Source: Nostoc punctiforme PCC 73102 (GTDB taxonomy: Bacteria; Cyanobacteriota; Cyanobacteriia; Cyanobacteriales; Nostocaceae). From it: a stretch of DNA of 32,000 bases. The translations under genes were made by a program, and so were the position numbers. Below are positions 1 through 32,000 of the stretch, one piece after another (within the stretch, counting starts at the first letter, position 1; each line of letters starts with the position of its first letter). The stretch covers positions 3,720,001 through 3,752,000 of the forward strand of contig NC_010628.1 in assembly GCF_000020025.1 (NCBI RefSeq). The letters are read 5' to 3'. The notes beneath the pieces are model-generated. The model had not been told where the DNA came from, did no database searches, and saw only the letters and a list, made by a program, of their open reading frames with translations.

Positions 1-324
1 CCTTCTGAATTATTTGAGCGTGTCTTTAAAGATTTACTACCTCAGTTACAACTTAATTGGCAGAAACGACTTAGGCGACCACTGCCAGATAGTGTTAAGT
101 TTGCATTGCATAATTTTGACCGAATTTGGATAGCTGATGGGTCAACGTTAGAAGCTTTATTCCGCAAGCTAAAAAGCCTGGAAAACTTGAAGGTAGGGCA
201 ATTAGCAGGTAAGATTTGCACAGTTATTGATTTGGTTAATCGTTTACCTGTCGAGGTTTAGTTTCACACTAACCCTGCTGCATCAGAGACTAATTTTGAG
301 GCTCAATTGCTAAATCTACTGCCC
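1..324 (+). pseudogene. Relic of an IS4/IS701-like DDE transposase gene (internal fragment entering from the left window edge)
   Basis: Frame +1 is open from nt 1: PSELFERVFKDLLPQLQLNWQKRLRRPLPDSVKFALHNFDRIWIADGSTLEALFRKLKSLENLKVGQLAGKICTVIDLVNRLPVEV. A TAG follows at 259-261, and the same frame then continues FHTNPAASETNFEAQLLNLLP. The IADGSTL...GK-x5-DL...LPVEV-[W]-xT layout matches my recollection of cyanobacterial IS4-type transposases, which have Trp (TGG) where the TAG sits. The expected downstream DDE core is missing after about nt 321. No terminal inverted repeat was seen. Confidence 0.55.
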
Positions 325-489
325 TCTGCCTTCCCCCAAGCGAGATCACCAAAAGTTGCCAAGAACCACATTATGATTCAAAGCATAGGTTTCTTCCCTT
401 TTAACATGAGTTCCTTTTACCCAAACCAATTAGCTCATTGCCAACATTTTCCATTAGCGATTAACCGAGAAATATTGGAAATTGTCCCA

Positions 490-1824
490 TCAATCAGCAA
501 CACTAAAATTTTCTTTGGTAGCGGTTTTGTCTAAAATTCGCAATGGGGTATAGAAAAAGCTAAACAATGTTACTAAAAACTGGAGTATTCCTAGCAATAT
601 GAATAATAATCCAATACCTCGCCCTGCTCCAGTACCAATAATCCTACCAATGCTACTAGCTAATGGGCCACTGTTAGATAAAAGTGGTTCAAATACATAA
701 TCAGCTAGCGGTCCTGCTAGGAGATAAGCAAGTGGTAATGATGAGCCAGCAATTATTCCCTGGAGAGCAAAGACTCGTCCTTGCACATTAGTTGGTACTG
801 TACTTAACATCAAGACTTCACTACAGCTAGCAATAAATGGAAAGCAGAACAACCCACCAAAGACTGCTACTGCAATAAGTTGTGGTGAGGGGTACAATCC
901 TGCAAATACTATACAAACTCCTAGTAGAAGTCCGAAGCCCAAGATGCCGTAAACTCGACGTTTTGGGCCTCCCCAAACACTCATCACAAGACTACCAACC
1001 AACGTACCAATACCAGCAATGCTTAGTATAGTTCCAACTGTTGCGGAGGAAACAAAAGCTAGAAGCATAGGTATGATAAGTATACTGACTATTCCTACCA
1101 GAAAATTACTAATAGCGAAATATATTAGAAGTCCTAAAAGACCAGGACGTGTAACGATATAATTCCAACCATACATCACATCCCTTTTTAGAGAACCTAG
1201 CCCTTGTTTACCTTCATTACTATTTTTACTAGTAGTTTTGCGTTTGGGAAACCTAACAATCAAGAGGGCTGCTAAGGAGCAGAGGTAAGTTGCAAAGTCA
1301 ATCAGAAGTACACCCTGAAGTTGGAATTTGAAAACCAGTATTCCTGCCAGTGCTGGAAGAAAAAGTTCTGACGCAGATTCGCCAATTTGTACTAATCCAC
1401 TGGCATTACCGAGGTTCTTTTTGGGAACAAGTAAAGCAGTAGTTGTAGCACCAGCTAGCTTCTGGAAGACGTTGCAAACTGAGATGATAGAAATGGAAAT
1501 ATAAATATGCCAAATCTGAATTGTACCAGTGAAAAGTACTAGTGTAATAAATAGCGTAGCCAATGCTGATCCAGCGTCACTAAGTATCATTGTCCAACGA
1601 CGATCCCAGCGATCTACTAATGCACCAGCAATTGGTGATATTAACAAACCAGGCAACGTAGTAAATAAAGCAGTAAGTGTAAATTGGGTAACTGACTTTG
1701 TTTGCTCATAGACCCAAAAATCAAGGGCAAAGCTAGTAAGCCCTGAACCAATAAGAGATATGAATTGTCCGAACCAGACAATGATAAAAACCTGTAATTT
1801 CCGGTTTATAGCATATCTCTTCAT
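490..1824 (-). CDS. MFS transporter (12-TM, EntS/MFS_3 'transmembrane secretion effector'-like), probable exporter of the cluster product
   Basis: The ORF is highly hydrophobic with about 12 predicted helices split by a basic central loop (FPKRKTTSKNSNEGKQG). The N-terminal signature FGQFISLIGSGLTSFALDFWVY...PIAGALVDRWDRR is typical of this MFS subfamily. I prefer the ATG at 1822-1824 (MKRYAINRK...) because GGAGG lies 5 nt upstream. The ORF-track start at 1878 is a TTG with no Shine-Dalgarno sequence. The stop is TGA at 490-492. Confidence 0.9.
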   Translation of the reverse strand: MKRYAINRKLQVFIIVWFGQFISLIGSGLTSFALDFWVYEQTKSVTQFTLTALFTTLPGLLISPIAGALVDRWDRRWTMILSDAGSALATLFITLVLFTGTIQIWHIYISISIISVCNVFQKLAGATTTALLVPKKNLGNASGLVQIGESASELFLPALAGILVFKFQLQGVLLIDFATYLCSLAALLIVRFPKRKTTSKNSNEGKQGLGSLKRDVMYGWNYIVTRPGLLGLLIYFAISNFLVGIVSILIIPMLLAFVSSATVGTILSIAGIGTLVGSLVMSVWGGPKRRVYGILGFGLLLGVCIVFAGLYPSPQLIAVAVFGGLFCFPFIASCSEVLMLSTVPTNVQGRVFALQGIIAGSSLPLAYLLAGPLADYVFEPLLSNSGPLASSIGRIIGTGAGRGIGLLFILLGILQFLVTLFSFFYTPLRILDKTATKENFSVAD

Positions 1825-1829
1825 CCTTT

Positions 1830-1834
1830 CCTCC
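1830..1834 (-). promoter_or_regulatory. Shine-Dalgarno sequence (GGAGG) of the MFS gene
   Basis: The minus strand reads CAGGAGGAAAGG-ATG, with GGAGG 5 nt upstream of the ATG at 1824. Confidence 0.7.
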
Positions 1835-2117
1835 TGTTTTAAATAAATAGAGAGCAAATCTGAAAATGGAATCCCCAAAAAGCATTCCTCAAATTATGAT
1901 AAAACTCACATAAAAATTCCTAAAAAGCTTATTCTGTAGAACTTTTAATGAAGCCAATAATTGTAGAAAGTGTTTAATTTATGTAGGGTTGTGGTTTTTC
2001 AATGGGCAAAAATCTCTTAAGATAATTATGCACTACTTGTTCTAATTGATCGTGAAAATTTCATGTTAATTTTGCATATCATTGCATTTGGTAATTAGAG
2101 TAGTGCAATATCGAGCT

Positions 2118-5100
2118 TTAATTAACTACTTGTGCATTCTCAATACAAGTTCTTAGTTTTTCAGCTAAAACCTGGACATTGGGTTCATTCAGCATTGTTG
2201 CATGGTTTCCTGGAACAACATATATGTCCAATGGTTTAGTAGAAAAATTATCCCAATCCAACCTTGTATCTTCTAAACTCTCAGAGTTTTCAGACGATAC
2301 ATTTTCAGTCTCGCTAGATATGAAGCAGGTAATTTTATTTTCATAAATATTTTGCGTTGTATAAACTATTTGCATATTAGTCTTGTAAACTTGCATTAAA
2401 CCACGAAGTTGTTTAATACCAATACCAGCAGGTAGTAGATTAGCCATTTGTAAGCGCTCTTGGAAGTATTGTAATTGTGTATCTGGTGTCAAAGACTGGA
2501 GAATTTCGTAAGATATCTCTAAGCTTTTTCCATAGAATTGCTCAAATAAGAAGCCAATCTCGTTTAGCCAATCAGCATCATCAATCTCAACATTTTGTTG
2601 AACAGTATCAATATTATCTATATTCTCTGGCGCACCACAGTCCAAAAGTGCAAGTAGAGCTACTTTATGTCCTAGCTTTTGTAACTGGCAAGCCATTTCA
2701 AAAGCTACCATGCCTCCTAAAGAATGACCTCCCAAAAAATATGGGCCTTCGGTTTGAACGGACTGTATAGCTTGAATATAATGTGTTGCCATTTCTTCAA
2801 CACTTGTATGGGGTGTTGATTCCCCATCAAGACCGAGTGCCTGGAGTGCGTAAAACGGTTGATCTCGACCTAAATGATGGGCTAGATTGTATAAATAGAT
2901 GCTATTGCCACCAGCGCCAGGAATACAGAAGAAAGGTCGCTTATAACCATTAGACTGAATTGGTACTAAGGACGACCAACTTAATGTATCCATTGGCTGA
3001 CGAAGAATACTTCCTAGATTTTCAATGGTTGAGTTTTGAAAGAGGACTGCCAAAGGCAGAACTTTACCAAATTGCTGTTCAATCTTAGCCATCAATTGGA
3101 CAGCTAGAAGCGAATGACCACCGAGGTCAAAGAAGTCATCCTTTACCCCTATAGGATAGATATTTAGAATTTCTGACCAGATTTGTGTTAGTTGCTGTTC
3201 AACAATATCTAGAGGTGGAACAAAACTAGTGTCTATAGTTAGGCTATTTATATCAGGTACAGGTAAAGCGCGACGGTCTATTTTGCCGTTAGGAGTCAGG
3301 GGCAAAAACTCCAAGAGAACGAAAGCCGAAGGAATCATATAATCAGGCAGACTTGACTTTAAAAAGCTTCGCATTTCAATAATTGTGGGTGTCTGCTCTT
3401 GATATGGCACAAAGTAAGCAACTAAGCGTTTATCACCCTTGATATCTTCTCTAACTATGACCGTAACTGCCTGTAGCTGTGGGTGTTGGCTCAGTATTGC
3501 CTCGATTTCTCCTAACTCAATGCGGAAGCCACGAAGTTTAACTTGGCGATCGCTCCGCTCTAAGTATTCAATATTGCCATCACTTAAGTATCGAGCTAAG
3601 TCACCTGTTTTGTAAAGACGTGCGCTCTCTTGTTGGCTAAAGGGATTGGCAATAAATTTTTCTTGTGTCAATTCAGGGCGGTTGAGATAACCGCAAGAGA
3701 CACCAGAACCACCAATGTACAGTTCACCAGAAATACCAATTGGTACTGGCTTTTGGTACTGGTCTAGGATGTAAATTTGAGTGTTAGCAAAGGGTTCTCC
3801 AATGGGGACTAGTCCATCGCTCAACAAGCTGACTGCGGCAGTTTCAAAATAGGAACTGTCAATAGTAGCTTCAGTCACTCCGTAAGAATTAATCAACCGA
3901 GTTTCATTGCTAATAAAACGCTGGAACTGCTGATAGTCCTTGATATACCAGCTATCTGAACCAACTATTAACAATTTCATAAAACTCAGGTCTTGCTCTG
4001 TTCTCTCAAGATATTGAATCAAGTTTCTGAGTACAGCTGGCACAAACTCTGCACAATCAATGCTTTGTATTTGCATTAAATGATAGAGTTTTTCTGGTTC
4101 TAAAAGTAATTCCCGTGGGCAGATAACTAATTTACCACCAGAACAAAGCGATCGCACTACATCCCCAGAAAACACATCAAAGGAGAAACTGGCCATTTGT
4201 AAATGACTAGTACACAAGCTTCGCAGTTGGTAAGCATCTTCCCAAGCTAAATATGCGTTGACTAGATTTTGATGAGTGACCATGACTCCTTTGGGCTGAC
4301 CTGTTGACCCTGATGTATAAATTACATAAACTAAATTTTTTGAGGTAGTATGATTGACTAAATTAGTCTCGCTATGTTGAGTGATTAAGCTCCAGTCACT
4401 ATCTAAGTAAACCACTTTTGCTTGATGTTGCGGTAGCTGCTCAATTAGTCGCTGTTGAGTAAGCAGTACCGAAACTTGAGAATCTAACAACATATAACTC
4501 AGACGCTCAGAGGGATAATTGGGGTCAAGAGGTACATAAGCCCCACCTGCTTTGACAATTGCCAATATTCCTACCACCATCTCTAAAGAACGTTCCACAC
4601 AAATTCCCACTAGCACGTCTGGTTTGACACCTAAAGTCTGTAGGTAGTGCGCTAGTTGATTAGCTCGTAGATTCAGTTCCCGATAAGTAAGTTGTTGGTC
4701 TTCAAAGACAACTGCCACGGCATCTGGAGTCAGCTTTACCTGCGCTGCAAACAACTCATGAACACATTGATTCTGCGGATAATCTTTTTGCGTATCGTTC
4801 CATTCCCAAAGTAATTGCTGTTGTTCTGATGCTGTCAGCAGTGGTAATTCCCAAAGTTGCTGTTCTTGATTTGCTGCCATTCCTTCGAGTAAGGTTTGGA
4901 AGTGTCCCAGCATCCGGGTAATTGCATCAGCATCAAAGCGATTACTGTCGTAGTTAATACTTAAAAGTAATCGTAAGCCAGGAACAGATGTCACTGTTAA
5001 AGGATAATCTGTGATTTCCATACCTGCTTGGACATTAGAGACATCCAAGCTGCCATTTTGTTGTTGCACAGCAGCATCTACAGGATAATTTTCAAATACA

Positions 5101-8100
5101 ACTATGCTCTCAAACAAAGGCATACTCCGTGGTACTTCACTCCAACCCTGAATTTCCACCAGTGGAGTATAAGAGTATTGCTCACACTCCACCTGTTGCG
5201 CCTGTAATTCCTTCAACCAAGGCAACAAATTCATCTCTGCTGGGACAGACACTCTTACTGGCAAAGTATTAATGAACAGCCCCACCATCGATTCCACCCC
5301 CATCAAGTCTGGTGGGCGACCGGAAACAGTAGCACCAAAAACTACATCAGTTTCCCCACTATAACGAGATAGTAAAATCGACCATGCTCCCTGCACGAGA
5401 TTGTTGAGCGTTAATTGATGGTTTTTGGCAAAAGCTTGCAGAGCGGCTGTAACTGGCTCAGATAAATGAATTTCTTGTTCGCTGTAACCAGATTGTTGCT
5501 GGCGATTAGTCAGTGGTTTATCCACCATTAAAGGAGTTGGCGCAGTAAAACCTTGAAGCTTTTGCTGCCAAAATCTCTGTGCTTCTGCTAAATCCTGCTG
5601 CTGTAACCAGGCGATGTAGTTTTTGTAAGCTGCGATCAGTTCAAAACGGAAACTTTTCCCTTCACAGATGGCCTCATACAACTCAAATACTTCTTTAAGA
5701 ACCAAAGGTAAAGACCAGCCATCAAGTAGTAAATGATGATGACTCCAAATAAATTGATATCTATCTGCATCCAATTGGATGAGATTCAGGCGTATCAATG
5801 GGGCAAGTGAAAGTTGAAAACCGCGCCGCGCTTCAGATTCTAAGAAAATATTTAACTTATTTTGCTGTTCAAGAGCAGACAATTCTTGCCAATCATCAAT
5901 TACCAAAGGTAGCTTCACTTGACGATACACTACTTGGAGGGGCTGGTGATGATTTTCCCAGATGAACCCAGTACGGAATACCGAATGTCTGTCTATCACT
6001 TGCTGCCAAGCTTGTTCAAAGTTTTCGATTTTTAAGTTGCCCTTGAATGTACAACTCAACTGCTCAAAATACGCTCCCGATTCAGGGGCATACAAACTAT
6101 GAAACAGCATCCCTTGTTGCATGGGTGACAGGGGATAAATATCTTCCAGATTTTGATATTTAATTTTGCTTAATTGGACATCAAGTTGTGCTTGAGTCAA
6201 CTTAGCTAAGGGGAAATCGCTAGGAGTATAACCCCCAGCATCAGGAGATAAACAATGAGCTATTAATGCTTGCAATGTTTGAATAAACTCATTCGCCAGG
6301 TTTTCAACTGTGGATTGTTGATGGATATTGCTGCTATAAGTCCAATCTATTTGCAGTTGACCTTCAGAAATTAATCCACCAATATCTAATAAGTGAACTC
6401 GGCAACTTTGCAAACTTTGGCTTGCTCCCACAGGTTCATCAGCTAATTTAAATCCAGATGATGTATCTAAAGCTTGGTCAAATTGTCCCAAATAGTTGAA
6501 GCTAATCTGCGCTGGCAAAGATGTCTGTAATTGAGTAGTGATTTCCTTATTTGGATGCAGATAACGCAGTACACCATAACCAATTCCTTTGTGGGGAATA
6601 TGTCGCAACTGTTCTTTAACTAACTTTAATGTCTTACCTAAATTGTCAGTGGCTTCCAGTTCTAACAACACAGGGAAAATCGTGGTAAACCAACCAATAG
6701 TTCGGGATAAATCTACATCGTCAAAAATGTCTTCCCGCCCATGTCCTTCCAAATTTAATCGCACTAAGTTAGAGCCAGTCCATTTACTGATAACCTGCGC
6801 TAAAGCAGTCAGCAATATATCATTAATTTGGGTATTATAAACTCTTGGGACTTCTTGTAAGAGTGCTTGGGTTTCTAGCGCATTCAATGATACTGACACC
6901 AACCGTGCAGATGTGACAATATTCGACCCATTCACATAATCTACAGGTATCGGGAGAACTGGTTTTTGGGAACAGTTGAGCCAGTATATGAGTTCTTCTG
7001 TAAGTGCATCTGATTTTGCATACTCACTCAACCTTTGCGCCCAATATTGATAGGATGTGGTTTTGGTAGATAGCCCAATTGCTTCACCACGACTTAGCTG
7101 CTGATAACCTGTCTGCAAATCATCTAATAATATTCGCCACGAAACACCATCTACAGCTAGGTGATGTATTATCAACAGTAATCGACTAGATTGGTTAGTA
7201 CCAAACTTAATCAGTAATGCTTTGAACAATGGCCCAGTAGAGAGGTTGAGTTGGACTTGGAGTTCGCCGCCAATATTTTCCAAGGCTGCTAATTGCTCTT
7301 GTGGTGAAATGGTGGATAAATCTACCACACTCAAAGACACTGCTTCTTCAAAATCTGCGTTTACTTGCTGCCAACTTTCTTCCTTTAGCGTAAACCGCAA
7401 GCGTAGTGCATCATGATGCACCAGTAATTGCTGTAAGACCCGCTTTAAGAGTTCTGGTTTTAGGTCTGATGGTACTGAGAGCAGGACTGATTGATTATAG
7501 TGATGGGGTTCGGGCTGATTTTGCTCAAAAAACCAGTGTTGAATCGGTGTTAGGGGTACAAGTCCTGTGACTAAACCTTGTTGTGCTTGGATTTTTCTGG
7601 TTGTACCTGCCACTGCTGCTAACAGAGCAATTGTCTGATGTTCAAACAACTGCTTGGGACTTAAATGAACTCCGGCGAGATTGGCTCTGGCAATAATTTG
7701 TAGACTGAGGATAGAATCGCCACCGAGTTCAAAGAAGTTATCATGAATCCCTATTTGTTCTACTCCTAGCACCTCTGCCCAAATTTTACTAAGCATCTGT
7801 TCTATCGGTGTTCGGGGAGCTACAAACCTGTTTTCCAGTTCCCGCCCTGATTCTGGTGCTTTTAAGCCACTGCGGTCTACTTTGCCGTTAGATGTCAGTG
7901 GTAAGACATCCAAAAACACAAAGGCTGCCGGAATCATGTACTGGGGTAGCTTTGAACCCAGGAATTGCCGCAGCTCATTGACGCTGATAGCAAGCTGTTG
8001 ATTGAGTACCAAGTAAGCAACTAAGCGTTTATCACCAGGGTTATCAACTCTAGCTAGAACTACAGTTGCTTGAACATCGGGATGTTGACTAATTGCGGCT

Positions 8101-11100
8101 TCAATTTCTCCCAATTCGATGCGGAAACCGCGAATTTTCACCTGGTTGTCGATGCGTCCGAGATATTCTAAGTCACCATTGCCAAGATATCTGGCTAAAT
8201 CCCCAGTTTTGTACAATCGGGCATTTGGGTCATCATTAAAGGGGTGGGCAACAAATACTTTCGATGTCAACTCTTCTCGATTGAGATAACCACGGGCTAA
8301 CCCTGCACCCCCCACGTACATTTCCCCAGGAACGCCCATCGGCAGTAATTGCCTATTTTGATCTAAGATATATACCTGTAAATCTGGGATAGGACAACCA
8401 ATCACACTGCCAGCATTGCTGCTCAAATCTGCGATGGTGATGGGACGATAAGTTACATGAACGGTGGTTTCGGTAATTCCATACATATTCACCAACTGCG
8501 GCAATTTGTCTCCGTGGCGCTCAAACCACGGTTTTAAGCTTTGAAGTTCTAATGCTTCGCCGCCAAAGATTACCCATCGCAGAGCTAAACTTTCTGATGT
8601 CTTTATAAGTTCCTCAGTTTGTATCAACTGCCCGAAGGCTGAAGGTGTTTGATTTAAGACTGTTACTTGTTGTTTGCAAAGTAATTGATAGAAGTCAGCC
8701 GGAGAACGACTTATCCAGTAGGGTACAATTACTAATCGCCCACCTTTGATTAATGCTCCCCAAATTTCCCACACTGAAAAGTCAAAGGCGAAGGAGTGGA
8801 ACAGCGTCCATATATCGTCTTGATTGAAGTGAAACCATTCTTCTGTAGCAGTAAATAGCCGCACAATATTGGCGTGATTAATTAAGACACCTTTGGGTTT
8901 ACCTGTAGAGCCAGAGGTGTAAATGATGTAAGCGAGGTTGTCTGGTGTGGTAAGTCTTGGAGGGTTGTTTGCACTTGATTGAGCGATGAAGTCCCAATCG
9001 CTATCGATGCACAAAATTTGCGCTTGATTTTCGGGAAGATTTGGCAGTAGTTGCTGTTGGGTTATTAATACTTTGACTTGGGAATCTGCTAGGGTAAAGC
9101 TGAGTCGTTCTTGGGGGTAATTGGGGTCAAGCGGTACGTAAGCTCCTCCGGCTTTGAGAATTCCTAAGATGCCGATAAGCATTTCTATGGAACGTTCGAC
9201 ACAAATACCGACTAAGATATCTGCACTTACACCCAAACTTCGCAAGTGGTGGGCTAGTTGATTGGCTTTTGTGTTTAATTCTTGGTAAGTAAGTTGCTCG
9301 TTTTCATATACAATTGCGATCGCATCTGGGCTACGCTCTACCTGCAATTCAAATAACTCATGGATGCATTGATTTGGGAGTTCTTTGATTTGTGTGTTTT
9401 CGGATTCTTTGAGTAATTGATTTTGCTCGGTTTTTGTCAGTAGAGGTAATTTCCAAAGTCGTTGAGTTGGCTGGGTTGCAATTGCAGTAATTATTGTCTG
9501 CAAATGTCCTAGCATTCGGGTTATGGTGGCAACTTCAAAGCGGCTAGTGTCATAACTGATACTGATGGACAATTCCGAACCGGGAGCAGCTAGGAGTGTG
9601 AGAGGATAATTTGTTTGTTCTATGCAGTGAATATCAAAAATATCTAGGTTGCTATCCTGTTCTTGCATAGAAGCATCAACTGGATAATTTTCAAATACCA
9701 CAATGCTCTCAAATAGAGGCATTCCCCCTGGTATTTCGCTCCAACCTTGAATTTCTACTAGTGGAGTATAAGAGTATTGCTCAGATTCTACTTGTTGTGC
9801 TTGTAATTCTTTGAGCCAAGGTAATACTTCCACGTCTTCGGGAATAGTTATTCGCACTGGCAAGGTGTTGATAAATAATCCTACCATTGATTCTACCCCC
9901 AGTAGCTCTGGTGGACGACCAGAAACAGTCGCTCCAAAGACGATATCTGTTTGCCCACTGTAACGGGAGAGCAATAGCGCCCATGCTCCTTGGATGAGGT
10001 TGTTGAGCGTGAGTTTATGTTGCTTGGTGAATGTCTGGATGTTTGCGATCGCATCCCCACCAATCTGCATTTGCTGGGTGTTATAGTTTGACTGGTTCGT
10101 TCGCTTGCTTAATGGAATTTCAACTGTTAACGGCGTTGGTACACTAAACCCGTTTAATTTTTCTTGCCAAAATACTTTTGCTTGTTCTAAATCCTGTTTC
10201 TGTAACCAGGCGATGTAGTTCCTGTAAGGAAGACTCGGTTTGTCGTTGAAATTTCTCCCTTGACAAATGGCTTCGTAAAACTCGAATACTTCCTTAAGAA
10301 CTAAAGGTAATGACCAGCCATCAAGCAATAAATGGTGGTGGCTCCAAACGAATTGATATATATCTGCATTCAATTGAATCAGATTCAGACGCATCAATGG
10401 TGCAAGTGAAAGTTGAAAGCCTTGCTGCTGCTCAGATTTGATAAAAATTTCTAGCTTATCTTGCTGTTCGCTAGGAGATAGTAAACGCCAGTCGTTAATT
10501 TCCAAAGGTAATTTTACCTGGCGATATACTACTTGTAGGGGCTGGTGATGATTTTCCCAAATAAAAGCTGTGCGGAAAATTGAATGCCTAGCGATAACTT
10601 GCTGCCAAGCTTGCTCAAAAGCTGGTAATTCTAAGTTGCCTTTTAAGGTACAACTTAACTGCTCAAAATATACTCCTGACTCTGGCTCATACACACTATG
10701 AAAAAGCATTCCTTCTTGCATGGGTGAGAGTGGATAAATATCTTCGAGATTTTGATATTTTATTTTGTCTAGTTCTGCATCAAGTTGCTTTTGGGTGAGT
10801 TGAGCTAAAGGAAAATCAGTAGGAGTGTAACCGCCAGCTTCAGGAGATAAACAATGAGCTATTAATGCTTGCAACGCCTGGATAAACTCTTGAGCTAGAT
10901 TTTCAATTGTGGTGTGTTGATGAACATTGTTGCTGTATGTCCAATTTATTTGCAATTGACCGCCGACAATTAATCCGTTAATCTCTAGTATATGACTGCG
11001 ATCACTATACAAACTTTGACTAGCCCCAGCAGATTCAGTTGCTAATTGAAAACTACCAGATGTACTCAAAGCTTGATCGAATTGTCCCAGATAATTGAAG

Positions 11101-14100
11101 CAAATCTCAGCTCGATGAGAAGGAGTAGATAAACTGGTGGCTTCTTTGCCAAGATAGCGCAGCAAGCCATAGCCAATCCCCTTGTGAGGAATCTGACGCA
11201 ACTGCTCTTTAATTGACTTAATAACATCCCCTTGATTATCTGTAACTCCCAGTTCTAACAACACCGGGAAAAGTGTTGTAAACCAACCGATAGTACGTGA
11301 TAAATCTACATCTGCAAAAATGTCTTCCCGCCCATGACCTTCCAACTCTAACAGCAGGGAGTTCGCACCAGCCCATTTACTCACAACCTGCACTAAAGCG
11401 GTTAACAATATATCATTAATTTGAGTGTTGTAAGCTTTTGGTACTTCTTGTAATAATGCTTGGGTTTGTGTATCATTCAATGATACTGATACAGTGGCAG
11501 CAGATGCAGCAGTGTTAGCACCTTTTTCAAAGTCCACTGGTAAACGCAACACTGGTGTTGTAGATTGTTTTTGCCAACAAGCTAATTCTTCTGATAAAGC
11601 TTCTGATTGTGCATATTCACTCAGTTGTTGCGCCCAATATTGAAAAGATGTTGTTTTGGCGGGTAGCTGAATCGTTTCACCACGGCTAAGTTGCTGATAA
11701 CCTGTCTGTAAGTCATCTAACAAAATCCGCCAAGAAACTCCATCAACCACTAAGTGGTGAATAATAATTAGTAATCGGCTTGGTTGGTCAATTCCCAGAG
11801 ACAATAAGGCAACGCGGATAATCGGTCCTGTTGATAGATTTAAGCTAGCCTGTAGTTGAGAAGCAGTAGCTTCAATAGCATTTTTTTGTTCTGTCTGTGT
11901 AACTGTAGATAAATCTATCTGCAAGAAAGGTACTATCTTATCCGGGACAGTGTGAGTTTGTTTCCAAGATTCACCTGGAATATAACGTAAACGCAATGTA
12001 TCGTGGTGTAGCAACAATTGCTGCAAAACGCGCTTTAAAATTTCTGGGTCTAAGTCTGATGGTACTGTCAACAGAACTGATTGGTTAAAATGGTGCGGCT
12101 CAGGCTGATTTTGCTCAAAAAACCAGTGTTGAATTGGTGTTAATGGCACTGTTCCTGTGACTAAACCTTGTTCTGCCTGGATGTTTTTAGTTGTGCCCGC
12201 TACTGCTGCTAACTCGGCAATGGTTTGATGCCCAAATAATTGTTTGGGACTTAAATTCAGTCCCGCCTGATTAGCTCTGGCAATAATTTGCAAACTGAGG
12301 ATGGAATCGCCGCCGAGTTCAAAGAAGTTATCGTGAATGCCTATTTGTTTGACTCCTAAAACCTCTGCCCAAATATCGACTAATATCTTTTCTGTAGGAG
12401 TTCTGGGGGCAATAAAGTTAACTTCTAGTTCAGGACGTGAATCAGGAGCAGGTAAGGCACGACGGTCTACTTTGCCGTTAGGCGTGAGAGGCAAGGCTTC
12501 TAAGAACACAAACGCTGAAGGCAACATATACTCAGGTAGTTTTGCCTTGAGGAATTGCCGTAAGTCGCTAATAGTTGGTGTTTGTTCTTGATTGCATACT
12601 AAATAAGCAACTAAGCGTTTACTTCGACTTACCTCGGCTGCGCTCGGCACGAGTCGCTCAGTACAAGTATCGCCGGGAATATCTTCTCTTGCTATGACTA
12701 CAGTTCCTTGCACATTTGGGTATTGGCTCAGTACTGCCTCTATCTCGCCCAATTCGATGCGGAAGCCGCGAATTTTTACTTGGTTGTCGATGCGTCCCAA
12801 ATACTCAATATTTCCATCAGCTGAATAACGCGCTAAATCCCCAGTTTTATACAGACGACTCCCGGATTTATCAAAGGGATTAGTAATAAATTTTTCTTGG
12901 GTCAAATCAGGTCGATTCAGGTAGCCTCGTGCTAAACCAACACCACCGATGTGCAACTCACCAGGTACACCAATTGGCACTGGTTGCAGATATTGGTCTA
13001 GTAAATAGGTTTGCACATTCTGTAGCGATCGCCCAATGAATATTTTTGACCCAAAACTAGACAAATTATACACTGTTGCTTCAACAGTGGTTTCTGTAGG
13101 CCCGTAAGCGTTGATTAATTGTGGGTATTGGCCAACATACTCCTGCCAAATTTTTAACTGTGCTGGTAGCGCTTGCTCTCCACCAATAATTACCAGGCGA
13201 ATAGAATTGGGTAATCTTAAATTGCTGTTAGCTAATTCTGAAGTTAGTTGATGCCAGTATGCTGTCGGCAAATCTAAAACTGTGAGTTCCCAATCTTGGC
13301 ATCTTTGCACAAATGTACTGATGGAAGTTAGCATTTCATCGGTGCGTAGCACTAGCGTTGCACCACAACTCAGACAGGGATAAATTTCTTCGGCGGCGAC
13401 ATCAAAACTAATCGATGCAAATTGTAAAATGCGTTGACAATAATTGATGCCATATTCAATTATTGCTGCTTGGATAAAATTTACTAAGGAATAATGTTGA
13501 ATCATTACTCCTTTGGGTTGACCTGTAGAACCTGATGTATAAATTACATAAGCAAGATTTGCTGATGTTACTTGGCTGATACAATTATCATTACTCAAAT
13601 GAGCATAGGCTTGCCAATCGCTATCTAAACTAACCACCTGCGCCCCATGTTCTGGTAGTCCCTTAACTAATTGCTGTTGCGTCACCAATACAGATACTTG
13701 GGAATCTGTCAACATATAAGCTAGTCGCTCTTGAGGATAATCAGGGTCAAGAGGTATATAAGCCCCACCCGCTTTGAGAATCCCCAACATTCCCACCACC
13801 ATGTCTAAGGAACGTTGCACACAAATACCAACTAACACCTCTGGGCCTACACCTAGACTTTGTAGGTAGTGTCCTAGTTGATTAGCTCGATTATTCAATT
13901 CGCGGTAGCTAAGTTTTTGGTCTGCAAACACTACTGCTACTGCATCTGGAGTCAGTTTTACTTGATTCTCAAATAACTCATGAATGCAAAGGTTTTCTGG
14001 ATAGTCTTTTTGCGTATCATTCCATTCCAACAATAATTTTTGCTCTTCTGCTGTTGTGAGCAAGGGCAATTGAGAAACGGGCATTTTTGGATAAGAAACA

Positions 14101-15494
14101 ATATTCTCTAATAAGGTTTGGAAATGACTCGCCATTCGCTCAATGGTAGTAGCATCAAACAAATCAGTATTATATTCCCAGGATGTTACTAATCCATTCC
14201 CAGCCTTGTGAATAGATAAAGTTAAATCAAACGCTGATGTTGAGCTTTCGACGGTAAATGAACTCAAAGTTAAGCCAGGAAGTTCCATTGCTGTCATTGG
14301 AGCATTATTCAGCACAAACATCACCTGAAATAGGGGTGTATGGCTTAAATCTCGTACTGGTTGTAATGCTTCTACCAACAGTTCAAACGGCAAATCTTGA
14401 TGAGCATAAGCCGCCGCCGTCACTTTTTGGACTTTCCTTAGTAATTCTTGAAAACTAGGATTACCTGATACATCAGTACGCAGGACTAAAGTGTTGATAA
14501 AAAAACCAATCAATCCTTCGATTTCACTACGATTACGGTTAGCAGTAGGGGAACCGACTAAAATATCCGTCTGTCCTGTATAACGGTAAAGTAAGATGTC
14601 AAACGCTGTTAACAGCGTCATAAACAACGTCACACCTTCTTGACGGCTCAGTAATTCCAGGGCTTGGGTTAATTCTAAAGGAAGTAAGAAGAATTGATGC
14701 GCTCCCCACATAGTTTGTACTTTCGGCCGGGGTCGGTCAGTAAGTAATTCTAATAAAGCTGGTGCTAGCGCGAGTTGTTTTCGCCAGTAATTGATTTGAG
14801 ATTCTTTAACATCACCTTGCAAAAATTGGCGCTGCCACACTGCAAAGTCAACATATTGAATGGCAAGTTCTGGTAAGGGTGAGACTTTACCTTGAGAAAA
14901 AGCAGTGTAAAGTTCTGCGGTTTCTTGGATAAAGATACCCATTGACCAGCCATCAGAAATAATGTGGTGCATACAGAACAGTAATACATGTTCTGTCTCG
15001 GATAGTGTCAACAATGAAGCCCGGATTAGAAATTCCCTAGCTAGGTCAAACTGGTACTTTGCTTCTGCTGTTGCCAGTTTTTGAGTTTCAATTTCTTGCT
15101 GATTTGCTGGCAAATGTTGTAAGTCTATTACTGTCATTGTCCAAGAATCTACAGGGCGGATAATTTGCACTGCTTGTCCATCTTGGGTAATAAAGTTAGC
15201 GCGTAAGGTTTCGTGGCGACGGATGATTTCGCTGAGGCTTTGTTGTAGCGCTACTGTATTTAGCTGACCTTGGAGGCGTACTGCGCCGGGTATATTATAA
15301 GCAGAACCGTTTGGCTCTAATTGGTCGAGGAACCATAAACGCTGTTGAGCAAAGGATAGGGGGAGAGATTTAAGTTCTTGATTGCGAAGAATTATTTGTT
15401 TAGGTGTAGCTTCTTGTTGTTGTTTTAGTTGCTTTAGTAGCAATTGTTGTTTCTGTGGAGAAAGATTTGCAAGTTGTTTTAATAAGTCACTCAT
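2118..15494 (-). CDS. Non-ribosomal peptide synthetase, three modules, terminating (C-A-T-E / C-A-T-E / C-A-T-TE), 4458 aa
   Basis: This is a single uninterrupted ORF. It has three HHxxxDG condensation motifs, two HHLxVDGVSW epimerase motifs, three SGSTGxPKG adenylation cores, three GG(D/H)S carrier motifs and a C-terminal GHSLGG thioesterase. The start is ATG at 15492-15494 and the stop is TAA at 2118-2120. Confidence 0.97.
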   Translation of the reverse strand: MSDLLKQLANLSPQKQQLLLKQLKQQQEATPKQIILRNQELKSLPLSFAQQRLWFLDQLEPNGSAYNIPGAVRLQGQLNTVALQQSLSEIIRRHETLRANFITQDGQAVQIIRPVDSWTMTVIDLQHLPANQQEIETQKLATAEAKYQFDLAREFLIRASLLTLSETEHVLLFCMHHIISDGWSMGIFIQETAELYTAFSQGKVSPLPELAIQYVDFAVWQRQFLQGDVKESQINYWRKQLALAPALLELLTDRPRPKVQTMWGAHQFFLLPLELTQALELLSRQEGVTLFMTLLTAFDILLYRYTGQTDILVGSPTANRNRSEIEGLIGFFINTLVLRTDVSGNPSFQELLRKVQKVTAAAYAHQDLPFELLVEALQPVRDLSHTPLFQVMFVLNNAPMTAMELPGLTLSSFTVESSTSAFDLTLSIHKAGNGLVTSWEYNTDLFDATTIERMASHFQTLLENIVSYPKMPVSQLPLLTTAEEQKLLLEWNDTQKDYPENLCIHELFENQVKLTPDAVAVVFADQKLSYRELNNRANQLGHYLQSLGVGPEVLVGICVQRSLDMVVGMLGILKAGGAYIPLDPDYPQERLAYMLTDSQVSVLVTQQQLVKGLPEHGAQVVSLDSDWQAYAHLSNDNCISQVTSANLAYVIYTSGSTGQPKGVMIQHYSLVNFIQAAIIEYGINYCQRILQFASISFDVAAEEIYPCLSCGATLVLRTDEMLTSISTFVQRCQDWELTVLDLPTAYWHQLTSELANSNLRLPNSIRLVIIGGEQALPAQLKIWQEYVGQYPQLINAYGPTETTVEATVYNLSSFGSKIFIGRSLQNVQTYLLDQYLQPVPIGVPGELHIGGVGLARGYLNRPDLTQEKFITNPFDKSGSRLYKTGDLARYSADGNIEYLGRIDNQVKIRGFRIELGEIEAVLSQYPNVQGTVVIAREDIPGDTCTERLVPSAAEVSRSKRLVAYLVCNQEQTPTISDLRQFLKAKLPEYMLPSAFVFLEALPLTPNGKVDRRALPAPDSRPELEVNFIAPRTPTEKILVDIWAEVLGVKQIGIHDNFFELGGDSILSLQIIARANQAGLNLSPKQLFGHQTIAELAAVAGTTKNIQAEQGLVTGTVPLTPIQHWFFEQNQPEPHHFNQSVLLTVPSDLDPEILKRVLQQLLLHHDTLRLRYIPGESWKQTHTVPDKIVPFLQIDLSTVTQTEQKNAIEATASQLQASLNLSTGPIIRVALLSLGIDQPSRLLIIIHHLVVDGVSWRILLDDLQTGYQQLSRGETIQLPAKTTSFQYWAQQLSEYAQSEALSEELACWQKQSTTPVLRLPVDFEKGANTAASAATVSVSLNDTQTQALLQEVPKAYNTQINDILLTALVQVVSKWAGANSLLLELEGHGREDIFADVDLSRTIGWFTTLFPVLLELGVTDNQGDVIKSIKEQLRQIPHKGIGYGLLRYLGKEATSLSTPSHRAEICFNYLGQFDQALSTSGSFQLATESAGASQSLYSDRSHILEINGLIVGGQLQINWTYSNNVHQHTTIENLAQEFIQALQALIAHCLSPEAGGYTPTDFPLAQLTQKQLDAELDKIKYQNLEDIYPLSPMQEGMLFHSVYEPESGVYFEQLSCTLKGNLELPAFEQAWQQVIARHSIFRTAFIWENHHQPLQVVYRQVKLPLEINDWRLLSPSEQQDKLEIFIKSEQQQGFQLSLAPLMRLNLIQLNADIYQFVWSHHHLLLDGWSLPLVLKEVFEFYEAICQGRNFNDKPSLPYRNYIAWLQKQDLEQAKVFWQEKLNGFSVPTPLTVEIPLSKRTNQSNYNTQQMQIGGDAIANIQTFTKQHKLTLNNLIQGAWALLLSRYSGQTDIVFGATVSGRPPELLGVESMVGLFINTLPVRITIPEDVEVLPWLKELQAQQVESEQYSYTPLVEIQGWSEIPGGMPLFESIVVFENYPVDASMQEQDSNLDIFDIHCIEQTNYPLTLLAAPGSELSISISYDTSRFEVATITRMLGHLQTIITAIATQPTQRLWKLPLLTKTEQNQLLKESENTQIKELPNQCIHELFELQVERSPDAIAIVYENEQLTYQELNTKANQLAHHLRSLGVSADILVGICVERSIEMLIGILGILKAGGAYVPLDPNYPQERLSFTLADSQVKVLITQQQLLPNLPENQAQILCIDSDWDFIAQSSANNPPRLTTPDNLAYIIYTSGSTGKPKGVLINHANIVRLFTATEEWFHFNQDDIWTLFHSFAFDFSVWEIWGALIKGGRLVIVPYWISRSPADFYQLLCKQQVTVLNQTPSAFGQLIQTEELIKTSESLALRWVIFGGEALELQSLKPWFERHGDKLPQLVNMYGITETTVHVTYRPITIADLSSNAGSVIGCPIPDLQVYILDQNRQLLPMGVPGEMYVGGAGLARGYLNREELTSKVFVAHPFNDDPNARLYKTGDLARYLGNGDLEYLGRIDNQVKIRGFRIELGEIEAAISQHPDVQATVVLARVDNPGDKRLVAYLVLNQQLAISVNELRQFLGSKLPQYMIPAAFVFLDVLPLTSNGKVDRSGLKAPESGRELENRFVAPRTPIEQMLSKIWAEVLGVEQIGIHDNFFELGGDSILSLQIIARANLAGVHLSPKQLFEHQTIALLAAVAGTTRKIQAQQGLVTGLVPLTPIQHWFFEQNQPEPHHYNQSVLLSVPSDLKPELLKRVLQQLLVHHDALRLRFTLKEESWQQVNADFEEAVSLSVVDLSTISPQEQLAALENIGGELQVQLNLSTGPLFKALLIKFGTNQSSRLLLIIHHLAVDGVSWRILLDDLQTGYQQLSRGEAIGLSTKTTSYQYWAQRLSEYAKSDALTEELIYWLNCSQKPVLPIPVDYVNGSNIVTSARLVSVSLNALETQALLQEVPRVYNTQINDILLTALAQVISKWTGSNLVRLNLEGHGREDIFDDVDLSRTIGWFTTIFPVLLELEATDNLGKTLKLVKEQLRHIPHKGIGYGVLRYLHPNKEITTQLQTSLPAQISFNYLGQFDQALDTSSGFKLADEPVGASQSLQSCRVHLLDIGGLISEGQLQIDWTYSSNIHQQSTVENLANEFIQTLQALIAHCLSPDAGGYTPSDFPLAKLTQAQLDVQLSKIKYQNLEDIYPLSPMQQGMLFHSLYAPESGAYFEQLSCTFKGNLKIENFEQAWQQVIDRHSVFRTGFIWENHHQPLQVVYRQVKLPLVIDDWQELSALEQQNKLNIFLESEARRGFQLSLAPLIRLNLIQLDADRYQFIWSHHHLLLDGWSLPLVLKEVFELYEAICEGKSFRFELIAAYKNYIAWLQQQDLAEAQRFWQQKLQGFTAPTPLMVDKPLTNRQQQSGYSEQEIHLSEPVTAALQAFAKNHQLTLNNLVQGAWSILLSRYSGETDVVFGATVSGRPPDLMGVESMVGLFINTLPVRVSVPAEMNLLPWLKELQAQQVECEQYSYTPLVEIQGWSEVPRSMPLFESIVVFENYPVDAAVQQQNGSLDVSNVQAGMEITDYPLTVTSVPGLRLLLSINYDSNRFDADAITRMLGHFQTLLEGMAANQEQQLWELPLLTASEQQQLLWEWNDTQKDYPQNQCVHELFAAQVKLTPDAVAVVFEDQQLTYRELNLRANQLAHYLQTLGVKPDVLVGICVERSLEMVVGILAIVKAGGAYVPLDPNYPSERLSYMLLDSQVSVLLTQQRLIEQLPQHQAKVVYLDSDWSLITQHSETNLVNHTTSKNLVYVIYTSGSTGQPKGVMVTHQNLVNAYLAWEDAYQLRSLCTSHLQMASFSFDVFSGDVVRSLCSGGKLVICPRELLLEPEKLYHLMQIQSIDCAEFVPAVLRNLIQYLERTEQDLSFMKLLIVGSDSWYIKDYQQFQRFISNETRLINSYGVTEATIDSSYFETAAVSLLSDGLVPIGEPFANTQIYILDQYQKPVPIGISGELYIGGSGVSCGYLNRPELTQEKFIANPFSQQESARLYKTGDLARYLSDGNIEYLERSDRQVKLRGFRIELGEIEAILSQHPQLQAVTVIVREDIKGDKRLVAYFVPYQEQTPTIIEMRSFLKSSLPDYMIPSAFVLLEFLPLTPNGKIDRRALPVPDINSLTIDTSFVPPLDIVEQQLTQIWSEILNIYPIGVKDDFFDLGGHSLLAVQLMAKIEQQFGKVLPLAVLFQNSTIENLGSILRQPMDTLSWSSLVPIQSNGYKRPFFCIPGAGGNSIYLYNLAHHLGRDQPFYALQALGLDGESTPHTSVEEMATHYIQAIQSVQTEGPYFLGGHSLGGMVAFEMACQLQKLGHKVALLALLDCGAPENIDNIDTVQQNVEIDDADWLNEIGFLFEQFYGKSLEISYEILQSLTPDTQLQYFQERLQMANLLPAGIGIKQLRGLMQVYKTNMQIVYTTQNIYENKITCFISSETENVSSENSESLEDTRLDWDNFSTKPLDIYVVPGNHATMLNEPNVQVLAEKLRTCIENAQVVN
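2121..2975 (-). other. Type I thioesterase (TE) release domain
   Basis: Contains PFFCIPGAGGNSIY and the nucleophile elbow GGHSLGG (Ser codon 2721-2723). The candidate Asp is in LLDCGAP and the candidate His in VPGNHATML. Confidence 0.9.
3010..3215 (-). other. Peptidyl carrier domain T3
   Basis: FFDLGGHSLLAVQLMAKI; Ser codon at 3111-3113. Confidence 0.9.
3546..3553. repeat. HIP1 palindrome GCGATCGC
   Basis: Exact 8-mer read in the sequence. Confidence 0.95.
4148..4155. repeat. HIP1 palindrome GCGATCGC
   Basis: Exact 8-mer read in the sequence. Confidence 0.95.
4850..6137 (-). other. Condensation domain C3, DCL-type
   Basis: Contains YPLSPMQQGMLFHS...YFEQ and SHHHLLLDGWS (HHH codons 5733-5741). 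It follows E2. Confidence 0.88.
6205..7582 (-). other. Epimerization domain E2
   Basis: Contains PLTPIQHWFFEQ, HHLAVDGVSWRILLDD (HH codons 7161-7166), EGHGRED and FNYLGQFD. Confidence 0.9.
7620..7820 (-). other. Peptidyl carrier domain T2 (epimerase-partner type)
   Basis: FFELGGDSILSLQIIARANLAGV; Ser codon at 7713-7715. Confidence 0.9.
7870..9365 (-). other. Adenylation domain A2, Thr-specific code
   Basis: The hand-read code is D-F-W-N-I-G-M-V-H-K (FDFSVWE, VLNQTPS, VIFGGEA, NMYGITETTVH; Lys codon 7881-7883). This is the canonical Thr signature. The junction PGD|KRLVAY at 8040/8041 is uninterrupted. Confidence 0.88.
9316..9323. repeat. HIP1 palindrome GCGATCGC
   Basis: Exact 8-mer. It encodes the AIA of PDAIAIVYE at the start of the A domain. 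Confidence 0.95.
9450..10745 (-). other. Condensation domain C2, DCL-type
   Basis: Contains YPLSPMQEGMLFHS...YFEQ and SHHHLLLDGWS (HHH codons 10332-10340). It directly follows an E domain. Confidence 0.88.
10045..10052. repeat. HIP1 palindrome GCGATCGC
   Basis: Exact 8-mer read in the sequence. Confidence 0.95.
10830..12170 (-). other. Epimerization domain E1
   Basis: Contains PLTPIQHWFFEQ, HHLVVDGVSWRILLDD (HH codons 11754-11759), EGHGRED and FNYLGQFD. Confidence 0.9.
12215..12410 (-). other. Peptidyl carrier domain T1 (epimerase-partner type)
   Basis: FFELGGDSILSLQIIARANQAGL; the phosphopantetheine Ser codon is at 12303-12305. Confidence 0.9.
12621..12668 (-). repeat. 48-nt composite mini-repeat inserted in frame (adds TCTERLVPSAAEVSRS): a 24-nt element with a related 24-nt element nested in it
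   Basis: The coding strand reads ACTTGTACTGAGCGA[CTCGTGCCGAGCGCAGCCGAGGTA]AGTCGAAGT. The outer 24 nt differ from the 27195-27218 copy at one position. The bracketed 24 nt align to the outer family at about 17 of 23 positions when shifted by one base. Confidence 0.75.
13025..13032. repeat. HIP1 palindrome GCGATCGC
   Basis: Exact 8-mer read in the sequence. Confidence 0.95.
14075..15365 (-). other. Condensation domain C1, LCL-type (accepts the PKS-bound intermediate)
   Basis: Contains LSFAQQRLWFLDQLEP and the active site CMHHIISDGWS (HH codons 14964-14969, residues 176-177). A Gln/Lys-rich 40-aa N-terminal linker precedes it. Boundaries are approximate. Confidence 0.85.
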
Positions 15495-15503
15495 TTAAAG
15501 CTT

Positions 15504-15508
15504 TTCCT
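15504..15508 (-). promoter_or_regulatory. Weak Shine-Dalgarno sequence (AGGAA) of the terminating NRPS gene
   Basis: The minus strand reads ATAGGAAAAGCTTTAA-ATG, with AGGAA 9 nt upstream of the ATG at 15494. Confidence 0.45.
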
Positions 15509-15631
15509 ATATGAATTGATGCGTTACTGATTGATGAATGGTATGAATATGAATTTTATTTCGCGCAAAGGCAAGAGTTTTAAACACTCGATTTGTAAAT
15601 TTTATCCTTTGATTTTGCAACGCCGATTTGA

Positions 15632-18600
15632 TTATTCTGCCGCAAGTAGTTTTTGAACATCTTCATCAGAGAGTTTGGCTAAGTCTGCTAATGCCTGGGC
15701 TAATATCTCACTATCGGCATTGGCAATTTGAGCTTGAAAAATTGTCTCGGTTAAACTGATGATTTTAGGTGTTTCAAAAAAATCATTTACAGGTAAGTCT
15801 ATCAGGTATATCTCTCGTAATCGAGAAATGATTTGGATAGCTGTAAGAGAATTTCCTCCCAATTCAAAAAAGTTATCTTCTATGCCTATAGGTTCTATAC
15901 CTAGTAAATCTTGCCAAATATTAACAAGGCATTTTTCAATTTCATTGCTAGGAGCAATATAAGCATTTCGTAAGTTTGGTCTGGCATGATGGGTAATTGA
16001 AGATGCTGATTTTAAATCTTTCCGATTACCTAAGATTTTAAGTTGAATCCATTGGTCAATTCTAGCTTGCAGGTTCCCAGTAGAAACAACCCACTGATTA
16101 ACATCAGGTTGAGAGAAAATATATTGAAATATTTTGATTCCTTCTTGGGGATTTAGTGCTAACTCTGCTAAATTTCCGGTTATTTTTGGCTCTGAATCGA
16201 ATTGCCAAGCATCCCAGTTAATGCTAATCCAGGGTATAGAGTTGTTTGGGTTATATTTATGAGCGAAAATATCTAAAAAGTTATTTGCGGCAGAATAGGC
16301 GACAAATCCTAATCCTCCTAAAATTGATGATAAAGAAGAAAGCAAAAGACAAAAGTCTAGTTTTTGGTTTTGGAAAATCTTCTCTAATACTAAAAGTCCA
16401 TGAATTTTAGGTTGAAATTGCTGCAAACACTCTTGATAAGATGTTTGTTCTATAGCATGGAATGAATCAGCGATCGCAACGGCATGAATTACTCCATTGA
16501 CTCTACCATATTTCTCTTTAGCTAGGTCGATCGCTGCTTGCATTTGTTGCTGATTACTCACATCGGCATTGATGATTAAAACTTTGCCACCGAAAGATTC
16601 GATTTCTATTAGTTTTTGAATTTTTTGGCTAATACTATCAGTATGATCGTGATTAACTAACCATTGCTCCCAACTATCTTTTGCTGGGAAAGGAGAACGC
16701 CCAATCAAAATTAAATTACCCTGTACAGTTTTTGCTAAATGCTCTGCTAATAAAAGGCTAATTTTTCCTAAGCCACCTGTAATTAAATAGACTCCTTTTT
16801 CTCTTAATCTTGGTGTTCCTACTACAGATTCATCCCATTGTACTGGCTCGAAAGTTTGCACCAAACGATGATAACCACGATAAGCGATGACTTTATCTAA
16901 GTTATCACAAGTCAATTCGGCGACGATTTGCTCTACGAGTTTATCCTGAGAAGATTTAGGAATGATAATATCAATATTGCGGCAAGTAATATTTGGATAT
17001 TCTTGAGGAATAACTTTCACAGGGCCGAGTATAGTTGCCTTTGCTGGACACACTATGTCAACGCCTGTAACTTGTTGCACATTATTAGATACAACAGTAA
17101 TTTGTAATTCATCAATTACATGATGTTTTGCTAATGTTTGGGCGAGAAATAGTAAGCTGTAAAACCCTGTTTCCTGAGCTTTGTCAAATTCTGCAATTTC
17201 TAATTCTGGGGTATAGTTTTCGGTGACACTCCATAGATGAATAATTTTTTGAGGTTGCAAGCCCTGCCGATGAAGTTCTTGGAGCAAAGTATCATAATCT
17301 TGATGATTTTTTGGATTTAAGCTGTAGAGGCGCTCGCTAATCTGATGAAACTCTGAGCCAACCTTGAGAGTAATCACTGTCTCTCCCTCAAGTTCTAATT
17401 GTCTCACAATACCTAAACCCAAACCACAATCATCACTAAATACTAAAGTGCAACCAGGTGAACTGTGGCGGCGGCTTGGGGAAACTGTACGTTTCCAAGA
17501 AGGAATGTATAACCATTTGCTAATATCCAGTTTTTTGTTAGGTAGCAACTGAGGAGAACTAGGAATCTCTGCTGAGTTGGGAGCATCAAGCCAATAACGC
17601 TGACGTTCAAAAGGATAGGTTGGTAAAGCTAAACGCTGGCGGCGTTCATGAATGTACAAACCAGACCAATCTACCTCAACACCTGCTAACCAAAGTTGTC
17701 CCAAGGTGTTCTGTAAAAATGCGACATCGGAACTTTCATCTCGTGGATGGCGTAAGGAAGCCAGCGCTGTTATTCCAGTATTTTTGTCACTGTGTTGCTG
17801 AATAAAAGTACTTAATGTCCGACCAGGCCCCACTTCGAGAAAAACGCGATCACTCTCTTGCAATAATTCTTCCACACCTTGATTAAATAATACTGGCTGC
17901 CGCAGATGTTTTGTCCAATAGTTGGGGTCTGTTGCAACGCTTGGAGTAATCCAAGTACCAGTAACATTGGATATGTAGGGAATCTGCGGTGAGTGGAGTT
18001 GAATTTCAGCAATCTGCTCAGTCAAAGCTGCACAGATTGGCTCCATCATCGTTGAATGAAAAGCGTGAGATGTATGCAGAAGACGACAATCTACCCCTTT
18101 TTTGGTAAGCTGGTTTTGTAAAGTAGCGATCGCATCTGCAAGCCCAGAAACTACACATTGAGATGGTGCATTAATTGCTGCTAATGATAGTTGCTCGTTT
18201 AATAAGGGTTTAATTTCCGACTCTGGTAAGGGAACAGCCAGCATTGCCCCTTTAGGTAATTCCTGCATTAGCTTTGCACGGGTAATTACCAGTGTTAAGC
18301 CATCTTCTAAGGAAAACACACCTGCCAAACAAGCAGCCACATATTCGCCGATGCTATGACCAATCATTGCTTGTGGCTTGATACCCCAAGACATCCAAAG
18401 TTTTGCTAGGGCATATTCAATCACAAACAACGCAGGCTGAGTTAAATGAGTTTGTTGTAATTGTGCTTGGGCTGTTTCTTGAACGCTGGCTTCTGGATAT
18501 AATAACCTATGTAAATCAAGCCCAAAGTTGATTAGCAGTAATTGGGCGCAATGGTCAAATTCTGTTTGAAAAGTTGGCTCTACTTCGTAAAGTTCCCTTG

Positions 18601-20248
18601 CCATATTTACATATTGGGAACCTTGACCGGGAAACAAAAAAGTTACTGGTCTTTGGGTTTTTTCTTGGAAAGTTGTTAAGTACTGGCTCGGCTCTGATGC
18701 TTTGAGTCCAATTATTGCTGACTCTAAATTGCGACACACTAACATCCGCCGATGATTATAAGTTCTGCGACCTACTTGCAGGGTATGTACAACATCAGCT
18801 AAGTTAATATCTGGATGTTGTTGCAAATATTCAGCCAAATTTACGGTCATTGTTTCCAAAGCTGAATCAGTTTTGGCCGAAACAATCAACAGATGATATT
18901 TTCTCCCCTGCTCCTCTGCTCCCCTATCCTCCTGCTCTAACAAAGGGCTTTCTTCGAGAATCAGATGGGCGTTGGTTCCGCCAATTCCAAAGGAGCTAAC
19001 ACCCGACCGCCGGGGAGTATTAACAGAATCCCACTTTGATAACTTAGTATTAACGTAAAAGGGACTGTTGGCAAAGTCAATTTTAGAATTAGGTTGCTCA
19101 AAGTTCAAACTAGCTGGAATCACTTTGTGTTGCAGTGCCAGAGTCGTTTTAATCAACCCCGCAACCCCCGCAGCTGCATCTAAATGTCCCATATTTGTTT
19201 TGAGGGAACCAATCGCACAGAAACCTTTTTTAGCAGTACTAGTACGGAAAGCCTGAGTTAAAGCTTCTAGTTCAATAGGGTCGCCCAAAGGTGTAGCTGT
19301 GCCATGTGCTTCAATGTAGGTGATTGTCTCAGCTGCAATCTCAGATGTAGCTTGAGCCGCAAGAATCACATTTGCTTGCCCTTCTACTCCCGGAGCAGTG
19401 TAACCAATTTTTTGCGCTCCATCATTATTGATTGCCGAGCCTTTAATTACAGCATAAATGCGATCGCCATCTTTGATCGCATTTTCTAAACGTTTGAGTA
19501 CCACAATCCCCAAACCATTACCGCCAACTGCTCCTTTAGCTTTGGCATCAAAAGTCCGACAATGACCATCAACGGAAACAATGCCCCCTTCTTGATAAAT
19601 ATAGCCACTCATTTGTGGTAATCGAATAGAAACACCACCAGCCAGAGCCATTTCACAATCGCCACTTAACAACCCTTGACAAGCTAAGTGAACTGCCACT
19701 AAAGAGGAAGAGCAAGCAGTTTGAACAGTAATACTTGCACCAGAAAGGTCTAATTTATATGAAACAAGGGTGCTGAGATAATCACCATTGGCAATTAAAA
19801 TCGGTGAAACTCCCACAGCTTCGATTAAGTCACTGTTTGGATAGATGTTATCTAGTAAATAGTCATTTTTACCGACGGCAGCGTAAACACCAATAGGACT
19901 TTTATAAGTTTGTGGATTGTAGGCAGCGTTTTCTAAAGCTTCATCAGCACACTCTAAAAACAGACGGTGTTGGGGGTTTAAGATTTCTGCTTCTCTGGGG
20001 GTATAGCCAAAGAAAGCTGCGTCAAACATCTCAATGTCATTTAATATCGCCCCAGCTTTGACATAGTTGGATTGACTTAATAAAGCTGGTTCAATCCCCG
20101 CAGCCAGCAATTCTTCATCGGAGAAAAATTTTACAGATTCGACACCATCTTGCAGATTACGCCAAAATTCTTCAATATTTTTAGCTCCGGGAAACCGACC
20201 GGCTAGGCCAATAATGGCTACTTCTAAACCTGTTTTTTCACTACTCAT
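15632..20248 (-). CDS. Type I modular polyketide synthase, one module (KS-AT-KR-ACP), 1538 aa
   Basis: Contains the KS triad motifs TACSSSL, EAHGTATPLGDPIE and NMGHLDAAAG. The AT has GHSIGE and HAFHS. The KR has TGGLGKIS and YSAANNFLD. The carrier has LGGNSL. The ATG at 20246-20248 overlaps the upstream stop. Confidence 0.97.
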   Translation of the reverse strand: MSSEKTGLEVAIIGLAGRFPGAKNIEEFWRNLQDGVESVKFFSDEELLAAGIEPALLSQSNYVKAGAILNDIEMFDAAFFGYTPREAEILNPQHRLFLECADEALENAAYNPQTYKSPIGVYAAVGKNDYLLDNIYPNSDLIEAVGVSPILIANGDYLSTLVSYKLDLSGASITVQTACSSSLVAVHLACQGLLSGDCEMALAGGVSIRLPQMSGYIYQEGGIVSVDGHCRTFDAKAKGAVGGNGLGIVVLKRLENAIKDGDRIYAVIKGSAINNDGAQKIGYTAPGVEGQANVILAAQATSEIAAETITYIEAHGTATPLGDPIELEALTQAFRTSTAKKGFCAIGSLKTNMGHLDAAAGVAGLIKTTLALQHKVIPASLNFEQPNSKIDFANSPFYVNTKLSKWDSVNTPRRSGVSSFGIGGTNAHLILEESPLLEQEDRGAEEQGRKYHLLIVSAKTDSALETMTVNLAEYLQQHPDINLADVVHTLQVGRRTYNHRRMLVCRNLESAIIGLKASEPSQYLTTFQEKTQRPVTFLFPGQGSQYVNMARELYEVEPTFQTEFDHCAQLLLINFGLDLHRLLYPEASVQETAQAQLQQTHLTQPALFVIEYALAKLWMSWGIKPQAMIGHSIGEYVAACLAGVFSLEDGLTLVITRAKLMQELPKGAMLAVPLPESEIKPLLNEQLSLAAINAPSQCVVSGLADAIATLQNQLTKKGVDCRLLHTSHAFHSTMMEPICAALTEQIAEIQLHSPQIPYISNVTGTWITPSVATDPNYWTKHLRQPVLFNQGVEELLQESDRVFLEVGPGRTLSTFIQQHSDKNTGITALASLRHPRDESSDVAFLQNTLGQLWLAGVEVDWSGLYIHERRQRLALPTYPFERQRYWLDAPNSAEIPSSPQLLPNKKLDISKWLYIPSWKRTVSPSRRHSSPGCTLVFSDDCGLGLGIVRQLELEGETVITLKVGSEFHQISERLYSLNPKNHQDYDTLLQELHRQGLQPQKIIHLWSVTENYTPELEIAEFDKAQETGFYSLLFLAQTLAKHHVIDELQITVVSNNVQQVTGVDIVCPAKATILGPVKVIPQEYPNITCRNIDIIIPKSSQDKLVEQIVAELTCDNLDKVIAYRGYHRLVQTFEPVQWDESVVGTPRLREKGVYLITGGLGKISLLLAEHLAKTVQGNLILIGRSPFPAKDSWEQWLVNHDHTDSISQKIQKLIEIESFGGKVLIINADVSNQQQMQAAIDLAKEKYGRVNGVIHAVAIADSFHAIEQTSYQECLQQFQPKIHGLLVLEKIFQNQKLDFCLLLSSLSSILGGLGFVAYSAANNFLDIFAHKYNPNNSIPWISINWDAWQFDSEPKITGNLAELALNPQEGIKIFQYIFSQPDVNQWVVSTGNLQARIDQWIQLKILGNRKDLKSASSITHHARPNLRNAYIAPSNEIEKCLVNIWQDLLGIEPIGIEDNFFELGGNSLTAIQIISRLREIYLIDLPVNDFFETPKIISLTETIFQAQIANADSEILAQALADLAKLSDEDVQKLLAAE
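15735..15955 (-). other. Acyl carrier domain (PCP-like signature)
   Basis: FFELGGNSLTAIQIISRL; Ser codon at 15848-15850. An acidic C-terminal tail follows (SDEDVQKLLAAE). Confidence 0.88.
16210..17535 (-). other. Ketoreductase (KR) domain with N-terminal structural subdomain
   Basis: The Rossmann motif YLITGGLGKIS is at about 16766-16792. The catalytic Tyr in YSAANNFLD has its codon at 16295-16297. No DH (HxxxGxxxxP), ER or methyltransferase motif occurs between the AT and KR. I could not assign the stereochemical type: the LDD position reads ADS and there is no A-type Trp. Confidence 0.85.
16470..16477. repeat. HIP1 palindrome GCGATCGC
   Basis: Exact 8-mer read in the sequence. Confidence 0.95.
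17760..18646 (-). other. Acyltransferase (AT) domain, malonyl-CoA type
   Basis: Contains FLFPGQGSQY and GHSIGE (Ser codon 18353-18355). The HAFH motif at 18056-18067 is the malonyl-specific signature, as opposed to YASH for methylmalonyl. Confidence 0.85.
18126..18133. repeat. HIP1 palindrome GCGATCGC
   Basis: Exact 8-mer read in the sequence. Confidence 0.95.
18953..20233 (-). other. Ketosynthase (KS) domain
   Basis: The active-site Cys codon is at 19712-19714 (TACSSSL, residue 179). Both His motifs are present, and the domain ends at GGTNAHLILEE. Confidence 0.92.
19460..19467. repeat. HIP1 palindrome GCGATCGC
   Basis: Exact 8-mer read in the sequence. Confidence 0.95.
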
Positions 20249-23200
20249 TGTTTGCCCCCTTTGATGAACGTGCTAACCGTTGTTTGAGACGGTTTCTCCC
20301 GGCTTTGATATCTGTAATTTGATTATTTTTTTTCTCTATATCGGATGCAGAGTCAGTTTTTTCGGAACTTAAATATTTGGCAAGAGTTGAAATAGTGGGA
20401 TATTTAAACATTTCCAGTAAGGAAATATCTTGGTTGAGAAACTCCTGCAACTTTTGAGTTAGCTTCACCATCAGTAAGGAGTGACCACCAAGGTCAAAAA
20501 AATTGTCATCTATCCCTACTTTTTCTAATTGCAACACCTCTTGCCAAATGTTAGCGATCGCTTGTTCAATTTTGCTTCGTGGCGCTACATAACTGGCAGC
20601 AAATTGCGCTGATAAATCAGGTGCAGGTAAGGAGCGACGGTCTATTTTGCCATTTGGTGTCAGAGGAAATTGCTCTAAGAACACAAAGGCCGCAGGAATC
20701 ATGTAATTAGGTAACTGTCTCTGCAAGAAACTGCGTAAATCACTAATACTATGTGTCTGATTTAGTTCAAATATTATATAAGCTACCAAACGGCGTTGGC
20801 AAAGCCCACCGCAGGCATCATCGCTTATATCCTCTCTCGCCAACACTACTACTTCTCGAATGGCAGGATGCTGTAACAGTGCAGTTTCTATTTCTCCCAA
20901 CTCAATGCGGAAGCCCCGAATTTTGACTTGATTATCAATCCGTGCTAAATATTCGATATTTCCATCAGGTAAATAACGCCCTAAATCGCCAGTTTTATAC
21001 AACTTTGAATTGTTAAAGGGATTGGCAATAAATTTCTCTTGTGTCAACTCTAAGCGATTGAGATAACCTTGTGCTAATCCATCACCACCTATATATAATT
21101 CACCAGGAACACCAATAGGTACTGGCTGTAAGTTTTGATCTAATAAATAGATTTGAGTATTAGAAATTGGCTGACCAATAGGGATAGTTGTAGCTGTTGC
21201 AGGTACATCTTCGATTAAAAACCAAGAAGAAAAAGTGGTGCTTTCTGTCGGGCCATAAACATGCAGTAAATGCTGTGGCGCACCATTTTGCAATACCTCT
21301 TTTACCCATCTGGGATCAACAGCCTCGCCACCAAATAAGAGATATCGCAGGGTGTTAAATGCCTGGGGTACAAAACTAGCTAACTGATTAAATAAGGCTG
21401 TGGTTAGGAATAAAACACTAATTTCCTGTTCACGGATATATGCAGCAAATTCTTGGGGTGAGAGGGCTATATTGTGCGTCACACCTACTAGCCTTGCACC
21501 ATGCAAGAGTGCGCCCCATATTTCAAAGGTAGCAGCATCGAAAGACGCATTTGCAGCTTGGGCAATACAATCGTTAGCATCTAACTGTATATAGTTGGTG
21601 TTAAACACTAGGCGATTAACTGCCCGATGGGGAACAGCTACCCCTTTGGGTTTGCCTGTAGAACCGGAAGTATAGATAACATAAGCTAGTTTGTCAGCTG
21701 TAACTTCGCTATGCAGATTTGCCGTACTTTCTCGGTTAATAATATCCCAACCAGTATCTAAACACACCACTGGCTGACCGTATTCTGGCAGCTTTTCAAC
21801 TAATCGCTGTTGCGTCAGCAGCACAGGCACTTGTGAATCTGCCAACATCAAACTTAAGCGTTCTTGGGGATAATCCGGGTCAAGTGGCACATACGCACCA
21901 CCTGCTTTGAGAATCCCCAGCAGTCCCACTAGCATTTCTAAAGAACGTTCGACAAAAATGCCCACCAGCACTTCTGTACCAACACCTAAAGTTCTCAAGT
22001 AATGAGCTAATTGATTAGCTCGACTATTTAACTCTTGGTAAGTAATTTGCTGGCTTCCAAACACTGCCGCTACTAGATCCGGGTTACGTTCCGCCTGGGC
22101 TGTAAACAACTCATGAATGCACTGATTTTGCGGATATTCTGTTTGAGTATTATTCCATTCATTTAATAACTGGTGTTGCTCATTCACTGTGAGCAGAGGT
22201 AGTTGGGAAACTGGTTGTTCTGGATTTGTTACAATACTCTCCAGTAAAGTTTGGAAATGCCCAATCATCCGAGCGATCGTCAATGTATCAAATAAATCAG
22301 TGTTATATTCCCACGCTCCTACTAGTCCCTGGTCAGTGTTCTCAAAAGCTAAAGTCAAATCAAACTTGGCTGTTAAGCTTTCTGTTGTTAATGAACTCAA
22401 AGTTAAACCAGGCAATTCTATATCCGATGTCGGAGTATTCTGAAACACAAACATGACTTGGAATAGCGGTGTATGGCTTAAGTCTCGTTCTGGCTGTAAT
22501 GCCTCTACTAGCAGTTCAAACGGCAAGTCTTGATGAGTATGAGCTTCTAGAGACACTTCCCGAACTCGCTCTAATAATTGCCGGAAACTGGGATTACCGG
22601 AAACATCTGTGCGAAAAACTAAAGTGTTAACGAAGAAACCGATTAATCCTTCTATTTCACTGTAATTCCGATTGGCGATCGCAGAACCGACTAAAATATC
22701 TGTCTGTCCTGTATAGCGGTGAAGTAAGGTATCAAAAGCTGCCAACAATGTCATAAACAGGGTGACACCTTCTTGCCGACTTAATAAGCTTAGTGCTTGG
22801 CTTAACTCCTCAGAAAGTGAGAAAGATTGAGTCGTCCCTCGAAAGGTTTGCACTGCTGGTCTGGGCCGGTCAGTAGGTAGTTCTAATAAAGCTGGTGCGC
22901 CTGCTAGTTGTTCTCGCCAGTAATTAATTTGAGACTCTTTAACCTCACCTTGCAACCACTGTCTTTGCCACACTGCAAAGTCAGCGTATTGGATAGCGAG
23001 TTCTGGTAAGGATGAGAGATGACCTTGAGAAAAAGCGGTGTAAAGTTCTGCTACCTCTTGGACAAAAACACCCATTGACCAACCATCAGAGACAATGTGG
23101 TGCATACAGAACAGCAATATGTTTTCTGTCTCTGATATCGCTAGTAAAGTAGTCCTAATTAACGATTCATTTACTAAGTCAAAGGGCTGCTGGGCTGCTA

Positions 23201-26200
23201 CTGTTGCCAATTGTTGAATTTCAATTTCTCGTTCATCTGCTGGCAAATCCTGTAAGTCTATCACTGTCATTGTCCAAGAACTTACAGGGCGGATAATTTG
23301 CACCGCCTCCCCTGCTTGAGTGATGAAGTTGGTACGTAAAGCTTCATGACGACGGATGATTTCACTGAGGCTTTGTTCTAGCGCTGCAACATTCAGTTGA
23401 CCTTGAAAACTTACTGCGCCTGGGATGTTATATGCAGCACTATTTGGATCTAACTGGTTGAGGAACCATAAACGCTGTTGAGCAAATGAAAGGGGGATGT
23501 TTTCATTTCTAGCTACAGGTTGCAGAGGTGGTATTAATAATTCTGATGAGTTTCGTTGATATTGCTGAATATATTCAGCTAAATTGGCGATCGTCGCAGC
23601 TTCAAATAGACTACGTAAAGGTAACTCTATTTTAAAGGTAGTTCTGATTCGGGAAACAAGTTGAGTTGCCAATAACGAATGTCCGCCCAATTCAAAAAAG
23701 TTATCGTAAACACCTATTTGTTCTACTCGCAGCACATCAGCCCAAATAGGTGCTAATATTTCTTCGATGGGTGTGCGTGGGGCAACAAAATTAACTTCTA
23801 ATTCCCGAAGTGTTTCTGGCAGTGGTAAGGCGCGACGGTCTACTTTGCCATTAGGAGTTAATGGGAGAGTTTCTAAGAATACAAAAGCCGAAGGAATCAT
23901 GTACTCAGGCAACTTTGAACCCAGAAATTGCCGGAGTTCATTTATTGTTGGTGTTGGTTCTTGATTGAGTGCAAGGTAAGCGACTAAGCATTTATCACCT
24001 GGAGTATCTTCACGGGCAATTACTGTTACCTGTAATATTGCTGGGTGTTGGCTCAGTATTGCCTCTATCTCTCCCAACTCAATACGGAAGCCGCGAATTT
24101 TAACTTGGTGATCTATCCGTCCTAAATACTCGATATTCCCATCAGGTAAATAACGCGCTAAATCCCCAGTTTTATATAATTTTGAATTTTGAATTTTGAA
24201 TTTTGAATTATTAAAAGGGTTGGGGATGAATTTTTCTTGTGTCAAATCAGGGCGGTTAAGATAGCCTTGAGCTACACCAGCACCACCGATATGCAACTCA
24301 CCTGGAACACCAATCGGCACAGGTTGGAGATAACTATCAAGGATATAAGCTTGAGTATTAGGAATGGGACGACCAATAGGGGGTTTATCGGAGCGCTCGC
24401 CATTGCCACATTCTGCTACAGTTGCACAGACAGTAGTTTCCGTTGGTCCATAAGCGTTGAAGAAACGTCGCCCAACTGACCATTGCTTAATCAAGTCAGG
24501 AGCGCAAGCTTCACCCGCCACAATGATGTTCTGTAATGCCGGAAGTTCTGCTTGTGGTAGAACTGCTAACGCCGATGGTGGCAAGGTAATGTGGGTAATC
24601 CCATAGTCGCGTAATAATTCAATTAATTCCAAACCAGGTAAAAGAGACTCTTTAGTTCCTAAATACAGCCTTGCACCTGAACCCAATGCCATCACCACTT
24701 CCCAAATTGATGCGTCAAAGCTAAAAGAAGCAAATTGCAGAATCCGACTTGAGGGCAGTAAATCAAACAAATCAATCTGGGCTTGAGCTAAGTTGCATAA
24801 CCCGGAATGTTTCACCATCACACCCTTGGGTTTGCCTGTTGAGCCGGAGGTGTAAATCACATTTACTAAATCCGAGTCTTTCACCCCACTAATTGGATTT
24901 TCTTGGCTGTGTTGGATAATTTGTTCCCAACTTTCATCAATGACTACCAGTGTGGCTTGATGCTCAGGTAATCTTGCAACTAATCGGTGTTGTGTCAGCA
25001 GCAGCGACACTTGAGAATCTGACAAGATATGAGATATTCGTTCTTGGGGATACTCCGGGTCAATCGGTACATAAGCACCACCCGCTTTCAGAATCCCTAA
25101 TAATCCTACTAGCATTTCTAAAGAACGTTCGACACACAGACCAACTAACACATCAACTCTTACACCTAGAGTCCTTAAATAATGGGCTAAGTGGTTCGCT
25201 TGTTGATTTAGTTCTCGGTAAGTGAGTTGTTGATTTTCAAACACCAATGCCACTGCATCGGGGGTGCGTTCCACCTGCATTTCAAAAAACTGATGAATGC
25301 AGATGTCTTGGAGATAGTTTCTTTGCGTATCATTCCATTCTTCTAGCAGCTGGTATTGCTCTTGTGTAGATAAGCCGGAACATAACTCGTAGCTTTCCAG
25401 TGGCTCCTTCACCATTGCATCCAGGGTTTTTACATAATAGCTACTAATAGCTTTTATTTGTTCTCTACACAACTCAGAGGCATCGTAAGCAAAACCAACT
25501 TCTAATTCAGACGAGCCGGGATTCAGCTTAAAGTTAACTGCCAAAGTAAAGTTTGTTTCTTCAACAGACTTTAATCCTAGTAACTCTACATTATTATTGA
25601 GTTCTATGACTGTTTGATATACATGGAAATGCACGAAATTAAAGATAATCTCAAACAAAGGTTGACCACCCAGAATCCTCTGTAATTGCCCTAGAGGATA
25701 TCGGCGAAAAGGTAGCAGCTCCACCTCTGCATCAAATACTTGTCTTATCAAGTCTACCCAAGTGCCTCCAGACAGGTTTAGACGAAATGGCAAGCTATTG
25801 AGGAAGAGTCCCAAAACTTGCTCACTATCAGTCTGTTCTGGTCTTCCATTGGCGACTAAACCTGTTAATACATCAACTTGGTTGCTAATTATACTTAAAA
25901 CTCGCACATGTGCAGCCAATAGCACACTTTTGAGGGGAACACCTATAAATTGAGCTAGCTTTTGCAAGCCGTTGTAAAGATCCGCAGATAAAGGCACATC
26001 TTGTGTGCCAACTTGCCGGACTTTGGCTTTTTGTTGAGAAGAATACCAACGAGGCACCATAGTTATAGTGCATTCTTTCAACTTTTCTGTCCAATAGTAT
26101 TCATGCTCCTTCGAGCCTAAAGCTTGTCGTTCCAAAGCCACAAAATTGCGGAAGGAACTTGAGGGGGATGGCAAAAGCGGTTGGGCTTTTTGGTTTACAA

Positions 26201-29200
26201 GAGAGAAATAATTCCCAAACAACTCATTCAGCATTGAAGCGACACTCCAGCCATCGAGAATAGCATGGTGTTCAGTGAAGCTAAATTGAAACTCCTCTGG
26301 GCTGTAGCAATGAATTTGAAACCGCAACAAGGGTGATTGTTTCCAGTCAAACTTACGATTTTTTTCCGCTTCAAACCAAGCATCTATTTTCTGTTGTTGC
26401 TCATCAACAGAGAGATGACTTAAATCTTTCATTTGTAAGGGAATGGGAACTTGTCGATGAACTAACTGAAGAGGTTCACTGAAGTTGCTTAAATCAATAG
26501 AAGTCCGCAATATGGGATGACGAGCCACAAGCTGCTCTACAGCAGTCTGGAATTTCTCTAGGTTAAAATGAGCTTGAAGATGGAAACTGCTGACGTTGTG
26601 ATAAACAGCAGTATCTTCGTTAAGTTCGCTGTGGAAAAGCATCCCCATTTGTAGCATGGTTAGGGGATAGGCATCTTCTACCTCATCAGGTAGTTTCTGG
26701 CGGTCTGTTTCAGAAATCAGACTGAAAGGTTTTTCTGATTCAATAATGACTCTACTAACTTCTACAGATTGGAGTTCCTGCACCAGATTAGAAATTGTCT
26801 GATGCACAAACAATTGTTGTAGTGAGAAGCTTAAACCTTGCTTCTGGGACTGGGACTGTACCTGTATACTTCTGATGGAGTCTCCACCTAAAGCAAAGAA
26901 GTTATCATTAATGCCTACCTGTTCGAGTCCGAGAACTTGCGCCCAAATGTCAGTTAGTAGTTTTTCCGTGGGTGTACGTGGCGCAACAAAAGCTTTTTCT
27001 TCTGTTCTTGCTGTATCAGGTACAGGTAAGGCACGACGGTCTACTTTACCGTTAGATGTTAGTGGTAGGCTGTCCAAGAAGACAAAAGCCGCAGGTATCA
27101 TATACTCAGGCAGCTTTGAGTCCAGGAATTGCCGCAGGTCGTTAACAGTGAGTACTTGTGCCTGATGGATTACTAAGTAAGCAACTAAACGTTTACTTTG
27201 ACTTCGCTCAGTACAAGTATCTCCTGGGGTATCAACTCTGGCGATAACTACGCTTGCTTGCACTTGGGGATGTTGAGTGAGTGCTGCTTCTATTTCTCCC
27301 AATTCGATGCGGAAGCCACGAATCTTTACTTGGTTATCAATGCGTCCCAGATATTCTAAGTCGCCATTTTCTAAATATCTGGCTAAGTCTCCAGTTTTGT
27401 ACAGACGGGCATTGGGGTCATCACTGAAGGGATTGGCAACAAATACCTGAGATGTCAATTCTACACGGTTGAGATAACCACGAGCTAACGAAGCACCGCC
27501 GACATACATTTCTCCAGGAACACCTATCGGTAATAATTGTTTGGCTTTATCCAGGACATAAACCTGTAAGTCAGGGATGGGGCAACCAATGACACTGCCA
27601 GTATTGCTGCTCAAATCTGCGATAGTGATGGGGCGATAGGTGACATGAACGGTAGTTTCTGTGATTCCGTACATATTCACCAACTGCGGATACTTATCTC
27701 CATGTCTCTCAAACCAAGGTTTTAAGCTTTGTATTTCTAACGCTTCGCCACCAAAGATTACCCATCTTAGAGCTAAGTTTGCTGGTGTGTCGATGAGTTG
27801 TTCTGCTTGAATCAATTGGCGAAAGGCGGAGGGTGTTTGATTTAAGACTGTGACTTTTTGTTTATCTAATAATTTTAAGAAGTCTGCGGGGGAACGACTC
27901 ACCCAGTAAGGTACTACTACTAATCGCCCGCCTTTGATTAATGCTCCCCAAATTTCCCAGACTGAAAAGTCAAAGGCGAAGGAGTGAAATAGTGTCCATA
28001 CATCTTGTTGATTGAAGTAAAACCATTCTTCTGTGGCAGTAAATAGTCGCACGACATTGGCGTGATTAATTAATACGCCTTTGGGTTTTCCTGTGGAGCC
28101 TGATGTGTAAATTATGTAAGCTAGATTGGCAGAGGTGGTGACAATTTGGGGGTTTTGTACACTTTGTTGGGCAATAATTTCCCAGTCGGCATCAATACAT
28201 AAAACTTGTGCTTGATGGGCGGGGAGTTTGGATAGTAGTTGCTGTTGGGTTATTAGTACTTTGACTTGGGAATCTTCTAGGCTAAAGCTGAGTCGTTCTT
28301 GGGGATAATTGGGGTCAAGGGGTACATACGCTCCTCCGGCTTTGAGAATTCCTAAGATTCCTATTAGCATTTCTATGGAACGCTCTACGCAGATGCCGAC
28401 TAATATTTCTGCTCCCACTCCCAGATTTCTTAAGTGGTGTGCTAGTTGATTGGCTCGATTATTTAATTCTTGGTAGGTGAGTTGCTCGTCTTCATAGACA
28501 ATTGCGATCGCATCTGGGCTACACTCTACTTGCAATTCAAATAACTCATGGATACACTGCTCTTGAAAATAGGTAGTTTGCGTGTTGTTCCACTCCGACA
28601 GCAGTTGATTTTCTTCGGTTTTTGTGAGTAAAGGTAATTCGTTTAGGTGTTGATGGGGGTTAGCTGCTAAACTTTCCAGTAATATCTGGAAATGCCCCAG
28701 CATCCGGCTGATTGTAGCTGCATCAAAGCGATCGCTATCATAGCTGATGCCTACTGATAATTGTCTACCAGGAATAACTGCCAAATTTAGAGGATAATTT
28801 GTGCGTTCAATGCTCCGAACATTAGAAATATTGATGCCGTTGTTCTGTTCAGAAGCATCAATTGGATAATTTTCAAATACTACAATGCTCTCAAATAGAG
28901 GCATTCCCTTTGGTATTTCAGTCCAACTTTGAATTTCTACTAGTTGGTTATATGAGTGTTGCTCACGCTCTACTTGCTGTGCCTGTAATTCTTTGAGCCA
29001 AGGCAATACTTCTATCTCTGCTGGTACAGAAACCCGGATTGGCAAGGTATTGATAAACAATCCCACCATCGATTCTATCCCGACAATATCTGGTGGACGA
29101 CCGGAGACAGTAGCGCCAAAAATCACATCTACTTCGCCACTGTAACGTGAAAGTAAAATGGCCCATGCTCCTTGGACAAGATTATTCAGTGTTAACTGAT

Positions 29201-29969
29201 GTTGTCGTGTAAAAGCCTGGAGAGCTATTGTTGCTGGCTCTGTTAACTGAGCGTGTTGTGTAGCATAGCTTGAAGGCTGCTCTTGATTCTTGATCAGTGG
29301 TTTATCAACTATTAGAGGAGTTGTGGCAGTCAGTCCCTTGAGTTGTAGTTGCCAAAACCTTTTGGCTTGGGAAATGTCCTGTTTTTGACACCAGTCGATG
29401 TAGTCTTCATAGGGACGAGGTTTGTCTAGGTTTAAATTATTACCCTCATTAAAGGCATCATAGAAGGCAAAGATTTCTTTAATAATTGTTGGTATAGACC
29501 AGCCATCGAGTAGCAAGTGATGATGGCTCCAAACAAAATTATAGGTGTAATCTGCTACCCGAATTAGGGTGCAACGCATTAGTGGAGCTTGGTTAAGTTC
29601 AAAACCTTTGTCTCTATCCGCTTGTAAGAAATTTTCTAATTCTTCTTGCTGTTCGATAGAAGATAGCGATCGCCAGTCATAGTTAGTCCAAGGTAAATTT
29701 ACTATCTGGCGAACTACTTGCAGAGGCTTATTCCGGTTTTCCCAAAGAAACAAGGTACGCAAAACTGGATGGCGTTCTATGACTCGTTGCCAAGCTTGCT
29801 CAAACGCTGAGATATTTAGTTGTCCATTCAAAGAGCAGACTAATTGTTGAAAATATACTCCTGTCTCTGGGGCATAAAGAGTATGAAAAAGCATACCCTG
29901 CTGCATAGGAGAAAGGGGATAAATAGATTCAATGTTTTTGCTATTACTTTTTTTATCAACAACTGCCAT
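20241..29969 (-). CDS. Non-ribosomal peptide synthetase, three modules (C-A-T / C-A-T / C-A-T), 3242 aa
   Basis: This is an uninterrupted ORF with three HHxxxDG motifs, three SGSTGKPKG cores and three carrier motifs. The start is ATG at 29967-29969, with AGGAG 9 nt upstream. The stop is TAG at 20241-20243. Confidence 0.97.
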   Translation of the reverse strand: MAVVDKKSNSKNIESIYPLSPMQQGMLFHTLYAPETGVYFQQLVCSLNGQLNISAFEQAWQRVIERHPVLRTLFLWENRNKPLQVVRQIVNLPWTNYDWRSLSSIEQQEELENFLQADRDKGFELNQAPLMRCTLIRVADYTYNFVWSHHHLLLDGWSIPTIIKEIFAFYDAFNEGNNLNLDKPRPYEDYIDWCQKQDISQAKRFWQLQLKGLTATTPLIVDKPLIKNQEQPSSYATQHAQLTEPATIALQAFTRQHQLTLNNLVQGAWAILLSRYSGEVDVIFGATVSGRPPDIVGIESMVGLFINTLPIRVSVPAEIEVLPWLKELQAQQVEREQHSYNQLVEIQSWTEIPKGMPLFESIVVFENYPIDASEQNNGINISNVRSIERTNYPLNLAVIPGRQLSVGISYDSDRFDAATISRMLGHFQILLESLAANPHQHLNELPLLTKTEENQLLSEWNNTQTTYFQEQCIHELFELQVECSPDAIAIVYEDEQLTYQELNNRANQLAHHLRNLGVGAEILVGICVERSIEMLIGILGILKAGGAYVPLDPNYPQERLSFSLEDSQVKVLITQQQLLSKLPAHQAQVLCIDADWEIIAQQSVQNPQIVTTSANLAYIIYTSGSTGKPKGVLINHANVVRLFTATEEWFYFNQQDVWTLFHSFAFDFSVWEIWGALIKGGRLVVVPYWVSRSPADFLKLLDKQKVTVLNQTPSAFRQLIQAEQLIDTPANLALRWVIFGGEALEIQSLKPWFERHGDKYPQLVNMYGITETTVHVTYRPITIADLSSNTGSVIGCPIPDLQVYVLDKAKQLLPIGVPGEMYVGGASLARGYLNRVELTSQVFVANPFSDDPNARLYKTGDLARYLENGDLEYLGRIDNQVKIRGFRIELGEIEAALTQHPQVQASVVIARVDTPGDTCTERSQSKRLVAYLVIHQAQVLTVNDLRQFLDSKLPEYMIPAAFVFLDSLPLTSNGKVDRRALPVPDTARTEEKAFVAPRTPTEKLLTDIWAQVLGLEQVGINDNFFALGGDSIRSIQVQSQSQKQGLSFSLQQLFVHQTISNLVQELQSVEVSRVIIESEKPFSLISETDRQKLPDEVEDAYPLTMLQMGMLFHSELNEDTAVYHNVSSFHLQAHFNLEKFQTAVEQLVARHPILRTSIDLSNFSEPLQLVHRQVPIPLQMKDLSHLSVDEQQQKIDAWFEAEKNRKFDWKQSPLLRFQIHCYSPEEFQFSFTEHHAILDGWSVASMLNELFGNYFSLVNQKAQPLLPSPSSSFRNFVALERQALGSKEHEYYWTEKLKECTITMVPRWYSSQQKAKVRQVGTQDVPLSADLYNGLQKLAQFIGVPLKSVLLAAHVRVLSIISNQVDVLTGLVANGRPEQTDSEQVLGLFLNSLPFRLNLSGGTWVDLIRQVFDAEVELLPFRRYPLGQLQRILGGQPLFEIIFNFVHFHVYQTVIELNNNVELLGLKSVEETNFTLAVNFKLNPGSSELEVGFAYDASELCREQIKAISSYYVKTLDAMVKEPLESYELCSGLSTQEQYQLLEEWNDTQRNYLQDICIHQFFEMQVERTPDAVALVFENQQLTYRELNQQANHLAHYLRTLGVRVDVLVGLCVERSLEMLVGLLGILKAGGAYVPIDPEYPQERISHILSDSQVSLLLTQHRLVARLPEHQATLVVIDESWEQIIQHSQENPISGVKDSDLVNVIYTSGSTGKPKGVMVKHSGLCNLAQAQIDLFDLLPSSRILQFASFSFDASIWEVVMALGSGARLYLGTKESLLPGLELIELLRDYGITHITLPPSALAVLPQAELPALQNIIVAGEACAPDLIKQWSVGRRFFNAYGPTETTVCATVAECGNGERSDKPPIGRPIPNTQAYILDSYLQPVPIGVPGELHIGGAGVAQGYLNRPDLTQEKFIPNPFNNSKFKIQNSKLYKTGDLARYLPDGNIEYLGRIDHQVKIRGFRIELGEIEAILSQHPAILQVTVIAREDTPGDKCLVAYLALNQEPTPTINELRQFLGSKLPEYMIPSAFVFLETLPLTPNGKVDRRALPLPETLRELEVNFVAPRTPIEEILAPIWADVLRVEQIGVYDNFFELGGHSLLATQLVSRIRTTFKIELPLRSLFEAATIANLAEYIQQYQRNSSELLIPPLQPVARNENIPLSFAQQRLWFLNQLDPNSAAYNIPGAVSFQGQLNVAALEQSLSEIIRRHEALRTNFITQAGEAVQIIRPVSSWTMTVIDLQDLPADEREIEIQQLATVAAQQPFDLVNESLIRTTLLAISETENILLFCMHHIVSDGWSMGVFVQEVAELYTAFSQGHLSSLPELAIQYADFAVWQRQWLQGEVKESQINYWREQLAGAPALLELPTDRPRPAVQTFRGTTQSFSLSEELSQALSLLSRQEGVTLFMTLLAAFDTLLHRYTGQTDILVGSAIANRNYSEIEGLIGFFVNTLVFRTDVSGNPSFRQLLERVREVSLEAHTHQDLPFELLVEALQPERDLSHTPLFQVMFVFQNTPTSDIELPGLTLSSLTTESLTAKFDLTLAFENTDQGLVGAWEYNTDLFDTLTIARMIGHFQTLLESIVTNPEQPVSQLPLLTVNEQHQLLNEWNNTQTEYPQNQCIHELFTAQAERNPDLVAAVFGSQQITYQELNSRANQLAHYLRTLGVGTEVLVGIFVERSLEMLVGLLGILKAGGAYVPLDPDYPQERLSLMLADSQVPVLLTQQRLVEKLPEYGQPVVCLDTGWDIINRESTANLHSEVTADKLAYVIYTSGSTGKPKGVAVPHRAVNRLVFNTNYIQLDANDCIAQAANASFDAATFEIWGALLHGARLVGVTHNIALSPQEFAAYIREQEISVLFLTTALFNQLASFVPQAFNTLRYLLFGGEAVDPRWVKEVLQNGAPQHLLHVYGPTESTTFSSWFLIEDVPATATTIPIGQPISNTQIYLLDQNLQPVPIGVPGELYIGGDGLAQGYLNRLELTQEKFIANPFNNSKLYKTGDLGRYLPDGNIEYLARIDNQVKIRGFRIELGEIETALLQHPAIREVVVLAREDISDDACGGLCQRRLVAYIIFELNQTHSISDLRSFLQRQLPNYMIPAAFVFLEQFPLTPNGKIDRRSLPAPDLSAQFAASYVAPRSKIEQAIANIWQEVLQLEKVGIDDNFFDLGGHSLLMVKLTQKLQEFLNQDISLLEMFKYPTISTLAKYLSSEKTDSASDIEKKNNQITDIKAGRNRLKQRLARSSKGANNE
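20255..20259 (-). promoter_or_regulatory. Shine-Dalgarno-like GGGGG for the PKS gene, embedded in the 3' end of the upstream NRPS gene
   Basis: The minus strand reads AAAGGGGGCAAACA-ATG, with the G-run 6 nt upstream of the ATG at 20248. Confidence 0.4.
20370..20588 (-). other. Peptidyl carrier domain T3 (hands off to the PKS KS)
   Basis: FFDLGGHSLLMVKLTQKL; Ser codon at 20478-20480. A basic 40-aa C-terminal tail follows (KAGRNRLKQRLARSSK). Confidence 0.88.
20554..20561. repeat. HIP1 palindrome GCGATCGC
   Basis: Exact 8-mer read in the sequence. Confidence 0.95.
20635..22125 (-). other. Adenylation domain A3, branched-chain aliphatic code (Ile/Val/Leu)
   Basis: The hand-read code is D-A-F-F-L-G-V-T-F-K (FDAATFE, VLFLTTA, LLFGGEA, HVYGPTESTTF; Lys codon 20646-20648). 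It carries a 24-nt in-frame insertion at about 20793-20816. Confidence 0.75.
20793..20816 (-). repeat. 24-nt in-frame insertion of a different sequence family (adds ACGGLCQR)
   Basis: The coding strand reads GATGAT|GCCTGCGGTGGGCTTTGCCAACGC|CGTTTGGTAGCT. The protein reads REDISDD-ACGGLCQR-RLVAY, against RED-x-PGD-KRLVAY in uninterrupted copies. The exact edges are ambiguous by a few nt. Confidence 0.6.
22190..23500 (-). other. Condensation domain C3, LCL-type
   Basis: Contains LSFAQQRLWFLNQLDP and CMHHIVSDGWS (HH codons 23097-23102). Confidence 0.88.
22675..22682. repeat. HIP1 palindrome GCGATCGC
   Basis: Exact 8-mer read in the sequence. Confidence 0.95.
23590..23790 (-). other. Peptidyl carrier domain T2
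   Basis: FFELGGHSLLATQLVSRI; Ser codon at 23676-23678. Confidence 0.9.
23830..25300 (-). other. Adenylation domain A2, Phe-like code
   Basis: The hand-read code is D-A-W-T-I-A-A-V-C-K (FDASIWE, ITLPPS, IIVAGEA, NAYGPTETTVC; Lys codon 23844-23846). This matches 9 of 10 positions of the GrsA Phe code DAWTIAAICK. It contains the heptamer repeat at 24181-24208. Confidence 0.8.
24181..24208. repeat. Perfect tandem heptanucleotide repeat, 4 x TTTGAAT (coding strand ATTCAAA), in frame inside an A domain
   Basis: The four units are 24181-87, 24188-94, 24195-201 and 24202-08. They encode NNSKFKIQNSKLYKTGD. The paralogous position at 21005-21011 has a single unit and encodes NNSKLYKTGD. Confidence 0.95.
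25380..26672 (-). other. Condensation-family domain C2, divergent subtype (unresolved)
   Basis: Contains YPLTMLQMGMLFHSELNEDTAVYHN and FTEHHAILDGWS (HH codons 26265-26270). It has neither the LSFAQQRLWFL start of the two LCL copies nor the PLSPMQxGMLFH...YF(E/Q)Q start of the three DCL copies in this window. Confidence 0.75.
26790..26985 (-). other. Peptidyl carrier domain T1 with epimerase-partner-type core (GGDSI) but no E domain downstream
   Basis: FFALGGDSIRSIQVQSQSQKQGLSFSLQQLFVHQTI; Ser codon at 26877-26879. Confidence 0.85.
27195..27218 (-). repeat. 24-nt dispersed mini-repeat inserted in frame (adds TCTERSQS)
   Basis: The coding strand reads GAT|ACTTGTACTGAGCGAAGTCAAAGT|AAA. The paralogous Thr A domain has GAT|AAA uninterrupted at 8040/8041. 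The arms ACTTGTACT and AGTCAAAGT can pair imperfectly. Confidence 0.8.
28504..28511. repeat. HIP1 palindrome GCGATCGC
   Basis: Exact 8-mer, at the same paralogous position (PDAIAIVYE) as 9316-9323. Confidence 0.95.
28728..28735. repeat. HIP1 palindrome GCGATCGC
   Basis: Exact 8-mer read in the sequence. Confidence 0.95.
29666..29673. repeat. HIP1 palindrome GCGATCGC
   Basis: Exact 8-mer read in the sequence. Confidence 0.95.
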
Positions 29970-29978
29970 TTCAATGGA

Positions 29979-29983
29979 CTCCT
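29979..29983 (-). promoter_or_regulatory. Shine-Dalgarno sequence (AGGAG) of the 3242-aa NRPS gene
   Basis: The minus strand reads GTAGGAGTCCATTGAA-ATG, with AGGAG 9 nt upstream of the ATG at 29969. Confidence 0.65.
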
Positions 29984-30043
29984 ACTTTTTTTTTGAACAA
30001 AACTCAATACACCGTTATTTTTTTTACCAGTCCCTTATTTTGT

Positions 30044-32000
30044 TTAATTAATGTCTGCCAATATATCGTCAATATCTTCTTGACTTAACCCAGCTTTGGG
30101 AAAGTCTGAAGGTGTAAATCCGCCAACATTGGGTAACTGGCAATGTTGAATTAAAGTTCGTAAAGCTTCCATAAACTGTCTAGCTAAACGCTCAACTGTA
30201 CTGCGTTGATGAACTTTCTCGCTATACTCCCAATTTATTTGTAGTTCGCCATTCATTACCAATCCGCTTACCTGTAATAAATAATTGCGATATTCTTGGA
30301 GACTATGTTCTGTTCCTCCAGATTCTTGAGCAAATTCCCAAGTAGCGATCGCTGATGATTCTCGGTTAAACTGCCCTAAGTAGTTGAAACTCACTTCTGC
30401 TTTGGGCAAATGCTCTAGTTGCTCTGCATCTTGGCTCAGATAGCGTAAGACTCCATAACCAATACCTCGCATCGGCAAGCGGCGTAATTGCTCTTTGACT
30501 AATTTCAGCGCCTCGCCTGGATTTGTCTCATCTCCTAATTTTAAGTGAACAGGGAACAAAGTTGTAAACCAGCCTACAGTCCGTGACAAATCCACGTCTT
30601 CAAATAGTTCTTCTCGTCCATGTCCTTCAAGGTCAACTAATAAGGAGTCAGAACCAGTCCACTGGGTAAAGCTCTGCATTAAGGCGGTTAGCAGCACATC
30701 ATTAATTTGGGTGTTGTAAACAGCAGGTACTTCCTGTAACAGTGTATCCGTCTCTTCACTACTCAAAGACAATGACACATAAGCAGATGAAGCTATGGTG
30801 TTGGTTTCTTTGGTTGGGGGATAATCTACTGGTAAAGGAGTAATGTTTGTGGCTGATTCAGCTAACCAGTAGTTGATTTCGCTACTGAGTGCGGCTGATT
30901 GAGCATATTTAGTAAGTTGTAAAGACCAATATTGAAAGGATGTAGTCTTAGGAGGTAATTGAATCACCTCAGCGCGAATCAACTGCTGGTAGCCAGTTTG
31001 CAAATCATCCAATAAAATTCGCCAAGAAACACCATCCACCGCCAAGTGATGAATCACCAGCAACAACCGACTCGGCTGATTATCACCAAGAGTAAATAAT
31101 ACTGCTCGCATCAACGGGCCAGTGGATAAACTCAGACTCGCTTGAAATTCACTACCAGCATTCTCCAAAGCAGCTGGTTGTTCCTGTGGCGAGAGAGTGG
31201 ATAAATCAACCACACTCAAAGCCACTGTTTCTTCAAAAGCCGCGTTAAATTGTTTCCAGATAACAGCATCCAGCACAAAGCGCAAGCGTAAAGCATCATG
31301 GTGTAGAAGTAACTGCTGCAAAACCCGTCTTAAAAGTTCCACGTCAAGGTCTGATGGAACTGATAGCAGCACTGATTGGTTGTAATGATGGGGTTGGGGC
31401 TGATTTTGAGCAAAGAACCAATGTTGAATCGGCGTTAACGGCACAATTCCTGTAACTAAATCTTGTTGAGCTTGGATTTTTTTAGTTGTGCCTACCACTT
31501 TTGCTAACTGAGCAATTGTCTGATGCTCAAACAACTGCTTAGGACTCAGTTGCAATCCGGCTTGATTTGCACGAGCAATAATTTGCAGACTAAGGATAGA
31601 ATCACCACCCAATTCAAAAAAGTTATCATGAATTCCTACCTGCTGCGATCGCAGAACCTCAGCCCAAATCAGTGCTAATTTTTGTTCAATAGATGTAGTC
31701 GCCGCTACAAAACTCACTTCTAGTTCCGAGCGCGACTCTGGTATAGGTAAGGCACGACGGTCGATTTTACCGTTGGGTGTCATAGGCAAAGCTGCCAAGA
31801 ACACAAAAGCCGCAGGTATCATATAATCAGGCAGCTTTGAGGTGAGGAATTGCCGCAGTTCTGTCACTGTGGGGGTTTGCTCTTGTTTAAGTACAAGATA
31901 AGCCACTAAGCGTTTGACACCAGGGTCATCTTCCCTAGCAATAACTACTGCTTGGAATACAGCCGGATTTTCGTTGAGAACAGTTTCTATCTCTCCCAAC
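30044..32000 (-). CDS. Non-ribosomal peptide synthetase, 3' part only (..A-T-E); the 5' end lies beyond the right window edge
   Basis: The reading frame is open to nt 32000 and begins mid-motif (E)LGEIE of A8. The leading M in the ORF track is an artefact of a TTG codon. The stop is TAA at 30044-30046. Confidence 0.95.
   Translation of the reverse strand, partial: LGEIETVLNENPAVFQAVVIAREDDPGVKRLVAYLVLKQEQTPTVTELRQFLTSKLPDYMIPAAFVFLAALPMTPNGKIDRRALPIPESRSELEVSFVAATTSIEQKLALIWAEVLRSQQVGIHDNFFELGGDSILSLQIIARANQAGLQLSPKQLFEHQTIAQLAKVVGTTKKIQAQQDLVTGIVPLTPIQHWFFAQNQPQPHHYNQSVLLSVPSDLDVELLRRVLQQLLLHHDALRLRFVLDAVIWKQFNAAFEETVALSVVDLSTLSPQEQPAALENAGSEFQASLSLSTGPLMRAVLFTLGDNQPSRLLLVIHHLAVDGVSWRILLDDLQTGYQQLIRAEVIQLPPKTTSFQYWSLQLTKYAQSAALSSEINYWLAESATNITPLPVDYPPTKETNTIASSAYVSLSLSSEETDTLLQEVPAVYNTQINDVLLTALMQSFTQWTGSDSLLVDLEGHGREELFEDVDLSRTVGWFTTLFPVHLKLGDETNPGEALKLVKEQLRRLPMRGIGYGVLRYLSQDAEQLEHLPKAEVSFNYLGQFNRESSAIATWEFAQESGGTEHSLQEYRNYLLQVSGLVMNGELQINWEYSEKVHQRSTVERLARQFMEALRTLIQHCQLPNVGGFTPSDFPKAGLSQEDIDDILADIN
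30125..31465 (-). other. Epimerization domain
   Basis: Contains PLTPIQHWFFAQ, HHLAVDGVSWRILLDD (HH codons 31046-31051), EGHGREE and FNYLGQFN. Confidence 0.9.
30345..30352. repeat. HIP1 palindrome GCGATCGC
   Basis: Exact 8-mer read in the sequence. Confidence 0.95.
31510..31700 (-). other. Peptidyl carrier domain (epimerase-partner type)
   Basis: FFELGGDSILSLQIIARANQAGL; Ser codon at 31598-31600. Confidence 0.9.
31645..31652. repeat. HIP1 palindrome GCGATCGC
   Basis: Exact 8-mer read in the sequence. Confidence 0.95.
31745..32000 (-). other. C-terminal subdomain of an adenylation domain (specificity pocket off-window)
   Basis: Contains LGEIE, REDDPGVKRLVAYLV, LPDYMIPAAFV and PNGKIDRRALP. 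There is no insertion at the PG-x-KRLVAY junction. Confidence 0.85.

Follow-up and report, generated by a model that had tools for sequence, protein, structure and literature searches.

The stretch of DNA analysed here (32,000 nucleotides of the Nostoc punctiforme PCC 73102 chromosome, hereafter the window) raises the question of whether its genes form a single NRPS-PKS assembly line and, if so, what that line would make. All genes of the window lie on the minus strand, as five long open reading frames, with exact protein matches to ACC81524–ACC81527. Pfam searches returned Condensation, AMP-binding, PP-binding, Thioesterase, KS, AT, KR and ACP domains in the numbers claimed in the initial annotation, and the core motifs reproduce the domain order read there throughout, with three epimerisation (E) domains within the window. 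In the NRPS genes the C-A-T modules follow one another in order and keep their core motifs (HHxxxDG, TSGSTGxPKG, YKTGD and GG[DH]S[IL] in each), and a PKS gene with a catalytic KS (Cys-His-His), an AT (GHSxG) and the ACP serine lies between same-strand NRPS genes. The claim of one co-directional NRPS-PKS-NRPS line is thus borne out by domains, motifs and strand, and the window very probably holds the downstream two-thirds of a hybrid NRPS/type I PKS assembly line that is intact and collinear. Gene order runs from right to left, upstream being past nt 32000, and this direction agrees with the earlier placing of the loading end beyond that edge.

Table 1 Features of the window in gene order. Residues in brackets are those predicted from the A-domain specificity codes.
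Feature	Assignment	Position	Strand	Evidence
Gene A, 3' end	NRPS, ..A-T-E, cut by window edge	30044..31999	-	Pfam AMP-binding_C, PP-binding, Condensation
Gene A, A domain	C-terminal subdomain	31766-31993	-	Pfam
Gene A, T domain	carrier, GGDSI	31496-31681	-	Pfam, motif
Gene A, E domain	epimerisation	30122-31450	-	HHLAVDG, EGHGRE, TVGWFT, FNYLG
Gene B (ACC81527)	trimodular NRPS, DCL-A(Thr)-T-CmodAA-A(Phe)-T-LCL-A(Ile/Val)-T	20241..29969	-	3242 aa; Pfam, motifs, codes, exact protein match
B-C1	DCL, HHLLLDG; predicted acceptor of D-Ala from gene A	28623..29954	-	solved-domain scores
B-A1	DFWNIGMVHK (Thr)	27000..28541	-	code
B-T1	carrier, E-type LGGDSI, no E domain after	26775..26972	-	motif
C*	CmodAA, HHAILDG, KSVLLAAH, FRRYP	25350..26729	-	solved matches, motifs
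B-A2	DAWTIAAVCK (Phe-type)	23835..25292	-	code
B-C3	LCL, HHIVSDG	22164..23504	-	solved-domain scores
B-A3	DAFFLGVTFK (Ile, Val minor)	20640..22112	-	code
Gene C (ACC81526)	single-module type I PKS, KS-AT(malonyl)-KR-ACP	15632..20248	-	1538 aa; Pfam
Gene C, KS	ketosynthase	19097-20224	-	Cys179 (TACSSS), HGTAT, NMGHL
Gene C, AT	malonyl type	17675-18643	-	GHSIG…HAFH
Gene C, KR	ketoreductase	16202-17449	-	YSAAN catalytic region
Gene C, ACP	carrier	15743-15928	-	Pfam
Gene D (ACC81525)	trimodular NRPS, LCL-A(Arg)-T-E-DCL-A(Thr)-T-E-DCL-A(Orn)-T-TE	2118..15494	-	4458 aa; Pfam, motifs, codes
D-A1	DVEDIGAVEK (Arg)	12495..13982	-	code
D-E1	epimerisation	10815..12167	-	HHLVVDG, EGHGRE, TIGWFT, FNYLG; 60-69% identity to other E domains
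D-A2	DFWNIGMVHK (Thr)	7881..9353	-	code
D-E2	epimerisation	6210..7577	-	motifs, identity class
D-A3	DVGEIGSIDK (Orn)	3270..4742	-	code
Terminal TE	GGHSLGG … GNH	2157..2936	-	Pfam Thioesterase E 8e-31; motifs
MFS transporter (ACC81524)	DHA3/Mef-like	490..1878	-	Pfam MFS_1, MFS_3; exact protein match

The specificity codes of the six A domains, extracted by GrsA numbering, uphold the earlier hand-read assignments to Thr, Phe, an aliphatic residue, a basic residue, Thr and Orn. Such a code points to the substrate that an A domain prefers, without implying that it is the only one. The code found twice, DFWNIGMVHK, is that of the Thr-incorporating OciA-A2, and DAFFLGVTFK is shared with OciB-A5 and OciC-A7, two domains for Ile or Val (PMC2533009). 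The B-A2 code differs by one residue from that of the Phe-incorporating OciB-A6 (DAWTIAGVCK), and the D-A3 signature has been cited as ornithine (PMC3992020). For the residue written as ‘D-(basic?)’, with an acidic pocket, the basic character stands and can be refined to Arg, the D-A1 code being exactly that of Planktothrix ApnA-A1 genotype b, which takes only Arg (PMC5311044).

Pairwise identity sorts the C-like domains into four classes. C domains placed after an E domain (three in the window and the two DCL domains of the gene A homologue of strain L089) share 59–76% identity, the two LCL domains 73% and the E domains 60–69%. The post-E class scores about 270–290 bits against the solved DCL domains of SrfA-C and TycB1 and 103 against the LCL domain of TycC6, whereas the LCL class scores 294 bits against TycC6 and 141–150 against the two solved DCL domains. 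Among solved domains, B-C1 scores highest with the N-terminal C domain of McyB (514 bits), followed by SrfA-C (289) and TycB1 (272); the best matches of B-C3 are Txo2, Txo1 and TycC6, with SrfA-C at 150 bits. Domains assigned as DCL are both placed after an E domain and nearer to the reference DCL than to the LCL domains. In independent loci, E motifs lie upstream of 188 of the 218 domains most like DCL, against 9 of the 225 most like LCL. Solved-domain scores, identity classes and these counts all agree with the proposal that the C-domain subtypes match the E positions, every DCL following an E.

The fourth class is represented by the domain designated C*, whose identity to the remaining C-like domains of the cluster does not exceed 31%. 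Among solved domains it is closest to the CmodAA domains, namely the C domain of McyA (8jbr; 510 bits, E 4.5e-152) and AmbE (7r9x; 237 bits), whereas DCL structures reach 115–131 bits and TycC6 reaches 85. Two features described as CmodAA-specific (PMC11342130) are a [K/R]SVLLAAH segment ahead of motif C5 and an Arg-Arg pair opening C6; C* has KSVLLAAH at residue 1347 of gene B and RR at C6, where the DCL domains of the window have NNLVQGAW and EQ(H/Y)SY. C* directly follows a Thr module, and of its homologues in 18 other loci at least 13 are preceded by a Thr-type code and one by a Ser code (at least 14/18 Ser/Thr). The T domain ahead of it is of the E type (GGDSI), as expected for CmodAA; such T domains precede E, DCL, C/E and dehydrating C domains (PMC10880069). 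With C* assigned to the dehydrating CmodAA type, the first Thr is expected to end up as dehydrobutyrine (Dhb): in the backbone proposed earlier, the Thr code after D-Xaa is confirmed and the residue itself is most likely Dhb.

It is unlikely that C* is simply a condensation domain of an unusual kind, or one of the dual epimerase/condensation type, with residue 4 remaining Thr (L or D-allo). HHAILDG is a complete condensation motif, and CmodAA, dual E/C and DCL domains form one clade whose members all use E-type T domains, so that GGDSI alone cannot separate the three; but the McyA and AmbE scores exceed those against DCL structures, KSVLLAAH and RR, reported missing from DCL and dual E/C domains, are both present, the second HH motif of dual E/C domains (N-terminal HHxxxxxGD) is absent from C*, and the homologues of C* are linked to Thr or Ser modules. 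The dehydrating CmodAA reading has a close parallel at the McyA/McyB junction: C* is nearest to the McyA C domain, the founding CmodAA, sited behind a Ser module that yields dehydroalanine, and the DCL domains are nearest to the N-terminal C domain of McyB, which follows the McyA E domain. The likeness to microcystin synthetase is confined to single domains; the two lines are unrelated in module order, residues and size, and the substrate here would be Thr (giving Dhb), without N-methylation. AmbE-C2, AlbB-C2/C3 and Crz1-C2 likewise keep HHxxxDG, carry the [K/R]SVLLAAH helix and RR at C6, and are sited directly after a β-hydroxy amino acid module; the score of C* against AmbE is only about 237 bits, and dehydration by C* is predicted solely from family membership.

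The start of gene C overlaps the stop of gene B by 8 nt. Its AT carries the motifs that uphold the malonyl specificity read earlier, and DH, ER and MT domains are absent from gene C by Pfam and motifs. Neither an LDD motif nor the A-type Trp was seen in the KR, so the configuration of the hydroxyl is not predictable. The same succession of aminoacyl-T, KS-AT(malonyl)-KR-ACP and NRPS C domain occurs in statine-type modules (hapalosin, didemnin and marine cyanobacterial statine peptides), a likeness that we take to be one of architecture only. At the far end of the line, Pfam and motifs corroborate the terminal TE, whose solved matches are generic type I TEs, and the MFS exporter. GenBank starts ACC81524 at the ATG at 1824, giving 444 aa, and the NCBIfam TIGR00900 and Mef-type models match this gene below their cut-offs. 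An IS4 transposase fragment lies just downstream of the cluster.

Gene A, cut by the window edge, was read from the related strain L089 (98.4% DNA identity to the window), where it encodes 4607 aa in about three C-A-T-E modules, the reading covering all but the first ~1288 aa. The last two modules read D-Leu and D-Ala, the Ala code being DLFNNALTYK. We infer that gene A supplies X, D-Leu and D-Ala from three C-A-T-E modules. Since L089 gene A holds about three modules, the line would incorporate at least nine amino acids; the initial annotation's ‘at least 7’ was a correct lower bound, to which L089 adds two readable modules and about one hidden.

In the biosynthesis proposed from these assignments, the E-terminated end of gene A would pass the chain on to the DCL domain at the start of gene B, whose first module would load L-Thr. 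The CmodAA domain would then dehydrate the peptidyl-Thr held on the T domain, forming dehydrobutyrine, and couple this to Phe, after which the LCL domain would add Ile (Val as the minor alternative). Gene C would extend the Ile thioester with malonyl-CoA and reduce the ketone, giving a statine-type 4-amino-3-hydroxy acid. Gene D would contribute D-Arg and D-allo-Thr, each formed by epimerisation, followed by L-Orn, and the TE would free the finished chain through either hydrolysis or cyclisation; the Mef-like MFS pump is the probable exporter. Module skipping or iteration sometimes occurs in assembly lines. The predicted chain is X(D)–D-Leu–D-Ala–Dhb–Phe–[Ile-CH(OH)-CH2-CO]–D-Arg–D-allo-Thr–Orn, and the product should be a D-amino-acid-rich peptide of at least nine units with one end positively charged.

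On the homologues listed and the literature reached, it appears distinctly improbable that this pathway is already described, the cluster making a member of a known compound family. PCC 73102 has been studied intensively, yet papers of 2016, 2022 and 2026 still call most of its NRPS/PKS clusters unknown or cryptic (PMC5088731, PMC9324945), and the architecture and codes found here fit neither nostopeptolide nor anabaenopeptin, the two NRPS products known from the strain. The nostopeptolide synthetase nosA–D (Nostoc sp. GSV224, N. punctiforme) comes from the same organism, runs from NRPS through a single PKS module to NRPS and TE with a transporter gene, and likewise extends an aliphatic aminoacyl thioester by C2; nostopeptolide has been mentioned as a hybrid product of PCC 73102 (PMC9315949, PMC10304443). 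The present line differs from nos in its E domains (at least five), KR, CmodAA domain and MFS exporter, and in its codes, which run Thr, Phe, Ile, then PKS with KR, then Arg, Thr, Orn. The nos cluster is said, after Hoffmann et al. in 2003, to lack E domains and to give Ile/Val-Ser-MePro-LeuAc-Leu-Gly-Asn-Tyr-Pro. It was ruled out by the codes, the PKS with KR and the three E domains within the window, in keeping with the earlier remark that the nostopeptolide-type layout has different modules and residues. The anabaenopeptin (apt/apn) cluster has six NRPS modules and no PKS. It was ruled out by the PKS gene and the at least nine NRPS modules found here, the Arg code alone being common to both; its genes apnA–E have been described (PMC5311044).

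None of the approximately 360 homologues listed bears a compound-specific name, and among these matches the closest (76–79%) have only generic names. In the literature reached, no mention of the cluster accessions, no match to the residue combination of the predicted product and no chemistry, expression or genetics on the cluster was found. A probable orphan status agrees with these homologue names and this literature.

Calothrix brevissima NIES-22 and Nostoc sp. MG11 carry related, uncharacterised clusters, whose PKS is 77–78% identical to gene C and which share the LCL-A(Ile)-T/KS-AT-KR-ACP junction, with A(Ala)-T-E-DCL-A(Leu-type)-T in gene B in place of A(Thr)-T-CmodAA-A(Phe)-T. NIES-22 retains the back half, its gene D being collinear, with 78% identity over 3343 aa and unchanged Arg and Thr codes, whereas gene D of MG11 is only 49% identical to that of PCC 73102. 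The dN/dS values of the window against L089 are 0.11–0.32, which indicates that the cluster is under purifying selection. That the cluster is a relic without a product, silent or in decay, is very unlikely: years of metabolomics on PCC 73102 with no product reported, the many clusters of this strain silent in standard culture and the nearby IS4 fragment would suit it, but ~29 kb of unbroken reading frames retain all catalytic motifs, the sister strain has the same gene lengths, and the dN/dS values and the conserved back half in NIES-22 also speak against it.

The cluster itself is no discovery: it has a GenBank annotation, and published inventories of this model strain already count it. The system is ordinary in kind, a catalogued orphan cluster of a model symbiotic cyanobacterium, and its product is probably new.

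The four complete proteins encoded in the window were found, by exact look-up, to be identical to entries of Nostoc punctiforme PCC 73102 / ATCC 29133, and the DNA is a long-public, annotated part of this model genome. The five long open reading frames (ORFs) are all carried on the minus strand, so the assembly line is read from right to left and starts beyond nt 32000. Pfam searches identified five Condensation-type, three AMP-binding, three PP-binding and one Thioesterase domain in gene D; three each of the Condensation-type, AMP-binding and PP-binding domains in gene B; AMP-binding_C, PP-binding and Condensation in the part of gene A that the window covers; KS, AT, KR and ACP in gene C; and MFS_1/MFS_3 in the last gene. 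The domain order given by the core motifs is exactly that proposed for genes A to D in the initial annotation. The A3 motif is intact in all A domains, the KS of gene C contains its Cys-His-His residues, the KR its catalytic Tyr region, and the AT motifs (GHSIG…HAFH) are of the malonyl-CoA type; DH, ER and MT domains are absent from gene C. As a whole this is a hybrid assembly line of the conventional, collinear kind, located in a well-studied genome, and it does not imply new biochemistry.

Table. Positions, matches and readings of the features (positions are those of the window unless another locus is named; codes belong to the A domains, named by gene and order).
Feature	Position (nt)	Strand	Match or code	Reading
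MFS gene	490-1878	minus	ACC81524, exact match	MFS transporter
Gene D	2118-15494	minus	ACC81525, exact match	4458-aa NRPS; C(HHIISDG)-A-T-E-C(HHLLLDG)-A-T-E-C(HHLLLDG)-A-T-TE(GHSLG)
D-A1		minus	DVEDIGAVEK, identical to ApnA-A1 genotype b (PMC5311044)	Arg
D-A2		minus	DFWNIGMVHK, identical to Planktothrix cyanopeptolin OciA-A2 (PMC2533009)	Thr
D-A3		minus	DVGEIGSIDK, ornithine signature as cited in PMC3992020	Orn
Gene D module 2	7545-10784	minus		C-A(Thr)-T
Gene C	15632-20248	minus	ACC81526, exact match	1538-aa type I PKS; KS-AT(GHSIG…HAFH)-KR-ACP
KR of gene C	16202-17449	minus		
Gene B	20241-29969	minus	ACC81527, exact match	3242-aa NRPS; C(HHLLLDG)-A-T-C*(HHAILDG)-A-T-C(HHIVSDG)-A-T
B-A1		minus	DFWNIGMVHK, identical to OciA-A2 (PMC2533009)	Thr
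B-A2		minus	DAWTIAAVCK, one residue off OciB-A6 DAWTIAGVCK, N-Me-Phe (PMC2533009)	Phe-type
B-A3		minus	DAFFLGVTFK, identical to OciB-A5 and OciC-A7 (PMC2533009)	Ile, Val minor
C*	25350-26729	minus		second C domain of gene B, putative CmodAA
Gene B module 1	26730-29969	minus		C-A(Thr)-T
Gene A (cut)	30044-31999	minus		..A-T-E
94-aa ORF	~1-261, continuing leftward (locus L080, 5980-6264)	plus	NF033592, E 0.0016	like N-terminal part of IS4-family transposase
Three small ORFs	locus L080, 7159-8716	minus (in L080)		79, 63 and 73 aa
C*-like domains after non-Thr/Ser codes	L044, 20662-22038; L131, 11751-13124; L150, 6188-7567			

The C-like domains, including two DCL domains of the gene A homologue read from L089, a JGI contig of a near-identical strain, were compared all-against-all and fall into four identity classes. 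The first comprises the C domains that follow an E domain in the window and the two L089 DCLs (59-76% identical to one another), the second B-C3 and D-C1 (73% identical) and the third the E domains (60-69% identical); C* is alone in the fourth, with at most 31% identity to any other C-like domain. Among solved structures, B-C1 scores highest against the N-terminal C domain of McyB (514 bits), SrfA-C (289) and TycB1 (272), all three of which accept D-configured donors, and 103 bits against the LCL domain TycC6. The corresponding scores for B-C3 are 411 bits for Txo2, 294 for TycC6, 150 for SrfA-C and 141 for TycB1. As an independent control, E-domain motifs were sought within 500 aa upstream of C domains in about 170 loci from other organisms. 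They were present before 188 of the 218 domains most like B-C1, whereas only 9 of the 225 most like B-C3 were so preceded, so the occurrence of DCL domains after E domains is not a chance pattern and the initial annotation was right to place every DCL after an E.

Among solved structures, C* is closest to the McyA condensation domain (8jbr; 510 bits, E 4.5e-152) and to AmbE (7r9x; 237 bits), the latter a structurally characterised dehydrating C domain. In the microcystin pathway the McyA domain comes after a Ser module whose residue becomes N-methyl-dehydroalanine. The microcystin domain has been named a founding member of the CmodAA clade (PMC10880069), and 50 CmodAA domains were set apart from DCL and dual E/C domains by the motif [K/R]SVLLAAH just before C5 and by a C6 that opens with one or two Arg (PMC11342130). 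C* contains an exact KSVLLAAH (gene B residue 1347) together with FRRYP; at those columns the DCL domains of the cluster read NNLVQGAW and EQ(H/Y)SY. The carrier domain before C* has the E-type motif GGDSI, yet no E domain comes after it; such carriers are used by dehydrating, dual and DCL domains alike (PMC10880069). A dual E/C identity for C*, with which this carrier would also agree, is rejected as the second N-terminal HH motif of that type is absent from C*. In other loci 18 homologues of C* were found, all of which reach 353 bits or more, while ordinary DCL domains do not exceed 203. All 18 are preceded by a GGDSI carrier; of the A domains before them, at least 13 have a Thr-type code and one has a Ser code. 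Taken at the level of sequence, the Thr of gene B module 1 would most likely be converted to dehydrobutyrine (Dhb) before or during coupling to Phe. The order of loading in the initial annotation, Thr and then a Phe-like residue, stands; its retention of the residue as Thr most likely does not, the CmodAA marks of C* pointing to Dhb.

Some C*-like domains follow codes for neither Thr nor Ser, namely DSACIAEVWK twice and DAWQFGLVQK once, the latter with the active-site variant CHAIADG; these domains may act on other substrates.

The specificity codes were read by hand against GrsA numbering and then compared with published tables. The D-A3 code is also that of the Orn modules of GrsB and TycC. 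With ApnA-A1 genotype b, Arg alone was detected (PMC5311044), and D-A1, with the identical code, would therefore most likely select Arg; the initial annotation had recorded an acidic pocket and, with a query, a basic residue, and the basic character is borne out. The two C-A(Thr)-T modules, in genes B and D, have identical codes and are 71% identical over 1059 aa (about 77% DNA identity over 2.7 kb), which suggests duplication or conversion of the module within the cluster.

L089 is 98.4% identical to the window over 21.8 kb of DNA and extends gene A, whose homologue there has 4607 aa. Its C-terminal 3319 aa have the order [..E]-DCL-A(DAWFLGNVVK, Leu)-T-E-DCL-A(DLFNNALTYK, Ala)-T-E, and the remaining ~1288 aa are of a size that fits a C-A-T and the start of an E domain, so that gene A, as judged from this homologue, is probably three C-A-T-E modules. 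Read in this way, the line would incorporate at least nine amino acids and begin with a C domain. The earlier count of at least seven amino acids holds as a minimum, which the D-Leu and D-Ala modules of the L089 gene raise to at least nine. The first C domain of gene A would be either a starter C, giving a lipopeptide, or the acceptor for a further upstream protein. The C-terminus of gene A (…SDFPKAGLSQEDIDDILADIN) and the N-terminus of gene B (…NIESIYPLSPMQ) look like the usual E-to-C communication pair.

The predicted product is X(D)–D-Leu–D-Ala–Dhb–L-Phe–[4-amino-3-hydroxy-5-methylheptanoyl]–D-Arg–D-allo-Thr–L-Orn, in which the 4-amino-3-hydroxy-5-methylheptanoyl unit would arise from Ile, malonate and the KR, and the chain would be set free by the TE. 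Orn, Arg, Dhb and a statine-type unit are to be expected in it, as are five D-centres. From standard residue masses the eight readable units sum to ~942.56 Da, to which residue 1 and the termini are added. In the KR, I-A-D-S stands in place of the B-type LDD motif and the A-type Trp is missing, which puts it outside the usual stereochemical rules, and the configuration of the hydroxyl is not predictable. Comparison of the TE with solved structures indicated neither hydrolysis nor cyclisation. A siderophore, suggested by Orn and an EntS-like MFS gene, was rejected: EntS is matched only weakly, at 62 bits where the cut-off is 324, and neither a hydroxylase nor an acyltransferase can be seen. The pump is of the DHA3/Mef-like type. 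Two starts are possible for its gene, TTG 1878 (the longest ORF, 462 aa; JGI call) and ATG 1824 (444 aa; GenBank).

All reading frames are open and all motifs intact. Against L089, dN/dS is 0.27 for the gene A part, 0.11 for gene C and 0.32 for the gene D part, and gene B differs by 77 amino-acid changes at 98.0% DNA identity; this comparison carries the sequence signature of purifying selection. The cluster ends at the MFS gene, since nothing but small ORFs and a transposase fragment lies downstream of it. The 94-aa ORF at the left end of the window probably represents what is left of a transposase and marks this downstream edge. Some 0.9-2.5 kb past that end, three small ORFs share the N-terminal leader MATIKISDL.PAG..LF.D.ES.L..L…GG, and the cores after it are hydrophobic or rich in Thr. 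None of the three has an NCBIfam match, and they look like precursors of double-glycine-leader bacteriocins/RiPPs.

Homologues of gene C with 77-79% identity are present in Nostoc sp. MG11, Calothrix brevissima NIES-22 and two further assemblies. The NIES-22 homologue of gene D aligns collinearly over 3343 aa at 78% identity and shares the Arg and Thr codes, whereas gene D of MG11 is only 49% identical. In both strains the junction LCL-A(Ile)-T / PKS is kept, but at the front of gene B the A(Thr)-T-CmodAA-A(Phe)-T found here is replaced by A(Ala)-T-E-DCL-A(Leu-type)-T. B-C3 and its counterpart in MG11 share 83% identity, but the preceding modules are unrelated (nt 23500-29969 compared). The pattern suggests that modules were swapped naturally, with the breakpoint just upstream of the LCL domain B-C3, and by these comparisons the sister clusters form a small family in which the back half is conserved and the front half exchanged.

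Nostopeptolide and anabaenopeptin are the NRPS products known from PCC 73102, and their clusters were rejected as neither architecture nor codes fit. No compound-specific name occurs among the ~360 listed homologues, and literature searches on the accessions, the residue combination and the strain's cryptic NRPSs or new peptides found nothing on this cluster. Sixteen orphan clusters, of all classes, have been reported in N. punctiforme PCC 73102 (PMC9324945, 2022). The existence of the cluster is already catalogued; a description of its product was not found in the literature. Orphan status is well supported, though not proven without a MIBiG comparison. The initial observation and its interpretation hold. 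The predicted product is refined in three respects, namely Dhb by way of CmodAA, Arg as the basic residue, and a chain of nine or more residues that has D-Leu and D-Ala upstream.

The chances appear evenly balanced that the cluster makes a structurally new, possibly N-acylated cyanobacterial peptide family, in which several D-residues in a row, Dhb, a statine-type unit derived from Ile and a cationic tail of D-Arg, D-allo-Thr and Orn are combined and which might provide a signal, protease-inhibitor-like or membrane-active, to the free-living or symbiotic organism, and that the swap of Thr-CmodAA-Phe for D-Ala-Leu between sister clusters is a natural exchange of modules around the dehydrating C domain. 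N. punctiforme is the genetic model of plant–cyanobacterium symbiosis; nostopeptolide controls its hormogonium differentiation, and most of its NRPS/PKS clusters are still without a product. A concrete, testable structure prediction provides a mass-spectrometric handle on an orphan cluster of this symbiosis model. The predicted cyanobacterial Thr-specific CmodAA domain has natural sister clusters without it and so would be useful for studies of dehydrating C domains and of module swapping; the value of the finding lies in this precise structure prediction and in a dehydrating C domain, predicted to be specific for Thr, of which swap variants occur naturally.

What the first reader, a model, noticed from the sequence alone, without database searches (positions are those of the whole stretch)
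12621..12668. Self-nested mini-repeat: the same 24-nt element carrying a second related 24-nt element, still in frame (16 extra residues)
In the first A domain of the terminating NRPS, the same PGD|KRLVAY junction holds 48 extra nt: ACTTGTACTGAGCGA[CTCGTGCCGAGCGCAGCCGAGGTA]AGTCGAAGT. Removing the bracketed 24 nt regenerates the element seen at 27195-27218 with a single substitution. The bracketed part aligns to the same family (consensus roughly CTyGTrCyGAGCGmAGyCGArGT). This is the pattern expected if one element inserted into a resident copy of its own family. Both steps added multiples of 24 nt, so a 4458-aa ORF stayed open. Nesting has been described for cyanobacterial small dispersed repeats, but a nested pair inside an NRPS catalytic domain is a striking natural insertion-tolerance experiment.
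Basis: partly seen in the sequence, partly recalled or inferred. Interest (0 to 1): 0.75.

Follow-up and report, generated by a model that had tools for sequence, protein, structure and literature searches.

The report
Nested 24-nt repeats in NRPS loop
A 48-base in-frame insert in a Nostoc punctiforme peptide-synthetase gene is one tiny mobile repeat sitting inside another, a kind of element and nesting already described for this genome, lodged in a floppy surface loop where the enzyme can probably tolerate it.

Summary
Window 12621-12668 (- strand) reads ACTTGTACTGAGCG | ACTCGTGCCGAGCGCAGCCGAGGT | AAGTCGAAGT. It adds 16 residues between PGD and KRLVAY in the first A domain of the 4458-aa NRPS. 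Both 24-mers belong to one dispersed family, ACTYGTRCYGAGCGMAGYCGARGT. A truncated genome scan gave 130 copies in 120 loci, mostly Nostoc. Many sit in heptamer arrays, and 26 are nested at the same central site.

The source is Nostoc punctiforme, the genome in which Elhai et al. (2008) described small dispersed repeats (SDRs) and their nesting. The Calothrix NIES-22 ortholog has an empty site, so the 48 nt is acquired, not an old loop. AlphaFold puts it in the only disordered segment of the domain, a beta-hairpin turn.

It is unresolved whether the inner unit inserted here or the pair arrived already nested. The same outer/inner composite recurs at seven other loci, and at the same junction of an unrelated A domain.

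Extras:
- A third A domain carries a 21-nt SDR5-type insert at the same loop.
- A 98%-identical sister strain differs by exactly 24 nt inside the second A-domain element.
- Identical 24-mers occur in Bacteroidota.

Verdict: real, correctly read, an instance of a known phenomenon.

The parts
12621..12668 (-). 48-nt nested composite (16 aa, TCTERLVPSAAEVSRS) between PGD and KRLVAY of A domain 1 of the terminating NRPS
   Evidence: identical in sister strain L172; absent from the Calothrix ortholog
12655..12668 (-). Outer element, 5' part ACTTGTACTGAGCG (nt 1-14 of the unit)
   Evidence: matches the commonest family variant exactly
12631..12654 (-). Inner element ACTCGTGCCGAGCGCAGCCGAGGT, of the GCC..GGT subfamily.
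   Evidence: It is 2 substitutions from ACTTGTGCCGAGCGAAGCCGAGGT (4 copies in the scan) and 2 from the inner unit of L166.
12621..12630 (-). Outer element, 3' part AAGTCGAAGT (nt 15-24 of the unit)
27195..27218 (-). Solo element ACTTGTACTGAGCGAAGTCAAAGT (TCTERSQS) at the same junction of A domain 1 of ORF 20241-29969. The sister strain carries 48 nt here.
20796..20816 (-). 21-nt SDR5-type element GCCTGCGGTGGGCTTTGCCAA (ACGGLCQ) at the equivalent junction of A domain 3 of ORF 20241-29969
   Evidence: It is absent from the Calothrix and Nostoc MG11 orthologs. Family copies elsewhere sit as GCG|...|ATCGC, i.e. between nt 3 and 4 of HIP1, as PMC4390886 describes for SDR5.
2118..15494 (-). Host gene: NRPS of 4458 aa, with 5 condensation-type stretches, 3 A, 3 T and a C-terminal thioesterase
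20241..29969 (-). Upstream NRPS of 3242 aa (3 modules) carrying the solo element and the SDR5-type element
8013..8042 (-). Empty junction (NPGD|KRLVAY, GGTGAT|AAACGC) in A domain 2 of the terminating NRPS. Further empty junctions are at 3414-3443, 23976-24005 and 31898-31927.

Best explanation
The 48 nt is a nested pair of cyanobacterial small dispersed repeats (SDRs): protein-less 24-nt units that are copied precisely into new sites by an unknown trans-acting mechanism.

**Shown**
- The unit is a fixed 24 nt and has unrelated flanks at each locus.
- It is followed by A in 94% of loci.
- It often lies between units of heptamer arrays.
- It is itself a target. New units land in the centre of resident ones (GAGCG|AAG), which produces nests two to three deep.
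- The N. punctiforme lineage acquired the pair after it split from the Calothrix NIES-22 lineage and before it split from a 98%-identical sister strain.

**Inferred**
- The insert persists because it costs little. It is a multiple of three. The consensus unit has no stop codon in 5 of 6 frames, and the composite in 4 of 6. It also lengthens a solvent-exposed beta-hairpin turn of the A domain's C-terminal subdomain rather than a catalytic motif.
- No function is implied.

**Unresolved**
- Whether the inner unit inserted into the resident outer unit in this gene, or the composite arrived already nested.
For: **Family and dispersal**
- 130 pattern matches in 120 loci, scan truncated; 95 of the loci are cyanobacterial, mostly Nostoc.
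- 35 of 111 distinct sites lie inside period-7 arrays, and the +1 base is A in 104 of 111.

**Nesting**
- 26 of 130 copies sit inside a host core GAGCG(N)|x|AGYCGA. Seven have the same outer/inner types as the window. Triple nests occur in L047 and L066.

**Acquired, not ancestral**
- The Calothrix ortholog reads VLGD|KRLVAY with no insert.
- 86 of 95 homologous A-domain junctions have the canonical spacing.
- The sister strain L172 has the identical 48 nt.

**Tolerated site**
- AlphaFold mean pLDDT is 90.3. The only segment below 50 is residues 472-486, which is the insert, between strands 458-466 and 490-497.
- The fold is a standard A domain: 4D56, TM 0.96 normalised by the target's length.

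**Open frames:**

**Same junction occupied elsewhere**
- L081 (twice), L102, L161, L165, L166.
- By two further elements in this window.

**Ongoing dynamics**
- The only multi-codon indel in 24.6 kb between the two strains is 24 nt inside the D1 element.

**Source genome:** N. punctiforme.
Against: - No mobilising enzyme or intermediate is known or was found, so mobility rests on presence/absence and dispersal only.
- The hairpin is weak. DNA folding energies are no better than shuffles. Only one base pair (9-22) covaries.
- The exact inner variant was not found outside N. punctiforme and its sister. Copies are 1-3 substitutions away.
- No strain with an outer-only B1 site was found, so the two-step order at this site is unobserved.
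- Tolerance by the enzyme is inferred from a model and from retention in two strains, not measured.
- The SDR family number in Elhai's nomenclature could not be checked, because the paper is not held.
Confidence: 0.88

Rival explanations
1. Two-step in situ. An ACT..AGT unit inserted at PGD|KRLVAY of B1. Later a GCC..GGT unit inserted into its central GAGCG|AAG site in this same gene.
For: - A solo outer-type unit sits at the same junction of D1 in the same cluster.
- GCC..GGT units can exist solo in heptamer arrays (L040, L070), so they are independent elements.
- Resident units are demonstrably hit at this site: 26 of 130 copies.
- The D1 element changed length by 24 nt between 98%-identical strains.
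Against: - No genome with an outer-only B1 was found. The sister strain already has the full 48 nt.
- The outer unit is a perfect consensus copy, while the supposedly younger inner unit is 1-2 substitutions from its subfamily consensus.
- The extra 24 nt in the sister's D1 is not a canonical unit.
Confidence: 0.4
2. The pair arrived pre-nested. The 48-nt composite is itself a propagating unit and inserted in one step.
For: - The same outer/inner combination occurs at five separate loci of Nostoc sp. NMS2 (L032, L063, L075, L094, L116) with different heptamer flanks, and in L097 and L105.
- All five GCC-type copies sampled in NMS2 are nested in ACT-type hosts. Only 1 of 18 nested ACT-type units sits in an ACT-type host.
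- L166 has a 42/48-identical composite at the same junction of an A domain whose flanks are only about 69% identical.
Against: A strong preference of GCC-type units for ACT-type loops would give the same picture. The exact window variant was not seen elsewhere.
Confidence: 0.35
3. Gene conversion. The insert was copied into B1 from another A domain that already carried it, through the highly conserved flanking A8 and KRLVAY DNA.
For: - Many A domains carry an element at exactly this junction.
- Divergence between the sister strains is patchy, with a raised patch around the D1 element.
- The last 24 nt of the sister's D1 insert are 23/24 identical to the last 24 nt of the B1 composite.
Against: B1 and D1 flanks in the window are only about 75% identical next to the insert. 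No donor was identified. Informative sites do not point to B1, B2 or D2 as the donor for D1.
Confidence: 0.12
4. Ancient structural loop of this A-domain lineage, or a local duplication/slippage product, or chance similarity.
For: Some A domains do have long loops here (P0002, P0117, P0120). Nested composites contain direct repeats 24 nt apart that could slip.
Against: - The Calothrix ortholog has an empty site.
- The inner unit carries the diagnostic C9/G22 pair of a distinct subfamily found elsewhere.
- Tandem duplication gives abab, not aabb.
- 0 matches were expected by chance.
Confidence: 0.02

Closest known systems
Small dispersed repeats (SDR1-SDR8) of Nostoc punctiforme and relatives (Elhai, Kato, Cousins, Lindblad, Costa, Genome Res 2008;18:1484)
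   Same: - Same genome.
- Units of 21-27 nt.
- Dispersed in Nostocaceae.
- Embedded in tandem heptamers.
- Nested in one another.
- Precise insertion with no long target duplication.
These features are recalled from the abstract. SDR5's insertion into HIP1 is confirmed by citing papers.
   Different: - I could not read the paper, so I cannot give the SDR number of the ACTTGT... family or say whether these NRPS copies were listed.
- Identical copies outside cyanobacteria, recurrent use of one A-domain loop, and the 24-nt strain polymorphism are not, to my knowledge, part of that description.
REP / REPIN elements mobilised by RAYT (IS200/IS605-type Y1) transposases
   Same: Very short, non-coding, highly repeated and thought to be mobilised in trans. 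SDRs are named as a possible analogue in PMC3116915.
   Different: - REPs are extragenic, strongly palindromic and usually paired in inverted orientation.
- They are often GTAG/CGTC-tagged and flank a RAYT gene.
- Here about 30% of copies lie in long open frames, folding is no better than shuffles, there is no tag, and there are no inverted pairs.
MITEs (e.g. Nezha in cyanobacteria)
   Same: Non-autonomous dispersed elements.
   Different: MITEs are 70-300 bp with 15-30-bp terminal inverted repeats and target-site duplications. The unit here is 24 nt, has no terminal inverted repeat, and has at most a 1-nt (A) duplication.
HIP1 (GCGATCGC) and heptameric tandem repeats of heterocystous cyanobacteria
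   Same: Both are part of the same repeat landscape. HIP1 is the target of the SDR5-type unit seen in A domain 3. Heptamer arrays are the commonest landing site of the 24-mer.
   Different: They are targets or contexts, not the element itself.

Membership tests
Cyanobacterial SDR (Elhai 2008) | Unit length 21-27 nt with sharp, reproducible ends | tested here: met
   All 130 copies are 24 nt with unrelated flanks. The D3 unit is 21 nt.
Cyanobacterial SDR (Elhai 2008) | Many dispersed copies in Nostoc punctiforme and relatives | tested here: met
   120 loci, scan truncated, 95 cyanobacterial and mostly Nostoc. The window is N. punctiforme. The copy number within N. punctiforme itself was not countable with these tools.
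Cyanobacterial SDR (Elhai 2008) | Frequently embedded within tandem heptamer repeats | tested here: met
   35 of 111 distinct sites restore a period-7 array across the junction. Examples are ATTGGGC, ATCCAAA, ATTACGA and ATTGGTC.
Cyanobacterial SDR (Elhai 2008) | Units nested inside other units | tested here: met
   26 of 130 are nested at GAGCG(N)|x|AGYCGA. Triple nests occur in L047 and L066.
Cyanobacterial SDR (Elhai 2008) | Presence/absence between orthologous sites (mobility) | tested here: met
   The B1 site is empty in Calothrix NIES-22. The D3 sites are empty in Calothrix and Nostoc MG11. There is a 24-nt indel at D1 between 98%-identical strains.
Cyanobacterial SDR (Elhai 2008) | Conserved hairpin supported by compensatory changes (claimed for SDR4/5/6) | tested here: inconclusive
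   Pair 9-22 covaries: T-A in 111 copies, C-G in 19, none mixed. But only one pair varies on both sides, and folding energy is no better than shuffles.
Cyanobacterial SDR (Elhai 2008) | Match to one of the eight published consensus sequences | not testable with these tools
   The paper is not held, and no held paper prints the sequences.
SDR5 (for the 21-nt unit at 20796-20816) | Inserted between nt 3 and 4 of HIP1 (GCG|ATCGC) | tested here: met
   Seven family copies in other loci are flanked gcg|...|atcgc. The window copy is flanked GCG|...|ATCATC, a degenerate HIP1. The rule is quoted from PMC4390886.
REP/REPIN-RAYT | Extragenic, strongly palindromic, in inverted pairs, with a GTAG/CGTC tag | tested here: not met
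   39 of 130 copies lie in open stretches of 250 codons or more. Fold z-scores are +0.6 to -0.5. No tag or inverted pairing is seen in the flanks.
MITE | Terminal inverted repeats, target-site duplication, 70-300 bp | tested here: not met
   The unit is 24 nt, has no terminal inverted repeat, and shows only a conserved A after the element.
Conserved A-domain structural loop | Present in orthologs and in most homologs at this position | tested here: not met
   It is absent from the Calothrix ortholog and from 86 of 95 homologous junctions.

The most novel reading that the evidence does not exclude
The ACTTGTACTGAGCGAAGTCGAAGT unit may not be a cyanobacterial curiosity but a cross-phylum 24-nt mobile element.

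- Identical copies occur in isolate genomes of Bacteroidota: Algoriphagus halophytocola, Thalassobellus citreus, Crocinitomix catalasitica and Cecembia lonarensis.
- They also occur in MAGs of Chloroflexota, Ignavibacteria and candidate phyla, and in viral contigs.
- These copies again sit in heptamer-like repeats and again nest two to three deep.

That would imply a conserved, horizontally spread mobilising machinery that nobody has identified.

A corollary concerns NRPS genes. One beta-hairpin turn of the A domain acts as a recurrent landing pad. Nested units create direct repeats 24 nt apart, and these generate in-frame length polymorphism between strains.
Probability: 0.35. Interest if true: 0.6.

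Novelty: new member of a known kind. Interest (0 to 1): 0.35.

Why it matters
**For the finding as given, modest.**
- It is a clean, well-documented instance of known SDR nesting, now with an empty orthologous site and a structural rationale for why it survives in a 4458-aa ORF.

**Practical uses.**
- Three of seven A domains in this cluster, and A domains in at least five other cyanobacterial loci, carry 7-16 extra residues at the same hairpin turn. That marks the turn as a naturally validated permissive site for tags or loop insertions in NRPS engineering.
- Such inserts should be masked when A domains are aligned or specificity is predicted.

**Wider question.**
- How a 24-nt sequence is copied precisely, and why it is identical in Cyanobacteria and Bacteroidota, remains open. 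It is the part worth pursuing.

Tried and rejected
1. **Reading Elhai et al. 2008** by DOI, PMC id and PubMed id. It is not held. The SDR number is therefore unassigned, and the description of SDR nesting is from memory plus two citing papers.
2. **Literature search** for the DNA or the encoded peptides. No relevant paper holds them; the single DNA-string hit is an unrelated cell-biology paper.
3. **Protein search with the B1 A domain.** The best hit was 60% identical and the N. punctiforme protein itself was not returned. Long NRPS proteins seem under-sampled by that tool, so it says nothing about close orthologs. An exact look-up of the 4458-aa product also failed.
4. **Logan contigs carrying the identical PKS.** All are too short to reach the B1 or D1 junctions.
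5. **Plasmid BLAST with the 48-mer.** It gave only three Nostoc plasmid hits (one full-length composite at 83%) and noise. It was not useful for counting copies in N. punctiforme.
6. **Metagenome scan** for 'element 3' end + KRLVAY'. 27 of 30 hits were chance or unrelated. Three were informative.
7. **Hairpin hypothesis.** The minimum-energy structure (1-4:21-24, 7-9:16-18) is contradicted by 26 A.C and 19 C.A copies. An alternative (7-9:22-24, 13-14:19-20) fits better but rests on one covarying pair.
8. **Looking for the donor** of the divergent patch around D1 in the sister strain among B1, B2 and D2. None fits.
9. **Rejected outright:** ancient loop, tandem duplication, chance.
Full report
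**1. The observation.**
On the - strand, window 12621-12668 reads ACTTGTACTGAGCGACTCGTGCCGAGCGCAGCCGAGGTAAGTCGAAGT. It lies in ORF 2118-15494(-), 4458 aa. That ORF has five condensation-type stretches, three A domains, three T domains and a C-terminal thioesterase. The insert encodes TCTERLVPSAAEVSRS between PGD and KRLVAY of the first A domain.

Window 27195-27218(-) is ACTTGTACTGAGCGAAGTCAAAGT (TCTERSQS). It sits at the same junction of the first A domain of ORF 20241-29969(-). MAFFT aligns the two regions with a single 24-nt gap directly after GAGCG. Neither 24-mer is expected by chance in the window.

There is one refinement. The boundary is ambiguous by one A. In the family's register the inner unit is ACTCGTGCCGAGCGCAGCCGAGGT (12631-12654), 18/24 identical to the outer unit. 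The outer unit is read in frame 0 (TCTE..SRS). The inner unit is read in frame +1 (LVPSAAEV). Both frames are open.

**2. What the 24-mers are.**
Ninety-five loci are cyanobacterial, mostly Nostoc. Twelve variants occur. The commonest, with 55 copies, is exactly the window's outer unit.
- Flanks are unrelated between loci.
- 35 of 111 distinct sites lie between units of period-7 arrays such as ATTGGGC, ATCCAAA, ATTACGA and ATTGGTC.
- The base after the element is A in 104 of 111 sites.
- 26 of 130 copies are themselves inside another unit, always at the central GAGCG(N)|x|AGYCGA site. Triple nests occur (L047, L066).

The features tested here (a short fixed unit, dispersal in Nostoc, heptamer context, nesting) are those I recall from the abstract of Elhai et al. 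(Genome Res 2008) for small dispersed repeats. That paper is not in the library. Two citing papers confirm the SDR5/HIP1 part. The window is Nostoc punctiforme itself: the PKS at 15632-20248 is 100% identical to WP_012409513 on an 8.23-Mb contig. That is the genome surveyed in the 2008 paper.

**3. The inner unit belongs to a recognisable subfamily.**
Positions 9 and 22 covary without exception in the scan: T/A in 111 copies, C/G in 19, none mixed. The inner unit has C9/G22 and G7, as does the ACTTGTGCCGAGCGAAGYCGAGGT subfamily. It differs from attested variants by T4C and by A15C, which is itself common in the family.

Its exact sequence was found only here and in the sister strain. The covariation fits a small stem (7-9 with 22-24, plus 13-14 with 19-20) better than the minimum-energy fold. 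It rests on one pair, however, and folding energies are no better than shuffles. I treat the hairpin as unproven.

**4. Acquired, not ancestral.**
Orthologous clusters were reached through the PKS: Calothrix brevissima NIES-22 (L138) and Nostoc sp. MG11 (L141), with the PKS 77-78% identical.
- The Calothrix B1 ortholog matches the window's flanks closely: AVLSQYSNVKETVVIAREDVLGD|KRLVAYLVFNQEQIPTVSELRQFIKAKLPEYMLPSAF.
- Its site is empty, GGGGAT|AAGCG.
- Among 95 homologous A-domain junctions from the protein search, 86 have the canonical spacing.

**5. Why it survives.**
An AlphaFold model of residues 471-1030 is confident: mean pLDDT 90.3, pTM 0.88. The only segment below pLDDT 50 is residues 472-486, which is the insert. 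It lies between strands 458-466 and 490-497, a beta-hairpin turn in the C-terminal subdomain after the A8 motif. The fold is a standard A domain (4D56, 55% identity).

The unit is 24 nt wherever it occurs, coding or not. Its consensus lacks stops in five of six frames. Thirty-nine of 130 copies lie in open stretches of 250 codons or more, in all five open frames. Retention is therefore best explained by low cost. I found nothing suggesting a function.

**6. In situ or pre-nested?**

For two steps in place:
- A solo outer-type unit sits at the same junction in D1.
- GCC-type units can occur solo (L040, L070).
- Resident units are clearly hit at this site.

For arrival as a 48-nt unit:
- The same outer/inner combination is present at five loci of Nostoc sp. 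NMS2 with different flanks, and in two other Nostoc genomes.
- In the sample, GCC-type units are mostly nested in ACT-type hosts. ACT-type units almost never are (1 of 18).
- A metagenome scan for 'element end + KRLVAY' found L166. It has a 42/48-identical nested composite at PGD|KRLVAY of an A domain whose flanks are only about 69% identical to B1.

Gene conversion between A domains is a third route. I put these at roughly 0.40, 0.35 and 0.12.

**7. A sister strain.**
The PKS cluster has a second member on an 8.33-Mb JGI contig. Its locus, L172, is 98.1% identical to the window over 24.6 kb.
- B1 carries the identical 48 nt.
- D3 carries the same 21-nt unit.
- D1 carries 48 nt (ACTTGTACTGAGC TTAGTCGAAGT AGCACAGCCGAGGT AAGTCGAAGT; TCTELSRSSTAEVSRS) where the window has 24.

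This 24-nt difference is the only multi-codon indel in the whole 24.6 kb. The extra 24 nt is not a canonical unit. Its last 24 nt match the end of the B1 composite at 23 of 24 positions. It also lies in a patch of raised divergence, so recombination or slippage between the 24-nt-spaced direct repeats is as likely as a fresh insertion. Either way, the SDR-bearing loop is the fastest-changing length character of these genes.

**8. The junction is used repeatedly.**
In this window three of seven A domains are occupied: B1 (48 nt), D1 (24 nt) and D3. D3 has a 21-nt unit, GCCTGCGGTGGGCTTTGCCAA (20796-20816), which is absent from both orthologs. Relatives of that unit elsewhere sit as GCG|...|ATCGC. 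That is the SDR5 rule quoted in PMC4390886.

Elsewhere, single units sit at the same junction in L081 (twice), L102, L161 and L165. Other cyanobacterial A domains carry heptamer-encoded peptides there (P0002, P0053, P0120). The empty sites read GGTGAT|AAACGC. This matches only the weak target preferences of the family (G at -3, A at +1). I favour tolerance (survivorship) and conversion over strong targeting, but I did not test this.

**9. Comparison with known systems and novelty.**
The element works like, and passes every testable criterion for, an SDR. It fails the criteria for REP/REPIN and for MITEs (see the membership table). The finding is therefore a new, well-characterised instance of a known kind, in the very genome where that kind was defined.

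Three things may be new: recurrent use of one A-domain turn, the 24-nt strain polymorphism, and identical units in 25 of 120 non-cyanobacterial loci. Those 25 include isolate Bacteroidota genomes, and 11 viral contigs also carry the unit. I could not check these three points against the 2008 paper.

Noticed in passing
window 20796-20816 (-): A third A domain (D3) carries a 21-nt in-frame insert, GCCTGCGGTGGGCTTTGCCAA (ACGGLCQ), at the equivalent loop. It is absent from the Calothrix and Nostoc MG11 orthologs. Its relatives elsewhere are flanked GCG|...|ATCGC, i.e. they split HIP1 as described for SDR5.
   Followed up: yes
L172:3010-3057 versus window 27195-27218: A sister strain, 98.1% identical over 24.6 kb, has 48 nt where the window has the 24-nt solo element. 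This is the only multi-codon indel between the two strains in the cluster. The extra 24 nt is built of element 3'-half-like modules, not a canonical unit.
   Followed up: partly
L012, L015, L033, L049, L066, L072, L074, L077, L085, L131 and others (25 of 120 genome loci): Identical or near-identical 24-mers occur outside cyanobacteria, mostly in Bacteroidota. These include isolates (Algoriphagus halophytocola complete genome, Thalassobellus citreus, Crocinitomix catalasitica, Cecembia lonarensis). They also occur in Chloroflexota, Ignavibacteria, Saccharibacteria and Levyibacteriota MAGs. The copies again sit in heptamer-like repeats, and in a Saprospiraceae MAG they are nested three deep.
   Followed up: partly
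L001-L011 (IMG/VR contigs): Eleven viral contigs carry the family. Two groups of related G+C-rich contigs hold the exact consensus at a conserved position (..gagta|unit|atgtcc..).
   Followed up: no
L166:1622-1669 (metagenome contig Ga0209906_100037): A second nested 48-nt composite (ACTTGTGCTGAGGG-ACTTGTGCCGAGCGGAGCCGAGGT-AAGTCGAAGT; TCAEGLVPSGAEVSRS) sits at PGD|KRLVAY of a non-orthologous A domain.
   Followed up: yes
flanks of all family copies in L012-L131: The base immediately 3' of the unit is A in 104 of 111 distinct sites and never C or T. This is compatible with a target requirement or with a 1-nt duplication.
   Followed up: partly
window 24178-24198 (-): A domain D2 has three tandem CAAAATT heptamers encoding KIQNSK just before the LYKTGD motif. 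The Calothrix ortholog has ATDSQR there. This suggests a heptamer array inside coding sequence.
   Followed up: no
proteins P0002, P0053, P0120: Other cyanobacterial A domains carry 17-19 extra residues at the same loop. These are made of heptamer-encoded NPKSKIQN-type peptide, in P0053 together with a TCTEPSRS unit.
   Followed up: no
window 20241-31999 versus L138 and L141: N. punctiforme has one more module (D1) than the Calothrix and Nostoc MG11 clusters. The C-terminal part of D1's A domain resembles that of B2. The MG11 counterpart of B1 is a different A domain. Divergence between the two N. punctiforme-like strains is strongly patchy. All of this suggests module-level recombination.
   Followed up: partly

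Follow-up and report, generated by a model that had tools for sequence, protein, structure and literature searches.

The accepted route to 3-hydroxy-4-amino acid units pairs an NRPS module with a following KR-containing PKS module, as in didemnin, burkholdac, hapalosin, thalassospiramide and nosperin; this KR-dependent statine-type route rests on rationalization of gene clusters and has never been confirmed by experiment (PMC12081711). For hapalosin, the pair consists of HapD (C-A-NM-PCP) and HapE (KS-AT-KR-ACP-TE), and the aminoacyl carbonyl becomes the 3-hydroxyl (PMC4558948). The pepstatin pathway contains no KR: its modules act iteratively and in trans, and reduction follows release, catalyzed by a discrete F420H2-dependent oxidoreductase (PMC12081711). 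Here, we analyzed a locus of Nostoc punctiforme PCC 73102 that appears, from its domain content, to match the KR-dependent canonical pair of the didemnin, hapalosin and burkholdac type, with A domain, KS, AT and KR present and DH and ER missing. With a probability of roughly 75%, we propose that the encoded chain carries Ile-derived 4-amino-3-hydroxy-5-methylheptanoate, an isostatine-type unit, introduced by such a module pair.

The analyzed window, a stretch of 32,000 nt, is best explained as covering the greater part of an orphan hybrid NRPS-PKS assembly line of a Nostocales cyanobacterium (Table 1). ORF calling placed all large ORFs of the window on the minus strand. The interval 15632-22125, singled out in the earlier note, contains gene features and not a chance pattern; it comprises the PKS gene and the A-T end of the NRPS upstream of it, N1, in which Pfam detected three C, three A and three T domains. 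The N1 stop codon overlaps the PKS start (ATGA). No terminator-like site was found between the PKS and N2 genes, and the PKS C terminus and the N2 N terminus have helical, charged tails that, in our reading, resemble those at docking junctions. The NRPS at the window edge ends in an E domain with an HHLAVDGV motif and 60-63% identity to both N2 E domains. Outside and between the synthetase genes, the 32-kb window contained no ORFs of at least 60 aa other than the MFS gene, which encodes a probable exporter, and a weak transposase-like fragment.

Table 1 Features of the hybrid NRPS-PKS locus, in window coordinates
Feature	Coordinates	Strand	Composition or motifs	Basis
MFS transporter, downstream of TE	490..1878	-		PF07690 E 7.3e-30
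NRPS N2, 4458 aa	2118..15494	-	C(LCL)-A(Arg)-T-E-C(DCL)-A(Thr)-T-E-C(DCL)-A(Orn)-T-TE	Pfam, motifs
LCL condensation domain, first N2 domain	14031..15368	-	HHIISDGW	Sequence identity, PDB matches
Single-module type I PKS, 1538 aa	15632..20248	-	KS-AT-KR-carrier	ORF, Pfam, motifs
PKS carrier domain	15743..15928	-	PCP-like core LGGNSL, Ser1467	Pfam PP-binding E 5.6e-14
PKS complete KR didomain (aa 911-1349)	16202..17518	-	KR-prefix/structural + catalytic subdomain	PF21394 E 5.2e-25; PF08659 E 1.8e-39; NF047870 aa 911-992
PKS AT, malonyl-type	17675..18643	-	GHSIGE (aa 630), Arg657, HAFH (aa 728)	Pfam E 4.5e-56; FabD model TIGR00128 E 1.2e-54
PKS KS	19097..20224	-	Cys179 (TACSSS), His315 (EAHGT), His355 (NMGHL)	Pfam E 2.8e-68 and 5.7e-42
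NRPS N1, 3242 aa	20241..29969	-	C(DCL)-A(Thr)-T-C(modAA-like)-A(Phe)-T-C(LCL)-A(Ile)-T	ORF, motifs, A-domain codes, C-domain classes
PCP of Ile module	20325..20576	-	LGGHSL	Pfam, motifs
Adenylation domain of Ile module, without N-MT insertion	20631..22154	-	Code DAFFLGVTFK (Ile, minor Val)	GrsA-aligned code extraction
LCL condensation domain of Ile module	22164..23504	-	HHIVSDGW	Pfam best stretch aa 2156-2602
C-terminal part of upstream NRPS, continues past window end	30044..31999	-	..A-T-E	Pfam

The identity of the extended amino acid depends on the last A domain of N1. Codes were read through alignment to GrsA, for which the reference sequence gave the canonical DAWTIAAICK. This extraction reproduced, letter for letter, the aliphatic code reported in the earlier note, which had named a nonaliphatic substrate as one way for its proposal to fail. 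In Planktothrix cyanopeptolins, the same ten residues accompany incorporation of Ile, with Val as a minor alternative, and in the suomilide, aeruginosin and pseudospumigin pathways they correspond to L-Ile. Judged by these characterized cyanobacterial pathways, the domain is predicted to select Ile. The T domain of this module ends N1 directly ahead of the PKS KS; no E domain follows its PCP and the module contains no MT.

Pfam delimited the PKS domains as KS (aa 9-384), AT (536-858), KR structural subdomain (934-1111), KR (1152-1349) and PP-binding (1441-1502). The Cys-His-His triad of the KS is intact by its motifs, and the domain has a dN/dS of 0.07. No DH, ER or MT was found in the PKS, either by the Pfam HMM search (no match at E<=0.01), proposed earlier as a check for DH, or by NCBIfam, PDB sequence and fold searches. 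Between AT and KR, the KR prefix begins at aa 911, 53 residues past the AT (NCBIfam NF047870), and PDB sequence alignments span aa ~913-1384 as a single KR didomain. Foldseek returned KR didomains and nothing else as top matches to aa 859-1420, and the structure model was of only medium quality (pLDDT 69.6, pTM 0.48). Pfam, NCBIfam, PDB and Foldseek thus agree on the minimal reducing module with an HAFH malonyl-type AT that had been described from the letters alone; its PCP-like carrier is likewise borne out by motif and Pfam. This module type is an ordinary one, common and abundant in Nostocales: 51 of the best 120 matches share the KS-AT-KR-carrier architecture, and among these 51 homologs the AT motif HAFH recurs in 45 and a carrier GG[HDN]S core in 49.

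Retention of a hydroxyl at C3 requires a working KR. We identified the motifs TGGLGKIS, GRS and ADV together with K1281, S1305, Y1318 and N1322, and alignment to the solved KRs StsA (6ULW), MlnE (5D2E) and PksJ (4J1Q and 5KTK) showed all catalytic (Lys, Ser, Tyr, Asn) and NADPH-site residues to be present. The catalytic Tyr claimed previously is therefore real, and a KR inactivated by a missing residue, anticipated as a possible refutation, was not what the alignment revealed. Across a 30-sequence family alignment, K423, S446, S447, Y460, N464, TGGLG, R326 and D371 are invariant. The only deviation is a Gly-to-Ser exchange at the last GGxGxxG position (TGGLGKIS versus the family consensus TGGLGGIG). 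Such a change in the nucleotide-binding motif could render the KR dead or very weak and leave the unit as a 4-amino-3-oxo acid, as in andrimid, whose NRPS-PKS pair lacks a KR; the variation of the LDD region between orthologs (ADS, TNA, TNS, VDS) points the same way. We consider this outcome decidedly improbable. Both the catalytic residues (Lys, Ser, Tyr, Asn) and the NADPH-site motifs GRS and ADV are intact and invariant, and the Ser of TGGLGKIS is kept in four of five orthologs, which argues for a tolerated exchange rather than decay. NADP-binding Rossmann folds often carry Ala here, and Ser is likewise small. Moreover, the KR is under purifying selection: its dN/dS against the Calothrix NIES-22 ortholog (0.155) lies near that of the AT (0.142, same ortholog) and below the linkers.

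The stereochemical type of this KR matches neither common signature. Its LDD position reads ADS, as the earlier note had it: within HAVAIADS, Ser1262 takes the place of the diagnostic Asp found in the MlnE and PksJ KRs, and the B-type LDD motif is absent. The motif was also missing from all 35 same-architecture homologs in which the region was readable (it was unreadable in 16 others). The A-type Trp expected ~8 residues ahead of the catalytic Tyr is absent as well, with SSILGGLGFVAY showing Leu in its place. On these grounds, we assigned the KR to neither the B type nor the A type. Because the diagnostic Asp is lacking, a pepstatin-like 3S configuration is not implied.

Downstream, the PKS is followed by a condensation domain with LSFAQQRLWFL and HHIISDGW motifs. 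It is 73% identical to the third C domain of N1, the LCL domain preceding the Ile module, which has the same LSFAQQRLWFL C1 motif; identities are 26-29% to the three DCL domains and 19-29% to DCL and E domains taken together. A PDB search likewise ranked LCL domains highest (Txo2, 1e-112; Txo1; TycC6). The LCL domain postulated after the PKS is thus real and of the expected class, although it lies outside the interval 15632-22125 to which it had been assigned. By literature assignments, the three A-domain codes of N2 correspond to Arg (DVEDIGAVEK), Thr (DFWNIGMVHK) and Orn (DVGEIGSIDK).

We infer the following chemistry and stereochemistry and, with them, the existence of a product. The peptidyl chain on the last N1 module would end in L-Ile and pass to the KS of the translationally coupled single-module PKS, whose AT would load malonyl. 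Decarboxylative Claisen condensation would then give a peptidyl-4-amino-5-methyl-3-oxoheptanoyl thioester on the PCP-like carrier, and the in-module KR would reduce C3 with NADPH. As DH and ER are absent, the 3-hydroxyl should be retained, and the LCL domain of N2 would join the hydroxyacyl group to Arg. The predicted core reads ...D-Xaa-(Thr, probably dehydrated to Dhb)-Phe-[Ile-CH(OH)-CH2-CO]-D-Arg-D-Thr-Orn-TE. Of the gamma-amino-beta-hydroxy unit proposed earlier, the isostatine type is supported by the Ile code, and statine proper is not the unit: an Ile code with an intact KR module points to Ile-derived 4-amino-3-hydroxy-5-methylheptanoate, with a residue mass of about 157.11 Da and an expected minor Val homologue. 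C4 should keep the configuration of L-Ile because no E domain is present. We found no compound matching the predicted product in the literature.

The 3-hydroxyl might be formed and yet not remain free, serving as nucleophile for TE-mediated macrolactonization, becoming O-acylated or O-methylated, or being lost by elimination through an enzyme whose gene lies beyond the window, so that no free statine-type pharmacophore would result. The cluster ends in a TE, the sequence upstream of position 32000 lies beyond the analyzed window, and a cyanobacterial precedent exists in the dolaisoleuine of dolastatin 10, which carries an O-methylated 3-hydroxyl. We regard this fate as unlikely: MT, DH and acyltransferase genes are absent from the 32-kb window, and the 24.6 kb around the PKS of Calothrix brevissima NIES-22 contain three called synthetase genes and no others. 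A trans-acting DH or ER beside the cluster, raised earlier as a potential objection, was likewise not found within the 32 kb covered.

The isostatine-type unit also accords with the conservation of the locus. C. brevissima NIES-22 has the order A(DAFFLGVT-K)->PKS->C-A(DVEDIGAVEK)-T-E-C-A(DFWNIGMVHK)-T-E and hence retains the Ile-PKS-Arg-Thr core. In Nostoc sp. MG11, a 78% identical PKS shares a 31,128-bp contig with a last A domain whose code begins DAFFLG and which is truncated at the end of the locus. The PKS module could also be skipped or the cluster be silent, with no unit made under natural conditions; for Nostoc punctiforme-type strains, most NRPS and PKS clusters have no known product, and several are not expressed in standard culture (PMC9324945; PMC5088731). 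We give this reading hardly any weight, as every domain is intact and evolves under purifying selection, an identical PKS occurs in 17 independent assemblies and the core is conserved across genera.

If the isostatine-type assignment holds, a much-studied kind of cyanobacterium possesses a silent or overlooked pathway to such a peptide, adding one more to the few natural 4-amino-3-hydroxy acid peptides (pepstatin, didemnins, grassystatins, hapalosin). Given the textbook architecture and logic and the abundance of the module in Nostocales, the value would lie in natural product discovery rather than new biology. The cis-AT, single-protein KS-AT-KR-carrier module would suit biochemical study of the KR route and its stereochemical outcome, and the genetically tractable N. 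punctiforme PCC 73102 could provide the first experimental test of that route. Tentatively, the core shared with NIES-22 (Ile-derived 4-amino-3-hydroxy acid-D-Arg-D-Thr, with Orn next here) may mark a family of cationic peptides not yet described from cyanobacteria, in which a hydroxyethylene-like unit beside D-Arg could act as a protease transition-state mimic; as the B-type Asp is missing from the KR, the C3 configuration of the unit may differ from that of pepstatin. Protease inhibition by the unit, including the role as aspartic protease pharmacophore raised in the earlier note, is speculation.

Among known systems, pepstatin PepB/PepC/PepI similarly combines an aliphatic amino acid with malonyl through KS-AT-ACP. 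We rejected a pepstatin-type F420H2-dependent pathway for this locus, which has an in-module KR and, within the 32-kb window, neither a discrete reductase nor an F420-type oxidoreductase ORF. Bleomycin BlmIX/BlmVIII and the burkholdac/thailandepsin modules, likened here by description, are NRPS->PKS(KR)->NRPS sandwiches that place a gamma-amino-beta-hydroxy acid inside a peptide, as predicted for this locus; they differ in their actinobacterial and Burkholderia origins, and BlmVIII additionally has a C-MT. The didemnin isostatine module of Tistrella, compared by description and not by sequence, also activates Ile in an NRPS module, but its producer is proteobacterial. Didemnin isostatine is 3S,4R,5S, that is, epimerized at C4, whereas the absence of an E domain after the Ile module makes 4S the expectation here. 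Hapalosin HapD/HapE, from Subsection V cyanobacteria, shares the cis-AT arrangement of an NRPS module and a single KS-AT(malonyl)-KR-ACP module without DH or ER (PMC4558948). HapD uses N-methyl-Phe in place of Ile, and HapE ends in a TE, which makes the hapalosin unit terminal, whereas the PCP-like carrier of the present PKS would deliver its unit to an LCL domain and three further NRPS modules.

The window has a GC content of ~0.41 and is nearly filled by five co-directional ORFs, all on the minus strand. The start of the single-module PKS overlaps the stop of N1, the NRPS preceding it in transcription order (ATGA), and a spacer of 137 nt, searched for a terminator-like site without one being seen, separates the PKS from N2, the NRPS that follows. 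At this junction, the PKS C-terminus (..ILAQALADLAKLSDEDVQKLLAAE) and the N2 N-terminus (MSDLLKQLANLSPQKQQLLLKQLKQQQEAT) form tails that, to our reading, look like the matching docking tails of cyanobacterial PKS/NRPS junctions. A partial ORF of 86 aa at the left window edge has no Pfam domain and resembles an IS4-family transposase only weakly, below threshold (NF033592, E 0.011); it may represent the downstream cluster boundary.

Features of the locus, in window positions; residue numbers refer to the protein named in each row
Feature	Position (nt)	Strand	Residues	Remark
Partial ORF	1-261	+
MFS transporter	490-1878	-		fifth in transcription order
NRPS N2, 4458 aa	2118-15494	-		fourth in transcription order
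N2 terminal module	2157-4799	-
N2 first C domain	14031-15368	-
N2 N-terminal tail	15405-15494	-
Type I PKS, 1538 aa	15632-20248	-		third in transcription order
PKS C-terminal tail	15632-15740	-
PKS KS			9-384	Pfam
PKS AT			536-858	Pfam
PKS KR, whole	16202-17518	-
PKS KR prefix domain			911-992	NCBIfam
PKS KR structural subdomain (PF21394)			934-1111	Pfam
PKS KR catalytic subdomain			1152-1349	Pfam
PKS KR nucleotide-binding motif	16757-16780	-
PKS PP-binding domain			1441-1502	Pfam
NRPS N1, 3242 aa	20241-29969	-		second in transcription order
N1 second C domain	25370-26720	-		HHAILDGW at aa 1234
N1 module 1 T-domain core	26874-26891	-	1027
Upstream NRPS, C-terminal 651 aa (..A-T-E)	30044-31999	-		first in transcription order; runs off window

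The earlier note had proposed a statine- or isostatine-type unit. Our analysis supports this as a bioinformatic prediction and refines it to an Ile-derived isostatine-type unit, because the last A domain of N1 carries the Ile code DAFFLGVTFK. Aligning the six complete A domains to GrsA gave the ten specificity residues of each; the GrsA reference sequence itself returned its canonical DAWTIAAICK, confirming the register. The alignment gave exactly the code previously read for the module before the PKS. In Planktothrix cyanopeptolin synthetases, DAFFLGVTFK stands at positions occupied by Ile and, to a minor extent, Val (PMC2533009), and it is common to the L-Ile-activating domains of the suomilide, aeruginosin and pseudospumigin pathways (PMC13122637). 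Neither Pfam nor motif searches revealed an E domain or N-methyltransferase insertion in the Ile module, and C4 and C5 of the unit should retain the L-Ile configuration.

The same reading assigned Thr to the first A domain of N1 (DFWNIGMVHK, identical to OciA-A2) and, with the same code, to the second of N2; Phe to the second of N1 (DAWTIAAVCK, nine of ten residues as in GrsA); Arg to the first of N2 (DVEDIGAVEK, the Arg-only ApnA-A1 genotype b; PMC5311044); and Orn to the third (DVGEIGSIDK; PMC3992020). With N2 ordered as C(LCL)-A-T-E-C(DCL)-A-T-E-C(DCL)-A-T-TE, the predicted core would be ...D-Xaa-Thr/Dhb-Phe-[Ile-CH(OH)CH2CO]-D-Arg-D-Thr-Orn. Orn and D-Arg would make such a product strongly cationic, and a C-terminal Orn would allow release by self-lactamisation or macrocyclisation. 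The Orn code lies directly before the TE, and the MFS exporter gene comes next.

With the LCL, DCL and E domains encoded in the window, the second C domain of N1 shares no more than 19-29% identity; in the PDB it is matched best by McyA (8JBR, E 1e-149) and by a dehydrating C_modAA domain, that of AmbE (7R9X, E 2e-69). Because this modAA-like domain follows the Thr module, Thr is probably dehydrated to dehydrobutyrine, by analogy with LxaC3, for which such a role in making scytocyclamide has been proposed (PMC8471579). The T domain of that Thr module has the core LGGDSI, otherwise seen in the window only in pre-E carriers (upstream NRPS, N2 T1 and N2 T2), but what follows it here is the modAA-like C domain and no E domain.

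For the PKS, Pfam and motif reading recovered every element of the KS-AT-KR-carrier architecture first described, including Cys179, His315 and His355 of the KS, GHSIGE, Arg657 and HAFH of the AT, TGGLGKIS, GRS, ADV, Lys1281, Ser1305, Tyr1318 and Asn1322 of the KR, and the carrier core LGGNSL. No DH, ER or MT matched in Pfam at E<=0.01, in agreement with the reported absence of a DH, and the gap between AT and KR, at only ~50 residues, leaves no room for one. A degenerate DH hidden between AT and KR was rejected on the basis of Pfam, NCBIfam and a fold search. A medium-quality AlphaFold model covering aa 859-1420 (pLDDT 69.6 overall, ~90 in the Rossmann core) retrieved KR didomains only from the PDB (6ULW, 4e-30; 5D2E, 5e-28; after these, the KRs of Amph, Ery and Tyl). 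TM-scores to these KR structures were low (0.35-0.5) owing to poor relative placement of the subdomains, and the model supports the KR fold assignment only.

This KR is very probably active. HMMER alignments to four solved KRs (StsA 6ULW, E 1.5e-42; MlnE 5D2E; PksJ 5KTK and 4J1Q) match up the catalytic residues Lys, Ser, Tyr and Asn, which are invariant among 30 aligned homologs of the same architecture, together with TGGLG, the GRS Arg and the ADV Asp. The catalytic and NADPH-binding residues thus proved intact after proper alignment, with one exception: Ser replaces the last Gly of GGxGxxG in TGGLGKIS (family consensus GGLGGIG). This Ser recurs in four of the five closest orthologs but not in any further top homolog listed; its retention among the orthologs suggests a tolerated change rather than KR decay. 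Codon comparison with the ortholog from Calothrix brevissima NIES-22 gave dN/dS values of 0.070 for the KS, 0.142 for the AT, 0.155 for the KR catalytic subdomain and 0.18-0.30 for linkers. Although the PKS is of the cis-AT type, the closest solved relative of its KR, StsA, is a KR within an NRPS depsipeptide module; trans-AT KRs (MlnE, PksJ) come next, and the classical cis-AT KRs (Ery, Tyl, Amph) reach just 1e-9 to 1e-6.

As to stereochemistry, the LDD position of the KR reads HAVAIADS, matching the ADS noted earlier, and the diagnostic LDD Asp of the MlnE (5D2E) and PksJ (4J1Q) KRs aligns opposite Ser1262. Orthologs have TNA, TNS or VDS here, and LDD occurs in none of the 35 same-architecture homologs with a readable LDD region. 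The middle Asp of ADS was rejected as the diagnostic residue because both alignments put the diagnostic Asp opposite Ser and orthologs have Asn in the middle. Lacking the LDD Asp and having Leu at the A-type Trp position, the KR fits neither textbook class. Under the 'no Asp' rule, as applied to trans-AT-like KRs, absence of Asp denotes the A-type (L-hydroxyl). By this rule we infer, with low confidence, that the KR would be A-type and C3 of the statine-type unit 3R, since the C4 nitrogen reverses the C3 priority order relative to a simple acyl chain. This tentative 3R centre would be the epimer of the 3S centre of pepstatin. Aspartic-protease inhibition by the predicted product is speculation, and the idea would fail if the hydroxyl were 3R, O-modified or used in lactonisation.

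Downstream of the PKS carrier, the first C domain of N2 carries LSFAQQRLWFL and HHIISDGW. Its identity is 73% to the ordinary LCL domain of the Ile module, as against 19-29% to the three E domains and to the three DCL domains, which carry HHLLLDGW and each follow an E domain; its best PDB relatives are the LCL domains of Txo2 (1e-112), Txo1 and TycC6. The LCL type assigned in the earlier note is therefore borne out, but the domain lies outside the interval 15632-22125 in which it had been placed, which comprises the PKS gene and the final A-T of N1.

Proteins of Nostoc sp. MG11, NIES-22 and two metagenomes share 77-79% identity with the PKS. The NIES-22 locus (AP018207.1 8324304-8348887) is syntenic, encoding a 3684-aa NRPS, the PKS and then a 4440-aa NRPS, and retains A(DAFFLGVT-K)->PKS->C(LCL)-A(Arg)-T-E-C-A(Thr)-T-E; this genome and NIES-22 therefore have the Ile-PKS-Arg-Thr core in common. 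The first NIES-22 modules differ, with Ala-E... in place of Thr/Dhb-Phe, and the MG11 locus, read over the upstream stretch of its contig, has Ala-E and Leu modules and a final A domain that starts DAFFLG and is cut off by the locus end. The pattern suggests that modules have been exchanged around a core that stayed conserved. Among the 120 best PKS matches, 51 are likewise single-module proteins with this length and set of domains, indicating that the module type is common in Nostocales; HAFH was present in 45 of these 51 and a PCP-like GG[HDN]S carrier in 49.

A literature search for a matching natural product or cluster description returned nothing specific. With an ordinary module type, the locus is of modest value, chiefly as a genome-mining lead. 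In the accepted route to 3-hydroxy-4-amino units, an NRPS loads an amino acid, a PKS adds malonyl and an in-module KR reduces the ketone, as for didemnin (Ile to isostatine), burkholdac, hapalosin, thalassospiramide and nosperin, although this KR-dependent route 'has not been experimentally verified'; pepstatin instead involves a PKS lacking a KR, and a separate F420H2-dependent reductase (PMC12081711). The closest characterised cyanobacterial cis-AT analogue is the hapalosin pair HapD (C-A-NM-PCP, Phe) and HapE (KS-AT-KR-ACP-TE, malonyl) (PMC4558948). At the sequence level, the locus shows all hallmarks of the KR-dependent class and no hallmark of the pepstatin one, and on that basis it is an orphan example of a class already known.

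Follow-up and report, generated by a model that had tools for sequence, protein, structure and literature searches.

A probable SDR5-type repeat copy, in frame in an adenylation-domain loop of a Nostoc punctiforme NRPS

The closest described counterparts of the insertion analyzed here are the families of small dispersed repeats (SDR), which, in the accounts given of the original work (Elhai et al. 2008 via PMC4390886 and PMC5861425), are made up of very short units of 21-27 nt present in many dispersed copies per genome. One of these families, SDR5 of Nostoc punctiforme and its relatives, is characterized in the same two accounts as inserting precisely within HIP1, a highly iterated palindromic octamer of cyanobacteria, and as being found only in the Nostocaceae. 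The window under analysis, a stretch of 32,000 nt from Nostoc punctiforme PCC 73102, displays seven A-domain C-terminal loops, three of which are longer than the rest: D928 (by 8 aa), B961 (by 16 aa) and D3061, the main subject of this work. The first-pass annotation of this DNA had already noted inserts in three of the seven loops, and both this count and the sizes of the first two stand, while the third insert, taken to be 8 residues long, has 7.

The three filled loops lie in two NRPS ORFs of the minus strand. Both D928 and D3061 belong to ORF D (20241..29969, 3242 aa, three C-A-T modules), whose reading frame is intact, and ORF B (2118..15494, 4458 aa, four modules) has a single filled loop, B961. 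Empty loops are found twice in ORF B (GAT|AAACGC, at 8025-8033 and 3426-3434 on the minus strand), once in module 2 of ORF D (GAT|AAATGC, 23988..23996, minus strand) and once in ORF E (GTC|AAACGC, 31910-31918). The host A domain combines AMP-binding and AMP-binding_C (Pfam), presents the A8 (GRxDxQVKIRGxRIELGEIE) and A10 (NGKxDR) motifs in its translation, and matches LgrA, ApnA, McyB, PheA and SrfA-C among PDB structures. Compared with orthologs, the well-aligned parts of the three genes contain no window-specific in-frame insertion of 7 aa or more besides the three loop inserts.

The D3061 insertion had been read as a 24-mer, GCCTGCGGTGGGCTTTGCCAACGC, at 20793-20816 on the minus strand, which is the coding strand of the 3242-aa NRPS ORF, with the translation REDISDD-ACGGLCQR-RLVAY. 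Its sequence, place and reading are confirmed, as is the statement that it is unrelated in sequence to the 24-nt element of the other two loops, but its length has to be revised. Of 87 close homologs, 86 separate GEIE from LVAY by 25 aa, and so do 484 of the 707 representative loops; in D3061 the distance is 32 aa, which gives an extra piece of 7 aa (21 nt) instead of 8 aa (24 nt). In copies of the family from other places, the stretch enclosed by GCGAT and CGC is likewise 21 nt, which identifies the terminal CGC of the 24-mer as flank. Family copies, orthologs and a gap in PDB alignments all delimit the element as GCCTGCGGTGGGCTTTGCCAA (20796..20816, minus strand), in frame as ACGGLCQ, with ATGCCTGCGGTGGGCTTTGCC (20798-20818, minus strand) as an equally valid parse. 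The 5' flank, GCGATGAT (20817..20824, minus strand), comprises the 5' half of HIP1, GCGAT, followed by one extra GAT, and the bases adjoining the element are tGAT; the 3' flank, CGC (20793..20795, minus strand), completes HIP1 and encodes the first Arg of RRLVAY. The loop flank at the element reads GATGAT|CGCCGT. The 21-nt copy contains no stop codon in the frame used and leaves the gene open. At the insert, independent assemblies of this strain agree in sequence, which rules out an assembly artefact as its source. Neither the 21-nt element nor the 24-nt element has a further match within the window at up to 3 mismatches.

The 21-nt element belongs to a dispersed Nostocales repeat family, here termed SDR5-type, with the consensus GCGAT|GCCTGCGGYGGGCnnnGCCnn|CGC. 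BLAST of the insertion site returns multi-copy matches in Nostoc and Trichormus plasmids, and the canonical 29-mer is present in 46 Nostocales plasmids, at up to 24 places in one plasmid of 1.04 Mb, a dispersal shown for these related Nostocales replicons. True matches are confined to plasmids of Nostoc, Trichormus, Aulosira, Nodularia, Tolypothrix, Scytonema and Calothrix, those outside the cyanobacteria being partial chance matches. The GC-rich dispersed Nostoc repeat to which the first-pass annotation likened the insert is a real one, and the form given there is close to actual copies of the family such as GCCTGCGGCGAGCTACGCTTACGC (L004). Among 16 distinct copies, GCGAT is found upstream of 12 and CGC downstream of 15. 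The family is also represented in an NRPS of a Nostoc plasmid (C057), where a perfect HIP1 elsewhere in an A domain holds a copy in frame, and a degenerate copy occupies another A-core site in a Calothrix ortholog. Two alternative stems of 3-4 bp can be drawn, and for each the pairing holds in 13 or more of the 16 copies, with one or two double changes apiece (C-G to T-A; G-C to A-T twice); the folding energy of the element is no better than that of shuffled sequences and was dropped as evidence of structure. The 21-mer has no terminal inverted repeats and is flanked by two parts of HIP1 without duplication, and on the absence of such repeats and of a target-site duplication a MITE or IS-derived element was discarded. 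The insert is probably a copy of SDR5, a name that follows from the HIP1-embedding criterion of the published descriptions and not from a consensus match.

The window copy itself does not lie in a perfect HIP1. Its flanks agree with the octamer in 6 of 8 positions (tGAT|...|CGC), or in 5 of 8 by the published parse (G|...|AACGC), and the canonical GCGAT is located 3 nt further upstream; hence, an extra GAT or a degenerate target must be assumed. Perfect HIP1 octamers (GCGATCGC) occur 15 times in the window and all of them are unoccupied, so that the presence of the target alone does not predict the site of insertion. Orthologs of D3061 were found through the neighbouring PKS: the module preceding the PKS ortholog carries the corresponding loop. 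In four orthologous clusters (Calothrix brevissima NIES-22, Nostoc sp. MG11 and two further assemblies) this loop is empty, with 25 aa, which makes the 21-nt insert derived. The orthologs read |CGCCGT at the junction, and one of them (L129) has AGCGAT|CGCCGT, a perfect HIP1 exactly at the insertion point. The proteins closest to the D3061 A domain reach about 70% identity at best, and none of them has an insert.

Solved A domains (PDB) show a 7-residue alignment gap exactly at ACGGLCQ, and an AlphaFold2 model places the insert, at pLDDT values under 50, in the segment that joins strand 437-447 to strand 458-467. The insert site thus maps, in alignment and model, to the solvent-exposed tip of a beta-hairpin between core motifs A8 and A9, an exposure that the first-pass annotation had put forward for structural checking, and the inserted segment is predicted to be disordered. 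The four flanking loop residues differ in each ortholog (VAGE, VVNE, VAVG, VGSD, ISDD), and loops at least 7 residues over the canonical length are found in 11 of 707 adenylation domains (about 1.6%), mostly with non-repeat sequence. A junction-unbiased scan of metagenomes provided further loop extensions and no further SDR-type loop inserts. The location at a hairpin tip, the variability among orthologs and the frequency of extended loops all suggest that this loop tolerates insertions.

The other two filled loops contain a 24-nt element. In the A domain of D module 1 (D928) it is present as a single unit, ACTTGTACTGAGCGAAGTCAAAGT (27195..27218, minus strand, TCTERSQS), and in that of B module 1 (B961) as a 48-nt composite (12621..12668, minus strand), reading TCTERLVPSAAEVSRS, in which an outer 24-mer, ACTTGTACTGAGCG...AAGTCGAAGT, encloses an inner copy of the same family, ACTCGTGCCGAGCGCAGCCGAGGT (12631-12654, minus strand). 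The inner copy is located at a fixed internal point, GAGCG|A, in B961 and in two further composites (L007 and L038), an arrangement that differs from that of the 48-mer found at the D928 site of the relative L122. Copies of the family also occur in heptamer arrays, flanked on both sides by atcagtt (L005) or within an attacga array (L007), and at most a 1-nt A may be duplicated at the target. The D928 insert is absent from positional orthologs and from the closest paralog, and B961 shows a clean 16-aa gap against its Calothrix ortholog. At the D928 site, L122 (98% identical) has 48 nt where the window has 24, a polymorphism that marks the process as recent. The D928 and B961 A domains are about 61% identical overall, and the nearest neighbours of filled loops are empty loops. 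The two insertions appear to be independent events of another, self-nesting 24-nt SDR family; module duplication and long-tract gene conversion were ruled out by the flank identities. Loop insertions of this family were found in six adenylation domains of four genera, and the junction (D|K), the orientation and the frame are identical in all six, namely B961, D928, P0279, which came from a junction-unbiased search, and L034, L038 and L049, which came from a junction-biased pattern. The pattern, used to scan a genome collection, required the flanks CCNGGNGAT and AARCGN, a D|K bias that makes its hits unusable as evidence of junction specificity.

These observations are probably best explained by an SDR5-type insertion at a HIP1 or near-HIP1 site in a tolerant hairpin tip, with the other two loops hit independently by the 24-nt family. 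A copy of SDR5 would have inserted into a HIP1 or near-HIP1 sequence that happened to code for the junction Asp|Arg (or Glu|Arg) in the A8-A9 hairpin tip, and the 7-residue extension would have been tolerated and kept because the copy has no stop in frame, is 21 nt long and falls in an exposed and variable tip. The coincidence of three hits would follow from the loop belonging to those NRPS positions at which in-frame insertions can survive; for the D3061 element, a HIP1-like DNA target would also be available there. We infer both this mode of insertion and the neutrality of the insert for enzyme function. A HIP1-like target and tolerance together explain the D3061 site, and loop-specific targeting is not needed for the SDR5-type element, since the same family is found at other A-domain positions. 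The first-pass annotation had opposed a common DNA target, GGnGAT|AAACGnTTAGTTGC, to a loop that would be the only place to tolerate such insertions. The proposed target does not apply to the SDR5-type element, which uses HIP1 or near-HIP1 instead, and exclusive tolerance of the loop is too strong a claim, because in NRPS genes of other Nostocales both repeat families are found in frame at other positions too. For the same reason, the remark that inserts occur nowhere else is valid within the window, both at the mismatch threshold used and in the ortholog comparison, but not beyond it. The proposed dichotomy thus gives way, for the SDR5-type element, to target and tolerance combined; the 24-nt family is assigned to neither.

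Two broader readings of the inserts find little room in these data. Ordinary variation in loop length, with the extra residues arising by indel drift in a variable loop and not from a repeat, is scarcely credible: other bacteria do have loops extended by 4 to 16 residues or more with non-repeat sequence, and the unremarkable folding energies of the elements would fit such an origin, but copies of the family, with the same flanks, match the 21 nt with identities reaching 100% and are spread over dozens of Nostocales replicons, when zero chance matches are expected in the window. It also seems very improbable that the inserts have been selected for a function, be it tuning of A-domain alternation, docking or an RNA/DNA signal in the operon, instead of being merely tolerated. 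The filling of three out of seven loops in one cluster, the preservation of all three in a second strain and the identity of the SDR5 copy in both strains point in that direction; yet orthologous clusters work with empty loops, the insert sequences are those of the consensus of a genome-wide repeat, one insert differs in length between near-identical strains and the inserted segment is the one predicted to be disordered.

Tolerance leaves the constant junction and orientation of the 24-nt family unexplained, and these could be due either to site preference or to homology-driven copying. Preferential integration into the hairpin-loop DNA, with the SDR machinery recognising local sequence or structure around GAT|AAACG or GAT|CGC, is a possibility, if an unlikely one. 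It would account for the shared junction, orientation and frame of every loop insertion found for the 24-nt family, in A domains whose flanks are only 57-82% identical; the elements are 0-2 positions off the family consensus, suggesting recent independent arrivals, and reverse copies, which would encode an equally hydrophilic peptide (TSTS...), exist elsewhere and were not seen in the loop. On the other hand, the flanks of at least 13 other copies of the family share no GAT|AAACG motif, their only regularity being an A (sometimes a G) after the element, the SDR5-type element has an unrelated target of its own in HIP1, three of the six cases derive from a pattern that required the D|K junction, and the junction-unbiased metagenome scan yielded no further SDR-type loop inserts. 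We are rather doubtful, too, that a single 24-nt loop insertion spread between A8-A10 segments by short-patch gene conversion or template switching. Copying between conserved A8-A10 DNA would reproduce junction, orientation and frame automatically, and the DNA just downstream of the loops, AAACGYTTAGTTGCTTA, is nearly identical in most modules. The 3' 24 nt of the L122 48-mer (1 mismatch) and the flank AAACGC next to them correspond to the B961 loop within that cluster; between the L122 and window alleles there are a 24-nt indel, 3 or more substitutions inside the element and a single one in its flank, against an overall divergence of 1.9%, and identical 48-nt composites appear twice in one Fischerella ORF. 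The upstream flanks of filled loops, however, diverge within 9 nt of the junction, with an identity of only 76% over +/-140 nt, so that conversion tracts of under about 60 nt would be required; moreover, the Fischerella duplicate is oppositely oriented at a non-homologous site, which indicates transposition-like movement, and copying is inapplicable to the SDR5-type element. That the A8-A9 hairpin tip of cyanobacterial adenylation domains is a true recurrent, junction- and orientation-specific landing site for the 24-nt SDR, whether through a target rule or through inter-module copy-paste, strikes us as rather unlikely. If it were so, tiny mobile repeats would be actively remodelling NRPS enzymes, and the loop would constitute a naturally validated, engineerable insertion point.

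Both the kind of element and its association with HIP1 have already been published for this group of cyanobacteria, and the advance made here is incremental; what is new, in a modest way, is that inserts recur in one loop. The D3061 locus nonetheless provides a case at base resolution, complete with empty orthologous sites, of a 21-nt HIP1-embedded repeat that entered an essential multidomain enzyme in frame and was kept, and as such it supports the mobility claimed for SDR elements. More generally, it shows that protein loops in the Nostocales can lengthen through genome-wide repeats and not through local drift. For NRPS engineering, it points to the A8-A9 hairpin tip as a place that accepts 7-16 extra residues in natural and apparently maintained synthetases, and for annotation it signals a risk, as inserts of this kind may be taken for sequencing errors or for variation relevant to specificity.

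Several known systems invite comparison. Rickettsia palindromic elements reportedly are repeats lying in frame within protein-coding genes, and the inserts described here resemble them in being in-frame repeat insertions kept in ORFs at surface-exposed protein positions; those elements, however, measure 100-150 nt, as opposed to 21-24 nt for the SDRs, and belong to a different bacterial group with unrelated sequence. With REP/REPIN and MITE elements the SDRs share their short, non-autonomous and dispersed nature and a potential for hairpins, but they are much shorter and have no terminal inverted repeats, and REPs are extragenic. We know of no RAYT or transposase associated with the SDRs. SDR1 and SDR4 are said to be self-nesting families, and the 24-nt element of the window is likewise nested in its own copies and inside heptamer arrays; recurrence at a single codon junction of paralogous domains is, to our knowledge, undescribed for such families. 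HIP1 supplies the flanks of the 21-nt element, and is hence its target and not the inserted element. The closest likeness is to SDR5: the window element is tiny (21 nt), GC-rich, dispersed in many copies and confined to the Nostocales, its family lies precisely inside HIP1, and members of the family may form a short stem within the unit, to which a few compensatory changes would point. It departs from SDR5 in that the window copy is coding, in frame and placed in a near-HIP1 with an extra GAT instead of a perfect HIP1.

On the minus strand of the window lies a hybrid NRPS/PKS cluster composed of a partial NRPS (30044-31999), ORF D with three C-A-T modules (20241-29969), a PKS with a KS-AT-KR-ACP organization (15632-20248), ORF B with four modules (2118-15494) and an MFS transporter. 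Among its seven visible A-domain C-terminal subdomains, four read ...RED.PGD|KRLVAY without extra residues, and the other three are longer, as the first-pass annotation had proposed. The loops of these three domains read PGD-TCTERSQS-KRLVAY in D928 (24 nt, 27195-27218), PGD-TCTERLVPSAAEVSRS-KRLVAY in B961 (48 nt, 12621-12668) and ISDD-ACGGLCQ-RRLVAY in D3061. The 24-mer previously described as the D3061 insertion maps to precisely 20793-20816 (minus strand), with no other match in the window at up to three mismatches. The spacing between GEIE, at the end of motif A8, and LVAY amounts to 25 residues for 86 of the 87 loops among the closest homologs and for 484 of the 707 loops taken from a set of 150 representative multi-module NRPSs; in D3061 it is 32, and the terminal CGC of the 24-mer is the first Arg codon found in all orthologs. 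The observation is real, with the unit corrected to 21 nt (20796-20816), since D3061 is only seven residues longer. The insert site is 100% identical in independent assemblies from several sequencing runs, which rules out an assembly artefact as its source. In the ORF D orthologs of Calothrix brevissima NIES-22 and of a further comparison locus (L127), module 1 is followed by ~450 residues that ORF D of the window lacks; they contain an HHxxxDG motif and probably form an epimerisation or condensation-like domain.

The repeat origin of the D3061 insert is confirmed by a multi-copy family in Nostocales plasmids. BLAST of the site against plasmids returned multi-copy matches in Nostoc and Trichormus that span GAT, the 21 nt and CGC, with the consensus gcGAT|GCCTGCGGYGGGCnnnGCCnn|CGC. 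GCGAT lies upstream in 12 of 16 distinct copies and CGC downstream in 15 of them, so that the 21-mer splits HIP1, the highly iterated palindromic octamer of cyanobacteria (GCGATCGC). Whether the boundaries are set as GCG|AT...|ATCGC or as GCGAT|...|CGC makes no difference when the unit ends in AT, and the length is 21 nt in both cases. The canonical 29-mer is present in 46 Nostocales plasmids (37 from Nostoc, the rest from Aulosira, Trichormus, Nodularia, Tolypothrix, Scytonema and Calothrix), with as many as 24 places in a single plasmid of 1.04 Mb and 13 in another of 327 kb. A few viral or prophage contigs carry the family as well, invariably flanked by gcgat and cgc.

Orthologs of the D3061 loop were located by using the adjoining PKS as an anchor and reading its flanks. 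PKS orthologs with 77-79% identity were found in C. brevissima NIES-22, Nostoc sp. MG11, a JGI metagenome and a Logan assembly, and in each of them the module directly upstream has a 25-residue loop: REDVAGE|RRLVAY (GGCGAA|CGCCGT), REDVVNE|RRLVAY, REDVAVG|RRLVAY and REDVGSD|RRLVAY (GGGAGCGAT|CGCCGT), the last with a perfect HIP1 precisely where the window has the 21-mer. These empty loops, together with the perfect HIP1 at the junction, indicate that the D3061 insert is derived and occupies a HIP1-type site; the same insert, without any difference, is present in L122, a relative with 98.1% identity over 24.6 kb. The bases adjoining the 21-mer in the window are tGAT|...|CGC, with the canonical GCGAT three bases further upstream. 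This would fit equally a degenerate HIP1 (GATGATCGC) as the original target, an extra GAT that arose by duplication after insertion or, under the published parse, a GATG|AACGC target, which has GAACGC in common with two orthologs.

The solved A domains LgrA, ApnA A1, McyB, PheA and SrfA-C align with a 7-residue gap exactly at ACGGLCQ. An AlphaFold2 model of the D3061 region, built on 61 sequences and of moderate overall confidence (mean pLDDT 73), sets the insert between long strands at 437-447 and 458-467 (numbering of the modelled segment), with pLDDT below 50 at residues 448-457; the structural modelling called for by the first-pass annotation thus maps it to the predicted tip of a beta-hairpin. 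The four residues preceding the junction differ in every ortholog. Loops at least four residues longer than canonical make up 16 of the 707 representative loops (2.3%) and those at least seven residues longer 11 (1.6%), nearly all of non-repeat sequence, and further long loops occur in metagenomes. Hence, the loop is generally tolerant of insertions, long extensions being uncommon, and the non-repetitive length variation that had been raised as an argument against a repeat origin is too scarce to weigh against it. In module 2 of ORF D, between A6 and A7, a perfect tandem heptamer (AATTTTG x4.6, 24178-24209, minus) reads NSKFKIQNSK, four residues (KFKI) longer than in the Calothrix ortholog; here a second type of Nostoc repeat has extended an NRPS loop in frame.

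The D928 and B961 inserts belong to a different, 24-nt family (ACTTGT-RCY-GAGCG-N-AGYCGARGT), in which positions 7-9 co-vary with 22-24 (ACT/AGT versus GCC/GGT), and which fits the self-nesting small dispersed repeat (SDR) families of Elhai. Its copies in Nostoc plasmids are mostly intergenic, two of them in heptamer arrays, and in one nested pair the inner copy sits at the internal position seen in B961; copies also occur in viral contigs. Both inserts are missing from positional orthologs, the loop of the closest paralog of the D928 domain (B2491, 78-93% nucleotide identity) is empty, and B961 and D928 are as similar as any module pair (~61% overall, ~78% near the loop), so that the two are separate events. 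In L122 the D928 loop (2929-3080 of that locus) holds 48 nt (TCTELSRSSTAEVSRS) against 24 nt in the window, the sole 24-nt indel in 24.6 kb. The 3' half of this 48-mer and its adjoining flank match the B961 loop, and the allele carries at least three substitutions within the element plus one in the flank, compared with an overall divergence of 1.9%. The D928 site is undergoing turnover at present. In Fischerella sp. CENA71, an identical 48-nt nested composite is found twice in one NRPS ORF, in the A8-A9 loop (~4374-4421, plus) and, in frame (TSTSFGSAQDKSLSTS) and in reverse orientation, 1.7 kb away (~6099-6146, minus), suggesting that the composite moves as a unit. Nostocales cyanobacterium LEGE 12452 has two more copies (~4900-5040, minus), one nested and reversed, in frame ~1.2 kb downstream of the filled loop of the same ORF.

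The first-pass annotation had set a preferred target against a sole tolerated loop. For the 21-nt element both a HIP1 target and tolerance apply, neither being specific to the loop, and a HIP1-like codon pair at the tip of the tolerant hairpin accounts for the seemingly identical junction. Given a density of about one copy per 25-45 kb in Nostoc plasmids, one copy is expected in a 32-kb window; all 15 perfect HIP1 sites in the window are empty, and the sole occupied HIP1-like site is in the hairpin. On plasmid p057_G of Nostoc sp. C057, a copy in a perfect HIP1 (20001-20028 of its locus) lies in frame in an NRPS CDS (17434-22164), between motifs A5 and A6 (PIIGCA-MPAAGVA-IANT), and is translated in a different reading frame of the element from that used by the window copy. 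At another A-core position, the C. brevissima ortholog of ORF B has a degenerate in-frame insert, GAT|ACCTGTGGTGGGCAAAACCAA|CGT (SDTCGGQN; 16655-16690 of its locus), opposite which the window reads YCQR (~13420-13440); this could represent an earlier insertion from which part has been lost in the window lineage. The hairpin is thus not the only landing place of this family in NRPS genes.

For the 24-nt family, loop inserts were found in six different A domains (B961, D928, P0279 of the representative set, LEGE 12452, Nostoc DedQUE12b and CENA71). Each of them sits at D|K and all share one orientation; the elements differ from one another by 0-4 mismatches, the flanks are 57-82% identical, and the nearest neighbors of the filled loops are empty loops. 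P0279 came to light in a search without bias for this junction; the last three came from a pattern requiring D|K and carry no weight for junction specificity. Beyond an A after the element, the flanks of other copies of the family have no motif in common with GAT|AAACG. The reverse CENA71 composite and the two LEGE 12452 copies lie in frame at other places of NRPS ORFs. The recurrence may reflect either a preference for site or orientation or short-patch copying between the A8-A10 segments, which are very conserved. With one SDR-type insert in the 707 representative loops and none in the 87 of close homologs, three filled loops out of seven in the window are far above the background rate. It is this excess and the polymorphism between strains that merit follow-up.

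The D3061 element itself is a further instance of an already published kind of repeat. Its family matches the published description of SDR5, a name assigned here by the defining HIP1 feature and not by a consensus match. SDR5 is described as inserted within HIP1 and as confined to the Nostocaceae lineage (PMC4390886, PMC5861425), and the species of the window is probably the same in which this kind of repeat was described.

Follow-up and report, generated by a model that had tools for sequence, protein, structure and literature searches.

The question raised by this locus is why one of two closely related adenylation (A) domains of Nostoc punctiforme PCC 73102 contains eight residues that its paralog does not have. 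The analyzed stretch of DNA, here called the window, comprises 32,000 nt, and three of its ORFs are identical to ACC81525-ACC81527 of Nostoc punctiforme. The extra residues are located in D-A1 (27036-28481, minus strand; extent from the first motif to A10), which comes first among the A domains of the NRPS encoded by ORF D (20241-29969, minus strand; 3242 aa). Positions 27195-27218, which read ACTTGTACTGAGCGAAGTCAAAGT on the coding minus strand (the exact reverse complement of the window sequence), encode TCTERSQS in frame, and the surrounding translation is ARVDTPGD-TCTERSQS-KRLVAY. The paralog B-A2 (7872-9293, minus strand), which belongs to ORF B (2118-15494, minus strand), reads ARVDNPGD directly followed by KRLVAY. 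Both domains share the specificity code DFWNIGMVHK, which is the Stachelhaus code for Thr. Across the A domain they are 85.0% identical at the amino acid level, in comparison to 50-55% to the other four A domains, and the nucleotide identity in the 240 nt that had been compared in a first-pass annotation of this DNA is 88.3%. The close paralogy and the in-frame 24-nt extra claimed there are therefore correct. The empty site in the paralog was also recognized at the right codon boundary, but its coordinate was 10 nt off: the junction GGTGAT/AAACGC (PGD/KR) is located at 8030/8031 and not at 8040/8041, with TTT for Lys at 8028-8030 and ATC for Asp at 8031-8033 in the orientation of the window (coding strand minus). 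The site lies between the core motifs A8 (GRIDNQVKIRGFRIELGEIE) and A9 (LPEYMIP).

We consider it very probable (roughly 90%) that these 24 nt belong, as a single inserted copy in the NRPS gene, to a dispersed 24-nt Nostoc family; its assignment to the small dispersed repeat (SDR) type would follow from the properties reported for SDRs in 2008. The family has the consensus ACTTGTACTGAGCG-N-AG-Y-CGAAGT (written as search string: ACTYGTRCYGAGCGNAGYCGARGT), and the copy at 27195-27218, in the following also called E1 like the family itself, agrees with it at 23 of 24 positions, the exception being an A for G at position 20. In a genome scan with numbers pooled across the collection, at least 120 stretches, for the most part from Nostoc, contained at least 131 copies; of the 118 loci judged genuine among the matches listed, about 80 belong to Nostocales. 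When the window was searched with a profile of 128 copies located elsewhere, 27195-27218 was matched with E = 9.6e-8, which indicates that the match to the family is not due to chance. The dispersal that had been proposed as a check of the mini-repeat is hence confirmed, including several coding sites.

The placement of the copies gives additional evidence for a mobile unit. Among the matches listed, 33 of 128 copies are positioned exactly between the units of a perfect heptamer array (called when the joined flanks showed a periodicity of 80% or better), and more are found in imperfect arrays such as attacga-E1-attacga. Eleven of 127 listed copies are nested in another copy, eight of them between positions 14 and 15, and the base 3' of the element is an A in 123 of 128. 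The unit has a size of 24 nt, with edges set by filled and empty sites, and nested or rearranged forms differ in steps of 24 nt; comparisons of filled and empty sites revealed no target duplication beyond a possible single A. Roughly a third of the copies (45 of 131 among the matches listed) are located within open frames of at least 150 aa. The host genes are unrelated to each other; among their products are a topoisomerase, a GGDEF-EAL protein, a pyruvate:ferredoxin oxidoreductase and an enzyme utilising PEP. Five of the six reading frames of the element are used, and the remaining one contains a TGA. Taken together, the dispersed family, the heptamer context, the self-nesting and the in-frame copies in unrelated genes speak for the mobile mini-repeat suggested by the first-pass annotation. 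We assume that family members enter directly 5' of an A without target duplication and that inside older copies the GCG/NAG centre is preferred for entry.

A second filled site, which was not part of the earlier list, is present in B-A1, where 48 nt interrupt the same codon boundary as in D-A1. Here, the 5' part of an outer copy (positions 1-14, ACTTGTACTGAGCG; 12655-12668) and its 3' part (positions 15-24, AAGTCGAAGT; 12621-12630) enclose an inner 24-nt copy of the GCC/GGT subfamily (ACTCGTGCCGAGCGCAGCCGAGGT; 12631-12654), all on the minus strand and with the break between outer positions 14 and 15. The insert splits into two copies with zero mismatches to the degenerate consensus, and the three parts are jointly translated as TCTERLVPSAAEVSRS (ORF B, aa 943-958). 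The string SAAEVSRS, which the first-pass annotation had named for repeat-derived stretches of Nostoc proteins, is therefore indeed present in the window. Junction comparison on the minus strand identified further empty sites in B-A3 (GGTGAT/AAACGC, 3431/3432), in D-A2 (GGTGAT/AAATGC, 23993/23994) and in the partial A domain of ORF E (GGTGTC/AAACGC, 31915/31916), so that the site is empty in four of the seven A domains of the window and an insert at this hairpin is found in three. Outside the window, another NRPS (L012) contains the element at the identical site, whereas its 72%-identical relative P0126 is empty there; in D-A1, B-A1 and L012 the nucleotide position is the same. At L069 the element is found in reverse orientation two codons downstream of the equivalent of the D-A1 site, and at L060 in the next loop. 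The same A8-A9 hairpin recurs as a landing or survival site. A filled and empty pair was also observed for PcrB of Dokdonia sinensis, which carries the element in contrast to its nearest relatives.

A second genome with 98% identity is informative for the history of the site. It contains the identical nest in B-A1 and, at the D-A1 site, E1 plus a further 24 nt; as this genome is also filled, the insertion must be older than the split of the two genomes. The 48 nt at D-A1 of the second genome consist of a single copy and the 3' half of a nest, and a decomposition into two clean copies failed. Judged by this sequence difference, the D-A1 site was altered after the split, either through ectopic exchange or through a nested gain with subsequent partial loss. 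An exact-sequence cluster look-up provided one 97%-identical orthologue, while A-domain and 77-aa loop queries returned no multimodular orthologues and no insert-bearing loop fragments, only proteins of similar length.

These data also bear on the idea that the D-A1 copy was not inserted in place, but taken over from the filled B-A1 or another A domain by gene conversion or unequal exchange. It is in line with such an event that one cluster has two modules interrupted at an identical nucleotide position, and that the additional 24 nt of the second genome (AGCACAGCCGAGGTAAGTCGAAGT) share 23 of 24 nucleotides with the 3'-terminal 24 nt of the nest in B-A1. Furthermore, the 300-nt bin at the D-A1 repeat contains 19 substitutions between the two genomes in comparison to 0-8 in most bins, which suggests a recombination patch. 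On the other hand, over 180 nt the left flank of D-A1 is closer to the empty B-A2 (82.8%) than to B-A1 (75.6%), the 15 nt adjoining the junction differ from B-A1 at five positions, the inner element is missing from the D-A1 copy, and the unrelated NRPS L012 is filled at the same site. The shared position does not require an exchange either, because an A as next base together with the frame constraint leaves GAT/AAA as the sole usable codon boundary in the loop. We therefore regard a transfer between modules as unlikely and favour insertion of a family member. Identical 24-mers in separate modules may supply homology for module exchange.

In the case of an insertion, the question arises what the eight residues mean for the enzyme. 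An AlphaFold model of the A domain (mean pLDDT 86.9) predicts two strands at residues 448-456 and 472-479, and internal pLDDT values below 50 are restricted to residues 462-469, which nearly coincide with the insert (model residues 463-470), and to 532-538 after A10. According to the model, a beta-hairpin of the C-terminal subdomain would carry the insert as its disordered tip, which agrees with the loop between A8 and A9 to which it had been assigned before. The eight residues could in principle be a selected addition in the form of a docking, regulatory or redox-sensitive loop, as they are kept in two genomes and introduce a cysteine, and as three of the seven A domains of the window contain an insert at this hairpin. 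Against this, TCTERSRS and versions from other frames occur in unrelated proteins and the element is also found in non-coding DNA, the loop is predicted to be disordered, and the site sequence differs between the two 98%-identical genomes, which argues against a constraint on the peptide. A selected function of the peptide is thus very unlikely, and we infer that the insert is neutral or nearly so for enzyme function.

The first-pass annotation had also pointed to imperfect inverted arms. These arms (ACTT..ACT and AGT..AAGT) are indeed present in the copy at 27195-27218, but as a structure they found no support: with -3.1 kcal/mol the hairpin has little stability, 64 of 200 shuffled sequences are equally stable, and the arms are unsupported by covariation among the family copies. 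Minimum-energy folding gave no element an advantage over its shuffles. The relevant structure is probably a different one from these arms. The covariation favours instead a small helix of positions 7-9 with 22-24 plus 12-19, with 94.4% of cells paired and none of 500 shuffles as high, a value that has to be read with the relatedness of the copies in mind and with most sequences chosen by a pattern fixing 17 positions; four pair types occur at 7-24. This helix, in combination with a length that is a multiple of three and with five of six frames open, could be taken as an indication that the element acts at the RNA level, as a structured mRNA motif or as a segment removed from the transcript. 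The same covariation is equally explicable by a DNA hairpin or by subfamily descent, the fold is weak by energy, and no Rfam family matched around the site. In addition, copies are found in both orientations relative to genes, which means that no one RNA strand is consistently transcribed, and the peptide is included in annotated proteins of public databases, which are predictions only. An action at the RNA level seems extremely improbable to us, and the inserted DNA repeat remains the preferred explanation.

The direction of the change is indicated by the homologous domains. A spacing of 60 aa between A8 and A9 is found in 80 of 108 homologous A domains, in comparison to 68 aa in D-A1, and LgrA as well as other solved A domains align to D-A1 with an exact gap of eight residues. 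This comparison points clearly to the short loop as the ancestral state and to the 24 nt as an insertion; an ancestral long loop, which would have contradicted the mini-repeat, is not what the homologues display. That B-A2 lost 24 nt from a long ancestral loop has only the bare length difference in its favour and can practically be dismissed, as the extra 24 nt match a family present in intergenic heptamer arrays and unrelated genes, the short spacing is modal and that of the solved structures, and four of the seven A domains of the window are empty at the site. Local tandem duplication was rejected as origin as well, since the surroundings provide no template and the 24 nt match the dispersed family.

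We propose that the element entered the NRPS gene of N. punctiforme PCC 73102 at the codon boundary GAT/AAA. It may have been kept because its length is a multiple of three, because it contains no stop codon in this frame, and because it presumably only extends the tip of a beta-hairpin outside the core motifs A8, A9 and A10.

With regard to known repeats, SDR1-SDR8 were reportedly described in N. punctiforme and relatives by Elhai, Kato, Cousins, Lindblad and Costa in Genome Research in 2008. The units are said to be 21-27 nt long and often located within tandem heptamer repeats, with copies inside copies of the same family for SDR1 and SDR4 and a conserved secondary structure with compensatory changes for SDR4-SDR6. 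They were reportedly regarded as essentially confined to one cyanobacterial subgroup, and an RNA intermediate is said to have been proposed. The 24-mer resembles them in unit size, host genome, dispersal, embedding in tandem heptamer repeats, self-nesting and in its presence or absence among related sequences (D-A1 and B-A2, L012 and P0126, PcrB of Dokdonia sinensis). It differs in that copies are also found outside the Nostocaceae and outside the cyanobacteria and in that the covariation-based fold is confined to the 3' 18 nt. The SDRs of Elhai et al. (2008) are cited in passages of PMC5861425, PMC4390886 and PMC3116915. A full-text literature search with pieces of the 24-mer retrieved primer sequences only.

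Other classes of short repeats are less similar. The Rickettsia palindromic elements were reportedly described in 2000 by Ogata and colleagues as selfish repeats in frame in protein-coding genes. Like these, the 24-mer is dispersed, keeps the frame, is located in surface loops of essential genes and has coexisting filled and empty homologues, but the Rickettsia elements are about 100-150 bp long, palindromic and limited to Rickettsia, and there is no sequence relationship. REP/REPIN elements, which are mobilised by RAYT transposases (PMC3116915, PMC3733652), are likewise short, very abundant, hairpin-capable and non-coding and lack a long target duplication. They are, however, extragenic and usually form inverted pairs with GTAG or CGTC tags, whereas the 24-mer is often intragenic, occurs single or nested and has neither tag in its consensus, so that we do not assign it to this class. 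MITEs such as Nezha are mentioned for cyanobacteria in a passage of PMC3733652. They are also non-autonomous repeats of cyanobacterial genomes, but are 70-300 bp long and possess target-site duplications as well as terminal inverted repeats; the 24-nt unit without either, apart from the possible single A, is not a MITE. STRR heptamer tandem repeats and HIP1 are repeats of heterocystous cyanobacteria, and the window contains a heptamer array (24178-24209) and 15 HIP1 sites. HIP1 is treated in parts of PMC5861425. The 24-mer lands more often in heptamer arrays than in any other context; in contrast to arrays that grow by 7-nt slippage and to the 8-nt palindrome HIP1, it forms a separate unit and turns up complete at sites without relation to each other.

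The NRPS insert is a clean but ordinary example of an element type known since 2008: a tiny repeat of a known kind survives in an essential enzyme domain, in the genome from which that kind was first described, which adds little new. A side observation seems to be of greater importance. Copies that agree with the consensus at 24 of 24 positions are present in frame within ordinary genes of isolates of the Bacteroidota, in MAGs of Chloroflexota and others, and between two genes in related phage contigs whose G+C content is 54-59%; intact copies were also found in other cyanobacteria. The reported confinement is therefore not exact and the published description at least incomplete. In the plasmid collection, no close match to the NRPS cluster was found and the 24-mer gave four weak matches only. 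If the copies in other phyla were inserted in place, a portable trans-acting machinery, perhaps borne by phages or plasmids, would write the 24-mer into several phyla 5' of an A with preference for GCG/NAG, which is possible, though rather doubtful. A comparison of filled and empty genomes across phyla could then identify the insertion machinery.

Inserts of this kind have to be reckoned with in cyanobacterial megasynthases, both in annotation and in the prediction of specificity. The A8-A9 beta-hairpin appears to be naturally permissive, with inserts of 7, 8 and 16 residues, and might be useful for tagging or engineering of megasynthases. The shortest of these is a different insert of 21 nt in D-A3 (GCCTGCGGTGGGCTTTGCCAA, ACGGLCQ; 20796-20816, minus strand) in the same hairpin loop as that of D-A1, which was overlooked by the first-pass annotation. 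Its relatives elsewhere are limited to L083 among the genome loci and L148 in a metagenome scan, in which most of the nine matches are chance hits in high-G+C DNA, and there is at best a faint hint that it is a dispersed repeat. Also overlooked was the heptamer expansion inside D-A2 (24178-24209, minus strand), which consists of 4.6 units of AATTCAA on the coding strand with 100% matches and contributes NSKFKIQ directly before motif A7. The AATTCAA heptamer also flanks E1 copies in other genomes.

In the first A domain (D-A1) of ORF D (20241..29969, minus strand, 3242 aa, three C-A-T modules), the reverse complement of positions 27195-27218 reads ACTTGTACTGAGCGAAGTCAAAGT and is translated as TCTERSQS between ...ARVDTPGD and KRLVAY..., which bears out both the sequence and the reading frame of the 24-nt insert described in the first-pass annotation. 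The window contains seven A domains or parts thereof, spread over three NRPS ORFs, which adjoin a KS-AT-KR-ACP polyketide synthase and an MFS transporter, and each of its three large ORFs has an identical entry in Nostoc punctiforme PCC 73102 (ACC81525, ACC81526 and ACC81527). The close relationship proposed for the two Thr A domains was confirmed, as D-A1 shares 85.0% amino acid identity with B-A2, the second such domain in ORF B (2118..15494, minus strand, 4458 aa), compared to 50-55% with the other A domains. Nucleotide identity is 88.3% over the stretch compared earlier by eye, and both domains have the specificity code DFWNIGMVHK, the threonine code. The empty site in B-A2 was correctly recognized, with PGD directly followed by KRLVAY, but the junction is located at 8030/8031 and not at 8040/8041.

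A deletion in the shorter paralog is ruled out by three lines of evidence: of 108 homologues of the D-A1 domain, 80 have a spacing of 60 aa between A8 and A9 and 104 one of 58-63 aa, compared with 68 aa in D-A1 itself; solved A domains, including both of LgrA, have an exact 8-residue gap facing TCTERSQS; and another Nostoc NRPS (L012, 1513-1536) has the 24-mer inserted at precisely the same nucleotide, between ggtgat and aaacgc, where a 72%-identical relative is empty. In an AlphaFold model of D-A1 (mean pLDDT 86.9) the insert occupies residues 463-470 between strands 448-456 and 472-479. The pLDDT drops below 50 at residues 462-469, coinciding with the insert, and at one other internal stretch (532-538) beyond motif A10. 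From this position and the low pLDDT, the insert is predicted to extend the tip of a hairpin in the C-terminal subdomain and to lie clear of motifs A8, A9 and A10, and we infer that it is functionally harmless.

The interpretation of the 24-mer, here called E1, as a mobile mini-repeat was right. Scanning one genome per prokaryotic species with a pattern in which seven positions were free yielded at least 120 stretches with at least 131 copies. Among the matches listed, all but two, which are chance-like, conform to the consensus ACTTGTACTGAGCG-N-AG-Y-CGAAGT; of the 118 loci judged genuine, about 80 belong to Nostoc or other Nostocales. The D-A1 copy departs from the family consensus only at position 20, and one subfamily has the consensus ACTTGTGCCGAGCG-N-AG-Y-CGAGGT. 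The typical landing context is exactly between two heptamer units, for example between two attacga units, and also in arrays of atccaaa, attgggc or attggtc; a strict periodicity test assigned 33 of 128 listed copies to heptamer arrays. Again among the matches listed, 11 of 127 copies are nested in another copy, between positions 14 and 15 (8 cases), 10 and 11 (2) or 20 and 21 (1). Each of these points lies just 5' of an A, at a G/A step in the consensus, and an A is the next base after the element in 123 of the 128 copies listed for L001-L120. A comparison of filled and empty sites revealed no target duplication beyond a possible single A.

The D-A1 copy exemplifies a general pattern: 45 of the 131 listed copies lie, in either orientation, within open frames that are 150 aa or longer. 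Five of the six frames are used by these in-gene copies, with a TGA present in the remaining one, and the translations are TCTERSRS or LVLSEVE in sense and TS(T/A)(S/T/P/A)LSTS, LRLRSVQ or FD(C/Y)AQYK in antisense orientation. The host genes encode ordinary enzymes such as pyruvate:ferredoxin oxidoreductase, a PEP-utilising enzyme, a GGDEF-EAL protein, topoisomerase and PcrB, and the first-pass annotation was therefore correct in attributing such strings to repeat-derived stretches of Nostoc proteins.

The finding in D-A1 is real, and it is of a kind already known. Small dispersed repeats (SDRs) were reportedly described by Elhai and co-workers in 2008 in the genome of N. punctiforme PCC 73102 and are said to be 21-27 nt long, to lie within heptamer repeats and to contain nested copies of themselves. 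The E1 family resembles them in its length of 24 nt, its heptamer contexts and its self-nesting, and E1 belongs to this kind of element. As the kind has been known from the same genome since 2008, the D-A1 insert is of modest interest. The SDR paper (Elhai et al., 2008) is cited in PMC5861425, PMC4390886 and PMC3116915.

Small repeat-derived in-frame additions are found in four of the six complete A domains of the window, the repeat status of the one in D-A3 being weak; those in B-A1, D-A3 and D-A2 were overlooked in the first-pass annotation. In B-A1, the first A domain of ORF B, which is only 55% identical to D-A1, a 48-nt insert on the minus strand (12621-12668) is located at the same site. 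Its layout of ACTTGTACTGAGCG, ACTCGTGCCGAGCGCAGCCGAGGT and AAGTCGAAGT corresponds to a consensus copy that is interrupted after position 14 by a second, nested copy; both copies are free of mismatches to the degenerate consensus, and the translation is TCTERLVPSAAEVSRS. The same hairpin loop of D-A3 contains a different 21-nt insert, GCCTGCGGTGGGCTTTGCCAA (20796-20816, minus strand, ACGGLCQ). This insert may represent a further family of small repeats, a tentative assignment since only two relatives were found, one that heads a 21-nt tandem array in Nostoc (L083, 3981-4001) and one in a metagenome (L148). Inside D-A2, a perfect heptamer array of 4.6 AATTCAA units (24178-24209, minus strand) adds NSKFKIQ directly before motif A7. 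The AATTCAA heptamer also flanks 24-mer copies in other Nostoc genomes, and the array is also present in a second genome, JGI 3300055348. The HIP1 octamer GCGATCGC occurs at 15 sites in the 32 kb (for example 3546-3553, 19460-19467 and 28504-28511) against 0.09 expected; many HIP1 sites are a usual cyanobacterial signature, in keeping with the N. punctiforme identity of the ORFs.

The insertion point is exactly the same in D-A1 and B-A1, and we favour independent insertions filtered by tolerance. Due to the preference for A as the next base and the need to keep the frame, no codon boundary in this loop other than GAT/AAA is usable, which would explain the recurrence at one spot, as in L012. 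Of two other Nostoc NRPS genes with E1, one has it reversed in the same hairpin two codons downstream (L069, 7071-7094, TSAPLSTS), and the other has it in the following loop (L060, 4128-4151). The A8-A9 hairpin represents a site repeatedly used as a permissive landing spot. Exchange between modules is a less favoured explanation: the left flank of D-A1 is closer to the empty B-A2 (82.8%) than to B-A1 (75.6%), D-A1 and B-A1 differ at 5 of the 15 nt beside the junction, and the similarity of their flanks does not exceed what such domains would be expected to show. What speaks for exchange comes from the second genome, an 8.33-Mb N. punctiforme-like contig in JGI assembly 3300055348, which contains the same cluster with 98% nucleotide identity and a B-A1 nest identical to that of the window. 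Its D-A1 site (L151, 5782-5829) is filled with 48 nt, ACTTGTACTGAGCTTAGTCGAAGT followed by AGCACAGCCGAGGTAAGTCGAAGT; the first half is a copy of the 24-mer and the second the 3' half of a nest, which has 23 of its 24 positions in common with the 3'-terminal 24 nt of the B-A1 nest. In addition, about 300 nt at this site are unusually divergent between the two genomes, which suggests that the repeat was recently the site of rearrangement or ectopic exchange. A decomposition of these 48 nt into two clean copies was not found; they could result from further nesting followed by partial loss, or from recombination with another copy. As E1 is present at D-A1 in both genomes, its insertion there predates their split, and the site has changed by exactly one 24-nt step since.

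Copies outside cyanobacteria fit the family consensus at all positions or all but one; chance is ruled out by agreement at the free positions of the pattern, and fewer than one full-consensus match is expected by chance in the whole collection. They occur in Bacteroidota isolates (Thalassobellus citreus, Chryseobacterium sp., Aestuariivivens marinum, Flavivirga sp., Dokdonia sinensis, Crocinitomix catalasitica) and in MAGs assigned to Chloroflexota, Saccharibacteria, Ignavibacteria and Gammaproteobacteria (loci from both groups: L006 5413-5436, L016 1304-1327, L018 3599-3622, L062 1573-1596, L105 3782-3805, L107 5335-5358, L021, L035 and others). Several lie in frame in native genes for topoisomerase, a tyrosine integrase, PcrB and DUF6428; in D. 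sinensis PcrB, the eight residues are absent from 78-80%-identical relatives, in a loop of variable length. Furthermore, fifteen IMG/VR phage contigs carry E1, about ten of which are related (54-59% G+C) and have it at one orthologous spot (L134 3843-3866; also L130, L131, L133, L135-L138, L140). There it takes up precisely the interval between the TAA that ends a 66-aa ORF and the ATG that opens a 534-aa ORF, implying that the two codons originally overlapped as TAATG. Presence in Bacteroidota, MAGs of other phyla and phage contigs gives the E1 family a wider range than Elhai and co-workers reportedly described for SDRs, and it could help to identify the insertion machinery. The range is likewise wider than in the paraphrase of the SDR work in PMC5861425.

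The imperfect inverted arms noted earlier (ACTT..ACT / AGT..AAGT) are present and form the minimum-energy hairpin, but at -3.1 to -4.2 kcal/mol it is no better than shuffles, and over an alignment of 54 distinct family members from L001-L152 and the window, which are related sequences mostly selected by a fixed pattern, 81% of its cells are paired, below shuffled controls. An alternative helix of positions 7-9 with 22-24 plus 12 with 19 has 94.4% of cells paired, a value reached by 0 of 500 shuffles, and at pair 7-24 AU, GU, CG and GC all occur; covariation thus seems to back this helix rather than the inverted arms. Related families vary in the 5' hexamer (CGTTCG, GTGGTC, GCTTGT) and keep the 18-nt core ACTGAGCG-N-AG-Y-CGAAGT. 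Its centre GCG-N-AG-Y, the place of most self-nesting, may resemble the very stable d(GCGNAGC) mini-hairpin.
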